Shown in pieces: positions 1 to 64,000 of a stretch of DNA of 64,000 bases. The notes under the pieces are model-generated. The model did no database searches, was not told where the DNA came from, and saw nothing but the letters and a program-made list of their open reading frames with translations. This DNA comes from Nannocystis bainbridge (GTDB taxonomy: Bacteria > Myxococcota_A > Polyangia > Nannocystales > Nannocystaceae). How positions within the stretch are numbered: the first letter of the stretch is position 1; each line of letters begins with the position of its first letter. The DNA is taken from assembly GCF_028368995.1 (NCBI RefSeq), contig NZ_JAQNDL010000003.1, positions 2,848,001 through 2,912,000 of the forward strand, given 5' to 3'. The position numbers were made by a program, and so were the translations under genes.

Positions 1-10519: not shown

Positions 10520-10945
10520 GTGCGCCTGATCCTCAACGTGCTGTGGTTCCTCGTCGCCGGGCTGCCGCTGTTCCTCGGCTACTTCGCCGCCGGTGTGGTC
10601 CTGTGCCTGACGATCATCGGTTTGCCGTTCGGCGTCCAGGCCTTCAAGCTCGCGCTGTTCGCCGCCTGGCCTTTCGGTCGCGTCGTCGTCAGCATCCCGG
10701 GCGACGGCGGCGCCACCTCGGCCGTCGCCAACATCCTCTGGCTCGTCATCGCCGGCTTCTGGCTCGCCGTCGGCCACCTGCTCGCCGGCCTCATCCTCTG
10801 CCTGACGATCATCGGCATCCCGTTCGGCATCGCTTGCATGAAGCTCGCCGGGCTCGCGCTGACGCCGTTCGGCAAGTCCGTCCTCACTGTCGAGGAAGAG
10901 CGCCGGCTGCACCGGCCGCACCGGGTCATCGTTCCGGCCCTTTGA
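10520..10945 (+). CDS. yccF: YccF-domain inner membrane protein
   Basis: Duplicated N(V/I)LW...CLTIIG(L/I)PFG...K..PFG motif. Confidence 0.85.
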   Translation: MRLILNVLWFLVAGLPLFLGYFAAGVVLCLTIIGLPFGVQAFKLALFAAWPFGRVVVSIPGDGGATSAVANILWLVIAGFWLAVGHLLAGLILCLTIIGIPFGIACMKLAGLALTPFGKSVLTVEEERRLHRPHRVIVPAL

Positions 10946-10984
10946 CGCTTGACGGCTTCGGCGAGCCCGGCGAGGCTCGCCGCC

Positions 10985-11632
10985 ATGTCGAACAGTCCCC
11001 GCACGTTCTATTACGGGTCCGGCTCGCCTTACGCGTGGAAGGTCTGGCTGGCGCTCGAGTTCAAGCAACTGCCCTACGAGTTCAAGCTGCTGTCGTTCGA
11101 CAAGGGCGACACGCGGTCCCCCGAGTTCCTGGCCCTCAACCCGCGCGGCAAGGTCCCCGTGCTGGTCGACGAGGGCCACGCCTTCTCCGAGTCGGGGGCG
11201 ATCGTCGAATACCTCGAGGACAGGTACCCCGAGCGGCCCTTGCTCGCGCGCGACCCGGTCACCCGCGCCCGGGCGCGACGGATCTCCCTCGAGGTCGACA
11301 ACTACTTCAACGCCGCCACCCGGCCGCTCGCCCTGATGGTCTTCGGCCGCGAGCAGGCCACCCCCGAGTCGCTGGCCGCCGCGCGTGATGGCGTCGTCGC
11401 CGAGCTGCGACGCTTCTCCGACACCCTCGGCGACCGCGACTACTTCGCCGGCGACCTCGGCCTCGCCGACTTCGCTTTCTACCCGCACTACCGGCTGGTG
11501 CAGCGCTTCGACACCCGCCTGCCCGACCTTCGCCTCGGCGACCTGCTGCCGGCCAACCTGCGCGCCTGGCAGGAGCGCCTGGTCGCCCTGCCCTACCACG
11601 ATCGCACGATCCCGCCGCACTGGAAGGCGTGA
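10985..11632 (+). CDS. Glutathione S-transferase
   Basis: SPYAWKV, LALNPRGKVPVL, ESGAIVEYL and LGLADFAFY motifs. Confidence 0.9.
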   Translation: MSNSPRTFYYGSGSPYAWKVWLALEFKQLPYEFKLLSFDKGDTRSPEFLALNPRGKVPVLVDEGHAFSESGAIVEYLEDRYPERPLLARDPVTRARARRISLEVDNYFNAATRPLALMVFGREQATPESLAAARDGVVAELRRFSDTLGDRDYFAGDLGLADFAFYPHYRLVQRFDTRLPDLRLGDLLPANLRAWQERLVALPYHDRTIPPHWKA

Positions 11633-11754
11633 CAGCGACGCTCCTGGGCTCGATACGTTTCGATGGGCCGCGACGGAATCATCCGTCGCGCGCTTGCGAC
11701 GAGGGCTCGCTCCCCGGTCGCTCGTCCGACGCGACGAGCGCCGTTCGTCGCGCG

Positions 11755-12192
11755 CTACTCGATCTTCTCGCCGTGCGCCCGCACCAGCCGGATCTCCAGC
11801 GGCGCCGGCGCTTTCAAGTCGATCGGCACCGGCTGCTCCGTCTTGAATTGCAGCCGGTCATCGACGTCGCGCAAGCTGGCGCGCACCCCGTATTGAACGT
11901 TCGGCTCGATCTTCGCGCCCTCGATCGTCAGCCGGAAAGGGATCGGCACCCGCGACGCCGTGAACTTGTCGCCCGCGATCGCCCCCAGCCGCGCCTCTGC
12001 GTGACGCATGTCGACCACCTCGACGTGCAGCATCGACCCCGGCGTCACCGCGATGCGCTCGAGGTAGGACGCCTGCCCCTCCAGCGTCACCGAAGATGCC
12101 GGCGAGCTCGTACTGCCGGTCTTGTCGGCGCTCTGGCAAGCGGCCAGCGGCAGGGTCAGGGCGGCGCACACGGACAGGCACATTCGGCGCAT
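11755..12192 (-). CDS. YbaY-family lipoprotein
   Basis: Lipobox LAAC; G.ASYLERIA, VPIPFRL and YGVRASL motifs. Confidence 0.8.
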   Translation of the reverse strand: MRRMCLSVCAALTLPLAACQSADKTGSTSSPASSVTLEGQASYLERIAVTPGSMLHVEVVDMRHAEARLGAIAGDKFTASRVPIPFRLTIEGAKIEPNVQYGVRASLRDVDDRLQFKTEQPVPIDLKAPAPLEIRLVRAHGEKIE

Positions 12193-12711
12193 CGAGCTCT
12201 CCTCGCACACGTTGAATCGAATCGCGCGACATCATGGCCGACCTGCGGAGCCGGCCGGCCTGCTCCGCGTATATGCGCGGCTGTGTGCGACCCGATCGGC
12301 CAATCATCACACCCGCGCTCGCGCCGCGATGACGCGCCCCGCCAATGCGCAGGGACCGCGCGAATCGAGCGGACGAGCGACGAACTCGTCGCCGCGCCGC
12401 GCTCGCCATCCTCGTCCTCATGATCAGCGTCGGCGTGATCGGACCGTCGCCCACCGGCGCCGTGGCCGCTCGCTTGCCCACACTCGACCACGCGGGCACC
12501 CCCGACTGCCCCCGCGCGTGACTGCTCGCGCTCCGGCCCACGCCCCGGTCCGCACACGTCGACGCGAACCATGCGACGCGGCCCGATCGCCATCCCTCCG
12601 CGCTGACCGGCGCGGGCGATCTCGATCGGCGTCGTCTGCTTCACCATCACGGCACCGCCTCGTCGCCTGCCGTTCGACCCTCGCGCACCGGCGATCCGTT
12701 ACGCTCGAGCG

Positions 12712-14586
12712 ATGCACCGCTCCTTGAACGTATTCGGCGACGCGCGCCTCGTCGTCGCCCTCGCCTCGCTCGGCCTGGCCGCCTGCGGCGACGACGGCAC
12801 CGCCACTGATAGCGCCACCAACGCCACGACCTCCGGTCTCACCGCCACCGACGGCACCGCCACCACCACGCCGGACACGCCCACTGGCACCGCCTCGACC
12901 ACGCAGGACGGTTCCGGCTCAATGAGCGACACCGTCAGCCCGACCGAGCCGACCACCACCGATCCGACCGCGACCGGCGTCAGCGAGACCACCGACACCA
13001 GCGGCCCCGTCAGCGCCACCGACACCACCGCGACCACCGGCGAGACCTGTCAGAGCGCCGAGTGTTGCGACATGGGCGAGGTCTTCTGCGGCGAGGTCTG
13101 CTGCAGCGTCGGCGAGGTCTGCAACTTCACCAAGTGTGAGCTGCCCGGCGCCGAATGCAAGGAGACTGCCGATTGTGCGGACGACCAGTACTGTGATTAC
13201 TCGCTCGGCGAGCCTGACGTGAAGCCCCCCGATCCGCTGTGCATGGGCGGCGTCGCCGAGCCGACCGGCAAGTGCCTCACCCAGCCGCCCCTGTGCGGCC
13301 CCAACGATCCGCCGCAAGATCCCAACGACCCCGAGTGCCTGCAGAGCTGCGAATATACGATCGGCGGCGGCGAGTTCAACACCACCCTCAAGTTCGCCTG
13401 GGGCGGCGTCGTCGACCCGCCCTACGACAGCGACATCATGATGACCCCGATCGTCGTCCAGCTCGACGACGACGACTGCGACGGCAAGATCAGCGAGCGC
13501 GACATCCCCGAGATCGTGTTCTCCACCTTCGTCAGCGGCCAGTACCCCACCAACGGCTCGCTGCACGCCATCTCGATCGAGGAGGGCGTCGTCGTCGAAA
13601 AGTGGAACGTGCTCGCCGGCGCCATCAACCCGACCAAGCAGCTCGCCGGCGGCAACTTCGACGGTCAGCCCGGCAACGAGGTCGTCGCCTGCGGCAGGAA
13701 CGGCGAGGTGTTCGCCGTCAAGGGCGAGGACGGCACGCCGCTGTGGACCGTCAATCAGACCTGCTTCATGCCGGCGATCGCCGACCTCGAGGGTGACGGC
13801 AGCGTCGAGGTCATCGTCGAGGGCGCGATCCTCGACGGCGCCACCGGGGCGGTCAAGGCCACCTTCGACCCGCCGCTCAACAGCTCCTTCATCGTCAGCG
13901 ACCTCGACGACGACGGCATCCTCGACATCATCACCTCGAGCCGCGGTTACCACGCCGACGGCAGCATGTTCGTCGACACCCAGCTGGCCGCGACCGGCCA
14001 GTTTTATGCCACCCAGGACTGGAAGAGCCCGTGGCCGGCCATCGCCGACTTCGACGCTGACGGCGTGCCCGAGGTCGTCGTCATCGACAACCTCGCCCAC
14101 GCCCTCTCGGTCTGGCGCCACGACCCGAACGCCCCCGCCGGGTTCGTCGTCGTGCGCGGCCCCGTCGACATCAACGGCAGCCTCAACCCCACCCTGTGCC
14201 CGCAGGGCTCGTGGGGCCGCACCCACGGCGGCGGCCCGCCGACCGTCGCCGACTTCGACGGCGACGGCGTCCCCGACGTCGGCACCGCCGGCGGCATCGG
14301 CTACGCCGTGTTCAGCGGCGCCGCGCTCGTCGACCCCGCCGTGGCCGGCCCGGACACCCTGCTGTGGATCAAGCAGACCGCCGATTGTTCGTCGGCCTCG
14401 ACCGGCAGCTCGGTGTTCGACTTCGACGGCGACGGCAAGGCCGAGGTCGTCTACTCCGACCAGAACCGCCTGCGGATCTACGAGGGCCCGACCGGCGACG
14501 TCCTGCTCGAGCGCTGCAACACCACCGCGACCCTGATCGAGTACCCCGTGATCGCCGACGTCGACAATGACGGCTACATGGTCTAA
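12712..14586 (+). CDS. FG-GAP/VCBS-repeat lipoprotein, 5' part, interrupted by the island
   Basis: Lipobox LAAC, Thr-rich linker, Cys-rich region and repeated AD(F/L)DGDG motifs; ends abruptly as ...IEYPVIADVDNDG-YMV*, with the last three codons supplied by lower-GC island DNA. Confidence 0.9.
   Translation: MHRSLNVFGDARLVVALASLGLAACGDDGTATDSATNATTSGLTATDGTATTTPDTPTGTASTTQDGSGSMSDTVSPTEPTTTDPTATGVSETTDTSGPVSATDTTATTGETCQSAECCDMGEVFCGEVCCSVGEVCNFTKCELPGAECKETADCADDQYCDYSLGEPDVKPPDPLCMGGVAEPTGKCLTQPPLCGPNDPPQDPNDPECLQSCEYTIGGGEFNTTLKFAWGGVVDPPYDSDIMMTPIVVQLDDDDCDGKISERDIPEIVFSTFVSGQYPTNGSLHAISIEEGVVVEKWNVLAGAINPTKQLAGGNFDGQPGNEVVACGRNGEVFAVKGEDGTPLWTVNQTCFMPAIADLEGDGSVEVIVEGAILDGATGAVKATFDPPLNSSFIVSDLDDDGILDIITSSRGYHADGSMFVDTQLAATGQFYATQDWKSPWPAIADFDADGVPEVVVIDNLAHALSVWRHDPNAPAGFVVVRGPVDINGSLNPTLCPQGSWGRTHGGGPPTVADFDGDGVPDVGTAGGIGYAVFSGAALVDPAVAGPDTLLWIKQTADCSSASTGSSVFDFDGDGKAEVVYSDQNRLRIYEGPTGDVLLERCNTTATLIEYPVIADVDNDGYMV
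14554..14574 (+). other. attL of the integrative island
   Basis: GCCGACG-TCGACAA-TGACGGC; 19/21 identical to 53926-53946, and the two mismatches bracket a 7-bp core flanked by imperfect inverted repeats. Confidence 0.85.
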
Positions 14587-14654
14587 AATAGCTATTAGTG
14601 CTCGAATTCGAGATATTGTGTACTTTCGGACATGCTCCAGCGCGACCTTGATCT

Positions 14655-14672
14655 GGGTCGTTTTTGGTTCGA
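14655..14672 (+). promoter_or_regulatory. Putative integrase arm-type binding sites (left)
   Basis: GGGTCGTTTTTGGTTCGA matches GGGTCGAAATTGGTTCAA at 53833-53850. Confidence 0.5.
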
Positions 14673-14696
14673 TATCGGTGGGGGACGGAAATCGAG

Positions 14697-15950
14697 ATGC
14701 TCACGAATGCTCAGACACGAGAGGCGAAGTCGCGCGCGATCCGATATGAGATCACCTGTGATGCACTGCCAGGATTCATCCTGCGGGTGCTCCCCACTGG
14801 CAAGAAGGTGTTTTTCGCCAGGTACCGTGATGCTGGCGGAAAGGACAGGCGGGTAAGGCTTGGACTGATGCGGCCGGGGTTCGGTGCTGAGGAAGCGCGC
14901 CGAGAAGCGATGATCATCCTCGCGCGACGTGACGCGCCGGAGAGCGTCGACGCGCCCGCTACGCCAAGCACCCCGATCGAAGACGCGCCCTCGCTCGGAT
15001 CGAAGTCGCCCACGCTCGCCGAGTTCGCCTTGCGCTTTGAACAGGAACATATCGACATGCGCTTAAAGCCAGAAACGGCCTGGCACTACAAGTCGTCGCT
15101 CAAGAAATACATCCTCCCCAAGCTCGGCCACCGACGGCTGGACGACATCACCACCGGTGACGTGAACAAGCTCCATACCAGCATGAAGCCGACACCGTGC
15201 GCGGCGAACTACATGCGCTGCGTGCTGAACGCGTTGTTCAACAAGGCGGCCAAGTGGGGAGTGACCAAACAGCGCAATCCGGTCGCAGATGTCGAGCGCT
15301 TCGACGAGCGGTCCGTCGAGCGCTTCCTGTTGCCCGAGGAGCGCGAGGCGCTCGAGCGCGTGCTGGCGACGGCCGAGCGCACGCCGCCCGGCAGACACGG
15401 ACACATCGGACGCGAGGCGATCGCCGCGGTGCGGCTACTCGCGCTCACCGGCATGCGTCGCGATGAGGTCCGGGACCTCCGGTGGGAGCAGGTGGACTGG
15501 CGTCAGAAGATGCTCCGGCTCCCGGACTCGAAGACCGGCAAGCGCGACGTGGTGGTGTCGGACGAGGTCATGGAGCTGCTTGGGCGGATCGCCCAGGCCA
15601 AGGGCAACCCGCGGCGCGGGCTCGTCATTTGCTCACGCAACGGCAAGAAGCTCAAGAGCCTCCAGTCGACGTGGCTCAAGGTCCGCAAGCTGGCCGGTCT
15701 CGAGGATGTGCGCCTGCACGACCTCCGGCACTCGTTCGCCAGCGACGCGATCATGGACGGCACGCCGCTCGAGGTCGTCGGTAAGATGCTCGGCCACCGC
15801 AACTACCGCACGACGCAGCGCTACGCCCACATCGCCGACAAGGCGCTGCGCGAGGCGGTGAACCGGACGAGCAAGACGATCGCCCGCGCGGCGAGGGGCA
15901 AGGCGAAGGCCACCAAGCGGCCCGGCCCGGCCTCCCAGAAGCGGCGATAG
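14697..15950 (+). CDS. Tyrosine recombinase/integrase with N-terminal arm-DNA-binding domain
   Basis: D..LPGF.LRV.PTG.K.F..RYR N-terminal domain; catalytic motifs GMRRDE, SKTG, HDLRHSFAS and LGHRNYRTTQRYAH. Confidence 0.95.
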   Translation: MLTNAQTREAKSRAIRYEITCDALPGFILRVLPTGKKVFFARYRDAGGKDRRVRLGLMRPGFGAEEARREAMIILARRDAPESVDAPATPSTPIEDAPSLGSKSPTLAEFALRFEQEHIDMRLKPETAWHYKSSLKKYILPKLGHRRLDDITTGDVNKLHTSMKPTPCAANYMRCVLNALFNKAAKWGVTKQRNPVADVERFDERSVERFLLPEEREALERVLATAERTPPGRHGHIGREAIAAVRLLALTGMRRDEVRDLRWEQVDWRQKMLRLPDSKTGKRDVVVSDEVMELLGRIAQAKGNPRRGLVICSRNGKKLKSLQSTWLKVRKLAGLEDVRLHDLRHSFASDAIMDGTPLEVVGKMLGHRNYRTTQRYAHIADKALREAVNRTSKTIARAARGKAKATKRPGPASQKRR

Positions 15951-16167
15951 TGCCCGGCCGGTGCGGTGGGGCGGGTCTCCGTGTGCTGCGCGCGGCCAAG
16001 GGAACGCGCCTGACCAACTCGTCCGTAGCCCATACGGGTCCGCCAGGTATTTGAGTAGGCATCCAAGCGCATCGTCGACCCAGGGGCCCGTCGTCTTGGC
16101 GCTGCCGGCACGGGCCGCGCGGGCCGGAGCGCCTTCGATGCGTGGGGTCCGTGGCGGTGATCGGCAG

Positions 16168-17109
16168 TTACGATCGGTCGCGCGCTTGCACGACGAGGGC
16201 GGCAGCGCCAGCACCCGCAGCAAAGCACGAGATACCGAACAGGATTTTGCGGCCGAGGCTCCAGTCCTTCCGGGCGGTGAGCTCGGCAAGCTCGGCCCGA
16301 TCGCGCATGTGAAGCTGCACGAGCTCCTGGTTCTCTTGTGCTAGCCGGTCCAGCTCGGACTGATCTTCCGCGCGGAGGCGCTCGAGCGACGTGTTCGAGC
16401 CACGGAGCCTGGCGAGCTCAGCGGCGTCGTCCGCGATCCGCTTCTCCAACGCGACATTATGTTCGTGGAGCTCTGTGATACGCGCGGTCAACTCCGCCAC
16501 CGCGGCCTTGACCTCTACGTTCGCCGCGCGCTCCGCGTCGGCCGCCGACTTCGCGGACGACGGGTTCGGGACGGCTCGAAGGTGCCGCACCTTCGCCTCC
16601 TGCTTCATGGCCTCCACGTCCTCAAGCCCGACTGCGATGGCCTCTTCAACGTCCTCGTCCATGAATTTGACGAACAAAAATTCTTGCTCGGCGCCCAGCG
16701 CGACCACGAGGCGGTCGAAGGTGGCGAGCGTGGGGTTCGGCTCGGGATCGTTGAGCAGGCTGCTGAGCTGAGAGCGGTTAATCCCGGAGACCTTGGCGAG
16801 CGCTGACACCGTCTGGATCTGCTCGCGCTCGATGATCTCCTTGAGCCGCCCGATGATCGCCGTCGGCTCGTTGAGCTCGAGGCCGTGGAAGCGGGCGCCG
16901 GCTTTTTGGACGAGCTCAAGGTAGAGCGCCAACTTCGGGTTTGGTTCAGGTTGGTCGAACAACGCGAGCACGTGCGCGGAGCTGTGCTCTGAGCGCTCCG
17001 CGAGCTCTTGTTTCGTCATGCCTGACCGCCGTAGCCATGCCTCCAATTCCCCGAACCAGCGACGCGTACCCATGGTAACCCATCGTAGGGTAGGCAGTGT
17101 GGCGGTCAA
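16168..17109 (-). CDS. Tandem XRE-like HTH protein with coiled coil and C-terminal TM helix
   Basis: Two homologous HTH blocks (ELAERS...PEPNPKL and ALAKVSGINRSQLS...PEPNPTL), a heptad-rich region and ILFGISCFAAGAGAAALVV. Confidence 0.75.
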   Translation of the reverse strand: MTATLPTLRWVTMGTRRWFGELEAWLRRSGMTKQELAERSEHSSAHVLALFDQPEPNPKLALYLELVQKAGARFHGLELNEPTAIIGRLKEIIEREQIQTVSALAKVSGINRSQLSSLLNDPEPNPTLATFDRLVVALGAEQEFLFVKFMDEDVEEAIAVGLEDVEAMKQEAKVRHLRAVPNPSSAKSAADAERAANVEVKAAVAELTARITELHEHNVALEKRIADDAAELARLRGSNTSLERLRAEDQSELDRLAQENQELVQLHMRDRAELAELTARKDWSLGRKILFGISCFAAGAGAAALVVQARDRS

Positions 17110-17113
17110 GGGT

Positions 17114-17320
17114 CATGTTGCTCCGCGCGATCCAACACCATTGCCCCAGCCTGCGCGCGGAATATTGCTCGCGGCGAGTCGTTGTCGCTCGGCGCGATCG
17201 TGGGGCCGTGGGTGTTGCTCCCGGCGAGGCGGTGTCGCTCCGCGCTGCCGGTGTTGCTCCGCCGCGAGCCCGCGGCCGTTGGTGTTGCTGCTGGCGAGAC
17301 GTTGTCGCTCAGCGCGATCG
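17114..17320. repeat. Cluster of dispersed GGTGTTGCTC(C)CGGCGAG-type repeats
   Basis: Copies near 17115, 17163, 17211, 17250 and 17281. Confidence 0.75.
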
Positions 17321-17369
17321 CGGCCCCGGGACGATCAACGGCTCCGCCGCCGACCGCCTCGCGCTCGCG

Positions 17370-17735
17370 GCGAGCAACAGGTCGAGCGTCGACCAACTGC
17401 TCCGCGTTGTTGACCGCCGCGCTCGCGGGCGAGCAACAGGTCGAGCGTCGACCAACTGCTCCGCGTTGTTGACCGCCGCGCTCGCGGGCGAGCAACAGGT
17501 CGAGCGTCGACCAACTGCTCCGCGTTGTTGACCGCCGCGCTCGCGGGCGAGCAACAGGTCGAGCGTCGACCAACTGCTCCGCGTTGTTGACCGCCGCGCT
17601 CGCGGGCGAGCAACAGGTCGAGCGTCGACCAACTGCTCCGCGTTGTTGACCGCCGCGCTCGCGGGCGAGCAACAGGTCGAGCGTCGACCAACTGCTCCGC
17701 GTTGTTGACCGCCGCGCTCGCGGGCGAGCAACAGG
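17370..17735. repeat. Perfect 59-bp tandem repeat, about 6.2 copies
   Basis: GAGCAACAGG recurs at 17372, 17431, 17490, 17549, 17608, 17667 and 17726; the units are identical and have no spacers. Confidence 0.95.
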
Positions 17736-17838
17736 CCGCGCGTCGACCAACAGCTCTCCGCCGCCGATCGCCCTGCACTCGCGGGGAGCAACAAATCGCG
17801 CGTCGCGCCCCAGCTCCGCGCCGCCGACCGCCGGCCGC

Positions 17839-18048
17839 ACCAACCTCGCCCTCGGCGGCTTCATCCTCGGCGGCTTCTCGCTCGGCATCACCGCCTTCGG
17901 CGCCCTGCTCGCCCCGCTCATCATGTTGGCCGGCATCACGCTCGGCGTCGTCGGGGCCGCCACCCTCTTCCTCGCCGCCGCCCGCCTCGGCCAGGGCCGC
18001 AAGCGGGCCCGCACCGTCGCGGCGAACAACAGGCCGCGCGTCGACTAA
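17839..18048 (+). pseudogene. Orphan 3' gene fragment encoding a hydrophobic hairpin
   Basis: NLALGGFILGGFSLGITAFGALLAPLIMLAGITLGVVGAATLFLAAARLGQGRKR in gene-like codons, with no in-frame start between the upstream stop (17647) and the fragment. Confidence 0.45.
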
Positions 18049-18277
18049 CCGCTCCGCCGCCGACCGCTGCGCCGCCGACCGCCCCGCGCTCGCGGCGAAG
18101 CAACAGGCCGCGCGTCGCTGCGGCAGGCCACCGCGGCCCGCGAGGCCCTGTCCCGCGGGACATTGCCGCGAGTTCGCGCCGATTGCGACGAAGGACATGT
18201 GCCTCATGTCCTTCGCGCAATTCATGGGAGCGACCGCGGGGCGGACCGGCGGCGGTCCGCCCGCGGAGGCGCGCGGC

Positions 18278-18934
18278 TCAGGGCAGCGCGCCGTCGGCGA
18301 TCCACTGCTCGAGCAGCTCGATCGTCGCGCCGTCGAGCGGGGACCCGCCCAACGGCATCTGCGCCGGGTTGCCGTTGAAGGGCGCCTCGCCGGAGGTCCC
18401 GTTGACCTTGGCCAGGAAGTACGAGGCGTTGGGGTCGCCCGCGGTGACGCGATCGAAGCCGGCGGCCTGGGTCGAGGCGACGCCGATGATGTTGGCGTAG
18501 GAGTCCTGTGCGTTGGTGAACGTCAGCCCGCCGGAGCCCTGCTGGTGGCAGCCGCAATTGCCCTCGACGACCTGCGGGTACACGTCGGTCTCCCAGCTCA
18601 GCCCCGCCCCGGTGGTGGTCGTGGTGGTGTCGGGCTCGGTGGTCGTGTCCGGATCGGTGGTCGTGTCCGGCTCGGTGGTCGTGTCCGGCCCGGTCGTCGT
18701 CGTCGTGCCCGGCGTCGTGTCGTCGGTCGTCGACACGGTGGTGGTCGGCGTGACGGTCGTCGTGTCGTCGGTCGTCGTGTCGGTGCCATCGGTCGCCGTC
18801 GTGTCGACGGTAGTGGGCATCTCGGGCCCCGAAGTCGTCTCGGTTGCGTTCGCTGTTCCGTCATCAAAGTCCGGAGGATTGAAAAAACATCCCGCGACGA
18901 CCCAGGACATCACAGTCAGCGTTATCGGACGCAT
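18278..18934 (-). CDS. Lipoprotein with Thr-rich linker and cytochrome-c-like C-terminal domain
   Basis: Lipobox VAGC; SWETDVYP...NCGCH...MPLGGSPL...WIADGA. Confidence 0.75.
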   Translation of the reverse strand: MRPITLTVMSWVVAGCFFNPPDFDDGTANATETTSGPEMPTTVDTTATDGTDTTTDDTTTVTPTTTVSTTDDTTPGTTTTTGPDTTTEPDTTTDPDTTTEPDTTTTTTGAGLSWETDVYPQVVEGNCGCHQQGSGGLTFTNAQDSYANIIGVASTQAAGFDRVTAGDPNASYFLAKVNGTSGEAPFNGNPAQMPLGGSPLDGATIELLEQWIADGALP

Positions 18935-19419
18935 TGCTAATTACCATTCCCCAGCAGACGGTTCATGAGACCAGCGCCATCAAACCGAGGACTCTCGCAA
19001 CGAGGCAGGCGAGGTTTATGACGATCAATACTCGTTTCAGCTCCGCCGTCCACTGAGCTCCGGTCGCAAATCGAGGGTTGTGTCGTGCGGCGGAGGCAGA
19101 GCCGAGACAGGCGAACTGGCGGGCACGAAGGCGGCCGAACGCAAGACCGCGTTGCGGTCCTCCTGCGGCGACTTCGGTGAGCGTGGCCCGGAGCGAGATG
19201 CGAACGTATCGGTCACCGGTAGCCGCACGAGAATACACGCGGACAAGGGCCTATGTCCATCGATTATGCCCGCGAATGCGCGGACCCGAGCGCCTTCCGG
19301 CAACACAAGGGCGGCAAGATGTCCCCGGCCTCCGGACTGTGGCGGACCTTGCGCGGTGCGAGCGCGCGTCCCGCGAGGCGCGCGAGCCTGCTCCAACAGA
19401 ACCCGGGCCGGCGGTGAGC

Positions 19420-19975
19420 GCGAGGGTGTTGCTCCCAGCGAGCCGCCGCGAGCGCGCGACCGTCGGTGTTCCTCCCGGCGAGGCGTTGTCGCTCGGCACC
19501 GCCGAGTCGCTGAGCTGCGAGCGCGCGGTCGTCGCTGTTGCTCTTGGCAGGACATTGTCGCTCGGCGCGATGTAGTGCCGTCGGTGTTGCTCCCGGCGAG
19601 CCGCTGCACTCATCATCGTTCTCGTCGTTCTTGTCCTGTGGAGCTTGCTCCGCCGGGCTCCGACCCAGAGCGCCACTCGCGCTCACGCCTGGCCGCCATC
19701 GCCGAAGCCCGCGCACAGCCATCTGGTCGTGCGCGGGCTTGAAGTTGTGCTGCTTAATCATGATGAGCGACAGCGCCAGGAGCAACACCGACGGCCGCGC
19801 GATCATGCCGAGCGTTGGGAGAGGCACCGGCGGCCGCGGTCGTGCTGAGCGACAGCGATTCGCCGGGAGAACACCGCGGCGGCGAGGATCACGGTGAGCG
19901 ACAACGGCTGACCGGAGCGACGGCCGCGCGCTCGCGGCGGAGCGACAGCGGCTCGCCGCAAGCAACACCGATGGC
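19420..19975. repeat. Cluster of TGTTGCTC-core repeats in both orientations
   Basis: Forward copies near 19426, 19465, 19535 and 19583; reverse copies near 19780 and 19960. Confidence 0.7.
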
Positions 19976-20054
19976 ACCGCCTCGTGCAAGACGACACACC
20001 ACGCTCGCGGAGCGGCGGCCGCGCGGGCAGGCCCCATCTCGAATCAGCGCCGAA

Positions 20055-20777
20055 CTAAAATGCGACGCGCAGGGTGACGCCGCCGCCGCCACGCAGCGGC
20101 GTGAAGCCAGGGACGACGCGACTCTGGTTCCCCAAAGACTGCTGATACAGCCACTTATAGTACTCGAGGCGACGCTTCTTGCCCTTGACCATGAGCGGCG
20201 CGCCCACGGCGATCGTGACGCCGCCGCTGATCAAGAGGCCGATGCTGGTCGCGCGGAACACGTCGTCCTGGGACAGCGCGGCGACGATTCCGAAACCCAC
20301 GCCGAGCACCGCCTGAGTGAGGCCAAGTGACAGGACGATGGACCCGGCCGTGTGCATCTTCTTGCCCTTGGGTTTCGTGTAGGCGGCGCCGAACTCCGTC
20401 TCGAGCGCCGCCACGCGCGCGGCGTCTTTGGCCTCGAGCGTCAGAGGTGCGGGTGGCGGTGGTGCCGGCGGGGCCTCGACCTGCCGAAGCTTGACAGCGT
20501 CGGCGATGGCGAGGGCGCGCACCTGGCCGGACCTCTCGACGATTGTGGCTCTCGAGTCGTCTGAGCCGGCGAGTCGCCCTCGAACTGCCCCGCCATCACG
20601 CAGCGTTACTTCGACCCAAGCGTCCTTCAACGCGCGCCACGAGTTCGGCGGAATCGCAGGCACCGGTGCCGGGCTCTCCTCGCGCGATACAGTCGGCTTG
20701 GCCTTGGGCGGGCGCTTCGCCGCAGCGGGAGCTGCGACGAGCGAGAGACTGAGCAGGGCGAGAACAGCCGGACGCAC
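20055..20777 (-). CDS. Secreted protein with C-terminal hydrophobic hairpin and terminal Phe
   Basis: Signal peptide (APAAA-K), small beta domain (VEVTLRDGGAVRGRL), two hydrophobic helices, ends GGGVTLRVAF. Confidence 0.75.
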   Translation of the reverse strand: MRPAVLALLSLSLVAAPAAAKRPPKAKPTVSREESPAPVPAIPPNSWRALKDAWVEVTLRDGGAVRGRLAGSDDSRATIVERSGQVRALAIADAVKLRQVEAPPAPPPPAPLTLEAKDAARVAALETEFGAAYTKPKGKKMHTAGSIVLSLGLTQAVLGVGFGIVAALSQDDVFRATSIGLLISGGVTIAVGAPLMVKGKKRRLEYYKWLYQQSLGNQSRVVPGFTPLRGGGGVTLRVAF

Positions 20778-20830
20778 GCCCGGATTGTATGGGCGCGGTT
20801 TTGCTCAGGCAAGATGCTTTCGCAACCAGG

Positions 20831-21041
20831 TCAACGCAGGCTGCCGCGAAGCCGCACCGTGTAGCGGCCGGTCACGGTCATCGACATTTTTGCCCCGTCC
20901 TGGACCAGGTCACCCGCGACCTTGACCGCGCCGTCGGCCGAACCATCCAGGTCGACGCCGCGGTCGAGGGAACGGCGCATTTTCCCCTGGAGCCCAAGAG
21001 TCATCTTCAGCTCGTTGTTCTCTTCGTCGACCCGGCTCTCG
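20831..21041 (-). pseudogene. Orphan 3' gene fragment abutting a repeat cluster
   Basis: ESRVDEENNELKMTLGLQGKMRRSLDRGVDLDGSADGAVKVAGDLVQDGAKMSMTVTGRYTVRLRGSLR* reads like protein and runs straight into the repeats. Confidence 0.35.
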
Positions 21042-21049
21042 AGTTGCCG

Positions 21050-21935
21050 TTGCTATCGCGCAACTCGGCGAGCCGCTGTTGCTCGGCGCCGTCGGTGTTG
21101 CTCCTGGCGATCCCGCTGTTGCGGCTGTGATTGCGCGGCCACCGGTGCCGCTCCCGGCGAGCTGCTGTTGCTCGGCACCGTCCGTGTTGCTTCCGGTGAG
21201 CACGCTGGCGCGCGCTAAGATCACGGCGAGGTGACGGCGCGCGGCGAAGGTGATTGCGCGGCCGCGGTATTGCTCCGGCGAGCTGTTGTCGCCGTTGGGA
21301 TAGCGCTATCGCGCGCTGCGACCGTGCGCGCCGCTGTTGCTCGGCGCCAGCTTCCGGCGAGCCTCCGATGCGCGCTGTGACGAGGCGGTGGTGGTGGCCG
21401 GCGCGGGCGGCCGGCGCGTGGGCGCCGTCGACGAGGCGGGGGGTGTTGTGCTGCGCGGAGCGTCAGCGAGGCGGGGGTGTTTTGGCCGGCGCCTGGAGCG
21501 TTGGCCGGCGCGGGGGCTGTTGCTCCGAGCGATGGCGGGGACTGTTGTCTCGGGCGGGGCGTCGGCGAGGCGGAATTGTTGGCCGTCGCGCGGGCCGGCG
21601 CGGGGGGCTATCGTGCCAGGCGCTGGCGACCGCGCCCCCGGACGACGTTGTCGTGGGGGCGCGGTCGCATGGACGCGCAGGCGGCTACATCCGTCGGTGT
21701 TGCGCCCGGTGTGCCGCTGTCGCTCCGCGCGCGGCCGTTGGTGTTGCTCCCCGGCGAGCCGCTGTCGCTCGCCGGGATCGTGCGGCCGTCGGTGTTGCTC
21801 CCGGCGAGCCGCCGTCGCTCGCCACCGCCGCCGTTACGCCGCTGCGAGCGCGCGCCGTCGGTGTTGCTCCCGGCGAGCTGCTGTCGCTGGCCCGATGGTG
21901 TTGCTCGGCGCGGGCAACTGGCGTTGCTCGGCGCG
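21050..21935. repeat. Largest cluster of GTCGGTGTTGCTCCCGGCGAGC-type repeats
   Basis: More than 10 copies, e.g. near 21076, 21094, 21165, 21184, 21334, 21740, 21791, 21860 and 21897. Confidence 0.75.
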
Positions 21936-21942
21936 GAGCCTG

Positions 21943-23125
21943 TCAATGACTTTGAGACACGGTGTTGGTCGGGTTTAGTGATTGTGAGATTTCGCCGGAG
22001 TGGTGATGAAAGGATGGATCGGTCGTGCTGCACCCGTCCGAAAGGACATGGACGTCGTACTCGCGAAGGCCGCGTTCGAGGCGGCGCGGTGGGTTGATGT
22101 AGACCGCGGCGGGAGGCCGGCGCGGCGTGGACAGTCCGCGGACGAAGCGCTCGGGATGGGCTTCGTAGGCGGCGTGGAGGGCGGCAGCCCTGATGGACAG
22201 GATGGCCTCGGTGCGGCCGTAATGCACGTCGGCGGGCGCCAGGAAGGCGATGCCGGAGTGGCGGTGGTGATGGTTGTAGCCGTCGACGAAGCGGCCGCAG
22301 AAGGCGTGGGCGTGGTCGTAGGAGGCGAAGCGGTCGGGGTAGTCGTGGGTATACTTGAGGGTCTTGAAGTGGGCCTCCGAGTACGGATTGTCGTCGCTGA
22401 CGTGGGGCCGGCTGTGCGAGCGGCGGGCGCCGAGGACGTCGTAAAGGTCGGCGAGCTCGCGGGAGGTCGGGACGGCGCCGCGATCGGCGTGGATGGTCAA
22501 TTGGTCAGGTTGAATGTTCTGCTTGTCGCAGGCGGCGCGGATCAGGCGCGCAGCGATGTCGGCGCTCTCGCGGCGCGCCAGGGTCCAGCCGACGACGCAG
22601 CGGCTGTAGATGTCGAGCAGGACGTACAGGTAATAGTATTGGCCCTTCGTCGGTCCCCGCAGCCAGGTGACGTCCCACGACCACACCTGGTTCGGCGCGG
22701 TCGCCAGCAGCTCGGGGCGCTTGTACTCGGGGTGCCGCCGCTGTCGCCGGCGCTCGCGGAGCTCGCCCTCGGCGGCGAGCAGGCGATACATGGTGCGCGC
22801 GCTGCATAGCCAGCGCTGCTCGTCGAGCAGCATCGGCACGATGACCTCGGGCGCCTTGTCGACGAAGCGCTCGCTGTGCAGCAGTTCCAGCACCTCCTGG
22901 CGCTCCACCGCGCTCAGCGCCCGTGGCGACGGCCGCGGCTTCGCCGAGCTCGGCGACGGCGCAGGGCGGCGCCGACGGTACACGGTCGCCCGCGAGACCC
23001 CCAGCGCCTCGCACGCCCGCGACAGACCTGTCCTCGCGGACAGATCGTCCGCTTGCGCGATCAGGGCTTCTCGGACGGATCGATCGTCGCGAGCGGGATC
23101 CCGAGCAATTGCGAGACTTTTTTTT
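21943..23125 (-). CDS. IS3 transposase OrfB (DDE), probably expressed as an OrfAB fusion by -1 frameshift
   Basis: PNQVWSWDVT, LDIYSR, IHADRG and DNPYSEAHFKTLK; A8G slippery run at 23117-23125 on the minus strand. Confidence 0.9.
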
Positions 23126-23459
23126 GGACATCGATGATCAGCTCCGCCGTCTCGAGCTTGTGCTCGAGCTGCGCCACACGGCGGCGCAGGCGCTCCAGCT
23201 CCTTCTGCTCGGGGTCCTGCTTCGGCTTCGGTCCGCGTTTCTTCGGCTTCAACGCGCCCAGCGTACCCTCGTCTCGCTGCCGCCTCCAGGTCGACAACAG
23301 CGAGCTGTACAGGCCCTCCTTGCGCAGGATGGCGCCGATCTGCCCATCGCTCGCGTGGTCGGTCTGCGCGAGGATCTTCCGCTTGTACGCCGGCGTGAAG
23401 CTGCGACGCGTCGCCTTCTCGGCGGTCTCGGGGTCGGGCTCTCGTGCTTGAGTCGCCAT
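23061..23459 (-). CDS. IS3 transposase OrfA (HTH)
   Basis: RRSFTPAYKRKIL...ILRKEGLYSSLLSTWRRQ...IIDVQKKVS. Confidence 0.85.
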   Translation of the reverse strand: MATQAREPDPETAEKATRRSFTPAYKRKILAQTDHASDGQIGAILRKEGLYSSLLSTWRRQRDEGTLGALKPKKRGPKPKQDPEQKELERLRRRVAQLEHKLETAELIIDVQKKVSQLLGIPLATIDPSEKP

Positions 23460-23812
23460 CAGATCCATGCCTCCTTCCTCGCCCGATTCGAGCCCGAACT
23501 CCACCCGCGAGTGCGCCTCGGCATCGCCGCAAGCGCAGCAAGAATTTCGACGGGACTACGCCCTTGCTGACTCGCCGCATCGGTACCCGGCGACCTCGAC
23601 GCGCTCTCGCCTCGCCGACTCGATTGCTCCTTGTCTCTGCTCCGCAGCAGGGCGCTCCTGGCGATCGGGCCCGCTGTAGGTGAAGCAAGAACTTCGACGG
23701 GACTATACGATTGCTGACTCGCCGTATCGGCGCCCAACGGCCTTGCCGTGCTCTCGTCCGATCTACTCGATTGCTCTCCGTTACCGCTCTTCTCGATGGT
23801 TTGGTGACTCAT
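23459..23812 (-). CDS. Possible IS passenger/leader ORF with internal 49-aa duplication
   Basis: EQSSR..ES..R..G.D.ASQQ..SPVE.LA occurs twice in frame; its TGA overlaps the OrfA ATG (TGATG). Confidence 0.4.
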   Translation of the reverse strand: MSHQTIEKSGNGEQSSRSDESTARPLGADTASQQSYSPVEVLASPTAGPIARSALLRSRDKEQSSRRGESASRSPGTDAASQQGRSPVEILAALAAMPRRTRGWSSGSNRARKEAWI

Positions 23813-24077
23813 GTTCTCGATTCACGGTCTCGCCCTGCTCTCTGAATTCCGAAGGAGCCGTGTCTCACGCGATATTGGCAGGTAGGGGCGCGCGAGGTGT
23901 TGTTCGGTGCGCGAGCGCGCGGATCGGGGGGTGTTGCTCGACGCGAATGCGGGGATGCGGGATGTGGCTTGACGCGAGCGCGCGGGCCCGGGGTGTTGCT
24001 CGGCGCGGTGCTGTTTTGGCTCAGCTGGAATGGGACACGCCCCGGCCTGGTAGAAGGAGCCGGGGCAAGGACCGCCC

Positions 24078-24287
24078 ATGAGCAAGAAGACACGCCGTCA
24101 CCACACCCCTGACCAGAAAATCAACCTGCTGCGCCGGCACCACCTCGAGAAGGTCCCCGTGTCGGAAGTCTGCGAGGGCGCCGAGCTCCAGCCGAGCGTC
24201 TTCTACGGCTGGCAGTACCACCTGTTCGAGCACGGTGCCGCGGCCTTCGGGGAATCTCGCAAGCGCGTCGAGACCATCGCGCCTTGA
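24078..24287 (+). pseudogene. Truncated IS3-type OrfA remnant
   Basis: RRHHTPDQKINLLRRHHLEKVPVSEVC...LQPSVFYGWQ; no OrfB follows. Confidence 0.75.
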
Positions 24288-24574
24288 CTGACGCAATCAA
24301 GGACGTCACGCGAGCATGTCGGCGTGGCCGACGCAGGAGGCCGCGCCGCGCGAGCCTCGTTCATCGACCCGGCATGGGCCTCGTGTTCACGGTGTTTGAT
24401 GGTATCGGAGTCAATGTTGATGCCGATACCGCTGTGTGAGGACCAGGCGCCTCGCAGATTGCGGCGGCGAGCACTGCGGGCCGCCGTGCCGGTCGAGGGT
24501 GGGCGCTCGATGCCTCTACACACGCTCGCATCGCTTGAACCTGGAGTTGCCGGGCGTGGGTGAGGCATGCCCCT

Positions 24575-25558
24575 TCAGAACTCCCGCTGCCAGATCGCGC
24601 CGAAACTCCCGCCGCTGAGCATCGGCGCGACCTGGTTTGATGATTTGCGGCGGAGCGCCAGCCCGATCATCGTCGCGCTGGCGACCAGCAGCGCCGGCCC
24701 TGCGATGAGTCCGGTCCGCGCAACGGCTTCTGTCCGGTGGCCGCGGTCGAAGATGTCCTGGCAATCGCCGACTAGCTGCTTCCGCGTGCACATGCCGGCG
24801 ACGAATTGCCGCTCGAGCGACTGAGTGCGCACGTAGGCCCCAATGAACATGCCGAACATCGCCAGGCTGGCGGCAGCGACCACGCCGCCGCCGATCGCCA
24901 GCCCTCTCCATGGCTTGGGCGGCGGCGCCGGGGCGGGCGTCGGCTGGGACGGGGGTGGCTCGGGCCCCTCGGCGCTCGGCTTTTGCTCGGGCGCTTGCGC
25001 GAGTTCGGCCAGGCGCTCCTGTAGCTTCGCGTGCGCGCTCTTTCCCTTGGTCCCGAGCGACGCCCCGGGGTGCAGTTGGCCGAACGCCCTCACGTAATTG
25101 TCGAGGACCTTGACCGCCTCCTCGACCACCGCTCGCTCGTCGCCCTTGCTCGCTGCTCTCCCATAGGCCTCGGCGATGTAATCGTATAATCCACCGCGGT
25201 TCTCCTGGTCCGTCGTCGGCAGCTGTTTGGCGGCCTCGGCCCAGCTTCGCGCCGCCCCGAGGTACTCCTCGCGTGAATACTGCTCGTCTCCTTGGACGAA
25301 CAGCTCGTCGAACGTCGACGCGTTTTCTGCCGGGGACACAGCGAACATCGCGGGCAACGTCGCAGGCTGCAGGCAGGTGAGACCTACGAATATCGCCACG
25401 GATCGCCGCCAAAACCGGAAATCACCCCTGCCCTGAGCTGCCGCGTGCATCCCGCGGACGATATCACGGGCCGAGTCAGCGACGATCCCCGCGATGGGGT
25501 CCGACTCCTGGGCCGCCGACAGCACAAATTCGCGCGTCGCCCAGATTGTTCGGTTCAA
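24575..25558 (-). CDS. TPR-like exported protein with C-terminal hydrophobic hairpin (true start probably near 25400)
   Basis: Helical TPR-like segment (LFVQGDEQYSREEYLGAARSWAEA), Pro-rich linker, two hydrophobic helices, ends AIWQREF. Confidence 0.7.
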   Translation of the reverse strand: MNRTIWATREFVLSAAQESDPIAGIVADSARDIVRGMHAAAQGRGDFRFWRRSVAIFVGLTCLQPATLPAMFAVSPAENASTFDELFVQGDEQYSREEYLGAARSWAEAAKQLPTTDQENRGGLYDYIAEAYGRAASKGDERAVVEEAVKVLDNYVRAFGQLHPGASLGTKGKSAHAKLQERLAELAQAPEQKPSAEGPEPPPSQPTPAPAPPPKPWRGLAIGGGVVAAASLAMFGMFIGAYVRTQSLERQFVAGMCTRKQLVGDCQDIFDRGHRTEAVARTGLIAGPALLVASATMIGLALRRKSSNQVAPMLSGGSFGAIWQREF

Positions 25559-25753
25559 CGCGCCAGTGCGCGATGGGCAGCGCGCACTGGCGCGCTGAAG
25601 CGTTAGGGGTCAACCTTCACAGATTTCGCGGCAAGAGTTACGGGCCGGCGGGCCGGCCCAGCGCGCGCAAGGATCTGGGGCCTCGCGCCCGATGCCACCG
25701 CTCGTGGCCGAGTTGCCGGGCGCGGGCGTGCCGTTGTAGGCTGCGACCCCGTC

Positions 25754-27499
25754 GTGAAGCTGGAGGCTCACCGCGACCCGCTGCCTGGGTCGATCCTCGA
25801 AGGACGTTACAGGCTCGTGCGCCTCCTCGGCCGCGGCGGCATGGGCAGCGTATATGTGGCCGAGGAGACGCGGCTGGGGCGGTCCTACGCACTGAAGCTG
25901 CTCAAACCCGAGCTCACGGAGGACCGCGCGCAGATCGAGCGATTTCTCCGCGAGGCGCAGACGATCGCGCGGCTGGAGCACCCAAACATCGTCGACATTC
26001 ATTCATTCGGCGAGGACCCCTCGGGCTTCGTGTTCTTCACTATGGAGCTGCTGACCGGCGAGGACCTCGAGTCGCGGATCGCCGCGCGATCGGGCCGGCC
26101 CTACAGCGTGCGTGAGGCGTGCGCCTGGGCGATCCAGATCGCGCGCGCGGTCGGATACGTCCACCAAAACGGGCTGATCCACCGCGACCTCAAGACACAA
26201 AACGTCTTCCTCGCGCGCACGCGTGACGGCGGCGAGATCATCAAGCTGCTCGACTTCGGCATCGCGCGCCCGGAGAGCGGCTCGGAACTCACTCGCACGG
26301 GGAACATCCTCGGCACGCCGAGCTACATGTCACCCGAGCAGATCCGCGACGAGCGGCTGGACCGCCGCTCCGACATCTACTCGTTCGGCGTGCTGCTATT
26401 CAAGCTGCTCATCGGGCGCGCCCCATTCGTCGGCGAGGCGATCCAGGTGGCGATGCACCACCTCACCTCGCAGGTCCCGCCGCCGTCGTCGCTCGCGCCC
26501 GGCGCCGGGATCCCGCCGGCCCTCGACGAACTGGTCCTCAAGGCCCTGTCTAAACAGCCGGGCGACCGCTACGCCTCGATGGAGGAGGTCGAGCGCGCCC
26601 TCGTCGCGGTGTATGCGACCCCGCTGCTCGCCCCGCCGGTCAAGCTCGCGCCGCCCGCGGCATCCTCCCGGCCCCCCTCGTTACAACCCGAGGTCGACCA
26701 CGCCGACGAGGGGGCGCTCTCGCTCGCGACCACGGCGTCTCTGCTGCGCCCACCACGCTGCTCCGAGTCTCCCGCGGCGACTGTCCCCGCGAGCAGCGCG
26801 GCGCTCTCGGTCGACGAAGCGGCGCTCGACGAGGTTACGGCGCGGAGCCTCGTCGAGCGAGTGGCGACCGACCCGGCTCTGATTCCGGTCGCCGCCCCCC
26901 CGGCGCCGGCCAGTCCCTCGCCGGCGCGCACGAGCCAGCTCTGGCGTCTCCTCGCGCTCGGAGCGAGCCTTGCGTGCCTTCTCGCCCTCGCAACGTGGCT
27001 GGTCGCTCGCCTAGGGCTCAACATGCCGGCGGTCGTTTCCCCGGCCACCGCCCCGCCGGCCCCATCGATCGTCGCGTCGCCCTCTCCACCCATGCCGGAT
27101 ACGGCAAAGAGCGCTCCCATCATTCTGCCGGACCCGGCTCCGCCCGCGGCCGAGCCGCCTGCTCCCTCCGCGCCGGAGCCCGACGATGCCCCGAGCTCGA
27201 ACGACCCGGAGGACCCGCGACCGACGAAGGTCGATCGCCCGAAGTCAGAACCCGTGAAGCCGAAGGTCAGCCCACCGGACCCGATCGCCCGGATCAAGGA
27301 GCGAGCCCGCGCCTGCCGCCGGAAGCACAACGCCGTCGACCAGCCTGCGCTCACCGTCGAATTCGCGGTTGGGAGCGACGGCGCCGTCCTGCGCGCCACG
27401 CCCGCGAGCGACACCCCGCTCGCCATCTGCCTCGCCGATGCCGTGAAGCAGGCCCGCTTCGAGCCCAAGATCCGGCTCCGGCAGGAGATCTCTCTGTGA
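25754..27499 (+). CDS. Membrane Ser/Thr protein kinase with TonB-C/AgmX-like C-terminal domain
   Basis: LGRGGMGSVY, ALKLL, HRDLKTQN, DFG, GTPSYMSPE and SDIYSFG; TM helix; C-terminal C...VEFAVGSDGAV...ICLADAV..ARF. Confidence 0.92.
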   Translation: MKLEAHRDPLPGSILEGRYRLVRLLGRGGMGSVYVAEETRLGRSYALKLLKPELTEDRAQIERFLREAQTIARLEHPNIVDIHSFGEDPSGFVFFTMELLTGEDLESRIAARSGRPYSVREACAWAIQIARAVGYVHQNGLIHRDLKTQNVFLARTRDGGEIIKLLDFGIARPESGSELTRTGNILGTPSYMSPEQIRDERLDRRSDIYSFGVLLFKLLIGRAPFVGEAIQVAMHHLTSQVPPPSSLAPGAGIPPALDELVLKALSKQPGDRYASMEEVERALVAVYATPLLAPPVKLAPPAASSRPPSLQPEVDHADEGALSLATTASLLRPPRCSESPAATVPASSAALSVDEAALDEVTARSLVERVATDPALIPVAAPPAPASPSPARTSQLWRLLALGASLACLLALATWLVARLGLNMPAVVSPATAPPAPSIVASPSPPMPDTAKSAPIILPDPAPPAAEPPAPSAPEPDDAPSSNDPEDPRPTKVDRPKSEPVKPKVSPPDPIARIKERARACRRKHNAVDQPALTVEFAVGSDGAVLRATPASDTPLAICLADAVKQARFEPKIRLRQEISL

Positions 27500-27732
27500 C
27501 GCACAGATCCATCATGAACGAGAAGCAGGCCCGCTTCGAGCCAAGACCCGATTCTGAGGAAAGCAGCGCAACGAGATGGCGTCGCTTCTCGTCGGCGCCG
27601 CCTACAACCTACTTCGGATGGCAAAGCTGCTGCTGCCCATCGCATGAGGCCCGTCGGGCTGGGGTCTCCCCTGGCCCGAAGAGGCCCCGGAGGAAAGTTC
27701 TGGAGGGATTTCTTTCTACTCACATGATCTCG

Positions 27733-27990
27733 CTCAACACCGGCGGCCGCGCGATCACACCCCGCGTCGGCGGCTCGCTGGAAGCAACACCGACGGCGCC
27801 GAGCAACAGCGGCGCGCACGGTCGCACCGCGCGATAGCACTGTCCCGACGGCGACAGCAGTTCGCCGAAGCAAATGCCGCGGCCACACCATCCCTGCGCG
27901 CGCCGGCGCCGAGCCGCACTCATAGAGCGCGCCAGCGGGCTCGCCGGAAGCAACACCGACGGCGCCGAGCAACAGCATCTCGCCGGAAGC
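27733..27990. repeat. Reverse-oriented copies of the TGTTGCTC repeat family
   Basis: GAAGCAACACCGACGGCGCCGAGCAACAGC occurs identically at about 27781 and about 27947. Confidence 0.75.
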
Positions 27991-28085
27991 AGCTCCGGCG
28001 GTCGCGCATAGTTACGACAGCAGAATCGGGCCGGCTGAATTCGCCCGTGTTGCGCCGGGTAGCCGCTGCGGGGACAATCCCCGCC

Positions 28086-28412
28086 ATGGACATTTCACCT
28101 GGGGATCACCGGCTCCGGCGGCTGCATCGCATCGACACTGGGGTGCTCGAAGAGAAGAGGCAACTGCTTGCGCAGGGCAAGGGCGTCGACCCGGTCTCGA
28201 TCGTGCGGTTCAGGCAGCCCACCGGGTTCGAAGTCTACATCGTGGCCGACGGCACGCATCGTGTGCAGGCGGCGCTAGAGATGGGGCTTGAGGCGATCGA
28301 GTTCGAGTGGGGAGACCTCAAGAGCGTCGAGCGCGAGGCGAGGCGGCGCGGGCGCGACTTCGCCGACCTGGCTCATCGTGCGCGCAAGTTCGCCAGCGAC
28401 GATCACGAGTGA
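28086..28412 (+). CDS. Small stand-alone ParB/Srx N-terminal-like domain protein
   Basis: DPVSIV...YIVADGTHRVQAALEMG (DGxHR motif). Confidence 0.65.
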   Translation: MDISPGDHRLRRLHRIDTGVLEEKRQLLAQGKGVDPVSIVRFRQPTGFEVYIVADGTHRVQAALEMGLEAIEFEWGDLKSVEREARRRGRDFADLAHRARKFASDDHE

Positions 28413-28619
28413 GAACCATCGGTTCGCGGCGGGATTGCTCGCGACGCGAGGTCCGGCAGCATGGCCAGATGCGGCGCGGGTTCGGCCAAGTATTCTCAGT
28501 GATGCTCGTGATAGCTCGCGGTGCGCTGCCCCGAAGGCGGCATCGACGGCGCCACGAGTGGACCACGTCATCCTCGGCGCGCAGGCCCCAAGCCCCGATT
28601 TCGCCGAGGCGACCGGCGC

Positions 28620-30125
28620 CTACAACCGGAAGCGCAGCGTCTCGCCCGACCGAAGTCCCAGGCCCTCGGCGAGCCTCGCAACGCAGTCCCCGAGATCGCC
28701 GAACGCGGCGCGGCCGTTGAATTTCACCTCGGGCGTCCCGCCGGACCGCGCCTCGATCGTGACCTGGGACTTGACCTGCTTCCCTTCACGGTCGCAGGCG
28801 AGGATCCCTCGACGGGCACGGCGCTCGGTCGCGGTCTTGACGACGACCGGCTTTGACGTGCCGGCCAGCACAGTCCCCTGTCTGACCGTCTCCGACCGCT
28901 CCACGCGCGCCGCTGTGGCACCGCCAGACTTGTACGGGGCATGCGCGGGTTCGGAGCCGTCCGAAGGGGCCATCTTGATCGGAGAGAGCAACGCGGGCTG
29001 GCCATTGCGGCTTCTCTGCGACACGGTGAGCTCGGGTACTTGCGGCCGCTCGTAGGCCGCCAGAGCGCCGGCATCCTGCGCCAACTCCACGCCGCCGGAA
29101 GTCGACAGCGCAGCCACCGCGGACCCACCGATCATCGCACCGAGCATCACGCCCATGAGCATCACACGCGGCATCCTGCCGGGCTCCGGGTGTGCGATGA
29201 CGGGGACCATGGCAGGCAGCTCAGCGAGTGCGTCGTGGAGCGCCAGCGCCATCTCCTTCGCGTCCGAGAAGCGGTGCTCGACGTCGCTGAGCGCACGCAT
29301 GACGATCTGGTCCACGCTCTCGGGGATCTCGAGGCCGGGGGCGATCATCGCCAGCGTGGGTACGGCGATCTGGCCCGGCTCCGCCACCATGAAGTCCGGG
29401 ATCGTCTGCGCGGTGAGCATCTCCCACATGAGCACGCCGAGCGCGTAGAGATCGGAGCGCGGATCTGGCGGGCAACCGGCGCAGCGCTCCGGCGCGACGT
29501 ATCGGCGCAGTCCGTACACCGTGTCATCAGGGACAGGCGCGTTGGTGATTTTCTTGCTCGGGAGCACGGTGGCGAAGCCGAAGTCGATCACCACTGCGAA
29601 GTCAGCGTCCGCGATGTCGTGGCGGAGCATCACGTTGGAAGCGTGCAGGTCGTTGTGGATGATGCCAGCGCCGTGCAGCTCGTGGAGCCCGGACAGCACG
29701 TGCAGCGCGATCCGGCACATGCGTCGCCATGGTATGGGTCCGCGCCGCGCCAGCGTCTGCAGCGACATGCCTTCGACGAACTTGAACACGGTGAAGGCGC
29801 AGCCCTCGTCGCAGCCGAAGTCGAACGCCTGGATCACGTACGGGCTCGAGTGACGGCTGGCTACACGGCCCTCCTGGCCGAAGTAGCCGAGCAGGCGCTC
29901 GTGCAGGCTCGAGTGCAGGATCTTGACCGCGACCTTGCCGCCGGTGCGCGTGTCCTCCGCGCAGTAGACCGTCGAAGTCCCGCCGGGTCCGATCGGCTCG
30001 TTGAGCTTGTAACGCCCGCCGACGAGCTCGTCGGAGTAGTTCTCCCGCGGATCGTCGTCCTCGACGTAGTGAAAGTTTAGGTCCGGGTCGCGAGCTTGCT
30101 TGGGGGGGTGCCAGATCGCGGGCAT
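28620..30125 (-). CDS. Membrane Ser/Thr kinase with atypical catalytic loop
   Basis: IGPGGTSTVY, VAVKIL, HNDLHASN, DFG, YVAPE and SDLYALG; TM helix; Cys-paired C-terminal domain. Confidence 0.88.
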   Translation of the reverse strand: MPAIWHPPKQARDPDLNFHYVEDDDPRENYSDELVGGRYKLNEPIGPGGTSTVYCAEDTRTGGKVAVKILHSSLHERLLGYFGQEGRVASRHSSPYVIQAFDFGCDEGCAFTVFKFVEGMSLQTLARRGPIPWRRMCRIALHVLSGLHELHGAGIIHNDLHASNVMLRHDIADADFAVVIDFGFATVLPSKKITNAPVPDDTVYGLRRYVAPERCAGCPPDPRSDLYALGVLMWEMLTAQTIPDFMVAEPGQIAVPTLAMIAPGLEIPESVDQIVMRALSDVEHRFSDAKEMALALHDALAELPAMVPVIAHPEPGRMPRVMLMGVMLGAMIGGSAVAALSTSGGVELAQDAGALAAYERPQVPELTVSQRSRNGQPALLSPIKMAPSDGSEPAHAPYKSGGATAARVERSETVRQGTVLAGTSKPVVVKTATERRARRGILACDREGKQVKSQVTIEARSGGTPEVKFNGRAAFGDLGDCVARLAEGLGLRSGETLRFRL

Positions 30126-30127
30126 GG

Positions 30128-31036
30128 TCAAAACTCCAGAGCGACGCGGAGGCCGAGATTCGGCCATGCCGAGGGGCGCACAGCCACCCGGCGCGTCCGT
30201 CGATGCCGGCTGGCATCGACCGCCAGGAGCGTGATCCCCGAGATCACTGAGGCCGCCGCGAACGCGCCGACCGAAGCGCCGATGGCGTTGGCTCGCCGGC
30301 CCTCTGCCAGGAGCCTGTCGCTCGCGCGCTGGGCCTCCTCGGGGACATGCCCCGGCGTGAACTCTTGGTGCAGCAGCTCGTCGCGGCGTCGCTGAAGGAG
30401 TTCACCGTAGGTGAGCATCGCCACGGTCGCCATGCTCGCCGCGAGACCTACGCCGAGCGTCACGCCACCCGCGAGCCGCAGCGAGCGGCGAACGCCAGAC
30501 CTCGGCGGCGCCGCGGGCGGCGTGTCGAGTGGGCGAGAGGTCGGAGGCGGCCGCTTCAACACCGGGGCGATCGGCAGCAACCCGTCCTCGCCCACCGCTT
30601 TCGGGTCGGCCGCTGGCGCCTGCTCGACGCATATATGCTCGCCGAGCTGGGCCTCCACGGCATCGAGGAGCTTGCGCGCGTCCCGTCGGTCCCCGGGGTG
30701 TGTGTCAGCCGCGATGAAGCGCTCATGGAACGCCAGGAAGTGCCGGAGCAGGGCCGCCTCGGCGCATAGGTGCGAACGATCGTCGCCCGCCTGAAACGCT
30801 TCCTGGTACGTGTGATGCGCGTCGAAGACGATCGAGGCCCGGTCTTGCAGCGCGGCCTCGGTGCTCTCCGTGCCGAGCGCGTCGTAGGCCGCACGGCAGC
30901 GCGGCGCCGCTTCGACCGCTCGACCCGCATCGCGCAGCTCCACGCAGGCCGCGTGCTCGCTCGCCGCCGACACCGGCGCCGCGGACAGCATCGCCGGCGC
31001 GAACCAGGACAAGGCCCAGGCGAACATCGGCGCCAT
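30128..31036 (-). CDS. Exported helical protein with C-terminal hydrophobic hairpin (architecture like 24575-25558)
   Basis: Signal-like N-terminus, helical core, GGVTLGVGLA hairpin, ends LRVALEF; stops 2 nt before the kinase ATG. Confidence 0.7.
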   Translation of the reverse strand: MAPMFAWALSWFAPAMLSAAPVSAASEHAACVELRDAGRAVEAAPRCRAAYDALGTESTEAALQDRASIVFDAHHTYQEAFQAGDDRSHLCAEAALLRHFLAFHERFIAADTHPGDRRDARKLLDAVEAQLGEHICVEQAPAADPKAVGEDGLLPIAPVLKRPPPTSRPLDTPPAAPPRSGVRRSLRLAGGVTLGVGLAASMATVAMLTYGELLQRRRDELLHQEFTPGHVPEEAQRASDRLLAEGRRANAIGASVGAFAAASVISGITLLAVDASRHRRTRRVAVRPSAWPNLGLRVALEF

Positions 31037-31086
31037 GCTACGCGGCGCTCTGGACGCTGCCAAGCAGCCTCGAGGGCGAAGTGTGC

Positions 31087-31368
31087 TCACGACTCCGACT
31101 CGTCCGCCGGGGTCTCGGGCCAATACTCGTGTACGAGCGCCTCGATCTCCCGCAGCGTGTAATTCTTGTTCCTGGCCTCGACGATGAACTTGGCCCGCTC
31201 GACGGCTTCGAAGGGCCAGCGCGAGCGAACGCCGGTCTTCCCGTCCGAGATGATGGTTGGCGCCGGTAGCATGCCGCGCTTGACCCACAGCATCAGCGTC
31301 TGTCTCGACACGCCGGTGATCGAGACCAACTCCTCGTTCGTGCTGAAACGCCGCTTGGTGGCGCTCAT
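31087..31368 (-). CDS. MerR/AlpA/Xis-like HTH protein
   Basis: ELVSITGVSRQTLMLWVKRGMLPAP; ATGA overlap with the upstream paralog. Confidence 0.75.
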   Translation of the reverse strand: MSATKRRFSTNEELVSITGVSRQTLMLWVKRGMLPAPTIISDGKTGVRSRWPFEAVERAKFIVEARNKNYTLREIEALVHEYWPETPADESES

Positions 31369-31706
31369 TCCTCGGTCCCATCCCGCTTCTTTTTCCGCTT
31401 GAGCTCGCGTGCGGCCTCGCGGCGCGCAGTGTCTTCGGCCGTGGGCAGTCCCCATCGCTCCTCGACGAGCTTGCGGATCTCGGGGATCGACAGCAACTCA
31501 GCCTTCTTCGCCATCACGAACCGCGCTCGCTCGAGCGCGCCGACCGGCCAGCGCGCCTTGATCCCGCGGCTGCCGTCCGAAATGACCTCCGGCGCCGGCA
31601 GGAGACCCGCGTCGGCCCAGCCATACATTGCCGAGCGCGACAGGCCGGTGACCTTCATCAGATCGTCCGTGGTGGTGAACGTCGGTAGGTCTTTCGCCCG
31701 CGGCAT
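31365..31706 (-). CDS. MerR/AlpA/Xis-like HTH protein
   Basis: DLMKVTGLSRSAMYGWADAGLLPAP. Confidence 0.75.
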   Translation of the reverse strand: MPRAKDLPTFTTTDDLMKVTGLSRSAMYGWADAGLLPAPEVISDGSRGIKARWPVGALERARFVMAKKAELLSIPEIRKLVEERWGLPTAEDTARREAARELKRKKKRDGTEE

Positions 31707-31877
31707 CGGCCTGAAGGTACGCGATCCTTTTCATAGGGAACAGGCACACGAGCTTGTTTGGGTGCTGTTGACCTCAGCCCACTGCTCCACGGACAGAGTC
31801 ATCCGCTGGGTGCGCGATCTCGGCCGTTGCTGGTTGACTCTTTAAATTATAAGAAGGGTGACATTAAAGGACCTGAG

Positions 31878-32186
31878 ATGGACCCCGCTGCCGCCCACCA
31901 CCCACTGGAAGAGCCGATCGACCTCGAATGCACCGTCGTCGAGGCCCGCCTGCGCGAACCCGGTTTCTACGAGACCGCGACGCGAGTCTTCTACGTGACT
32001 CCGCGCCGCGACGTGTACCTGTTGCAGGCCCCCGGCGCGGCCCTCACGCTCCAGGCGGTCGACGACCTGCCGCATGGCGCGTCCGCCGTCGCCCGAGCGG
32101 CCGTGGACGCCCCCCGGCGAGAACTCGCCGCTCTCATCGACCGCCACGGCGCTCGCCCGGATCTGACCGAAAGGACCGCACCATGA
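31878..32186 (+). CDS. Hypothetical protein
   Basis: AAAGG-type RBS, gene-like codons, ATGA overlap with the Crp gene. Confidence 0.55.
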   Translation: MDPAAAHHPLEEPIDLECTVVEARLREPGFYETATRVFYVTPRRDVYLLQAPGAALTLQAVDDLPHGASAVARAAVDAPRRELAALIDRHGARPDLTERTAP

Positions 32187-32959
32187 CGGCTGGGCCGCGG
32201 GGCATCCTCTGGTACCTCCGCAAGGTCCCGGCTTTCTCTGTGTTGCCCAAGTCCGCCTTGCAGGCGCTCGGCGACGCCACCGCGTTGCGCGAGCTCTCGC
32301 GGCGGACCGTCTTGCACATGCCCGGGGACGACGCCGAGCACGTCTACTGCCTCCACGGCGGCCGGGTCTGCGTTCTGCGCGAGTCGACGACCTGTCGCAC
32401 GATCAACCTCGGCGACTTCGGGCCCGGTGACATCTTCGGCGAGAGCTGCGTGTGGACGCCCGCCCCGCGGGAGGACACTGCCATCACCACGGCCGCGGCT
32501 CTGCTCTCGATGATCCCGCGAGTCGCCCTGCGCCTCGTGCTCGACGAGTACCCCGAGGCTGAGCGGACCCTGGTCGCACAGTCGATGGCCCGCCGCGACG
32601 CGACCACACGGCGGCTGTGCGACGCACTCAGCCTCAGCGTCCGAGCGCGGCTCGCCGGCCAAATTCTCCGGCTCGCCGAGGGTGGCCGCAACACCATGCG
32701 TGGCCGCGAACTCGTGATCTCGATCCGCCACCATGAGCTCGCGGCCCTCGTCGTCAGCACGCGGGAGACCGTGTCGCTCGAGCTGCAACGGCTCGAGCGC
32801 GACCGACTGATCGCGCGGGTCGGTCGCCAGATCGTCGTACCCGACCTCCGCCAGCTTCGGGCCGCCGCCCGCGAAGACCGGCCGCCAGAACAGGACCCGG
32901 CTCGCGCGAAGGCACGGTCCACGAAAACGACATCCACCCGAGGGGCACGCGCCCCTTGA
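32183..32959 (+). CDS. Crp/Fnr-family transcriptional regulator
   Basis: cNMP-binding fold (PGDIFGE) and HTH (ELAALVVSTRETVS..L..L). Confidence 0.9.
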   Translation: MTAGPRGILWYLRKVPAFSVLPKSALQALGDATALRELSRRTVLHMPGDDAEHVYCLHGGRVCVLRESTTCRTINLGDFGPGDIFGESCVWTPAPREDTAITTAAALLSMIPRVALRLVLDEYPEAERTLVAQSMARRDATTRRLCDALSLSVRARLAGQILRLAEGGRNTMRGRELVISIRHHELAALVVSTRETVSLELQRLERDRLIARVGRQIVVPDLRQLRAAAREDRPPEQDPARAKARSTKTTSTRGARAP

Positions 32960-33062
32960 TCCACGCCGCGCCCGCTGCATGCGGGTGCTCGACGGCGGTC
33001 GTCACCGCCGAACCCTTGCGATGACAACCGCGCTCGCACGAGCGCCACAGGTGAGGTGTATC

Positions 33063-36000
33063 TTGAAACGTCCCACACTCAGCGGGGCCACATGGGCCTT
33101 GCTATCCATTATCGCCTGCAACGGCGACTCCGTCTCGGTGAAGCCATTCGATCCCCCGGGCGCGGTGACGGCGTTTTCGGATCCTGAGTCGCCCCCGGAC
33201 CCGCCTGGGCCCGACGAGGACGACTCCACAGCGCATGTCTGCCGGGTCGACGCGGACTGTGGTGCGGGCCGCTTCTGCGAACTGCGGATCTGCGTGGTCG
33301 GCTGCGCCGGCGACGACTGCGGGCCAGATGCATCCTGCGATCCGCATGGACGCTGCGCGTCGGCCAGCGGCGACGAACCGGCACCGCCCCTCGGGGTGCC
33401 GGTACTGGTCGAGCGCTTCACGGTCCTGGCGTTTGGCGAGACCGAGGCACGCACGACCCTCCGCAACGAGGGCGCCGACGTCCTTCAATACCGCCTGACG
33501 ACCGGCAGCTCCGCGCTGACGGTCGACGTGGCGCTCGCCGAGCTCACCCCGGGCGCCGAGGTCGAGCTCATCGCCCATGTGGATCCGGTCCAGCTCGCGC
33601 CCGCCGAGCAGAGGCTCCCGGTCCAGGTCATCACCAGCGGCGGGGCGATCCTGTGGTCGATCGAGCTCGAGACGGCGCCCGAGTCCGGCCACTTCCGCGG
33701 CGCGGCGAGCTTCAATGCTGAAGGCGTCAGCCTCGCCGGCAGCGAATTGGTCCTCGATCTCGACTTCCGAGACGACGGCACGGTCGCCGGCCGAGTCGAC
33801 ACCGACGCGAGCTTGCTCTGGCCGCAGCCGCTCGCGCTCACGGGCACGTGGACGCCCGCGGGTAAGGTCACGATCGAACTACGCGACCGACTGCCCGCAG
33901 ATGGCTGGCGCTCCAGCCCGATCGCGCGCGAGCTCGGGCGAACGGTCATTCTCACTGGCACGCGCAGCGCGAGCGGCCTCGAAGGCACGCTCGTCGAGTC
34001 GCTCACGGGCCTGCGCGACGCGCCTGTGCAGATCGGCGGCGCGTTCACGCTGCGCCGGCAGGGTCCGCTCACGGGCCTGGTCCACGTCGCCGAGGATCTT
34101 CCAAGCGATGCCATCGCGCCGTCCTGGCTCACCCCGCCGGGCCTCGACGCCGACGCCTGCGACGGCCTCGGCAAGTCCTATGGGACGACCGACTCCCTCG
34201 CCGAACCAAGTCCCGCGTGCGAGGCATGCGCGGACGGAAATTGTACTCCCGAGGACAGGATCGAATGCGGCGGCGACCTACGGGCCTCCGTTTACAATCT
34301 TCCCGCTGTCCTCGCCGAGTTGCACGGCGGCGGCCAGGTCAAGCCCCCGAGCTCCTGGACCTGGGACGACTGCACGGCCGGCGCGCCGCCCTACGACAAT
34401 GGCCAGACGTGCCTCGACATCGGCGCGTTGCGCTGCGCTCACGCGCTGATCCGCCGCGGCAGCATCGATCTCGGCGGCGCCTGGGGCGAGGCGCTCGGTC
34501 ACAGCGCCGCCTTGTTCGCCGCCGACGAAGCACAGGCCGCCGCGCTGCTCTCTGTCGAGACGCAGATCGACGCCGCGTTTGCCTACAAGGACGAGCTCGG
34601 CGAGCCCGTCTCCGACGTCTTGGCCCGCGAGCTCGAGCTACTCGCCGACGACCGCGAACGTCTCGCCGCCGCGCTGGCGCCCACGCTCGCGCCCGCCTAC
34701 GCCGACAGCATCGAATGGATCGACGCGAACAACGCCGATCCGCCGACAGCCCAGGCCCACCTCGCGCCGCTCGACCTCGTCACCGGATTCGCCAGGGCCA
34801 CAAGCCAGTGGGCGCGCCTCGCCCAGCGCGCCCGCAAGAACGTCGCCGACGTGCGCGCCGCGGTGCGCCTCGCCGCGATCGCCACCCACGCCGCGGGGGC
34901 CGAGCTGCATGCCCGCCTGCACGACAACCCCGACGCGGCGGCGGGCCTGCGCGTGCTTGACCCGGCCCTCCTGTCGCTCGCGTCCGTCCACGCCGAGCTG
35001 ACCTCGGATTCGTCCTTCGGCTACCCCACCGCCTACGTGCCGCTGGCGCTCGGTCCCCAGGACATCGCGCAGCATCGGACCAACTTCGAGGCCGTCCACG
35101 CCCTCGCGACCGACGACCTCGCCCAGCTCGAGCAGGTCACCACCGACGCATGGCAGGCGGTCCGCGACTACGAGCAGAAGGCCCACGCGCTCGATACGAC
35201 CGCCTTTCAGATCGAGGCCGAGTACAACGGCAAGCTCCGCGCCCTCTGCGGCAGCCTCCCCGGCGACACCGCGCCCGCGCTCGAGAGCTGCGGCCAACAC
35301 GGCGGCCAGATCGCCGATCACAAGGCCGCCATCGCGGCGGCGGGGCTGCGGATCCGCCACGCCGCCCAGGCGGTGGAGAACAACCTCCACGCGATCGCGG
35401 TCGAGGAGGAGCGCTTCGGCAAGGAAGTCGCCATCGCGCTCGATCTCCAGGCGGAGATCGAGGCCGCGCAGGGCCAGATCTTCAAGGTCCAGGACGCCGC
35501 TGGCGAGCAGCGGTCGGCGCTCGCGCAGGCCCAGGCCACCGCGGAGTGCAGCCGCGTCCGCGAGAACGCCCAGGCCCAGCGCGACGTGCTCATCGGCGAC
35601 TGCACGCAGCAGATCGGATCGAGCCTTTTCTCCGGTCCGAGCGTCTTCGGCAACGCCCTACCGAACCCCGTGGCACTCGCCGGCGCGGTCATGTCGTGCG
35701 AGGCCAACTTACGCAGCCTCGGTATCGGCACCGACAACCAGTGCGAGAGCATCCTCGCGCAAGCGGGCCTCGAGAGCGCGCGCGACGAACTCCAGCGCAA
35801 CGAGGAGCAGGAGATCACGGCGATCAACGCCGAGATCGACGCGACCATCCGCGCCAGCGATCTCGAGGTGCGCAGAGCCGCATCGGTGGCCCTCGTCAAG
35901 AACATCCGCGCCGAGGGCTCGCTGCTTCAGATCGAGGTCGAGGAGGCCGAGCTCGCGCGCGACGCGGCGATGACCGCGATGTGGGGCGCCTACCAGGAGG

Positions 36001-36920
36001 TCGGCGCGCTGATGCAGGAGAAGGCCCTCGCCGTGGGCCTCATGCTCGAGGACAACCCCGACAACGCGCTGACCCGGCCGCACTTCCTTCAGGCCCGCCT
36101 CGAGTCCGCACGCCGTGTCCTTCCGGTCCGCGAGCAGACCGCCCGCCGCGTTTATCTCGCCCTGCGCGCCCTCGAGTACGAGGTGAACCAACCCCTGCCG
36201 ACCCTGCGGGACACCCTCGCCACGGCCCGGTCGCCCGCCGATTTCTCCGCGCTGCTCTCCTGCCTCGACAGCATCTTCGAGGACTACCGGCTCGAGCACG
36301 GCTTCGGCCAGCCCTACGTCACCGAGGTCAGCCTGCGCTCGGACATCTTCGCCATCACCCTCGACGTACCTGACGTCGACGGCTCCGCGGTCACGCCCGC
36401 CGAGCAATTCGTCGCGCTCCTGCGCGACCCGCTGCACCGCAAGCCGGACGGCGCCGTCGCTCTGCCCTTCGCGCTCTCGGCGTTCGAGCACGCGCTGTTC
36501 CCGTCGGCGCTCTGCGACGATCGCGTCGAGGAGATCGAGGTCAAGCTCGTCGGCGACTACCTCGGCGACCGCGAGGCCGAGGTCTGGCTCACTCGCCAGG
36601 GCCTTGCCGGAGTACGCCGCTGCGACGGCGCCGACCTGCCGTCCTGGTCGGCATACGTGCCCTACAGCTTCGAGCTCGAGCAAGTCGTAATCCAGGCCGG
36701 CGTCGGCGATTGGGGCACGGCTGGCGCGAACGCGGGCTACGCGGCCTGGCCGCTCCATGGCGAACAGTGGACGCTCACGATCCCGCCGCCCGATAAAGCG
36801 CCGGCCAACCTCGACGTCAACCTTCGGCACGTCGCCGACGTTGTGCTGCGCCTCCATCACCGCGCCGGTTCAGTCGCGCCGGTCGGCCAGGGCACGTTCA
36901 CGCCGAGCTGCGGCGGGTGA
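33063..36920 (+). CDS. Large lipoprotein with TcA-like coiled-coil channel region and TcB-binding-like C-terminus
   Basis: TTG start with GAGGTG RBS gives MKRPTLSGATWALLSIIA-C; Cys-rich and Ig-like N-terminal domains; long coiled coils around a hydrophobic tip; YLALRALEYE, EVSLRSD, RVEEIEV and WTLTIP...VADVVLRLHH resemble the TcA C-terminal domain. Confidence 0.6.
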   Translation: MKRPTLSGATWALLSIIACNGDSVSVKPFDPPGAVTAFSDPESPPDPPGPDEDDSTAHVCRVDADCGAGRFCELRICVVGCAGDDCGPDASCDPHGRCASASGDEPAPPLGVPVLVERFTVLAFGETEARTTLRNEGADVLQYRLTTGSSALTVDVALAELTPGAEVELIAHVDPVQLAPAEQRLPVQVITSGGAILWSIELETAPESGHFRGAASFNAEGVSLAGSELVLDLDFRDDGTVAGRVDTDASLLWPQPLALTGTWTPAGKVTIELRDRLPADGWRSSPIARELGRTVILTGTRSASGLEGTLVESLTGLRDAPVQIGGAFTLRRQGPLTGLVHVAEDLPSDAIAPSWLTPPGLDADACDGLGKSYGTTDSLAEPSPACEACADGNCTPEDRIECGGDLRASVYNLPAVLAELHGGGQVKPPSSWTWDDCTAGAPPYDNGQTCLDIGALRCAHALIRRGSIDLGGAWGEALGHSAALFAADEAQAAALLSVETQIDAAFAYKDELGEPVSDVLARELELLADDRERLAAALAPTLAPAYADSIEWIDANNADPPTAQAHLAPLDLVTGFARATSQWARLAQRARKNVADVRAAVRLAAIATHAAGAELHARLHDNPDAAAGLRVLDPALLSLASVHAELTSDSSFGYPTAYVPLALGPQDIAQHRTNFEAVHALATDDLAQLEQVTTDAWQAVRDYEQKAHALDTTAFQIEAEYNGKLRALCGSLPGDTAPALESCGQHGGQIADHKAAIAAAGLRIRHAAQAVENNLHAIAVEEERFGKEVAIALDLQAEIEAAQGQIFKVQDAAGEQRSALAQAQATAECSRVRENAQAQRDVLIGDCTQQIGSSLFSGPSVFGNALPNPVALAGAVMSCEANLRSLGIGTDNQCESILAQAGLESARDELQRNEEQEITAINAEIDATIRASDLEVRRAASVALVKNIRAEGSLLQIEVEEAELARDAAMTAMWGAYQEVGALMQEKALAVGLMLEDNPDNALTRPHFLQARLESARRVLPVREQTARRVYLALRALEYEVNQPLPTLRDTLATARSPADFSALLSCLDSIFEDYRLEHGFGQPYVTEVSLRSDIFAITLDVPDVDGSAVTPAEQFVALLRDPLHRKPDGAVALPFALSAFEHALFPSALCDDRVEEIEVKLVGDYLGDREAEVWLTRQGLAGVRRCDGADLPSWSAYVPYSFELEQVVIQAGVGDWGTAGANAGYAAWPLHGEQWTLTIPPPDKAPANLDVNLRHVADVVLRLHHRAGSVAPVGQGTFTPSCGG

Positions 36921-36926
36921 GGGGCT

Positions 36927-37178
36927 ATGCGCATCCACAGCATCATCCCCGCCAGCGAGCTCCAGCCCGGCCTGGCGACCATCATTGTCCGAATGCCCGG
37001 CCACCCCACGGTCCGTAGTCGCGCCGTCATGGTGCAGCACCACGGCCCCGGCGTCGTGCAGGTGGCGTTTGCCTCCGGCGAAATCCTGAGCATGAGCGAA
37101 CGGACGATGGTCGGACGGATCGTGAACTGCACGGTCCGGCCGACGCGACGCGATGCACCGCAGCGAGGCACGAAGTGA
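36927..37178 (+). CDS. Small hypothetical protein in the toxin operon
   Basis: Starts 6 nt after the upstream stop; its stop overlaps the next start. Confidence 0.55.
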   Translation: MRIHSIIPASELQPGLATIIVRMPGHPTVRSRAVMVQHHGPGVVQVAFASGEILSMSERTMVGRIVNCTVRPTRRDAPQRGTK

Positions 37179-37606
37179 TGCCGGACGAGCCGGACGAGCA
37201 TCCGCTCGCGGGCATCGACCGAAACCTCGCCGGCGTGCTGCGCCTCGTCAACCTGGCCGAGGCGCAGGACCGGGCGCCCTTCGAGCAGGTCTGGTGGTCG
37301 CTACGCGGCATGAAGCGCGGCGTGGTCGCGGCGCTGTCCGGCGTCATGAACCACGAGCGCCGAATGCACCCGACCGGCGCCGCTTTGCTCCGCACGCTTC
37401 TCGATGAAGAGCGCGCATGCACGTACCAGCACGCGGCACGGATCGGACTCGTGCCGCGCGTCGGGGGCCCGACGACGGCGCGCTCGTTGTCCGGGTCGGC
37501 GCTCCGTTTTAACCGTGGCGACGGGGCATCTGCGCCGCCGTCATCCACCGATTCTTTTCCACCTGTTGAGGTCGGAACGGCTCTGACGACGCTGCTGGGT
37601 CTCTGA
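37175..37606 (+). CDS. Small hypothetical protein in the toxin operon
   Basis: GTGATG overlap with the previous stop; helical-looking sequence. Confidence 0.55.
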   Translation: MMPDEPDEHPLAGIDRNLAGVLRLVNLAEAQDRAPFEQVWWSLRGMKRGVVAALSGVMNHERRMHPTGAALLRTLLDEERACTYQHAARIGLVPRVGGPTTARSLSGSALRFNRGDGASAPPSSTDSFPPVEVGTALTTLLGL

Positions 37607-37643
37607 GCGCCGATTCCCTTCACCCCTCTCTCGAAAGATCCCC

Positions 37644-40600
37644 ATGTCTCTCCGAACAGGTCCCATTCTGGTCGCGCTCGTGCTCGCGGCGGGCACCGCC
37701 CGCGCCGACACCAGTGCGACCCTGGCCACCGCCATCAACCTCCCGAAGGGCCCGGCCTCGATCGAGGGCTTCGGCCAGGGTTACGACGTCAGCGCCGCGA
37801 GCGGGCTGCCGTCCGTGTCATACCCGATCGAGGTCCCGCCGGGTCGCGCGGGCCTTCAGCCTCAGCTCGCGCTGCATTACAGCGCTGGCGAAGGCGCGGG
37901 GGTGCTGGGGCTCGGCTGGTCGCTCGGGCTCCCGGCGATCGAGCGCTCGCTCCGGACCGGCATCCCGCGCTACGACGACACCGACGCATGGGTCCTGCGC
38001 GGTCTCGGCGGTGGCGAGGAGCTCGTCGAGGTGGCGCCGGGCGCCTACCGTGAGCGGATCGAGCAGGGCCCGCCCGTCGTCGTCCGCTCGCTGCCCGGCG
38101 GAGCCATGTCCGCCGTCACCACGGACGGCACCGGCTATCTGTTCGGTCTCACGGACGAGGCGCGTCTCACTGGCGACGCGGGCGACTTCCGCCTCGAGCT
38201 CTCGGCGATCACCGACGTCCACGGCAATCGCATCGATTTTTACTACGCGCGCGAGCAGGGCTCCTCCGCACCACTGCTCGCTGCGATCACCTACAACGAC
38301 GGCCGCGCCGCCGTTCGCTTCGCCTACGAGACGCGCACCGACCTCGTTCGCACCCGGGCGCCGGGCTTCGCGGTCGAGCTGCGCCACCGGCTCCGCGCGA
38401 TCGTCACGGAGGTCGATGGCGCGCCCGTCCGCACCACGACGCTCACCTACCATCAGACCGTCATGAACCCGGCGAGCGCCCTCGCCCGGATCGACACCTC
38501 CGCGAGCGACGGCGCCGCGCTCCCGCCCTGGCACCTCCGTTACGCCGGCGCGCTCGACGAGCCGCGCGAGAACCCGATCGCCGAGGCCCCCGCGCTCGAT
38601 CCCACCGCGGACGGCCGCGCCTGGGTCGACATCGACGGCGACGCGCTGCCCGACCTGCTGGATACGACCCTGGACGGTTGGCGCTACCGCAAGGGCCGAG
38701 GCGCCGCGCTCGCATCCTCCTGGACCCCGATCCCGACGCCTGCCGCCACGCTCACCGCGTCCGCGCGCTTCGCCGACCTCACGGGCGACGGGATCGAGGA
38801 TCTACTCGCGCAGCCCAGCGAGGGCGAGTTGTGGGCGTTCACCGGGGGCGGCACCCCGTTCGGCAAGGGCACGCCGATCAGCCTCGACGTCGGCTTCGAC
38901 CTCACCGCGCCGAACGTCGCCCTCATCGATCTCAACCTGGACAGCCGCGTCGACGTGCTGAGACATGACGATGCGGACGGCTGGATCTGGATCCGCCACC
39001 ATGACGCGGCTGGCTACCTCCCGGCCGAGCCCGTCCCTCCGCCGCCCGCCGGCATGCGTCTTGGCGATCCTGGGGTGCAGCTCGCCGACCTCGACGGCGA
39101 TCGCCTGCCCGACCTCGTGCGCGTCCTGCCGAGCGAGAGCCGCATCCTCGTCGCCGCGGGCGAGGGTTTCGGTCTGTTCGCCGAGCCGGTCGATCTCGCG
39201 GGCGTGCCACCGATGGCGGAGGGCCAGCGCTGGGAGGTCGCCGACCTCAACGGCGACGGCGCGGCGGACCTCGTGCGGATCGGCGCCGCGTCACTGGACC
39301 TCTACACCTACCAGCACGACGGCGCAGTCGCTCCGGCCACGAGCGTCGCCTGGCCCGACCTCCAAGCCGATGAGATCGTGATCCTGAGCGACGTGGACGC
39401 GAGCGGCACCGTCGACGTGCTGCGCGTCGACACAGACGGTTCACAGCCATGGCGCGCCTGGACGTTCGCGGAGCGCCCCGGTCTGCTCGCCGAGCTGCGC
39501 ACTGGCCTCGGCTACAGTCGAGACTTCACCTACGCGTCAGCCGCGGTGCTCGCTGATGCCGACGCCGACGCAGGCGCCCCATGGAAGTCGACGCCCCCGA
39601 CACCGCTGCCGGTGCTGATCCGGTCTCACGAAACCGACGCGCACACGTCCTGGACGCACACCGCGGAGCACCACGTGCGCGACGGCTGGTATGACCCGGC
39701 CCGCGGCGAATTCCGCGGCTTCGCCGAGCTGCGCGAGACCGACCTGGGCGACGGCCACAGCGAGACCGCGACCACCACCACGCGCTACGACCTCGGCCAG
39801 ACCGACGAGGCCCGCAAACTCCAGCTCCTCGACAGCGAAACCGCGAGCCCGCGCGGCATGCTCGTCCGCGAGTCGCACACAATCGGGGTCGAGAGCCCCG
39901 CGCCCGGTGTGCTCGCCGCCCGCCGCGTCGCCACCGACACCGACCACCTGGAAGCCGGCCCGGCCGCCGCGGCCGTCCGCGTGCGCACCGAGTGGGATTT
40001 CGACGCGTGGGGCAATGTCCTTGAGGAGCGGGCCCTCGGTCGTGTCGACGCAAAATCCGGCGCGGACCTGCCGGGCGACGAGCGCATCACGATGTACACG
40101 TACGCCGAGCCCGCGGCCGACGATGCGCCGCGCGACCGCGTCGCCGAGCAGATCGTCAGCGACGCCGACGGCGCGCAGATCACTGCGATCCGGACCTACT
40201 ACGACGGACCGCCGGAACAAGGCGCGCCGCTTGGCCAGCTCGACGCCCGCGGCGTCGTCGCCCGAGTCGAGACCTGGCTCGCTGGCGAAACCTGGGTCCC
40301 GACGCTGCGCCAGACGGTCGACGCGCACGGCAACATCACGCGGATCCGCGACGCCGAAGACGGCACGCTGGAGCGGCATTTCGACGATGACGGTTTGTTC
40401 CCGATCGAGGAGCGCCTGCTGCTCGCCAGCGCCGACGATCTGGTGACGACGGCGACCTGGGACGCGCGAACGGGGCATCCCCTCGTCGTCAGCGCGCCCA
40501 ACGGCGCCACGACCCGCGCCGAGTACGACGGCCTCGGCCGCCTGATCGCGGAGATCGAGCCCGGCGACACGCCCGAGCTGCCGACCACGCGCTACCGCTA

Positions 40601-43523
40601 CTACCTCGACGGCGTGGCCGCGCGTCCCTCCGTCGTCACCGAGCTGTGTCGCATCAGTGGCGATGCCGAGGTCGACCTCACCGTCACACACCTCGACGGT
40701 CTCGGCCGCGCGGTCGCCGAGGTGACGCAGGACGACGCCGGCACGGGTGCGATCCTCCGCACCGCGCAACGCTACGGGGCCAACGGCGAAGTCGCCGAGT
40801 TGCTGGTTGGCCACGTGCTCCCCGCCGCCGCGTTGCTGCCCGGCGCGAGCATCATGCTCGCGGATGCGTGGCCGCGGAGCCTTACGCATCACGACGCCCT
40901 TGGCCGCGTCGTCTGGTCGCGCGACGCGGACGGCTATGAATCCGCGACGACCTACAGCCCGCTCGCGGTGGAGCGCCGCGAGCACGAGGATCTGCATCCC
41001 GCGCCGCCGTATTCGGACGCGCCCGAGCGCACCGAGCACGACGGCCTCGGCCGGATCGTGAGCATCACCAGCCGTCTCGCCGGCCGCGGCATCACCCACA
41101 GCTACCAGCACGACGCCGCCGATCGGCTCGTCACGCACGTCGATCCCGAGGGCCATCGCACCACCTATCGCCACGACGGCGGCGGCCGCCTGGGACGCAT
41201 CACGTCGCCGGACGCCGGCGATGTCCTCCAGCATTTCGACGCGACGGGCCGCCTGACCGAGCGGATCGACGCCACGGGCGCGCGCGTGACGTGGTCGTTC
41301 GATCCGCTCGGCCGCCTCACACACGAGCGCGCGCTCGATGCCACCGGTGCGCAGGTCAGCGAGGTCCGGCGCAGCTACGATCGCGGCGGCCAGCTCGTCG
41401 CGGTCGAAGACGATGCCGGCCGAATCGAATTCACGCACGACGCACGCGGCCGGATCATCCGCGCGACCCGGCGTTTCGACGGCCCGCGCGGCCCTGTCAC
41501 GCTCTCGACCGCTCAGCTCTACGACGCGCAGGACCGGCCGTTCCGCGACGTGTATCCGGACGGCAGCACGCTCGATCACGCCTACACCGCGCGGGGCCTC
41601 GAAGCGCCCGGCCTCTTCGCCACGGCCGCGGAATATGACGCGCTCGCCCGCTGGCGTCGCCTCGAGCTCGCGCCCGGCGTGGCGCTCACGCGCGAGCTCG
41701 ACATCACCGGCCGCGTGCATGGCCAGCGTGCGGAAGGTGACAGGACGCTCTTCGACCTCGCCCATCGCTACGATGTCGCGGGCCAGCTCGCCGAGACGCG
41801 CGACCTGCTCGGCGCGGAGAAATTCTCGCTCGCGCAGACCTACGTCTACGACGACTTGCACCGCCTGGTCGCCAGCGCCGCCCACGGCAAGACCCGCCGC
41901 TGGCGCTACAGCGACGACGGCAACCTCCTCGATCAGGGCGGCCGGGCACTCGGCTACGACGCCGCGCGCCCGCACGCGGCGGTCAAGCTCGACGCGCAGC
42001 GCCTCGCCTACGACGCCGCCGGCCAGCTCGCCGAGGTCGAGGGCGAAGGCCCGCTCGCCGCCGGCTCGTGGCGTTTCGACCCGCACGGCCGCGTGCAGTC
42101 GTTCACCGCTGGCGACGGCCGCCGCGTCGAGAACGTCTACAGCTACACCGGCGAGCGCGCCGTTCGTCGCGATTTCGACGCTCGCGGCGAGCTCGCCCAT
42201 GAGACGCTCTACGTAACCCCGAACGTCGAGGTCCGCGACGGCCAGCTCGTCCGCTGGGTCCACTTCGCCGGCGAACGGGTCGCGGAGAGCGCCGTGCCGA
42301 TGCCGAGCGGCGGCTACCCCGAGCTCGACATCGCAGCCGTGGCGGTGGTTCAGGCGGGCCGCAGTCCAACCACGGCACTCGTCCTGGCGCTGCTCGTGGC
42401 GTTGGCGCTCGCGTGGCGTCTCCGCCGCTGGCTGCCCTCGACCGGAACGGCTCCGACCTTCGCGCGCGCCGCCACGGCACTCGTCCTGGCCGGCCTCGCC
42501 GGCACGCTGAGCTGCCGCCACCACGGTGACGACTCGCGCCCGCTCGTCCCCGACGAGCACACCCGCTACCACGTCGCCGATCGCCTCGGCTCCGCCGCCC
42601 TGGTACTCGACCATGAAGGTCACCCGCTCGCCCGGGACGCCGCCGACCCCTACGGCGCAGCTCGGCTCGCGTGGCGCGCCGACGACAGCGCCGCGGGGCC
42701 GACCTACCGCTTCACCGGCAAGGAAGACGACTCGCTGAGCGGCGCCATCGCGATCGGCGCCCGGCACTACCTGCCCGAGCTCGGTCGCTGGGCAAGCCCG
42801 GACCCCTACCACCTTCTCAATCCCGGCGCCCGGTTGGAGGAGCCCGGCGAGCGCAACCTCTACCGCTACGCCGCGAACAACCCGATCGCCAAGGTGGACC
42901 CGACCGGCCACGGCTGGGTCACCTGGATCATCAAGGGCGCGAAGGCGACGTTCAAGGCCGTCTACAAGGGCTACGACAAGGTCGACGAGTTCAGCGGCAT
43001 CGCCGACGACGTGCTGACGGTCGCCACCGCCGAGGCCGGCATCGGCGCCCGCGTGCTGTCCGCCCTCTCGCTAGCGAGCGAAGTGCTGCCCGTCAGCGCA
43101 GGGGACATCAAAAGCACCTACCGCTGGTTCCGCGGTGCCGACAAGGCCACTTCCGCTGCCGACCGCACGGGAGATGTTGCCAAGGCCACCTCTGAGGCAG
43201 TTGAACGGGTGCCACTCAGCCGATCGAGCTACCCTGAGTCCGCGCAGCACATCCTCGATGCTCGACAAACTGGGCAACCCAGCGTTCTCACAGTCTCCAG
43301 GCCGGGCGCGTCCGGGCGGCGCTCCGGGGCCATGCAAGGGCACTCTCCAGTCAAGGGCAAGGACCGCGACGAGTACCCACCTGCGTTCACCAAGGAAGGC
43401 GGGCAGGGTGCCAGCGTCCGCCCGATCAATCCGAGCGACAACCGTGGAGCAGGCGCGTGCATCGGAAATGCTTGCCGAGGATTGCCCGACGGGACCAAAA
43501 TCCAGATCGAGATCACGGAGTAA
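37644..43523 (+). CDS. SpvB/TcB-like + FG-GAP + RHS/YD fusion toxin with C-terminal NucA/NucB-type DNase
   Basis: Signal peptide; SYPIEVPPGRAGLQPQLALHYS...LGLGWSL (SpvB); DxDGD repeats; EFRGFA (TcB mid); YD repeats; RHS core YHVADRLGS...FTGKE...GARHY...RWASPDP...YRYAANNP...DPTG; tip DRDEYPPA...GGQGASVRPI.PSDNRGAG. Confidence 0.9.
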   Translation: MSLRTGPILVALVLAAGTARADTSATLATAINLPKGPASIEGFGQGYDVSAASGLPSVSYPIEVPPGRAGLQPQLALHYSAGEGAGVLGLGWSLGLPAIERSLRTGIPRYDDTDAWVLRGLGGGEELVEVAPGAYRERIEQGPPVVVRSLPGGAMSAVTTDGTGYLFGLTDEARLTGDAGDFRLELSAITDVHGNRIDFYYAREQGSSAPLLAAITYNDGRAAVRFAYETRTDLVRTRAPGFAVELRHRLRAIVTEVDGAPVRTTTLTYHQTVMNPASALARIDTSASDGAALPPWHLRYAGALDEPRENPIAEAPALDPTADGRAWVDIDGDALPDLLDTTLDGWRYRKGRGAALASSWTPIPTPAATLTASARFADLTGDGIEDLLAQPSEGELWAFTGGGTPFGKGTPISLDVGFDLTAPNVALIDLNLDSRVDVLRHDDADGWIWIRHHDAAGYLPAEPVPPPPAGMRLGDPGVQLADLDGDRLPDLVRVLPSESRILVAAGEGFGLFAEPVDLAGVPPMAEGQRWEVADLNGDGAADLVRIGAASLDLYTYQHDGAVAPATSVAWPDLQADEIVILSDVDASGTVDVLRVDTDGSQPWRAWTFAERPGLLAELRTGLGYSRDFTYASAAVLADADADAGAPWKSTPPTPLPVLIRSHETDAHTSWTHTAEHHVRDGWYDPARGEFRGFAELRETDLGDGHSETATTTTRYDLGQTDEARKLQLLDSETASPRGMLVRESHTIGVESPAPGVLAARRVATDTDHLEAGPAAAAVRVRTEWDFDAWGNVLEERALGRVDAKSGADLPGDERITMYTYAEPAADDAPRDRVAEQIVSDADGAQITAIRTYYDGPPEQGAPLGQLDARGVVARVETWLAGETWVPTLRQTVDAHGNITRIRDAEDGTLERHFDDDGLFPIEERLLLASADDLVTTATWDARTGHPLVVSAPNGATTRAEYDGLGRLIAEIEPGDTPELPTTRYRYYLDGVAARPSVVTELCRISGDAEVDLTVTHLDGLGRAVAEVTQDDAGTGAILRTAQRYGANGEVAELLVGHVLPAAALLPGASIMLADAWPRSLTHHDALGRVVWSRDADGYESATTYSPLAVERREHEDLHPAPPYSDAPERTEHDGLGRIVSITSRLAGRGITHSYQHDAADRLVTHVDPEGHRTTYRHDGGGRLGRITSPDAGDVLQHFDATGRLTERIDATGARVTWSFDPLGRLTHERALDATGAQVSEVRRSYDRGGQLVAVEDDAGRIEFTHDARGRIIRATRRFDGPRGPVTLSTAQLYDAQDRPFRDVYPDGSTLDHAYTARGLEAPGLFATAAEYDALARWRRLELAPGVALTRELDITGRVHGQRAEGDRTLFDLAHRYDVAGQLAETRDLLGAEKFSLAQTYVYDDLHRLVASAAHGKTRRWRYSDDGNLLDQGGRALGYDAARPHAAVKLDAQRLAYDAAGQLAEVEGEGPLAAGSWRFDPHGRVQSFTAGDGRRVENVYSYTGERAVRRDFDARGELAHETLYVTPNVEVRDGQLVRWVHFAGERVAESAVPMPSGGYPELDIAAVAVVQAGRSPTTALVLALLVALALAWRLRRWLPSTGTAPTFARAATALVLAGLAGTLSCRHHGDDSRPLVPDEHTRYHVADRLGSAALVLDHEGHPLARDAADPYGAARLAWRADDSAAGPTYRFTGKEDDSLSGAIAIGARHYLPELGRWASPDPYHLLNPGARLEEPGERNLYRYAANNPIAKVDPTGHGWVTWIIKGAKATFKAVYKGYDKVDEFSGIADDVLTVATAEAGIGARVLSALSLASEVLPVSAGDIKSTYRWFRGADKATSAADRTGDVAKATSEAVERVPLSRSSYPESAQHILDARQTGQPSVLTVSRPGASGRRSGAMQGHSPVKGKDRDEYPPAFTKEGGQGASVRPINPSDNRGAGACIGNACRGLPDGTKIQIEITE

Positions 43524-43526
43524 CTC

Positions 43527-44168
43527 ATGACGAGCCCCAGCATGGAGAACCTGCTCAAACGCGTCGACATCGTGCTCGCCCACGGGCCCGTCTACTTGGG
43601 GCCATGGGCGCGCCGACACGCTGGTGCTCGACTCGCTGAGCTGGAGCTCATGTACAGCCTCGTGAACGGATTTCTCGCGTTCGACCGTGCCCTCCGGGTC
43701 TTCCCGGCAATTCCGGTCCATGAGGCTGCAAGCCTGAATTCGTGGAACGAGCCCCAGAACTGGCGCGACTACTACGGCGATCTTGCGAAAGATCTGCTGT
43801 TCTTCGCAGATGATGTCTTCGGAGGCCAGTTCTGTATCAAGCAGAACAAGGTCTTCGCGTTCGATCCTGAGACGGGCGACCTCGAGTGGCTCGCCGACGA
43901 CCTTGAGGCGTGGGCTGCAGTCCTGCTGGACGACACCGACAACCGCACGGGCCGGCCGCTCGCAGTCGCTTGGCAGGCGAGGTTCGGTCCCCTCGCTCCC
44001 GGTCAGCGTCTGCTCCCGACCCGCTTGTTCACGCTCGGCGGAGAGTTCTCGCTCGACAACCTCACGGTCAAGGACGCCACGGCGGGCATGCGGATCCGAG
44101 GCCCGATCGCCCAGAAGATCCACGACTTGCCGGACGGCGCGCAGCTACAGTTCGAGATCACGGACTAA
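43527..44168 (+). CDS. Immunity protein, SMI1/KNR4(SUKH)-like plus DUF1851-like
   Basis: Starts 3 nt after the toxin stop; NGFLAF, LLFFADDVFGGQFC, FDPETG and PTRLFTLGGEFSLDNL. Confidence 0.8.
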   Translation: MTSPSMENLLKRVDIVLAHGPVYLGPWARRHAGARLAELELMYSLVNGFLAFDRALRVFPAIPVHEAASLNSWNEPQNWRDYYGDLAKDLLFFADDVFGGQFCIKQNKVFAFDPETGDLEWLADDLEAWAAVLLDDTDNRTGRPLAVAWQARFGPLAPGQRLLPTRLFTLGGEFSLDNLTVKDATAGMRIRGPIAQKIHDLPDGAQLQFEITD

Positions 44169-44271
44169 TCCCATGCCACACGAGATCTGCGAGAGCTGCG
44201 TGAACGCCGTCAGTCGCGCCGGGCTGCCCGGCCCTTGGCTGCGAACACCCGGCGAGCTACGCTGGAGCGCC

Positions 44272-45351
44272 GTGTCTTCTACGCGACGCCGTGCTGCCCT
44301 TTCTCTCGCGGGTCTCCTCGCGTGCAATCAGCCGGACGGCAACATGACCGGCTTCACGGCGCCGCCGGTCACCACGGCGCCCGTCTCGACGACGACCAGC
44401 GGCGACACGAACTCGGGCAGCTCCAGCAGCTCGTCGACCGGCACGAGCTCGGGCTCGGGCGGTGACTCGGGGTCGAGTGCGGGGTCCAGCTCGACGACGA
44501 TGGTCTGGGACATGGGCCCTCCGCCCGACTTCGACACCGGGCCGCCGGTGGGCTGCCAGGGCAAGATCGACTTCCTGTTCGTGATCTCGCGCGACGACTT
44601 CATGAAGCCGCACCAGGATAAGCTGATCGCCGCGTTCCCGAGCTTCATCAAGACGATCCAGCTCCAGTTCAGCGACTTCGACGTGCAGATCCTCGTCACG
44701 GACTCGGAGCCGGCCTGGGGTTCGCCGGCGTGCGACGACGACTGCCCAGACCCGTGCGTGGAGGCGCCCGACTATCCCTGCGACTACTGGGCAAGCGTCT
44801 GCGACGAGACGATGGGCGCGGGCGTCGTCATGAACGTCGGCCAGTACACGGAGAACAAACCGTGCCTGGAAGGCCCGCGCCGCTACATCACCGCGGACAC
44901 GCCCGACATCCCCGGCACCTTCGAGTGCCTCGCACGCGTGGGGGTGGTTGGCTACAACAAGATGGGCGACGCCCTCGTCGCGGCGATGAGCCCCAAGCTC
45001 AACAAGGTCGGCGGGTGCAACGAGGGGTTCTTCCGCGACGACGCGCTCCTGATGGTCACGCTCATCGGCCCGGAGGACAACTCGGATGCGCCGGCGGGCT
45101 CGAACGGCACCTGGCAGGAGTGGATGCAGGCGGCCGTGGACCGGAAGAAGGGCGACCTCGACGCCATCGTGATGTTCGGCCTCACGGACGACTGCATCGG
45201 GAGCCAAAACCCGAAGCACCGCATCTGCAAGACCGTCCCGGCATTCCCGCACAGTCTCCTGCAACTCCTGACGAGTGAGGACTACGGCCCGATCTTCGAA
45301 CAGGCTGCCGAGCTGGCGATCGATACCTGCAACGCGTTCGTGCCCGGCTAA
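44272..45351 (+). CDS. Myxobacterial lipoprotein with Ser/Thr linker and vWA-like domain
   Basis: GGAG RBS with GTG start; lipobox LLAC; KIDFLFVIS, CLARVG and CNEGFFRDDALL. Confidence 0.75.
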   Translation: MSSTRRRAALSLAGLLACNQPDGNMTGFTAPPVTTAPVSTTTSGDTNSGSSSSSSTGTSSGSGGDSGSSAGSSSTTMVWDMGPPPDFDTGPPVGCQGKIDFLFVISRDDFMKPHQDKLIAAFPSFIKTIQLQFSDFDVQILVTDSEPAWGSPACDDDCPDPCVEAPDYPCDYWASVCDETMGAGVVMNVGQYTENKPCLEGPRRYITADTPDIPGTFECLARVGVVGYNKMGDALVAAMSPKLNKVGGCNEGFFRDDALLMVTLIGPEDNSDAPAGSNGTWQEWMQAAVDRKKGDLDAIVMFGLTDDCIGSQNPKHRICKTVPAFPHSLLQLLTSEDYGPIFEQAAELAIDTCNAFVPG

Positions 45352-47021
45352 TAGGGGTGAACCTTCGCCACGCCAGCGGCCAGCGTGTCATCGAGCTCCT
45401 GGAAATACCCGCCGGCGAAGATGAATCCGACCTGATCCGCCGCGATTCCGGTGGCCACCTGCAGCTTCGTCGGGCCACCCTGGTAGTGCAGCACAGGCTC
45501 GGCAGCGCCGCTGGACCAGCCTTGCACAAGGAATCCGTCCTCGTTCTGGAGACCTTGTGCGGCGACGACCGCGTAGCCTGCCGCGCTCCACGCGATGTCA
45601 GTCAAGTGCTTGGCGTTCGCCGTCGGCTGCATCTCGACCTGGGTGGCTCCCAGTGAGAACCAGCGCAACACGCCCTTGGTCGCGTTGCAGGGCGAGACCA
45701 TGGCGTTGCAGTTGTCGCCCGCGACCACGTACCCGCCCGCGTGGCCCGGTGCGAGTGCCTGGTTCCCGCTATGCCATGCGAGCGCCGCGGGGTTCGCAAC
45801 ATCCGCGAGGACGGTGGCGGTGAAGCTGAACTCGACAGCGAACCCGCGGGTCTGGATGTCGGGGTTTCCTTGCTCGTGCGGCCCCACGGCGTCTCCGACG
45901 ACGACGATCCGGTCCTCCACGAACGCGCAGTCTTGGGTCCGCTCGCTGAACTTGTGCACCTTGTCGAGGGCATACGGCGCCCGGTAGTCCCATGGCTGCG
46001 TCCACGGCTCGGTATCGACTCGCCGCAGGCGGACCCATGCGTCGTCTTCACCTGGCGTCGCGGGTCGAGTCCCGCAGAGCAGCACATCGCCCGCCACATT
46101 CACATCGAGCCCTCGACCCATGTGGGTGAGGTTGCCCTCCTCCGGCGTCTGTCCGAGCGGCAGGCCGTCGTCGTCGAGGTGCCAGATCTGCCAGCGCCCG
46201 AAGCCGTTTTCGTAGACGTTGACCAGCGCCCAGATTGTCCCGTCCGGAGCGAACTTCACGTCCTCGCCAGCGCAGTCGAATCCGTGTGCGATCCAGCGCG
46301 AATCCCCGAGCCACACGACCTCGCCGTCTGTGTCGCGCCGGCGGAGGTGACACCGCTGGCCCTCGGGCGTCGAGTAGGTGAACAGCTCCACGACGCCGCC
46401 CTGGTCGTCGACGTCGATCGCGTTGCCATAGCTCGGCACGAGCGAGCTTTTCTTGAGCCACGCCTCCCCCCCGGCGGCCGATGCGGCGACCGTGAACGTC
46501 GCTGGCCAGGGCTCACTCACCTCCTCGTCGCGCGTGGCGATCGCCACGACATCGTGCGTGCCGTTCCATGACTCGCCGAACACCGCTATCTCGCCGGTAA
46601 ACGTACCGGCGTTCATCGGAACGAGCGCGACCGGCTCGCCCAAGTCGACCGACATGGACACTGCGTCCGCCCCCTCGACGTCGACCTCCACCGTGACGAT
46701 GCCCGCCGACTTCAGCTCGTCCGGCATCAGCCTCATGTCGGTGATCGTCAGTGGCCCGAGCTCGCCTGGACCGGATGAGGTCGTCCCAGTCGTCGTGCTC
46801 GGCTCCGAGGTCACCTGCGCTCCGGTCACGGTCTGTATCCCCGTCGTAGGCGCCGTGCCGTCCGAGGTCGATCCGGACTCTGTGTTCTGCCCGGCGCTTG
46901 TGGTGTCGAAGCACTCAGGCCCCGCTTCCAGCGTGCAGGGGGGCCACGGTGTCGCTTCAAAGCAGCCGGCGACGAGCACTATCGCAGCGAGCAGCCCGGG
47001 ACGCACAGGCGCAATCCGCAT
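45348..47021 (-). CDS. Lipoprotein with Ig-like domain and beta-propeller
   Basis: Lipobox VAGC, Thr-rich linker and repeated (I/L)DVD..G.V-type blades. Confidence 0.75.
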   Translation of the reverse strand: MRIAPVRPGLLAAIVLVAGCFEATPWPPCTLEAGPECFDTTSAGQNTESGSTSDGTAPTTGIQTVTGAQVTSEPSTTTGTTSSGPGELGPLTITDMRLMPDELKSAGIVTVEVDVEGADAVSMSVDLGEPVALVPMNAGTFTGEIAVFGESWNGTHDVVAIATRDEEVSEPWPATFTVAASAAGGEAWLKKSSLVPSYGNAIDVDDQGGVVELFTYSTPEGQRCHLRRRDTDGEVVWLGDSRWIAHGFDCAGEDVKFAPDGTIWALVNVYENGFGRWQIWHLDDDGLPLGQTPEEGNLTHMGRGLDVNVAGDVLLCGTRPATPGEDDAWVRLRRVDTEPWTQPWDYRAPYALDKVHKFSERTQDCAFVEDRIVVVGDAVGPHEQGNPDIQTRGFAVEFSFTATVLADVANPAALAWHSGNQALAPGHAGGYVVAGDNCNAMVSPCNATKGVLRWFSLGATQVEMQPTANAKHLTDIAWSAAGYAVVAAQGLQNEDGFLVQGWSSGAAEPVLHYQGGPTKLQVATGIAADQVGFIFAGGYFQELDDTLAAGVAKVHPY

Positions 47022-47651
47022 GGTCGCAAGATGCCTGCCCACGCGGGCGTGGTCAACGAGCATCGTCGCATTTGGTACGCCAGCATACCAACTGGCGACA
47101 CAAGCCTGGGTCCGATCGCGGTCGCGGCGTTCGACGCGGAAATGCCCCCCGCGGAGCGTGACGCGGCGATGGCGGAACATCTGGCAGCGGCATGTCGGGC
47201 GAGGCCGGAGCCCTGTTCTTGGTCATCATGGGCGGCCTTCATGCCACGCGCGCCGCTTCGCCGGACTTCGAGCCGAGGGCCACTCGCCCCGCGGCGTTGA
47301 TCTACCCGTGACGGGTCGTGTCGCTACGACTCGCGCACGTGGGTGGCGACGCGTGGCTGTGCACGGAGGAGTGCGGGCCGCACGAACTCGACGGACAGCG
47401 TCGGGGTCCCCGCTCGATCGAGCTGTTCGATCGGCTCACTGACGGTGAGTTCTACGTCGGGCCGATCCACGCGTCCCCGCCGCCGTCACAGGGCCGGCCC
47501 GCTAGTCGTCGTGCGGCGCGTACGCAGTTCCCGCCCCGACGCACGCCCCAAGCCCCGGGGAACAGCCAGAGGCCGAGAGCTCGCATGGGGCGACTTTTGC
47601 CTTGACGAACTCGGCGCCCCTGGGGAACCTCTCCCGCCCAGGAACAGCGCG

Positions 47652-48527
47652 ATGGCGAGCTACGGTGAGGTCACGGTCCGCGAAATTCTTGACGACAGGA
47701 AGTTGCGCCTCGAGATCGCCGCGATGTTGGACATGACGGAGAGGGCCATCCTCCGAGATCTGTCCGGCGAGGAAGAGCACAGACTCCTTCGGGATTTCTA
47801 CGATCCCGTGCCAGGAGACCTTGAGACGATGAGCGTCTCTGACGCTCGAGGAGACGTTGAGGTCATCGCCAAGATCGCCCGGCACACGAACCTGACGATC
47901 GAATCGGTTGACTGGGATCTCGAGAACACGCACGGTCGGACTCTGCTCCCCAAGGTGTTCGATTTTGTCTGGTTGCCGCGGCCCAGGGCCCAGCAGGTCG
48001 TGGAACCTCCACGACAGGTGCAGTTCCATCCAGTTGTGAAGCCGGCCATCCTCCGCTTCTCGTCGGCCACATCGCAACCGGCTATCTTCGGGAGCTACTC
48101 GCACAAGGACCGCAAGTTCGTCGACGCTGTTCGGCTCCATCTGAAGCCGTTGGAGAGGGACAACTCGCTCGAGTTCTGGGATGACTCAAAGATCAAGACC
48201 GGAGCGAAGTGGCGCGACGAGATCCAAATGGCGATTGAGCGCGCTTCGGCAGCCGTCCTCTTCATCAGCGCAAATTTCCTGGCCTCCGACTTCATTCATA
48301 CCGACGAGATTCCACCGCTCCTCGCCGAAGCAAAGCGTCGAGGCACGGTGATTCTTCCGCTCATCGTCGGGCACTGCTTGTTCACACAACACCCCGTGCT
48401 CTCCACGTTCCAAGCCTTCAACGACCCGAACCGGCCGGTTGGAACCTTGGGAAAGAATGAGCGCGACAAGCTGTACGTGAAGCTGGCAACCCAACTGGCC
48501 TCGTTGAAGCGCCGCGACGATTCCTAG
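47652..48527 (+). CDS. TIR-domain protein
   Basis: IFGSYSHKD, WDDSKIKTGAKWRDEI, LFISANFLASDFI..DEIP (catalytic Glu position retained); lower GC than neighbours. Confidence 0.85.
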   Translation: MASYGEVTVREILDDRKLRLEIAAMLDMTERAILRDLSGEEEHRLLRDFYDPVPGDLETMSVSDARGDVEVIAKIARHTNLTIESVDWDLENTHGRTLLPKVFDFVWLPRPRAQQVVEPPRQVQFHPVVKPAILRFSSATSQPAIFGSYSHKDRKFVDAVRLHLKPLERDNSLEFWDDSKIKTGAKWRDEIQMAIERASAAVLFISANFLASDFIHTDEIPPLLAEAKRRGTVILPLIVGHCLFTQHPVLSTFQAFNDPNRPVGTLGKNERDKLYVKLATQLASLKRRDDS

Positions 48528-48824
48528 CACTCGCCCGCGCACGCAGGCGCAGATCGAAGGCGGCGCGGTGTGCGACCCGCCGGGCGGGGGCCGCGCCCGC
48601 AGCTCGATGGCCTCGACGGGCGGCGCGTCCGGGTCGTGTGCCTCGGAAGACATGGCCTTCGGCCATGGGCCCGGCGCTCGCGCCAGCACTGACGCGAGCG
48701 GGCTGCTCGGTCGCGCCTACGGGGATCCACGTTCGATGAACGATTCGGAGAAGCACGATGGCGTGTGTGAGGGACTGAGCGCATTGTCCTTGCGCTCGAA
48801 GGCGCGCCTGATACACAGTCGGGT

Positions 48825-51800
48825 GTGTCGTCGCAACGGAGTTCGTCCCCGCCGGTCGAGGTGCTGATCGTGACGGCGCTCCGGATGGAGCGTGATGCGG
48901 TCAAGGCGGTGAGCACTGGAGCGCTGGGCGTCTGGAGCGAGGAGCGTGTGCCGGGCACTGGGCTGCGAGTGGAACGGCGGTCGTTCGCTGCGGCAGACGG
49001 GGCGAGGCTGACCGTCGCGTTGATCTGCGCGGAGGACATGGGCGGGACGCAGACCGCAGGCGTCGCCGGCCCGGTCGTGATGGCGCTACGGCCGCGGTGT
49101 TTGGCGATGTGCGGGGTGCTGGCCGGGAAGCCGGGAGACACCGAGTTCGGCGACGTGGTGTTCGCCGACCAGTTGCTCCTCCACGACTCGGGGAAGCGAA
49201 CGGCGAAGGGCTTCCAGCACGGGACCCGGCCCCATGTCATGGATATCCGGTGGGTGGAGAAGGCGCGTGACTTCGCCGAGGATCCTGGCGACGCGCTCGC
49301 ATGGCTGCGCGGGCCGGACTGGACCGTCGATCAGCAGCGGGCGTGGCTGCTCGATCAGTTCGCGCGAGGGCGTGGCTCGCAAAGCCTCGGGCCGTTGCTC
49401 GCGGAGTGTTGCCCGGAGTACGAGAGCATCGTCGCGGGGCTGCTCGCGGAGGAGCTGGTCCATCCGGGGGACCAGCCGCTCACCGAGCAAGGCAAGAAGC
49501 ACGTCGACGCCGAGCGGTTCAAGTCGCAGCGCTGGCCGGGACTCGATCCACCGCGGCGCTCGCTGCGGGTCCATGTCGGGCCGATCGCCTCCGGCAACGC
49601 TGTGCAAGGGGACGAGGTGCTCTGGGATGAGCTCGAGACGTTCGCGCGCAAGGTGCTGGGCGTCGAGATGGAGGCCCACGCGGTCGCCAACACGGCGGAA
49701 CTCCTGCAGCTCGAGCTCGCGGTGGTCATGAAGGGCGTGATGGATCATGCCGACAAGCACAAGGACGACCGCTTCAAATCGTTCGCCGCGCGGGCCTCGG
49801 CAGAGTGCCTGCTCGCGTTCCTGCGGCGAAATAGCGCCACACGGGTACGAACGGGGTATGACGACATCCTGTCGCCGGGGACTGCGACGTTGCCGGACGA
49901 CCCGAGCCCGTCCCGCCTGCTACACCCGTCGTACGAGGTGGTGAAGTTCTTCCGGGCGGGGCGGAAGGACATCCTGGCCGAGCTAGACGAGTGGTGCACG
50001 ACCGGGAAGGCGGTGCAGGGGCGACTCGTCCACGGTCCGGGGGGATTCGGCAAGACCCGATTGGCGATCGAGTGGACACGTGACCTGCGCGAGCGCGGGT
50101 GGGCGGCCGGATTTCTTCACGCGCACGTTGTCGAGGACTGGTTCGACCGCGTGGTCGGACTCGGGATGCCGGTCGCCGTGGTGATCGACTACGCCGAGAG
50201 CCGCGCCGAACTACGGCAACTGCTCGCGCCAGTGCTTCAGTACGCGTCGGCCAGGGTGAAGTTGCCGGTGCGGATCCTGCTGCTCGCGCGTGGGGTAGAC
50301 GACTGGTGGCAGGCGCTGCTCGAGGGCGACGAGTCGCGGCGTGCGTTTCTCACAGCGGTACCGCCAGTACCGCTGCGACCGCTCGCCGACGGGTCGGAGG
50401 TGCGGGTGGAGGTGTTTCGTGCCGCCGCGGCCGAGTTCGCGGCGCGGCGCGGCCGGACGGCGCCGACGGTGTCCAGGGCGCTGACAGACCCGATCTTCGA
50501 TCGTGCCCTGTACATTCACATGGCGGCGCTCGCGGCGGTAGACGAGCTGGACCTACAACCGCCCCGGAAGGCAGAGGAGGAGCCGCTGTTGGCGGCGATC
50601 CTCGAGCACGAGGAGCGCTTCTGGGACGAACGGCAGAAGCGACACGACCGGCAGCACCGCCTCCACGTCGAGCGGGCGCGCCGGCTCGTGGCGGCCGCCA
50701 CCCTGCGCGGCGGCTTACCGACGCGTGAGGTGGCGAACGCCATCGGAACCCGGCTGAGGGCCGCGGACGAGGATCTGCTCATGCTGCTGCACGACGTGTA
50801 TGGCGCGCCGGGTAGCGGAGGCGGACCCGGGACCTACGTGGGTCCTCTCGAGCCCGACCTACTCGGCGAGGGCATGGTGCGGCGGACGTATCGGCGCATG
50901 GACGAGCCGCGGGAGAACTACATTGACGGGGTGTTCGAGGACGCCGACGCGGACCGTCTCCGCCATGGTTTTGAGGCTCTGGGGCGAGCTGCGGTGGGCG
51001 AGAAGCCGGTGGTCCGTCCGTGGATCGATCGACTGTTGGCGCGGGAGACGGCAACGCGGGCACTGCTCGCGTTCGCAGCGGCGAAGGCCGTCGGCCGGCG
51101 CACGGCCTTGTCTGTACTCGGCGATGCGTTGGCCGATGCGCTCGAGCGAGCCGGGGACGCACGTGTGGCCGCGGCTCTCGAACACGACGGAATTCCAACG
51201 CAGACGGTCACGCTTCGCCGCGTCGCGGTGTGGGTAAGCAGAGCGCTGCTGGCAGCGGCCCCGGATGGGGAGGAGGAGAACTTTCTCTCGCAGCGGGCTC
51301 ATGTCCTGAACAACCTCGGCAACAGGCAGAGCGAGGTCGGACAGCGGGAGGCGGCGCTCGCGTCGACGGCGGAGGCGGTGCGCATCTACGAGGAGCTGGC
51401 GAAGCGGAACCCGGACGCGTTCCAGCCGGACCTCGCCATGAGCCTGAACAACCTCGGCAACAGGCAGGGCGAGGTCGGGCAGCGGGAGGCGGCGCTCGTG
51501 TCGGTGGCGGAGGCGGTGCGCATCTTCGAGGAGCTGGCAAAGCGGAATCCAGACGCGTTCCAGCCGGACCTCGCCGCAAGCCTGAACAACCTCGGCGCTA
51601 TGCAGAGTGAGGTCGGGCAGCGGGAGGCGGCGCTCGTGTCGACGGTGGAATCGGTGCGCCTCCGTAGGGAGCTGGCGAAGCGGAACCCGGACGCGTTCCA
51701 GCCGGACCTCGCCGCAAGCCTGAACAACCTCGGCAACAGGCAGAGCGAGGTCGGGCAGCGGGAAGCGGCGCTCGCGGAGGCGGCGGAGGCGGTGCGCATC

Positions 51801-53360
51801 TACGAGGAGCTGGCGAAGCGGAACCCGGACGCGTTCCAGCCGGACCTCGCCGCAAGCCTGAACAACCTCGGCCCCATACAGAGCGGGGTCGGGCGGCGGG
51901 AGGAGGCGCTCGCGTCGGCGGCGGAGGCGGTGCGCATCTATGAGGAGCTAGCGAAGCGGAACCCGGACGCGTTCCAGCCGGACCTCGCCCTGAGCCTGAA
52001 CAACTTCAGCGCCATGCAGAGCGAGGTCGGGCAGCGGGAAGCGGCGCTCGCGTCGGTGGCGGAGTCGGTGCGCATCTACGAGGAGCTGGCGAAGCGGAAC
52101 CCGGACGCGTTCCAGCCGGACCTCGCCGCGAGCCTGAACAACCTCGGCAACAGGCAGAGCGAGGTCGGGCAGCGGAAAGCGGCGCTCGCGTCGGTGGCGG
52201 AGGCGGTGCGCCTCCGTAGGGAGTTGGCGAAGCGGAACCCGGACGCGTTCCAGCCGGACCTCGCCGCGAGCCTGAACAACCTTGGCATCATGCAGAGCGA
52301 GGTCGGGCAGCCGGAGGCGGCGCTCACGTCGGCTGCGGAGGGGGTGCGCGTCTACGAGGAGCTGGCGAAGCGGAACCCGGACGCATTCCACCCGGACCTC
52401 GCCGCGAGCCTGAGCAACCTCGGCAACAGACAGAGCCAGGTCGGGCAGCCAGAGGCGGCGCTCGCGTCGGTGGCGGAGGCGGTGCGCATCTACGAGGAGC
52501 TGGCGAAGCGGAACCCGGACGCGTTCCAACCGCACCTCGCCGCGAGCCTGAACAACCTCGGCAACAGGCAGAGCGAGGCCGGGCGGCGGGAGGCAGCGCT
52601 CGCGTCGGTGGCGGAGGCGGTGCGCATCCGTAGGGAACTGGCGAAACGGAACCCGGACGCGTTCCAGCCGGGCCTCGCCATCAGCCTGAACAACCTCGGC
52701 ATTATGCAGAGCGAGGTCGGCCAGCCGGAAGTGGCGCTCGCGTCGGCTGCGGAGGGGGTGCGCATCTACGAGGAGCTGGCGAAGGGGAACCCGGGTGTGT
52801 TCCACCCGGAACTCGCCGCGAGCCTGAACAACCTCGGCTCAAGGCAGAGCGAGGTCGGCCAGCGGGAGGCGGCGCTCGAGTCGGTGGCGGAGGCGGTGCG
52901 CATCTACGAGGAGCTGGCAAAGCAGAACCCGGACGCGTTCCAGCCGCACCTCGCCATGAGCCTGAACAACCTCGGCGCCATGCAGAGCGAGGTCGGCCAG
53001 CGGGAGGCAGCGCTCGCATCGATGGCGGAGGCGGTGCGCATCCGTAGGGAGCTGGCGAAGCGGAACCCGGACGCGTTCCAGCCGCACCTCGCCATGAGCC
53101 TGAACAACCTCGGCGCCATGCAGAGCGAGGTCGGCCAGCGGGAGGCGGCGCTCGCGTCAGCAGCGGAGACGTTTGACCTGTACTGGCCGCACTTCGCTGC
53201 ACACCCCGAAAACTTCGCGCGAAACATGATGATCTCGCTGCGGAATCTCCTCCGACGACAGCGCGACGCGGGACTAGCTCCGGACGCGGCGCTGCTCGAG
53301 CGTGTCGGCGTCCTCCGCGGGTTGGGCCTCGACATGCCGCTCGATTTGGATAGCGGATGA
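48825..53360 (+). CDS. NLR-like protein: PNP/MTA-nucleosidase effector + P-loop (STAND-like) NTPase + TPR array
   Basis: LIVTALRME, MCGVLAG..GDVV, GPIASGN, GVEMEAHA and KGVMDHAD..KDD (PNP_UDP-like); HGPGGFGKTRLA and VVIDYAE; 14 LNNLG repeats. Confidence 0.88.
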   Translation: MSSQRSSSPPVEVLIVTALRMERDAVKAVSTGALGVWSEERVPGTGLRVERRSFAAADGARLTVALICAEDMGGTQTAGVAGPVVMALRPRCLAMCGVLAGKPGDTEFGDVVFADQLLLHDSGKRTAKGFQHGTRPHVMDIRWVEKARDFAEDPGDALAWLRGPDWTVDQQRAWLLDQFARGRGSQSLGPLLAECCPEYESIVAGLLAEELVHPGDQPLTEQGKKHVDAERFKSQRWPGLDPPRRSLRVHVGPIASGNAVQGDEVLWDELETFARKVLGVEMEAHAVANTAELLQLELAVVMKGVMDHADKHKDDRFKSFAARASAECLLAFLRRNSATRVRTGYDDILSPGTATLPDDPSPSRLLHPSYEVVKFFRAGRKDILAELDEWCTTGKAVQGRLVHGPGGFGKTRLAIEWTRDLRERGWAAGFLHAHVVEDWFDRVVGLGMPVAVVIDYAESRAELRQLLAPVLQYASARVKLPVRILLLARGVDDWWQALLEGDESRRAFLTAVPPVPLRPLADGSEVRVEVFRAAAAEFAARRGRTAPTVSRALTDPIFDRALYIHMAALAAVDELDLQPPRKAEEEPLLAAILEHEERFWDERQKRHDRQHRLHVERARRLVAAATLRGGLPTREVANAIGTRLRAADEDLLMLLHDVYGAPGSGGGPGTYVGPLEPDLLGEGMVRRTYRRMDEPRENYIDGVFEDADADRLRHGFEALGRAAVGEKPVVRPWIDRLLARETATRALLAFAAAKAVGRRTALSVLGDALADALERAGDARVAAALEHDGIPTQTVTLRRVAVWVSRALLAAAPDGEEENFLSQRAHVLNNLGNRQSEVGQREAALASTAEAVRIYEELAKRNPDAFQPDLAMSLNNLGNRQGEVGQREAALVSVAEAVRIFEELAKRNPDAFQPDLAASLNNLGAMQSEVGQREAALVSTVESVRLRRELAKRNPDAFQPDLAASLNNLGNRQSEVGQREAALAEAAEAVRIYEELAKRNPDAFQPDLAASLNNLGPIQSGVGRREEALASAAEAVRIYEELAKRNPDAFQPDLALSLNNFSAMQSEVGQREAALASVAESVRIYEELAKRNPDAFQPDLAASLNNLGNRQSEVGQRKAALASVAEAVRLRRELAKRNPDAFQPDLAASLNNLGIMQSEVGQPEAALTSAAEGVRVYEELAKRNPDAFHPDLAASLSNLGNRQSQVGQPEAALASVAEAVRIYEELAKRNPDAFQPHLAASLNNLGNRQSEAGRREAALASVAEAVRIRRELAKRNPDAFQPGLAISLNNLGIMQSEVGQPEVALASAAEGVRIYEELAKGNPGVFHPELAASLNNLGSRQSEVGQREAALESVAEAVRIYEELAKQNPDAFQPHLAMSLNNLGAMQSEVGQREAALASMAEAVRIRRELAKRNPDAFQPHLAMSLNNLGAMQSEVGQREAALASAAETFDLYWPHFAAHPENFARNMMISLRNLLRRQRDAGLAPDAALLERVGVLRGLGLDMPLDLDSG
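51306..53170 (+). repeat. 138-bp (46-aa) TPR-coding tandem repeat, 14 units
   Basis: CTGAACAAC-type unit starts at 51306 + n x 138, up to 53100. Confidence 0.95.
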
Positions 53361-53832
53361 GCCCATACATGGCCGCGGGGACAGATGACGACAAGGCCGA
53401 GTTGGTCGGCGCGGCAGCGCCTGTCCTTTCTTTCGACGGTGGACGTTCTGCTCGTCTCGACGGTTCGCAGGCCGGCGGTCCCAAAGCTTGTTTAAGCGGG
53501 GAGTGCATGCGATCGGCGACTTCATCGCCGCGCCGGGCGCTCGCCCGCTGCCGACCTACCCGAAGCGCACGCGGCCTCGGCCTGATCGCCAGGACTCACC
53601 CTCGGCTGCGTATGCTGAGTCGCCGCGATGACTCGAACTAGCATGACCGAGTAGACATGCCCCAATGGACAGTATGGAGCGCCAGCGCGCGATACTCCTG
53701 ATGCCCCATGGGGACTCGGTCCCGATGTCCAGGCAGCCGGCAATGGTCCGTAGTCGGCCCCGAGGCTGGCGGCATTCCGGGGGGTCTGCGTTGACGCGTC
53801 GAGTTATGCGCGGTCGTGAGATCTCCAGCTCC

Positions 53833-53861
53833 GGGTCGAAATTGGTTCAACTTTGGTACGA
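53833..53861 (+). promoter_or_regulatory. Putative integrase arm-type binding sites (right)
   Basis: GGGTCGAAA-TTGGTTCAA-CT-TTGGTACGA, 11-bp-spaced repeats matching 14655-14672. Confidence 0.5.
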
Positions 53862-53922
53862 ATTCCTGTCGAGCGGGATCAAAGTGACGAATTCGCGGGA
53901 ATTGAGCCCACCTGCATAGCCT

Positions 53923-54579
53923 ATGGCCGACATCGACAACGACGGCCAGGCCGACATCGTCGTCGTCTCCAACGCCTACGGCAAGAACGACCCGAGCATC
54001 AGTTGCGTCGAGGACGGCGTCAGCGGTCAGTCCGGCGTGCGCGTGTTCGGCACCGCCGGCGGCAAGTGGGTGCGCACGCGCCGGGTCTGGAATCAGCACA
54101 CTTATCATATCACCAATGTCAACGAGGACGGCACGATCCCCGCAGGCGAGGAGCCCAACTGGACCGTCCCGGACTTCAACAACTTCCGCCAGAACAAGCA
54201 GCCCGACAGCGAGCGCGGCGCCCCCGACGCGATCGTCGCCATCGCCCCGCTGTGCGAGGAGAGCGACTACTCCTTGACCGCCACCGTCCGCAACATCGGC
54301 GAGGCCCCGCTCCCGCCTGGCGTCGTCGTCGGCTTCTACACCGGCGTCCCCGACACCGGCATGAAGATCGGCGAGCTCGTCACCACCAAGGCCCTCTACC
54401 CGCTCGAGTCCGAGACCCTCAAGCTCCCGTTCAACGACGCCCCCGCCGACGTCAAGAACGGCATCGTCGACATCTACGCCATCGTCGACGATACCATGGT
54501 CCCGCACCCCGAATGGCAGGAGTGCCGCATCGACAACAACACCGGCACCAGCACCGGCAAGTGCCTCATCGCCGGCTGA
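53923..54579 (+). CDS. FG-GAP lipoprotein, 3' part (last FG-GAP blade plus CARDB-like Ig domain)
   Basis: M-ADIDNDGQADIVVVSN...WVRTRRVWNQHTYHITN...ATVRNIGEAP...VDD...EC..DNN continues the protein at 12712-14574. Confidence 0.88.
   Translation: MADIDNDGQADIVVVSNAYGKNDPSISCVEDGVSGQSGVRVFGTAGGKWVRTRRVWNQHTYHITNVNEDGTIPAGEEPNWTVPDFNNFRQNKQPDSERGAPDAIVAIAPLCEESDYSLTATVRNIGEAPLPPGVVVGFYTGVPDTGMKIGELVTTKALYPLESETLKLPFNDAPADVKNGIVDIYAIVDDTMVPHPEWQECRIDNNTGTSTGKCLIAG
53926..53946 (+). other. attR of the integrative island
   Basis: GCCGACA-TCGACAA-CGACGGC; host-like codon usage resumes here. Confidence 0.85.
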
Positions 54580-54633
54580 GGCCCGGCGTCACGGCCGGGC
54601 CAGCGCTGCCGCTCGCCCGGCCTCGACGGCTTC
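54514..54633 (+). repeat. 3' end of the FG-GAP gene plus downstream DNA, duplicated at 56557-56667
   Basis: TGGCAGGAGTGCCGCATCGACAACAACACCGGCACCAGCACCGGCA...GCCGGCTGAGGCCCGGC...GGCTTC occurs in both places. Confidence 0.85.
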
Positions 54634-54753
54634 GACAAACACCGCCCCGCGTCACGCTGGCCTCGCCGCCCCCGGTGTGCTCAGCGTCAACAACATTTCC
54701 GGGTGGTCGGCGCCGGCGATGGCGCCGGGCCCGGCATCCGCCGGAGCCTCTGA

Positions 54754-56058
54754 TCACAGCACCGCGGCGACGGCCCGGCGGTCCGCTCGCGCCGTGGGGG
54801 CCAGAAATCCCTCGAGCTCCTGGTCCAGGCAGACCGTTCGAACGGCGCGCAATATGTCCTGTTGCTCCGGGGTGTCCGCCGCGAAGCCGTCCGCAAACAG
54901 CCGCTCCCAGCGCTGGACGGCGCCGCAGCGGATGAACCTGAGCATATATTCATCGAAGGTCAGGCATATGCGATGGAGCGACCGCTCGGAGTAGTTCCAG
55001 TGATACAGCGGATAGCGGTCCACGGCCGCCAGATCGATGAAGATCGGGTATTCGCCGTGGACGAGCACCCGGTACTGGCCCTCGGGGCGCCCGTTCAGCC
55101 GAATATCTCCGAGGTATTCCGCGACGAGAGACTCTTTACGCCAGAACAGGTCCATATAGCCGGAGATGCGTGAGTCCGCGAACAGACCGTCTCTGCGCCA
55201 CGAGAAGACCGTCCCGTCGAGCTGGCGATAGAAGTTCAGCACACCCGCCGGCACGGGATGTCCGAGGATCAAGTGCGCGGCGATCGTCTCGCTCGACATC
55301 GGCGCGCCACCGTCCATCATCGGCCTCCCCTTCCCGGTCCTCCCGGGTCGCATCCACTCGCGGGCGGCCACGGCCTGCGCGAGCTCGGCGTGCCAGTCGA
55401 CCCCCGGCGAGGTCGCCACCAGGAGCCCGGCGACCTCGCGCTCCAGCGCCGCGAAAGATCCGGGCAGGCCGAGCTCGCGGCGAGCGGCGTCGGCGACGAG
55501 TAGCGGCCATAACGGCGCCCCGGCGCAGCGGATCGCCAGCGCGAGGTACTCCTCCAGCCGAAACGGCAGCGTCCAGCGCTTCGTATCCAGCGCGAGCACC
55601 AGCTCATAGCTGCCCTCCGTGAGTCGCGCGCACGTGTGCACATGGTGCCCACGATGCGAGGTGCACGCGAGCGGGAGCAGGCCTTCGCGCAGCAGCGGGT
55701 CCTGCGTCGGGTGAGCGGCGTGCCGGGCCAGCGCGTCCGCCAGCGCCTTGACCGCCAGGAGCTGGATCTGACCGCCGGGCCAGCGCAGTCGCATGCGATT
55801 GACGGCGACGAGGCCGTCGCGGAGGTCGTCGGGCAGCGCGGGCAGCTGGTCGCACAGCGCCTGCAGGTCGGCACGCGCGACCTTCCTCGGCGGGAGGTAC
55901 TCACAGCCGGTCACCGCCGCGAGCGCGACGCCCGGCGGCGGACCGAGGCCCGAGGGACCACGAAGCGCGGTGAGTAGATCGTTGAGCGACACCGGCGCGA
56001 GACTGGCACGTCGCGCCTGCGCCGGGAACAGGATCATCCTCCCCGGGTCGACGAGCAT
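54754..56058 (-). CDS. Protein with two SMI1/KNR4(SUKH)-like domains (start uncertain)
   Basis: LPDDLRDGLVAVNRMRLRW...LEEYLALAIRC.G...W and VPAGVLNFYRQLDG..FSW...LTFDEYM..FIRC.....W. Confidence 0.5.
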   Translation of the reverse strand: MLVDPGRMILFPAQARRASLAPVSLNDLLTALRGPSGLGPPPGVALAAVTGCEYLPPRKVARADLQALCDQLPALPDDLRDGLVAVNRMRLRWPGGQIQLLAVKALADALARHAAHPTQDPLLREGLLPLACTSHRGHHVHTCARLTEGSYELVLALDTKRWTLPFRLEEYLALAIRCAGAPLWPLLVADAARRELGLPGSFAALEREVAGLLVATSPGVDWHAELAQAVAAREWMRPGRTGKGRPMMDGGAPMSSETIAAHLILGHPVPAGVLNFYRQLDGTVFSWRRDGLFADSRISGYMDLFWRKESLVAEYLGDIRLNGRPEGQYRVLVHGEYPIFIDLAAVDRYPLYHWNYSERSLHRICLTFDEYMLRFIRCGAVQRWERLFADGFAADTPEQQDILRAVRTVCLDQELEGFLAPTARADRRAVAAVL

Positions 56059-56105
56059 ATGCGTGAGTCCAGGCACCCTGCGGACCGGTGAGACCGGCGC
56101 GCCGG

Positions 56106-56520
56106 TCAGAGGCCGAATTGTGCGAGCACGAGGGTCTTCTTGCCGGACGTGCCGACGAGCACACCGTCGAGTTTGACCTTGCCGTTGACTGTGATTGCGA
56201 CGATCGCCGCGCCGTCTGGCCCGGCGATGGCTGTGGCCACCGAGGACACGTCGTTGGGTATGGTCGGCGAGCAGCGCGGAGCTCCACACGTGCGAGCCGT
56301 CCGCCGCGAGCTGCGCGAGCGTGGCGGCTCCATAGATGATTGCCGTCGGCGTCGAGCTGGGCGAGCAACACATCGCCCAGCCGTTGGAGTACAGCACGCC
56401 ACCGCCGAGGTCGATGCCCGGGCCGTACAGCGTGCCTGCGAGCCACATCCGGCCATCGCCGACGGGGGCGACGAAGAGCGGCAATTCGCTCGCAGTGCCA
56501 TGATTGAGGCCGACATGGCG
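56106..56520 (-). pseudogene. Frameshifted remnant of a beta-propeller protein gene
   Basis: Protein-like pieces in three frames: WLAGTLYGPGIDLGGG / DVLLAQLDADGNHLWS / LAQLAADGSHVWS / KTLVLAQFGL*. Confidence 0.5.
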
Positions 56521-56556
56521 GTGGGCCCACCTGGGCTCGATGGTTTGCGATCGAGG

Positions 56557-56667
56557 TGGCAGGAGTGCCGGATCGACAACAACACCGGCACCAGCACCGG
56601 CAGTGCCTCGTCGCCGGCTGAGGCCCGGCCTGGCCAGCGCCACCGCTCGCCCCGCCTCGTCGGCTTC
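56557..56667 (+). repeat. Degenerate second copy of the FG-GAP gene 3' end
   Basis: See 54514-54633; carries small deletions. Confidence 0.85.
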
Positions 56668-56780
56668 ACAGGAGGTCGACGCGGACCCGGCGGCCGCGCC
56701 GCTCGCGGGAGCGCGACCGCGTCCTGCTCGTCCGGGCGACCCGGGCGCGGCGCTGCGGAGGAGCGTGTTAGCATGGCCGC

Positions 56781-56993
56781 ATGAGCGTCCATCGCGTCGA
56801 CAACCAGGACGAACGGCAGGACATCTGGCGTCGCGTCTACGCCCAGGTGTTCGCCTCGGCTTTCATGCAGAGGCTGTCCGACCCGAGCTTCCTGGGCGAC
56901 AAGCCGCTGGATGAACTCGCCCAGGACGCCGCAGACCTGGCCATCGCCAATATCCCGACGACGCGCCCGGTCACCCCGGGGCCGATGGTCTAG
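56781..56993 (+). CDS. Small hypothetical protein
   Basis: 70 aa, gene-like codons, convergent with the GST gene. Confidence 0.5.
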   Translation: MSVHRVDNQDERQDIWRRVYAQVFASAFMQRLSDPSFLGDKPLDELAQDAADLAIANIPTTRPVTPGPMV

Positions 56994-57622
56994 CTGACCG
57001 CGGCCTCCGCCATCAATCCCGCGTCCAGCTCGGCGGCACGAGCGAAGGCCGGATGCGCGGCGACACGGTCGATGTAAGCGCGGATCTCCGGCAGCGCGGG
57101 CACGATCCCGAAACCCGTGGTCCAGCGCAGCGCGCTGCCCCACAGCACGTCGGCGGCGCTGAAACGGTCGCCGAGCAGGTAATCGCCGCGCCCGAGCTGC
57201 TCGACCAGCGTCTTCAGCATCGCATCGTAGCTGCCGTAACCAGCGGTCGAGGCCTCGATGTCCGGGCGCTTCATCGCGTGGTCGACCACCGCGGGTTCGA
57301 AGCTCGAGCCATAGAACGCGATCCAGCGCAGATAGGGGCCACGACGTGGATCGTCGAGGGCCGGCGCCAGCCCGGCCGCCGGGAACAGGTCGGCCAGGTA
57401 GATGTAAATCGCGACCTGCTCGGTCACCACCGCGTCGCGGTACCGGATGGTCGGCAGTTTGCCCAGCGGATTGAGCGCGAGGAACTCCGGCGTGCGGTTC
57501 GCCCCGGCCTTGAGGTCGATGAATCGCACTTCGTACGGTGCTCCGAGCGCTTCGAGCAGCACGCGCACGCCGGCCGAACGCGATTGTGGATTGTGAAAGA
57601 GGGTGATGATCGACTCGGTCAT
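56990..57622 (-). CDS. Glutathione S-transferase
   Basis: HNPQSRS, LALNPLGKLPTI, TEQVAIYIYLAD and FSAADVL. Confidence 0.9.
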   Translation of the reverse strand: MTESIITLFHNPQSRSAGVRVLLEALGAPYEVRFIDLKAGANRTPEFLALNPLGKLPTIRYRDAVVTEQVAIYIYLADLFPAAGLAPALDDPRRGPYLRWIAFYGSSFEPAVVDHAMKRPDIEASTAGYGSYDAMLKTLVEQLGRGDYLLGDRFSAADVLWGSALRWTTGFGIVPALPEIRAYIDRVAAHPAFARAAELDAGLMAEAAVS

Positions 57623-57678
57623 GGTGGATCTTTCGGGGGGTGGGGGTTGAAGCGCGAGGAGAGAGTAGCGCCCATTGC

Positions 57679-57693
57679 GGACAGATTCTGTCC
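57679..57693. promoter_or_regulatory. Putative operator of the WYL regulator
   Basis: GGACAGA-T-TCTGTCC perfect inverted repeat in the short gap between the divergent GST and WYL genes. Confidence 0.65.
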
Positions 57694-57708
57694 TCGATAG
57701 CCTCGGGC

Positions 57709-58728
57709 ATGCTCTCCACCTCGGCCCGCCTGCTGCGCCTCGCCAGTCTGCTGCAATCGCGCCGCCACTGGTCGGGAGCGGCGCTGGCGGAGACTCTGGA
57801 GGTGGACACGCGGACCGTGCGGCGCGACGTCGATCGCCTGCGTGAACTCGGTTACCCGGTCGAGGCCTCGGCCGGCATCGGTGGCGGCTACGCCCTCGGC
57901 CGCGGCGCCGATCTGCCGCCGCTGGTGCTCGACGACGACGAGGCGGTGGCGCTGGCGATGTCGCTGCGCGTCGCCACCGCGTCCATCGGCGGCATCGAGG
58001 ACACCGCGCTGCGCCTGCTCGCGAAGCTCGACCAACTGTTGCCGGCGCGACTGCAGCGGCGCGCGTCGGCGTTGCATGCTGTGACGATCGCGCTGCGCAT
58101 GGGCGAGCCGCTGGCGAATGCCGACATGCTGACCGGCATCGCGACCGCATGTCGCGATTGCCTGACCCTGGAGTTCGCCTATCGCAATCATCGCGGCGAC
58201 GCGAGTCGTCGGCGGGTCGAACCCCTGCGCATCGCGAGCTACGGCCGGCGCTGGTACCTGATCGCCTGGGATCTTTCACGCAGCGACTGGCGCACGTTCC
58301 GGGTCGACCGCATCGTGGCCCGGCCGATCACCGGCCCCGTCTTCGCGGCGCGCACACAACCGGCCGATGTCGCTGCGCACATCGAGCGCGGGATCACCTA
58401 CGCGCCGTTCGCCTGCCGGGTGACGCTGCGACTGAAAGGGAGCGCGACCACGCTCGCGTCCCGCATTCCCACCTGGTGCGGGATCCTCGAACCGGACGGC
58501 GCCCGCCACAGCCTGCTGCGAGTCGGGGCCGACAGCATCGAAGCGCTGCTCGCTCAGCTCGCGATGGTGGGGCAGGACGCGGAGCTGATCGAAGGGCAGG
58601 AGCTCGTGCCGCAGATGGAGTCGGTGCTGAGCCGGCTCGGTGCGACCCTCGCATCGGGCGTCGCACGCACGCAGGCGACGACGAAGGCCCGGCGGTCGGA
58701 GCCGCCGAGCCGTGCGCAGCGACGCTGA
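57709..58728 (+). CDS. YafY-like HTH_11 + WYL transcriptional regulator
   Basis: RTVRRDVDRLRELGYPV...GGGY; RRVEP...RWYLIAWD...WRTFRVDRI. Confidence 0.92.
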   Translation: MLSTSARLLRLASLLQSRRHWSGAALAETLEVDTRTVRRDVDRLRELGYPVEASAGIGGGYALGRGADLPPLVLDDDEAVALAMSLRVATASIGGIEDTALRLLAKLDQLLPARLQRRASALHAVTIALRMGEPLANADMLTGIATACRDCLTLEFAYRNHRGDASRRRVEPLRIASYGRRWYLIAWDLSRSDWRTFRVDRIVARPITGPVFAARTQPADVAAHIERGITYAPFACRVTLRLKGSATTLASRIPTWCGILEPDGARHSLLRVGADSIEALLAQLAMVGQDAELIEGQELVPQMESVLSRLGATLASGVARTQATTKARRSEPPSRAQRR

Positions 58729-59224
58729 CGATGTCCGCGTGCAGCGGCGTTGCGCACCGCCGCCGCTTCGCTACCGCCGGGGGCGACCAGACCGGCAACC
58801 ACTTGCACGCCGGTGATGTATCCCGAAGCTCCAGCGCGTCGACTCGAAGTTAATCTCACGACCGGTACGCGGCCAGTCCGACCTCGTGGCCGGATCGGCG
58901 TCGAGCCGTCGGTGAAGGCCCGCGGCCCGTGTGAGCAAGATGCCATGTACGACACCGGCTACCCTGGCGCGACGGCGGGGATGCTCGCGCGGATTTGGTC
59001 CGTGACGTCGAGGCACGGCGACGCGGCGAGCACCTCTCGCCGCGTTCGTCGGCGCCGCCGCGTGGGCGCGTGGACTCGCGGTCATTCGTGCTTCGTCGCG
59101 AGACTCACCGCGTTCGTTCGCTGCGAGACCCTCGCCATCAGCGAGGCTCGCAGCTCGTCGGGCGGCGCGGCCGCCTGCACCGGCGGTAGCGTCGCTCGTG
59201 ACCGGCGGCTATCCTGGGCAACCC

Positions 59225-60412
59225 ATGATGACTAGCAATCTCGAGACTGTTCTTGTGCGTGTGATGGCGAGCCTGGGCCTGATGCTCACGGCCTGTACGA
59301 GCAACGGCGGCGATACTGCCGGCGTGACTGACAGCGGGACCGGCGAGTCCAGCGAGTCCAGCGAGACCGGGACCCAGTCGACCACCGATACGACGGTCAC
59401 GCCCACGAGCACGAGCGGTGAGTCTGTCTCCGGCACCGGCACCTCGACCTCGACCAGCGAGCCGACCACCGAGACGGACAGCGAGACGCAGGGCGTCGAC
59501 CCGACCGAGACTTCGACCACCACGACCGACGGCACGGCGACCGACGGCACCACCACGACCGACGGCACCACCACCACCGAAGGCACCACCACCTCGAGCA
59601 CCACCGACACGACCACGGACACCTCGAGCACCACCGACGCGCCGCCCGACTGCGTGCCGACCGAGCTCGTCGAGGTCTCCTGCGACAACATCGACAACGA
59701 CTGCGACGACAACATCGACAACGTCGACGTCGGCAACGACGGCATCTGCGACTGCCTCAACATCGGCATCCTCGGCGACTCCGGCTTCGCGCCGAGCTCC
59801 AACTTCGAGGCCTGGCTCGAGGACCAGGGCTCCGCGGTCACGCGCACCAAGCTGCTCAACAACCCCGGCGTGGTCACCCCGGCGTTCCTCGCCAACTACG
59901 ACCTCGTGCTGGTCGATCGCATCGAGCGGCCGCTCAGCGCCGACGAGGCCGCCGCGCTCGAGGCGTTCGTCAAGGACGACGGCCGCGGCATGATCACCCT
60001 CATCGGCTACAACTTCGACAACCTCAACCCGGCCCCCGAGCGCGACCGGGCCAACACCGCGCTGGCGCCGTTCGGCCTGGCCTACCAGGGCGGCTACTTC
60101 GGCAACCAGGTCATCCCGACCTTCGACCAGAGCCACCCGATCTCGATGGGCGTCTCCGATGTCAACTTCGCCGGCGGCATCCAGCCGGTCGACATGGAGA
60201 ACCAGGGCACGTCGGAGGTGTTCGCCACCGTGATGGCGTCCAACGCCGGCATCGCCCACCAGACCGACATGGAGGGCGGCCGCGTGGTCGTGTGGGGCGA
60301 CGAGTGGATCACCTTCGACAGCGACTGGCAGGGCTACGCCGACGTCCAGAAGTTCTGGGTCAACATGTTCTCCTGGGCCAAGCCGAAGGACTTCTGCGGC
60401 GCCCCGCAGTGA
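59225..60412 (+). CDS. Lipoprotein with Thr-rich linker, CDxxDNDCD Ca-binding-type motif and GATase-like C-terminal domain
   Basis: Lipobox LTAC; EVSCDNIDNDCDDNID; GGRVVVWGDEWI. Confidence 0.75.
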   Translation: MMTSNLETVLVRVMASLGLMLTACTSNGGDTAGVTDSGTGESSESSETGTQSTTDTTVTPTSTSGESVSGTGTSTSTSEPTTETDSETQGVDPTETSTTTTDGTATDGTTTTDGTTTTEGTTTSSTTDTTTDTSSTTDAPPDCVPTELVEVSCDNIDNDCDDNIDNVDVGNDGICDCLNIGILGDSGFAPSSNFEAWLEDQGSAVTRTKLLNNPGVVTPAFLANYDLVLVDRIERPLSADEAAALEAFVKDDGRGMITLIGYNFDNLNPAPERDRANTALAPFGLAYQGGYFGNQVIPTFDQSHPISMGVSDVNFAGGIQPVDMENQGTSEVFATVMASNAGIAHQTDMEGGRVVVWGDEWITFDSDWQGYADVQKFWVNMFSWAKPKDFCGAPQ

Positions 60413-60531
60413 GCCCCCGCGCCGCGCCACTGGCAGCGCCCGGCTTCATGTGAGATCCGGGCCGCTGCAATCATCACAGCCGCGATCCTTGCAATGTTTA
60501 TTGCCCGCAGCGAATGCGGGCACCGCCGTGC

Positions 60532-63381
60532 TCAGGCCTTTTGGGCCTCGAGCTCCGCGATGAATTTCGCGACCGCTTCCTCGCACGCCAGCCGCGGCGC
60601 CGTCTCGGTCCTGTCCGGTGGCAGCTCGACCGGCTGCCCCAGCTCCCGTAGCGACGCGACGCTCACCTGCATGTCGTCGAACCACGCGTAGCCCCGCCCA
60701 TCGGCCCATGCTTCGCGCAGGCCCGTGTGCGCCAGCGAGGCCGCGAGCTCGCGCTCGCCGAGCGACCGGTGCGCCGTGCCGAGGATCGCCGCGATCCGGC
60801 TGCCATGCCGCGCTGCCGCCTCGTTCGCCGCGGCGATCGCCTCGCGCGCCGCCGCCGGTCGCCCCGTCTCCGCCATGCACACTGCCAGCCACGCATAAGC
60901 GCGCGCCGCGTCGCTGCCGGCGCGCCGCGCCAGTTGCACGGCCGTCGCCAGGTGGGCCTCCGCGCGCTCGTACGCGCCGTCGCCGGCGGCAATGCGCCCG
61001 ACGGTCAGGTTCCACAGCTTCGCCCGCCCCGGCAACCACCGCCGCGTCAACAGGAACGCGGCGTCCTTCAGGTGCGGCTCGGGGTCGTCGTCGGCGGCGA
61101 ACGCGATCATCGCCCGGGCGCAGCGGACCGTGATCGGCTCGTCGGTGCCCAGCGCCTCAAAATCGGCCTCCGCCTCTTTCCAGCGGCCCAGCGCGGCCGC
61201 CAGCTCGCCGCGGGCGCTCAGCACTGGCCGCAGCTCCGCCGACCGGCGGTCGCTCGCTATCAGCAGGCGGTGCGTCTGCGTGTACGTCGCCAGCGCCGCG
61301 CGTGGGAAGTTGCCGGCCGCCAGCAGTCGACCCCATTGGAGCAGGCTGTACGCGAGGTTGGGCGGGAACCGCTGCTCGAGATCGAAGCCGACGCCGAGCT
61401 CCGTCATCGCCATCGCCTCGTCCCGCCGCCCGAGCTCCGCCAGCGCGTCCGCCAGATGGCCGATCTTGCTGGTGCGAGACCCGATCCCCGCCAGCCGCGG
61501 CGGCGCGTGCAAACCGTCGGCGAACAGCGGCACGAGCAGCTCGGCGAGCACCGGCCGCGCGTCGAGCCGGTCGATGAGGGGCGTCATCAAGCGCTGGTCG
61601 AACACCCGCGCGGCGCCCTCCAGATCGTTCACACCGAGCTCGGCGCGGTACAGCTCGAGCGAGCGCCGCAGGTCGGGCACGCCGCTCACGTCATCGGGCT
61701 CGGCGGGCGTGCCCGCGAAGTGCTCACGCAGCAGCTCCGCCACCGCCCGCCGCTCGAACGAGTCGAGCCGCCCCAGCGCGTGCGCGCGCACGATCGGGTG
61801 GATGTCGTGGCGATTGCTCGCGCGATCCCACAAGAGCAACCCACGCGCCTCGAGCAGACACAGATCGGCGTGCACCCCCGCAAAATGCTCGCGCACCCCG
61901 GGCAGCCGCGCGTACTTTTTCGCGAGCGCGCGGTGGACCTCCCACGCGGCGCACCGCGCCCGCAGCCGCTCGCAGCGGTCCTGCAGCGCCTTTCTGCGCC
62001 AGCGGTCGCTCGCCTTGGCCAGCTCGCGCTCGGCCTCCGCCAATTCGTCGTGCGGCGGCGGCAGCGGCCGGCGCAGCCCCAGCGGCGGCTTCGAGAGCGT
62101 GAGCACATCGTCGATGTCCGCCGCGAACTCGAGCGAGGCCAGTCGGCTCAAGAGCTGCTCGGCCCGCTCCGGCAACGCATCGAAGGCCTCCTCGAGGATG
62201 CGCTCCTGCACCCCCTCCTCGTCGTCGTCCTCGTCCTCGTCATCCTCGCCGCCGACGATCCGCCCCAGCGCCTCGGGCTCCTCGCGCAGCACCCCCGCCA
62301 GCGCGCGCCACAGCAGCACGTGGTGGCCGCTCCTCGCCATCGCCTGCATCGCCGGCGCCACCCACTCGGCTGCTGCATCGACCCCGAGTTCGGCCAGCAG
62401 CGCCATGACCTCCGCCTCCTCGAGACCTTCGAGGTCACACACCTCGATCCCCGGCGCCGGCCCCTCGCCATTCTTTTTCTCTTTTAAGAAATCACTCGGC
62501 AGCACCCGGCTCGTCGCCAGCAGGCGCGACGGCCCCTGCGTCAGCGCGCGCACGAACGCCCCGTCGCGCGGATCGACGAACGACCGCAGATCGATCTCTT
62601 CTGCTTCCGCATCCGGCAGGCGATGGTGGGCGACCAGGGCGCGCTCGAGTCCATCGACCACCAGCAAGAACGGCCGCGTCCGCAGGACCTCCAGCACCGC
62701 CGCCTCGAGCTCCGGACGCAGCCCGTAGTACGCCTCTGCCGGCGACACCCCGGCCGCATACACCGCGAGATGGCGGACCAGATCGTCGATCGACGATCCG
62801 GGCTGATACAGGCTGTAGCCGAGGCACCCGCTCCACTCTCCCAGCGGCAGCCGCCGCTCGAGCCACGCCCACACCAGCGAGCTCTTGCCCGCGCCCCCGC
62901 GCGCCGTCATCACCCGCACTGGCGGCCCGCTCGCCAGCCACGCGTCGAGCCCCGCGAACGCATCGGCGCGCCCGATCAGCGAACGCGGCGCGAACCACCG
63001 GTGAAGCAAGTACGGCGTCGGCGCGGCCGGCGTGACGAACAGGCTGCGCACCCGGTCCCACGCTTCCGCGTCGTCCTCGTCCGCGTCCTCCGCGAACAGC
63101 CGCAGCTCCGCGTACGCGCTCGGCCCGAGCGCTGCCGGCGGCGCGTCCTCCAGGTGCACGTCGGCCGGGCTCTCCGCGTCGCCGACGCGCACGAGCAGCA
63201 GCTCGCCCGCATCATCTGTCCCCGAGGACATGTCCTGCGGGACAAGCCCTGCCCGCCACGCCGCATCGATCACCGCCGCGCGCGCGGGCTCGGGCGCGTG
63301 AACGACGACTCGCCGACGGCTTCGCACCCTCGCAGGATCGCAGGACCCCCTCGTCGCCACAAGCGCCCGCCGGAGCGTCAT
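60532..63381 (-). CDS. STAND-like P-loop NTPase with degenerate DUF4062-like N-terminus and TPR-like C-terminus
   Basis: LIGR, ARGGAGKSSL, LLVVDGLE, LLATSR and HPIVR; helical repeats; RAAVIDAAWRAGLVPQDM. Confidence 0.7.
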   Translation of the reverse strand: MTLRRALVATRGSCDPARVRSRRRVVVHAPEPARAAVIDAAWRAGLVPQDMSSGTDDAGELLLVRVGDAESPADVHLEDAPPAALGPSAYAELRLFAEDADEDDAEAWDRVRSLFVTPAAPTPYLLHRWFAPRSLIGRADAFAGLDAWLASGPPVRVMTARGGAGKSSLVWAWLERRLPLGEWSGCLGYSLYQPGSSIDDLVRHLAVYAAGVSPAEAYYGLRPELEAAVLEVLRTRPFLLVVDGLERALVAHHRLPDAEAEEIDLRSFVDPRDGAFVRALTQGPSRLLATSRVLPSDFLKEKKNGEGPAPGIEVCDLEGLEEAEVMALLAELGVDAAAEWVAPAMQAMARSGHHVLLWRALAGVLREEPEALGRIVGGEDDEDEDDDEEGVQERILEEAFDALPERAEQLLSRLASLEFAADIDDVLTLSKPPLGLRRPLPPPHDELAEAERELAKASDRWRRKALQDRCERLRARCAAWEVHRALAKKYARLPGVREHFAGVHADLCLLEARGLLLWDRASNRHDIHPIVRAHALGRLDSFERRAVAELLREHFAGTPAEPDDVSGVPDLRRSLELYRAELGVNDLEGAARVFDQRLMTPLIDRLDARPVLAELLVPLFADGLHAPPRLAGIGSRTSKIGHLADALAELGRRDEAMAMTELGVGFDLEQRFPPNLAYSLLQWGRLLAAGNFPRAALATYTQTHRLLIASDRRSAELRPVLSARGELAAALGRWKEAEADFEALGTDEPITVRCARAMIAFAADDDPEPHLKDAAFLLTRRWLPGRAKLWNLTVGRIAAGDGAYERAEAHLATAVQLARRAGSDAARAYAWLAVCMAETGRPAAAREAIAAANEAAARHGSRIAAILGTAHRSLGERELAASLAHTGLREAWADGRGYAWFDDMQVSVASLRELGQPVELPPDRTETAPRLACEEAVAKFIAELEAQKA

Positions 63382-63403
63382 GTCTCAGTTGTCTCAGCCT
63401 ATC

Positions 63404-64000
63404 TCACGCCACCAGGCGCTGCTCGATCGCCGCCAGCGTGAAGCCCTGGTCGAGCAGCGCCCGCACCTGCTTCGCCTGCGCCTGCGCCTCCGGGCTCCAC
63501 AGGGCCGCCTTTCCGCGCCGGCCCTGCGCGGGCGCGGGGATCAGGCCGCGATCGATGTAGCGGTAGAGCGTCGCCCGACCGCAGCCCAGCGCCTGCAGCA
63601 TCGTCTCGACCGGGACCGCCGCCTGCTCGGCCCCTGGCTGAGACATCTGAGACACCATCAGGTCGACCAGCCGGTGCAGGAACGCCTCGTCGATCGGCGT
63701 GTGCTCGAAGAACAGCCACCAGTTGAGCGCCGCCCCCAGCACCTCGAACATCAGCGCCGGCCCGGCGCCCGCGGCGATCTCTCCGCGGGCCCGGGCGGCC
63801 GTCAGCACCTCCCGCGGCACCGGCGCGAACGCCTCGCGCAGCGATCGCACGATCGCCAGCAGCTCCGCGTCGTCGCCCTCGGCCACGAAGATGCGGAACA
63901 GCCCGCGGTACTCGGGGTGGGCCGCCAGCGCGGCGTTGCGGCGCGCCACCGCCAGCAGGTCGGTGCGCAGCGAGCCCGTGCGCGGCGACGTGAACACCTG
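63404..64000 (-). CDS. TetR-family C-terminal domain fused to a MerR-like HTH (5' end outside the window)
   Basis: P.TGSLRTDL...A.ARGEI (TetR_C), then LGCGRATLYRYIDRGLIPAP...GFTLAAI. Confidence 0.7.
   Translation of the reverse strand, partial: QVFTSPRTGSLRTDLLAVARRNAALAAHPEYRGLFRIFVAEGDDAELLAIVRSLREAFAPVPREVLTAARARGEIAAGAGPALMFEVLGAALNWWLFFEHTPIDEAFLHRLVDLMVSQMSQPGAEQAAVPVETMLQALGCGRATLYRYIDRGLIPAPAQGRRGKAALWSPEAQAQAKQVRALLDQGFTLAAIEQRLVA

Follow-up and report, generated by a model that had tools for sequence, protein, structure and literature searches.

Islands with P4-like, Arm-DNA-bind_3 integrases target tRNA genes, and the locus considered here shares with them an integrase of Arm-DNA-bind_3, SAM-like and catalytic domains, an integrase gene that abuts attL and a conserved, multi-copy target. 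The two differ in that the target here is motif DNA within a protein-coding gene, which the island does not repair. The skin (sigK), nifD and fdxN elements are examples of regulated gene integrity, a concept reportedly put forward by Mageeney et al. in 2020. The likeness to such elements is that an island with an integrase lies mid-gene, that attP holds no replacement sequence and that precise excision would restore the ORF; unlike them, the present island is not fixed at the locus in relatives, its target is redundant and it looks like an ordinary cargo island. Integrases specific for dusA (PMC4482086) enter a single-copy housekeeping gene, at its 5′ end according to the abstract, and form a clade that uses one conserved position in a protein-coding gene while its cargo varies, as is also the case here. 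Our targets, by contrast, are short motif-coding sequences in multi-copy, non-essential repeat families with several attB sites per genome and three motif classes, the gene is left truncated, and attP holds no replacement sequence, a feature that PMC10111431 calls typical of regulated gene integrity. The same paper describes an integrase clade of the HE-PICIs that repeatedly targets prophage late genes, disrupting one functional class of gene without replacement, as here; the genes hit there belong to helper prophages, and disrupting them serves the timing of the satellite, whereas here the genes are chromosomal and encode surface or repeat proteins, with no helper relationship visible.

Integrase islands in protein-coding genes are already known, and the usual case is that each integrase family has one conserved, single-copy target, which is either repaired by the island or used as a switch. 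In the open-access literature we found no report of an FG-GAP gene hit by an integrase-carrying genomic island, and among the matches listed nothing relevant on Nannocystis integrases, myxobacterial attB sites or paralogous attachment sites. The locus described below is probably best explained as a 39.4-kb site-specific integrative island in one copy of a multi-copy gene that offers a reusable landing pad.

The split lipoprotein gene and its empty site

The window (the whole 64,000-nucleotide stretch of Nannocystis bainbridge DNA that was analysed) holds the two parts of an FG-GAP/VCBS beta-propeller lipoprotein gene, both on the plus strand and in the same frame. The 5′ part (12712..14586; Pfam FG-GAP_3 and FG-GAP) encodes 624 amino acids with the C-terminus PVIADVDNDGYMV, in which IADVDNDG is followed by YMV and the stop; codons 1–621 are native, and the final three codons and stop are island arm DNA. 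The 3′ part (53923..54579; 86–88% identity to orthologue 3′ ends) encodes 218 amino acids and begins with MADIDNDGQADIVVV, a methionine followed by ADIDNDGQ, its ATG at 53923 being island DNA with an in-frame TAG two codons upstream. By simple arithmetic, left codons 1–621 and right codons 9–218 make 831 codons. The product of the target gene has a signal peptide, a lipobox (LAAC) and six DxDxDG motifs; a model of an orthologue (mean pLDDT 72) places a propeller at about 224–660 and a C-terminal beta-sandwich at 716–823, and the top solved-structure match is the Vibrio cholerae matrix protein Bap1 (6mlt, E=1e-21). Repeats, calcium loops, propeller fold and lipobox are all as found in FG-GAP/VCBS beta-propeller lipoproteins.

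The boundaries are marked by 21-bp direct repeats on the plus strand, attL (GCCGACGTCGACAATGACGGC, 14554..14574) and attR (GCCGACATCGACAACGACGGC, 53926..53946), which are offset by 39,372 bp and identical at 19 of 21 positions, both mismatches flanking TCGACAA. Two ORFs and 19/21 repeats around this 7-bp core had been described in a sequence-only reading of the window, and the coordinates bear it out; its count of 6/7 inverted arms for both the inferred attB and attP is likewise correct by reading of the letters. GC3 changes at both island boundaries, from 0.94 in the left half and 0.95 in the right half (flanking host genes 0.92–0.97) to 0.74–0.88 in the island ORFs. Since the motif is a repeated FG-GAP loop, near-copies of the 21-mer with three mismatches also occur within the left gene half, at 14044 and 14248; a relaxed form occurs 27 times in the N. 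bainbridge genome, the inferred attB has three further exact copies there, and the island interior holds no further att-like 21-mer at three mismatches or fewer. The repeat alone is therefore weak evidence, and it is the comparison with relatives that settles the insertion.

In all five congeneric Nannocystis genomes with an 81–88% identical gene, the orthologue is uninterrupted, with both halves in one frame; the left half is 81–87% identical to these intact orthologues, which encode lipoproteins of 831–833 amino acids. The empty site in the relatives reads gtgatcGCCGAC[G/A]TCGACAA[C/T]GACGG[C/G/T]caggccgac, which is the attL left flank joined to the attR right flank, so that the outer halves of the two repeats make up the junction at five of five orthologous loci. 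None of the island genes was found at these loci (0/5). The sequence-only reading had looked to relatives for an uninterrupted allele, regarding separate halves there as evidence against insertion into an intact gene; the allele is present and contiguous in five of five, and its length supports the claim that precise excision would restore an 831-aa ORF. The genes of the left flank are syntenic with the relatives in all five cases, but to the right of the gene synteny is lacking with all five, and the local history is therefore more complex than a single clean insertion.

Integration would have proceeded by conservative recombination, with the crossover probably in or next to TCGACAA. This placement, which is that of the earlier reading, agrees with the majority attB in relatives, where the core stands between G and C, and with the presence of the T at 14568 in the arm of related islands as well. 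The insertion lies in the DNA for the calcium-loop motif A-D-V-D-N-D-G of the last propeller blade, cutting the protein after residue 621 and stranding the last 210 codons.

The integrase and its recurrent targets

The tyrosine integrase gene (14664..15950, plus strand) starts 77 nt beyond the truncated gene's stop codon, an arrangement shared with 25 further loci. Its product has Arm-DNA-bind_3, SAM-like and catalytic domains (Pfam Phage_integrase, E=1.3e-28; PHROG phrog_1) and was aligned to the XerC-like 4a8e and to XerA (5hxy). Residues R265, H352, R355, H378 and Y387, the full catalytic set of the tyrosine recombinase/phage integrase family, are all present, and the enzyme is predicted to be catalytically intact, as had been thought from the sequence. 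Flanking repeats, an integrase gene at one end, an empty site in relatives, and composition and gene content unlike the host are all present, as in site-specific integrative islands.

Between attL and the integrase gene lies a conserved left island arm (14575..14663, plus strand; TACATGGT..8..GC..7..GCTCGAATTCGA), which includes the palindrome CTCGAATTCGAG at 14601–14612 and the element CGAATTCG, found again at 53888 near attR. The arm also stands upstream of five related integrases in four other Nannocystis genomes, and 26 metagenome contigs carry it too; a search for its pattern in 401 genomes of the class returned only the six known sites (that of the window included), all in Nannocystis.

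We examined 40 distinct loci of integrase homologues from 41 genomes, and 33 of these loci could be assessed; one locus (L043), for instance, was not assessable, its integrase beginning at contig base 5 with no upstream flank. At 26 of the 33, the integrase lies directly behind a repeat-protein gene cut at one of three motifs. In 17 of these it follows, by 74–85 nt, a paralogue of the lipoprotein family cut at ..WNQHxYx(I/V)T(N/K); in four the gene in front is of FG-GAP type and is broken off at D(V/L)DND(G); in the other five it encodes Cys-rich repeats and is broken off at CDD(G/A)N. The remaining seven fall outside the three motifs, six of them unexplained and one, the more distant homologue L065, adjoining genes for tRNA-Pro and tRNA-Leu. 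ARAGORN was run on eight loci of more distant homologues and found tRNAs at this one only (1/8), and it is on L065 that any 'ancestral tRNA targeting' would rest. A search of genome contigs with the integrase alone returned three loci, all duplicates of known ones, and among the genomes searched the integrase clade was seen only in the family Nannocystaceae.

Target class follows the integrase tree. Of its 34 rows, nine form a clade of DNDG and CDDGN integrases (support 99/98) and 21 a WNQH..ITN clade (100/99); the CDDGN integrases are monophyletic (97/95) and sister to the window integrase plus L026. The CDDGN-type site and the window attL are identical at 14 of 21 positions and are read in the same frame. 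The genomes with integrase loci are kin, and the loci are therefore not all independent events. On the protein side, both target motifs form blocks that do not vary among 44 homologues (54–97% identity), with A615, V617, D618, D620 and G621 invariant in the DNDG block and W669, N670, H672, Y674 and N678 in the WNQH block.

On the most probable reading, the attB sites of this integrase clade are short, conserved motif-coding DNA in multi-copy repeat-protein genes: that for DxDNDG in FG-GAP proteins and for CDDGN in proteins with Cys-rich repeats, the sister clade using that for WNQHxYxITN in the lipoprotein family to which the gene split here belongs. Such a target may have been chosen since it is conserved and has many copies in each genome, any one of which can be spared, and would serve as a landing pad much as tRNA genes do; disruption of the gene would then be a tolerated side effect and not a regulatory device. 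More tentatively, and with the case for it falling a little short of even, the clade may have moved from tRNA-type targets to the DNA of invariant structural motifs, the calcium-binding loops DxDNDG and CDDGN and the post-propeller WNQHxYxITN, in large families of paralogous secreted repeat proteins, its integrases being multi-site, motif-addressed recombinases.

Cargo, mobility and alternative readings

Besides its tyrosine integrase, the island has a Cro/C1 regulator and accessory cargo; no transfer or virion genes were recognised. The Cro/C1-type HTH regulator (16168..17109, minus strand; Pfam HTH_26 and HTH_3, PHROG repressor families) is a backbone gene, with a 72% identical copy in a second island on contig C4. 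Two Ser/Thr protein kinases follow, at 25754..27499 (plus strand; Pfam Pkinase, and PADLOC PD-T4-6-like models in what is a generic kinase match) and 28620..30167 (minus strand; Pfam, PADLOC). A Crp-like cNMP-binding regulator (31928..32959, plus strand) precedes a 1313-aa protein (32979..36920, plus strand), which is encoded directly upstream of an Rhs gene; none of Pfam, NCBIfam, PADLOC and PHROGs matches it, and the Atlas places it in unnamed clusters only. The Rhs/YD-repeat protein (37644..43523, plus strand) has SpvB and TcdB_midN parts at its N-terminus, FG-GAP and RHS-repeat matches, an Rhs core (TIGR03696) and a C-terminal tip that matches the NucA/NucB DNase family (DNase_NucA_NucB). 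Four nucleotides after its stop starts the ORF of a SUKH/SMI1-KNR4-like protein (43527..44168, plus strand; Pfam E=2e-4, below the cut-off), which from its position is likely to be the immunity partner of the tip; YD repeats, core, tip and downstream immunity gene together make up a predicted polymorphic toxin with immunity. A ThsB-like TIR-domain protein (47343..48527, plus strand; profile matches, PADLOC) and a STAND-type protein with nucleosidase (PNP_UDP_1), AAA_16 and TPR regions (48825..53360, plus strand) complete the toxin and defence-type cargo, which had been anticipated from the sequence and is present as Rhs-DNase with SUKH, TIR and STAND NTPase. PHROGs, run over 20 ORFs, gave matches for the integrase, for regulators of repressor type and, weakly, for an excisionase-like HTH only, with no virion, packaging or lysis functions, and in 28 ORFs compared with Pfam and NCBIfam, several of which stayed unassigned, there was no relaxase, coupling protein or type IV secretion family.

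With att sites, integrase and gene halves all intact, precise excision should be possible and would restore the gene. No clear excisionase was found in the island with Pfam or PHROGs, the sole candidate being a weak one, a small HTH_17 protein in mid-island (31365..31706, minus strand; HTH_17 E=4e-4, below the cut-off) that matches phrog_66 ('excisionase and transcriptional regulator', E=9.5e-5) and has a paralogue of 42% identity close by on its downstream side (about 31120–31347). An IS element (21934..23887, minus strand; Pfam rve transposase, ORF 21943–23688) sits inside the island, with a 1954-bp, 100% identical copy at C3:881079-883032 of the same genome; the island is therefore not brand new and could be decaying. 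A search for sequencing runs gave none of this strain; the best matches were soil metagenomes (0.21–0.39 of sampled words present), and four of these were mapped to 12000–31999, yielding only short contigs from mixed relatives. Two of these, X1 record 4 (852 nt) and X2 record 9 (167 nt), are near-identical to the left half, with one mismatch each in 255 and 157 bases, and cease matching exactly at 14574; these ends, which cover the left side only, fit an empty site and are a hint of one. The exact 44-nt empty-site sequence of L006 had no matches in JGI metagenome contigs.

That the island is a site-specific insertion which has lost excision, for want of a directionality factor or through regulatory decay, and that the gene is permanently knocked out and will decay, is a reading we regard as unlikely. 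It would suit the IS element and the lack of a convincing excisionase, as well as the fate of related elements in the same genome: a third-island remnant on C3 has integrase matches in two overlapping pieces and a degenerate target, N-terminal integrase fragments lie at C1:1278209 and C2:97625, and the integrase frame of the C4 island runs into an IS fragment. The window integrase, on the other hand, has a full-length ORF and every catalytic residue, neither att site is damaged, the metagenome contigs stop at 14574 as an empty site would make them do, if on the left side only, and the gene halves have no stops, no frameshifts and no rise in dN/dS (0.32–0.52 against orthologues for both halves, 0.27–0.52 for the intact G003 lineage, ranges that are not separable and so give no clock for the insertion). 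Barely credible is the view that there was no insertion at all, the two ORFs being separate natural genes or an assembly artefact and the 19/21 repeat a recurring FG-GAP motif, a view to which the near-copies at 14044 and 14248, the 27 relaxed occurrences and the non-syntenic right flank lend something. Against it stand the five contiguous orthologues, whose junction is the outer flanks of attL and attR, the 77-nt spacing of the integrase seen in the same way elsewhere and the GC3 shifts at both boundaries.

The absence of decay, together with the intact integrase and att sites, could also speak for a domesticated, programmed switch, in which excision during starvation, fruiting or DNA damage would restore the lipoprotein; but recent insertion explains the lack of decay equally well. 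A regulator gene adjoins int, and the island sits mid-gene with no replacement for the 3′ part in attP, only YMV and a stop being added, which is said in PMC10111431 to be typical of regulated gene integrity. The locus, however, is without an island in five of five congeners, so that the conservation at one locus across a lineage seen in such elements is absent among them; the genome has at least 16 paralogues, the target among them, related integrases reach many paralogues and two other motifs, and the cargo is of ordinary accessory toxin and defence genes, wholly different in the sister island. The proposal in the sequence-only reading that the island toggles a surface protein as a developmental switch is unsupported by these comparisons, and we hold it to be quite improbable. 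Related integrases land in many paralogues and in other repeat genes, a pattern better matched by a reusable landing site than by a domesticated, locus-fixed developmental switch.

Proposed paralogous landing sites in Nannocystis genomes

In N. bainbridge, 16 members of the target lipoprotein family reach the DNDG position. A paralogue carries the second island, of about 30.8 kb (C4:~715.9-746.7 kb), with an 8-bp core ATCACCAA flanked by mismatches and unrelated cargo (kdp and ars-like genes). What would be new in the landing-pad reading is an attB that is a short sequence which protein structure holds constant and which recurs in the many members of a gene family, a third logic for the choice of attB in which the site is conserved, plentiful and individually dispensable. 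This logic would explain several related islands in the 11–13 Mb genomes of myxobacteria and would predict which paralogues are at risk of insertion. If the motif-addressed reading is true, each genome would offer many interchangeable attB sites and islands could coexist, as the three traces in N. bainbridge suggest; each integration or excision would remove or restore one member of a Bap1/RbmC-like matrix-adhesin family, and the islands would exploit the repertoire of the cell surface while also reshaping it. Having more than one natural landing site, such integrases might also serve as genetic tools for Nannocystis and related bacteria, in which engineering is difficult. For annotation, 'short' FG-GAP or Cys-rich-repeat genes that stand before an integrase in these genomes would be interrupted genes and not new variants. 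Of the 26 metagenome contigs with the island arm, 23 have their cut at CDD(G/A)N, within repeats of various kinds.

A lipoprotein gene split by an integrase island

The window (contig C2, 2848001-2912000) belongs to an 11.05 Mb genome of five contigs and about 70% GC. The target gene is present as two ORFs on the plus strand: a left ORF at 12712-14586, whose product ends in ...EYPVIADVDNDGYMV before the stop, and a right ORF at 53923-54579, whose product starts MADIDNDGQADIVVV. The 21-mers attL (14554-14574) and attR (53926-53946) are identical at 19 of 21 positions and lie 39,372 bp apart, and both mismatches bracket the sequence TCGACAA. Joining native left codons 1-621 to right codons 9-218 gives a frame of 831 codons. 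An earlier sequence-only reading had claimed the split ORFs, the agreement between the repeats and their spacing, all of which are present in the DNA. It had also reconstructed the empty target site, attB, which is matched letter for letter by the empty sites at two loci, L004 and L006. Its placing of the crossover to the left of 14568 is likewise supported, since the T at this position lies within the island arm (the conserved DNA between attL and the integrase) both in the window and in islands inserted at a CDDGN-type motif. Immediately before attR, the right end of the island contributes TAG CCT ATG (53917-53925), so that the stranded 3′ part opens with an in-frame ATG; no ribosome-binding site is evident for this ATG. 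The inferred attP, formed by joining the ends of the excised island, would encode an 11-codon mini-ORF (MADIDNDGYMV, then a stop), which may be due to chance.

The insertion is established by comparison with relatives, and on paper it could be reversed precisely. When each gene half was searched separately in 41 genomes, both were matched at 81-88% identity in five genomes of the same genus (G010, G007, G005, G001 and G003), the next-best matches being at most 64% identical. In each of the five a single open frame holds both matches, which overlap by the 27 nt of the shared motif, and the orthologues, measured with the conserved Met and the LAAC lipobox as the starting point, are 833, 832, 831, 831 and 833 aa long. 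All five have the empty site ...gtgatcGCCGAC[G/A]TCGACAA[C/T]GACGG[C/G/T]caggccgacatcgtc..., in which the sequence flanking attL on the left runs directly into the one flanking attR on the right. GC3 is 0.94 and 0.95 for the gene halves and 0.92-0.97 for flanking host genes, vs 0.74-0.88 for the island ORFs. Upstream synteny extends to YccF-like and GST genes in all five relatives and to two further neighbours in four of them. Four window genes past the target-gene stop have no match (E≤1e-5) within ~9.5 kb in any of the five, so the right flank is variable. In none of these congeners does the stretch 54580-64000 as a whole have an equivalent at a distance of up to ~9.5 kb from the orthologue. 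This stretch holds a 629-aa ORF with no family given, a WYL/HTH_11 regulator (57640-58728), a TPR protein and a 404-aa ORF in which DxDNDG-like motifs lie near 59684-59723; it may be another segment that varies between genomes, or mark the breakpoint of a rearrangement.

The target protein and the island content

The target is one of a family of FG-GAP/VCBS lipoproteins of ~800 aa that is widespread in Polyangia: of the candidates scored, 513 proteins pass E≤1e-20. The names carried by its members in the source databases are FG-GAP/VCBS repeat protein only, apart from a few entries as 'hemolysin-related protein RbmC'. In a structure model of the G005 orthologue (mean pLDDT 72), a disordered N-terminal part rich in Thr, Ser and Pro is followed by a small module rich in Cys and by a beta-propeller (~224-660); a linker of poor model quality then leads to a beta-sandwich at the C terminus. 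Among solved structures the best match is Bap1, a biofilm-matrix protein of Vibrio cholerae (6mlt, E=1e-21). The insertion point, residues 615-621, falls in the model within the last-blade loop between strands 613-615 and 624-629, and a truncated product would on this prediction be missing the final portion of the propeller together with all of the C-terminal domain. No signal peptide is encoded in the 3′ part of the gene, and the split gene has probably lost its function.

The tyrosine integrase (14664-15950) has Arm-DNA-bind_3, SAM-like, central and catalytic domains; the catalytic segment can be aligned with structures of XerA and of a XerC-like protein, and R265, H352, R355, H378 and Y387 are in place. 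Adjoining it is a Cro/C1-type regulator, and both genes belong to the island backbone. The cargo includes two Ser/Thr kinases with a Crp-like regulator, a TIR protein, a nucleosidase-STAND-TPR protein and an Rhs/YD toxin whose N-terminal parts are of SpvB/TcdB type and whose tip is a NucA/NucB DNase; a SUKH-like ORF comes directly after the toxin gene. Directly upstream of the toxin gene, on the plus strand, lies the gene for a 1313-aa protein (32979-36920) that has no match in four family libraries (Pfam, NCBIfam, PADLOC and PHROGs) and only unnamed clusters, of 84 and 78 members, as matches in the ESM Atlas; it is a possible partner of the Rhs system. Two small HTH_17 proteins, encoded in tandem, provide the sole, weak, excisionase candidates. 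An IS element with an rve transposase (21934-23887) is 100% identical over 1954 bp to C3:881079-883032, with further copies on C1 and C2 at 87-93% identity, and therefore looks recently active. No virion or conjugation genes were recognised among the island ORFs scanned against family libraries. There are no further att-like 21-mers inside the island, which is thus one element. A 307-aa ORF of no known family on the minus strand (17109-18029) contains near-identical internal tandem repeats, with self-matches of 93-100% within 17368-17776, and a 60-aa piece of it recurs at C1:4514610.

Target motifs of the related integrases

Integrase homologues (E≤1e-40) were found in 15 of 41 genomes, all of the same bacterial family, and in none of 16 genomes from other families of the class at the same threshold. 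Upstream DNA was read at 40 distinct homologue loci, leaving out three duplicates. At 17 of them the integrase lies 74-85 nt past a paralogue of the lipoprotein family cut at ...(R/K)xWNQHxYx(I/V)T(N/K), 66 codons beyond the insertion site in the window. At four, namely the window, L026, L042 and L050, the preceding gene is of the FG-GAP type and is cut at D(V/L)DND(G); the integrase at L026 is 72% identical and lies in a different gene, to which the island adds the same tail, Y(V/M)V and a stop. Five lie behind a myxobacterial gene with Cys-rich repeats that is cut at CDD(G/A)N and one adjoins tRNA-Pro/tRNA-Leu; six have an unexplained upstream context, and seven were not assessable owing to contig ends or integrase fragments. 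Across 44 aligned homologues (54-97% identity), both motifs used in the FG-GAP family form invariant blocks. In the source genome 16 members of the family extend as far as the DNDG position, and the inferred attB 21-mer occurs in three more exact copies.

The conserved island arm matches 26 JGI metagenome contigs; in 23 of them the cut falls at CDD(G/A)N, within repeat contexts of many kinds. The CDDGN-type attL and the window attL have the same reading frame (GAC GNC GNC AAT G..) and share 14 of 21 positions. In the other three (L085, L093 and L095), one identical, non-coding-looking left side, ..GTACACGACAACGGCAATGTCG, replaces the Cys-rich-repeat gene; these junctions may be attP of a circular form, or tandem islands. 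The junction of L095 is in the middle of a 26.5-kb contig. At L041 (G009:C1) a clade-A integrase lies behind an ORF ending in ...STDNGDFNSADLEK, the cut, then VRLAA and a stop; the site looks like another Asp/Asn-rich Ca-loop-type motif and may constitute a fourth target class.

A maximum-likelihood tree of 34 integrases, in which the row for L043 has no upstream flank, separates a DNDG plus CDDGN clade (nine rows, support 99/98) from a WNQH..ITN clade (21 rows, support 100/99). The CDDGN integrases are monophyletic (97/95) and sister to those of the window and L026, and the distant homologues that are tRNA-adjacent or of unexplained context fall outside both clades.

Mobility, interpretation and further traces in the genome

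The evidence on the present mobility of the island points both ways. The integrase, att sites and gene halves are all intact, pairwise dN/dS for the source genome (0.32-0.52) is the same as for the intact G003 lineage, and two near-identical soil contigs give a hint in stopping exactly at 14574. Against this, the island is without a clear excisionase and contains an IS element, and the same genome holds decayed relatives. The sequence-only reading had gone further in proposing a developmental switch that toggles a surface lipoprotein. We found no positive evidence for such a switch, and it fits poorly with the wider pattern: the locus is empty in five of five congeners, redundancy of the target is high, and the integrase clade lands in many different paralogues as well as in another gene family. 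It is this wider targeting pattern that changed the interpretation, and an ordinary cargo island whose attachment site is multi-copy, structurally constrained motif DNA is the better-supported reading. The clade would recognise such DNA as its attachment site, and the cost of integration would be the disruption of one dispensable paralogue. By analogy, this use of motif DNA may be likened to that of tRNA genes by the islands that target them.

Integrases dedicated to a site within a protein-coding gene are known, for example at dusA (PMC4482086), and gene-disrupting islands have been discussed as 'regulated gene integrity' (PMC10111431); the window island is not a new mechanism. Among the open-access papers searched, we found none on integrases linked to FG-GAP genes or on Nannocystis islands. 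The island bears on mobile-element biology and on genetic tools in myxobacteria.

The source genome holds three traces of the integrase clade: the window island, an island on C4 and a degraded copy on C3. The C4 island (~30.8 kb, C4:~715,929-746,710; loci L121, L122 and L044) lies in a paralogous FG-GAP lipoprotein gene, which is cut at ...NQHTYHITN, continuing as MVPMS and a stop, and resumes at ...HHITNIGEDG. Its shared core, ATCACCAA, is flanked by mismatches, the same geometry as in the window island. The Cro/C1 gene is common to both islands (72% identical), whereas the C4 cargo is quite unlike that of the window: kdpABC-kdpDE, a porin, an ECF sigma factor, an ACR3-type transporter with an LMW phosphatase, and a kinase. 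The C4 integrase frame continues into an IS4/5 fragment (DUF4096). The degraded member (C3:471,971-473,250; L063) lies behind a degenerate ORF ending in ...RWNHRTYHITNVIRLS and a stop, and its integrase matches in two overlapping pieces, probably as a result of a frameshift. N-terminal fragments of the integrase are also found at C1:1278209 and C2:97625.

Follow-up and report, generated by a model that had tools for sequence, protein, structure and literature searches.

The window, the whole 64-kb stretch of Nannocystis bainbridge DNA analysed here, contains a 39.4-kb island inside one FG-GAP gene, and this island was very probably inserted by its own tyrosine integrase (14697-15950) through site-specific recombination at a 21-bp attB that encodes A-D-V-D-N-D-G. 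Both ends of the insertion, the empty site in relatives and the crossover register were identified, and related integrases throughout the same clade sit at codons of conserved peptide motifs. We lean somewhat towards a broader reading, in which a radiation of arm-type integrases in Nannocystaceae left tRNA genes and specialised on 7-bp overlaps in the codons of peptide motifs: two FG-GAP propeller motifs, C-D-D-G-N of DUF4215, the Ser/Thr-kinase catalytic-loop and neighbouring motifs, and possibly others. G+C codon bias would turn these motifs into recurring DNA words, each island would have several interchangeable and individually dispensable sites, and new specificities would arise by a change of the attP 7-mer while arms and register are kept.

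Results

Insertion site and island ends

The left junction, attL, is the 21-mer GCCGACGTCGACAATGACGGC at 14554-14574 (+ strand), whose in-frame translation is A-D-V-D-N-D-G. It comprises a host-side arm (14554-14560), a 7-bp overlap (14561-14567) and an island-side arm (14568-14574), and forms the final seven host codons of ORF 12712-14586. The ORF is closed by three island-derived codons and a stop (Y-M-V-stop; 14575-14586, + strand, ORF list). The host portion (12712-14574, + strand; 621 codons) was recognised as the 5′ part of a split FG-GAP repeat gene from the ORF list, Pfam, GC3 (0.94) and collinearity with intact orthologs. In the Pfam search, ORF 12712-14586 scored 64.7 bits for FG-GAP_3 (cut-off 26.9; best stretch at residues 570-623) and 33.6 bits for FG-GAP (cut-off 22.1).

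The reading frame and the FG-GAP_3 score bear out the first-pass annotation, which had placed the att site exactly on the codons of an FG-GAP loop; going by its DxDxDG consensus, this loop may bind calcium. The inverted arms proposed in the same annotation are present but imperfect: in the empty attB, read by eye, the outer 7-mers can pair at only 6 of 7 positions. It had also pointed out sister motifs with a different core, and two such loops do exist. One (14248-14268, + strand; A-D-F-D-G-D-G) has the arms of attL and a different central 7-mer, and the central 7 bases of the other, at 14044-14064, are also unlike those of the att site.

The FG-GAP reading frame picks up again at a second copy of the 21-mer with 2 mismatches, GCCGACATCGACAACGACGGC, which forms attR (53926-53946, + strand; island-side arm 53926-53932, 7-bp overlap 53933-53939, host-side arm 53940-53946). 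The codons at which the gene is split read A-D-V/I-D-N-D-G. Matches to the 21-mer with up to 3 mismatches numbered 4 in the window, compared with 0.03 expected from shuffles. The 3′ part of the gene (53926-54579, + strand; 217 codons plus stop) shows 89-93% nucleotide identity to intact orthologs, and an island-supplied ATG at 53923 is in frame with it. In Pfam, this part aligns from its residue 2 to positions 8-25 of the FG-GAP profile with a score below the cut-off (E = 0.0054). The N- and C-terminal gene parts are collinear on intact paralogs, and the 7 motif codons are common to both parts.

The island is absent from all five orthologous loci found in relatives within the genus (L107-L111), the flanks of which are 91-96% identical to the window. 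Each of these loci holds the 21-mer once in an intact gene, and the left-flank and right-flank matches overlap there by exactly 21 bp. A gene that is broken here and intact in five relatives only implies that the site may be dispensable. The central 7-mer is identical in attL, attR and all five empty sites, and attL and attR differ solely at the two positions that bracket it. Both of these positions are also variable in the empty sites, with A at the first in one ortholog and T at the second in another, so that the crossover cannot be placed from the mismatches alone and its register rests on related elements.

All features of a genomic island were observed, namely an integrase at one end, direct repeats at the ends, absence from relatives and deviating composition. 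Over the full 64 kb of the window, ARAGORN detected neither tRNA nor tmRNA genes. It is highly improbable that the 39 kb were placed by other means, either by transposition that duplicated a 21-bp target or by homologous recombination of FG-GAP paralogs at the repeated motif. Repetition of the motif in paralogs makes ectopic recombination conceivable, but the two gene parts are the halves of one ortholog rather than of two paralogs. A target duplication would start as two identical copies, whereas the copies here differ at 2 of 21 positions, and no transposon-like terminal inverted repeats were found at the island ends. In addition, the integrase gene starts 122 bp from attL, and the P′ and P arms are conserved at the same distance across dozens of independent elements, which argues for insertion by a site-specific recombinase.

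Integrase and crossover register

The integrase gene (14697-15950, + strand) is intact and full length and encodes 417 aa with an N-terminal arm-DNA-binding domain. Pfam assigned Phage_integrase (PF00589; 100.4 bits, cut-off 27.1; profile positions 25-170 of 172), Arm-DNA-bind_3 (PF13356; 30.5 bits, cut-off 27; residues 2-76) and Phage_int_SAM_3 (33.7 bits, above cut-off), and no NCBIfam model reached its cut-off for this protein or for 6 others. The best PDB match was the XerC-like 4a8e (E = 8.8e-14), XerA, XerD and HP1 integrase were also among the PDB relatives, and we read H-D-L-R-H and the C-terminal R-Y-A-H by eye as the HxxR and Tyr boxes. Catalysis of the insertion by this enzyme would be in keeping with these assignments.

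The register was fixed by three comparisons. It is the same across a gapless alignment of 52 junctions of related elements. In the G038:C24 island, whose integrase is 68.6% identical, attL and attR have only 7-8 bp in common, and this block occupies the same register as in the window relative to the conserved P and P′ arms. In an attP-like contig (L163), the P arm, 7-mer, P′ arm and int are contiguous, and a perfect 10-bp inverted repeat surrounds the 7-mer. These comparisons place strand exchange within the central 7 bp (14561-14567), between the two 7-bp arms. The core thus has the arrangement typical of arm-binding integrases, two inverted sites around a short overlap, here of 7 bp, that is identical in attP and attB.

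The left arm of the island (P′ side; 14575-14696, + strand) lies between attL and the integrase start and contains a box with an imperfect inverted repeat (14615-14633, + strand) that is kept in nearly all upstream regions of the relatives. The right arm (P side; 53833-53925, + strand) contains a box conserved with related islands (53875-53907, + strand); when aligned with the right end of the G038:C24 island and the attP-like contig, this arm gave a mean column identity of 81%. An 18-mer block present once in each arm (14655-14672 and 53833-53850, both + strand) marks the candidate arm-type sites, which the integrase would bind. These are its only two occurrences in the window, compared with 0.01 expected for a pattern that was derived post hoc from the same two, and similar blocks occur in related islands. 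No enrichment was seen for a generic 10-mer arm motif (27 found, 25.8 expected).

On the most probable reading, attB consists of 21 bp, in which two imperfectly inverted 7-bp core arms flank the 7-bp overlap where strands are exchanged. As the attP of the island has the same overlap and near-identical arms, the 21-bp block is duplicated at both island ends. The target gene is left cut in two and not restored.

Targets of related integrases

Among the 73 genomes of the order that were surveyed, 24 contained integrase matches, 86 in all and the best of them 73% identical; metagenomes added 54 loci. Among 85 genome loci, 14 had junctions that could not be named and 8 were cut by contig ends, and 12 of the 54 metagenome loci had no readable junction. 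Host-gene labels in this wider survey are readings of translations, part of which Pfam confirmed. Clade A, with integrases 56-83% identical, provided 52 junctions, 47 of them distinct.

Of these 52 junctions, 17 lay at FG-GAP-type loops and 32 at C-D-D-G-N or C-G-N-G-N codons of DUF4215, the latter in the same register and frame as the former; the remainder were one attP-like and two other sequences, and none was a tRNA gene. The closest full-length relative (L013, 73.7% identity) sits at A-D-L-D-N-D-G in a different FG-GAP blade and gene. Relatives next to tRNA pieces were found only at 41% identity or less. When ARAGORN was run on the 85 homolog loci, whole tRNA genes were detected in L089 only, and 7 other distant loci were labelled as tRNA from a reading of reverse-strand T-arm or acceptor-like strings. 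The proposal that the target is motif-coding DNA rather than a tRNA gene is therefore supported for the clade, in which no close homolog lies at a tRNA gene. Host ORFs upstream of 10 FG-type junctions were checked with Pfam, of which 7 reached the FG-GAP_3 cut-off, 2 fell just below it and 1 had no match. DUF4215 was confirmed in all three host genes tested.

The 7-mer in the overlap register was of the Cys-rich type at 33 of the 52 junctions and of the window's type at 14, and four others were seen 2, 1, 1 and 1 times. It was invariant within each target class, whereas the host-side arm varied, with 6 left arms among the 14 junctions that share the window's 7-mer. One relative (L121) keeps the register but has the ‘sister’ 7-mer found in the common DxDGDG loops. 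These data fit the earlier suggestion that the core decides the choice of site. The motif variant used would be set by the 7-mer of the attP overlap, and the arms would tolerate variation.

Of the 41 full-length integrases placed in a tree, the 8 that target FG loops formed one side of a branch (UFBoot 94, SH-aLRT 94), and the 26 Cys-rich targeters formed one side of another (92/82). The window integrase belongs to a Nannocystaceae subclade whose members all sit at FG-GAP loops, and its sister subclade is that of the DUF4215 repeats. In the sister subclade, the integrases of L124 and L129 are 99.5% identical, but their host flanks are only 73.3% identical. Two more pairs were alike (integrases 97.8% and flanks 74.7%; integrases 96.4% and flanks 71.3%). 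Such pairs show one integrase at more than one site, and they come from the sister subclade alone. The window integrase is known from one insertion and may share this property.

More distant clades were found at a second motif of FG-GAP genes, WNQHxYxxTN, and at Ser/Thr-kinase motifs, and those of their islands with both ends found each had an identity block of 7-8 bp. Pfam confirmed the Ser/Thr-kinase label of the host at L059, L063, L066, L072, L073 and L075 and gave no confirmation at L068 and L080. Separately, two host readings are tentative, a ‘histidine-kinase H-box’ (L093, L094) and ‘fibro-slime’ (L076); Pfam returned 0 families for both, and the chosen frames may be wrong.

Landing sites in the genome

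Open frames of this genome contain 741 xDxDxDG loops, and only 12 of them have the right 7-mer. The most common 7-mer type, with 191 of the 741 loops, is that of the sister loop at 14248-14268. The 20-mer site pattern is present in 8 copies, with attL and attR counted, and each of the ten other genomes of the genus has between 0 and 8. The ‘large pool’ of landing sites postulated in the first-pass annotation was thus an overstatement. At a G+C content of 71%, codon bias leaves third positions almost no freedom, so that a conserved peptide motif would also be a conserved DNA word, and its recurrence in paralogs would provide a handful of interchangeable landing sites per genome.

Besides attL and attR, this genome has six copies of the 20-mer pattern, none of which the island occupies. 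Of the 17 FG-type junctions, 9 are in the corresponding blade of this gene subfamily (x-E/N-Y/F/N-P-x-x-A/V-D-V/I-D-N-D, flanks read by eye), so that the preference of FG-type integrases may be more restricted than ‘the motif’. Different sites occupied by near-identical integrases were not found in the FG-loop subclade, whose closest pair in the tree is well separated. These observations would be expected if the integrase were specific for a single locus, as integrases mostly are, namely the orthologous FG-GAP gene, and overlapped the motif only because conserved stretches make durable att sites, with the varied contexts of the relatives resulting from divergence of specificity. We consider this unlikely, since at least five further blade or gene contexts contain FG-type junctions, one 7-mer is combined with 6 host-side arm variants, and sister-subclade integrases of 96-99.5% identity stand beside host flanks of only 71-75% identity. 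A soil contig from run X3, ∼94% identical to the window from 14564 into the integrase and with another left side, is a weak and noisy hint in the same direction. Recognition of recurring motif words is the reading that we prefer.

Island cargo and composition

The cargo region (15951-53832, no strand assigned) was annotated with Pfam, PHROGs and PADLOC. Pfam identified an HTH regulator (16168-17109, − strand), an rve-type IS transposase (21943-23688, with 23061-23504, − strand), two Ser/Thr kinases (25754-27499, + strand; 28620-30167, − strand), a Crp-like regulator (31928-32959, + strand), an Rhs/Tc-like polymorphic toxin with a NucA/NucB DNase end (37644-43523, + strand) and a STAND NTPase with a PNP_UDP_1 domain and TPRs (48825-53360, + strand), and several large ORFs had no Pfam family. 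In PADLOC, the kinases resemble PD-T4-6 and the STAND protein resembles PDC-M60C. As its predicted domains suggest, the island carries defence and competition cargo. GC3 was 0.79-0.91 inside the island and 0.91-0.97 in 13 of 17 flank ORFs, the other four, in the right flank, being at 0.81-0.90. Composition below most flank ORFs and absence from the five orthologous loci suggest that the island is of foreign origin.

PHROGs matched 1 of 10 island ORFs, with transcription regulators only. In the Pfam scan of 19 of the larger island ORFs, no capsid, portal, terminase or tail family was found, and no relaxase, coupling protein or type IV secretion component was found among the same 19, several large members of which have no family. 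No excisionase was recognised in these 19 ORFs with Pfam or in 10 ORFs with PHROGs. The lack of phage, conjugation and excisionase genes, together with the IS transposase, may suggest that the island was inserted as described and is now immobile, fixed cargo, a possibility that we regard as rather doubtful. The integrase ORF, both att blocks and both conserved arms are all intact, and the absence of the island from five loci with 91-96% identical flanks indicates that insertion was recent on that scale. The island may therefore still be mobile.

Sequencing runs were also searched for excised or related forms; the best contained 0.43 of the sampled words, and all contigs were from soil or rhizosphere metagenomes. 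Contigs of the runs X1, X2, X3 and X5 were mostly FG-GAP paralogs of other organisms with many spurious joints. No excised or circular island was seen in these four soil runs, a result that would be compatible with fixed cargo but, in noisy contigs of other organisms, cannot show absence. Three long pieces (X1 record 4, X3 record 23 and X5 record 30) were kept as weak hints only. The 1562 left bases of the X3 contig that matches the integrase region do not fit the window's gene.

Discussion

P4/lambda-type integrases usually target the 3′ part of tRNA or tmRNA genes. The integrase described here resembles them in its Arm-DNA-bind_3, SAM-like and catalytic domains, in the position of int beside attL, in the inverted core arms around a 7-bp overlap and in the candidate arm sites on both sides, and it has relatives, at 41% identity or less, that adjoin tRNA pieces. 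It differs from them in that its target is a protein-coding repeat motif, in a window without tRNA, and in that attP supplies nothing to restore the cut gene, whose reading frame ends 3 codons past the site. The segment exchanged by such integrases is called ‘typically 7-bp’ in a passage of one report (PMC10111431).

A described integrase clade that targets prophage genes is similar in that subclades respect site groups, new sites arise within one target-gene class and targets are disrupted without replacement sequence. In that clade, however, each site is single-copy in a prophage gene, whereas the sites here are short motif words that recur in the chromosomal FG-GAP, DUF4215 and Ser/Thr kinase families. 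The phiRv1 prophage, for which several REP13E12 copies can reportedly serve as attB, is likewise an integrating element with attB in a sequence present several times per genome. It sits in the repeated sequence REP13E12 of Mycobacterium tuberculosis, as stated in a section of PMC9317374. Whereas phiRv1 employs a serine recombinase and targets a repetitive element, a tyrosine integrase is found here at codons of a conserved peptide motif in a paralogous family. Excerpts of two further reports (PMC6531882, PMC8409611) name conserved housekeeping genes as targets, with SGI1 at the 3′ end of trmE and with islands that target dusA. These are also tyrosine-integrase islands with conserved coding sequence as the att site, but their target is a single-copy gene with one site per genome, unlike the target here. 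The literature yielded no description of an integrase with an FG-GAP integration site and no relevant work on Nannocystis integrases. Targeting of motifs or paralogs was not found among titles and the beginnings of abstracts, and islands of this kind may be contained in the TIGER/Islander tables.

In the usual description, a site-specific integrase has a single address in the genome, and this is a tRNA gene in most cases. Here the address is a short word spelled by conserved-motif codons and recurring in repeats and paralogs. If general, this could explain how many islands are accommodated in very large, paralog-rich, high-G+C genomes without loss of essential genes, and it would provide a simple route for att-site switching, in which a new 7-bp overlap is combined with the same arms and register. 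Myxobacteria are hard to engineer, and these integrases might serve as multi-site integration tools for them. Motif targeting, if general, would also point to a blind spot in island-mapping pipelines. In the sections of PMC12884075 that deal with island mapping, 56.6% of TIGER islands are placed in tRNA/tmRNA genes or intergenic sequence, and one pipeline explicitly drops attBs with a multi-copy identity block.

The 3′ part of the split gene itself contains an unoccupied copy of the second att target, W-N-Q-H-T-Y-H-I-T-N (54088-54117, + strand). This is the site used by a sister integrase clade, and the copy is identical at 30 of 30 positions to the host side of attL in one of its islands (G000:C4).

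Precise insertion in the codons of an FG-GAP loop

The 21-mer at 14554-14574 (GCCGACGTCGACAATGACGGC) lies at the 3′ end of an ORF of 624 codons (12712-14586) and encodes A-D-V-D-N-D-G in its frame. Pfam identifies the ORF product as a protein with FG-GAP repeats (FG-GAP_3, 64.7 bits with a cut-off of 26.9; FG-GAP, 33.6 bits with a cut-off of 22.1), which confirms the first-pass annotation's reading of the att site as codons of an FG-GAP loop. This copy, attL, is followed by three codons and a stop, 122 bp of lower-G+C DNA and the gene of a 417-aa tyrosine integrase (14697-15950), whose arm-binding, SAM-like and catalytic domains each exceed the Pfam cut-off. Nowhere in the window did ARAGORN find a tRNA or tmRNA gene. 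When up to three mismatches were allowed, the 21-mer had four matches in the window versus 0.03 expected. A copy with two mismatches, attR, lies at 53926-53946, with non-coding DNA before it and an FG-GAP-like open frame after it, extending to 54579. In BLAST searches of the same genome, the two gene parts aligned one after the other to intact paralogs, and both matches included the seven motif codons. Hence 39.4 kb was inserted in one gene, with a 21-bp imperfect direct repeat as its bounds. An in-frame ATG directly before attR (53923-53925) and the stop three codons past attL (14575-14586) are both supplied by the island, so that separate translation of the two split FG-GAP halves is still possible.

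Five further genomes of the genus have orthologs of the 3′ gene part (89-93% nucleotide identity). At all five loci (L107-L111), the 300-nt left flank (92-96% identity) and the 300-nt right flank (91-93%) matched adjacent sequences, and the two matches overlapped by exactly 21 bp. Each locus contains a single 21-mer within the unbroken frame TATLIEYPV(I/V)AD(V/I)DNDGQADIVVVSNA. These empty sites are direct evidence for precise insertion and supply attB.

Register of the crossover

The only differences between attL and attR, at positions 7 and 15 of the 21-mer, lie on either side of its central seven bases. These mismatches alone are not decisive for the crossover, because the five empty sites are themselves polymorphic at both. 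The attL and attR of a related island (G038:C24), whose integrase is 68.6% identical, have only 7-8 bases in common, and the distance of this block to conserved island-side sequences equals that of the window's central 7-mer. The 52 int-proximal junctions aligned by MAFFT showed no gaps through the att region. A metagenome contig resembling attP (L163, about 1711-1877) has the right-end arm, a 7-mer, the left-end arm and the beginning of int on one contiguous stretch, where the string GTACACGACAACGGCAATGTCGTGTAC forms a perfect inverted repeat of 10 bp with seven bases between its halves; the contig could be an excised circle, a tandem island pair or an assembly join. Up to the 7-mer, the arms at the right ends of G038:C24, L163 and the window aligned with a mean column identity of 81%. 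The register taken from these related elements therefore divides the site into an arm (14554-14560), the overlap in which strands exchange (14561-14567) and a second arm (14568-14574). The proposal that the codons GCC GAC ... GAC GGC form inverted arms held as to their inversion, although the repeat is imperfect: the two arms of the empty site are complementary at six of seven positions.

Targets of related integrases

Homologs of the integrase (86 matches at E ≤1e-60) occurred in 24 of 73 genomes of the order, and junctions were read in the upstream DNA of 85 of them, about 110-135 nt before the int start. With host-gene labels partly assigned by reading translations, these 85 loci comprised 5 at an FG-GAP DxDxDG loop, 10 at a DUF4215 Cys-rich repeat, 28 at a W-N-Q-H-x-Y-x-x-T-N motif in FG-GAP-domain genes, 9 at a Ser/Thr-kinase motif, 8 at tRNA pieces, 14 without a name and 8 cut by contig ends. 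The remaining junctions had been read as histidine-kinase H-box (two) and fibro-slime (one), and Pfam confirmed neither reading.

All eight tRNA-labelled loci have integrases at most 41% identical to the window's, and they were basal in a tree of 77 integrases whose root was placed by choice on one of them. The window's integrase belongs there to a 10-member clade (SH-aLRT 100) that consists of FG-loop and Cys-rich targeters. Target labels changed 23 times on the tree versus a shuffled mean of 47.5, and none of 200 shuffles was as low. A metagenome scan added 54 loci at 59-83% identity, of which 42 had a readable junction: 13 at an FG-GAP-type loop, 27 at x-C-D-D-G-N, one at C-G-N-G-N, one attP-like and none at a tRNA. 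Pooling these with the 10 clade loci from genomes gave 52 junctions (47 distinct; the metagenome loci include five duplicate pairs, each repeating an element, and the relatives are not independent). Close homologs at tRNA genes were looked for among all 52 and none was found, which supports, for the clade, the earlier claim that the integrase targets a motif rather than a tRNA gene.

At the overlap register, the 52 junctions carried the Cys-rich type of 7-mer 33 times, the window's type 14 times and four others 2, 1, 1 and 1 times. Junctions with the window's 7-mer had a host-side arm in six forms, and one locus (L121) had the 7-mer of common D-x-D-G-D-G loops with the register unchanged. Cut host ORFs at FG-type junctions reached the FG-GAP_3 cut-off in 7 of 10 cases, with two just below and one without a match; DUF4215 was confirmed in all three host ORFs tested. 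In a tree of 41 full-length clade members, one branch (94/94) set apart the eight FG-loop targeters and another (92/82) the 26 Cys-rich targeters.

Motif codons are also used outside this clade. The window's genome has two paralogous integrases (46.5% and about 40% identical to the window's), both directly after W-N-Q-H-T-Y-H-I-T-N codons of FG-GAP-family DNA. The island of the former, about 31 kb, splits a paralog on contig C4 (G000:C4:746726-746755 and about C4:715900), and its attL and attR have eight bases in common. The genome's third integrase adjoins a degenerate motif copy (G000:C3:473323-473352). The window's own gene contains an unoccupied W-N-Q-H-T-Y-H-I-T-N target (54088-54117) identical to the C4 site at 30 of 30 positions; it lies about 55 codons downstream of the first target, and its codons are unusually A+T-rich for this genome. 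A 22-kb element in another genome (G021:C9, about 22750-44990; integrase 43.7% identical; seven bases shared by attL and attR) splits a Ser/Thr kinase gene directly after the catalytic loop. Pfam confirmed Pkinase in six junction genes of this kinase-targeting clade. In other Nannocystaceae (L072-L075, L066, L059 and L063), integrases of this clade adjoin Ser/Thr kinase genes, in either orientation, at the catalytic loop or close to it.

Landing sites and their use

Open frames of the window's genome contain 741 x-D-x-D-x-D-G strings. The commonest central 7-mer, that of the sister type, occurs in 191 of these loops and the window's in 12; the last bases of the overlap are written by the asparagine codon of D-N-D-G. 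The genome-wide count suggested by the first-pass annotation, made with a 20-mer att pattern, gave eight sites including attL and attR, versus none for the reversed control, and 0-8 per genome in ten other genomes of the genus. The other sites inspected were unoccupied and inside open FG-GAP-like frames. The pool is therefore a handful and not the whole FG-GAP repertoire, contrary to the large pool that had been expected.

In the Cys-rich sister subclade, comparison at the sequence level showed one integrase using several sites. Integrases 99.5% (L124 and L129), 97.8% (L122 and L151) and 96.4% (L132 and L133) identical in amino acids had 150-nt host flanks only 73.3%, 74.7% and 71.3% identical, respectively; a fourth pair (L143 and L150, 98.3%) had identical flanks (100%) and is one insertion seen twice. 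No near-identical pair at different sites was found in the window's own FG-loop subclade. A 1827-nt contig from soil run X3 matches positions 14564 (within the overlap) to 14827 of the window apart from 16 letters, and its 1562 bases left of this match do not fit the window's gene, which is a weak hint of multi-site use by the window's type of integrase.

Tyrosine integrases require identity of attP and attB in a roughly 7-bp exchange segment, according to PMC10111431. The 7-mer carried by attP would select the motif variant, and the arms would tolerate wobble. Strong codon bias may turn a conserved peptide into a DNA word that is likewise conserved and is repeated among paralogs. Integration in protein genes and clade-wise switching of such targets are already described in PMC10111431 and PMC12884075. 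The element phiRv1 has a repeated chromosomal target, REP13E12, but uses a serine recombinase (PMC9317374), whereas the window's element has a tyrosine integrase. In the literature listings searched, we found neither tyrosine integrases aimed at motif codons recurring in paralog families nor att sites in FG-GAP, DUF4215 or kinase genes. As outlined in PMC12884075, one mapping pipeline discards attBs with a multi-copy identity block, so that motif-targeting islands would stay hidden from it.

Content and ends of the island

Candidate island ORFs, chosen by GC3 (≥0.78) and GC2, had GC3 values of 0.79-0.91; 13 of 17 flank ORFs were at 0.91-0.97 and four right-flank ORFs at 0.81-0.90. Pfam identified an HTH regulator, a Crp-like regulator, an IS element inserted within the island (rve transposase and HTH_Tnp_1 ORF; 21943-23688 and 23061-23504, minus strand) and two Ser/Thr kinases, PD-T4-6-like by PADLOC (25754-27499, plus strand; 28620-30167, minus strand). 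A 1511-aa STAND-type protein (48825-53360, plus strand) has PNP_UDP_1, AAA_16 and many TPRs (Pfam) and is PDC-M60C-like by PADLOC. Together with the two kinases, this protein suggests an anti-phage defence role for the cargo. A 1959-aa Rhs/Tc-like polymorphic toxin ORF (37644-43523, plus strand) contains SpvB, TcdB mid/N, FG-GAP_3 and RHS repeats with a NucA/NucB DNase domain at its end (Pfam), and two small ORFs just upstream (36927-37178 and 37175-37606) matched no family; this region probably serves as the island's module for competition between bacteria. Neither virion nor conjugation genes were recognised among the 19 ORFs scanned with Pfam and the 10 with PHROGs, which matched one of its 10, to regulator families only. 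We refer to the 39.4-kb insert as a genomic island whose cargo is of the defence and competition type; it may still be mobile.

The window has just two copies of an 18-bp block, a pattern noticed post hoc: one lies 81 bp inward of attL, the other 76 bp inward of attR, and they share the same orientation. Similar blocks lie at the ends of G038:C24, L163 and G021:C9. The blocks are candidate arm-type sites, which the integrase N-domain would bind. A conserved imperfect inverted repeat of the TGT..n..ACA type (14615-14633) recurs at this position in nearly all homolog loci. It precedes the integrase starts of the radiation by about 65-80 bp, whatever the target class, and may be an operator or integrase promoter element.
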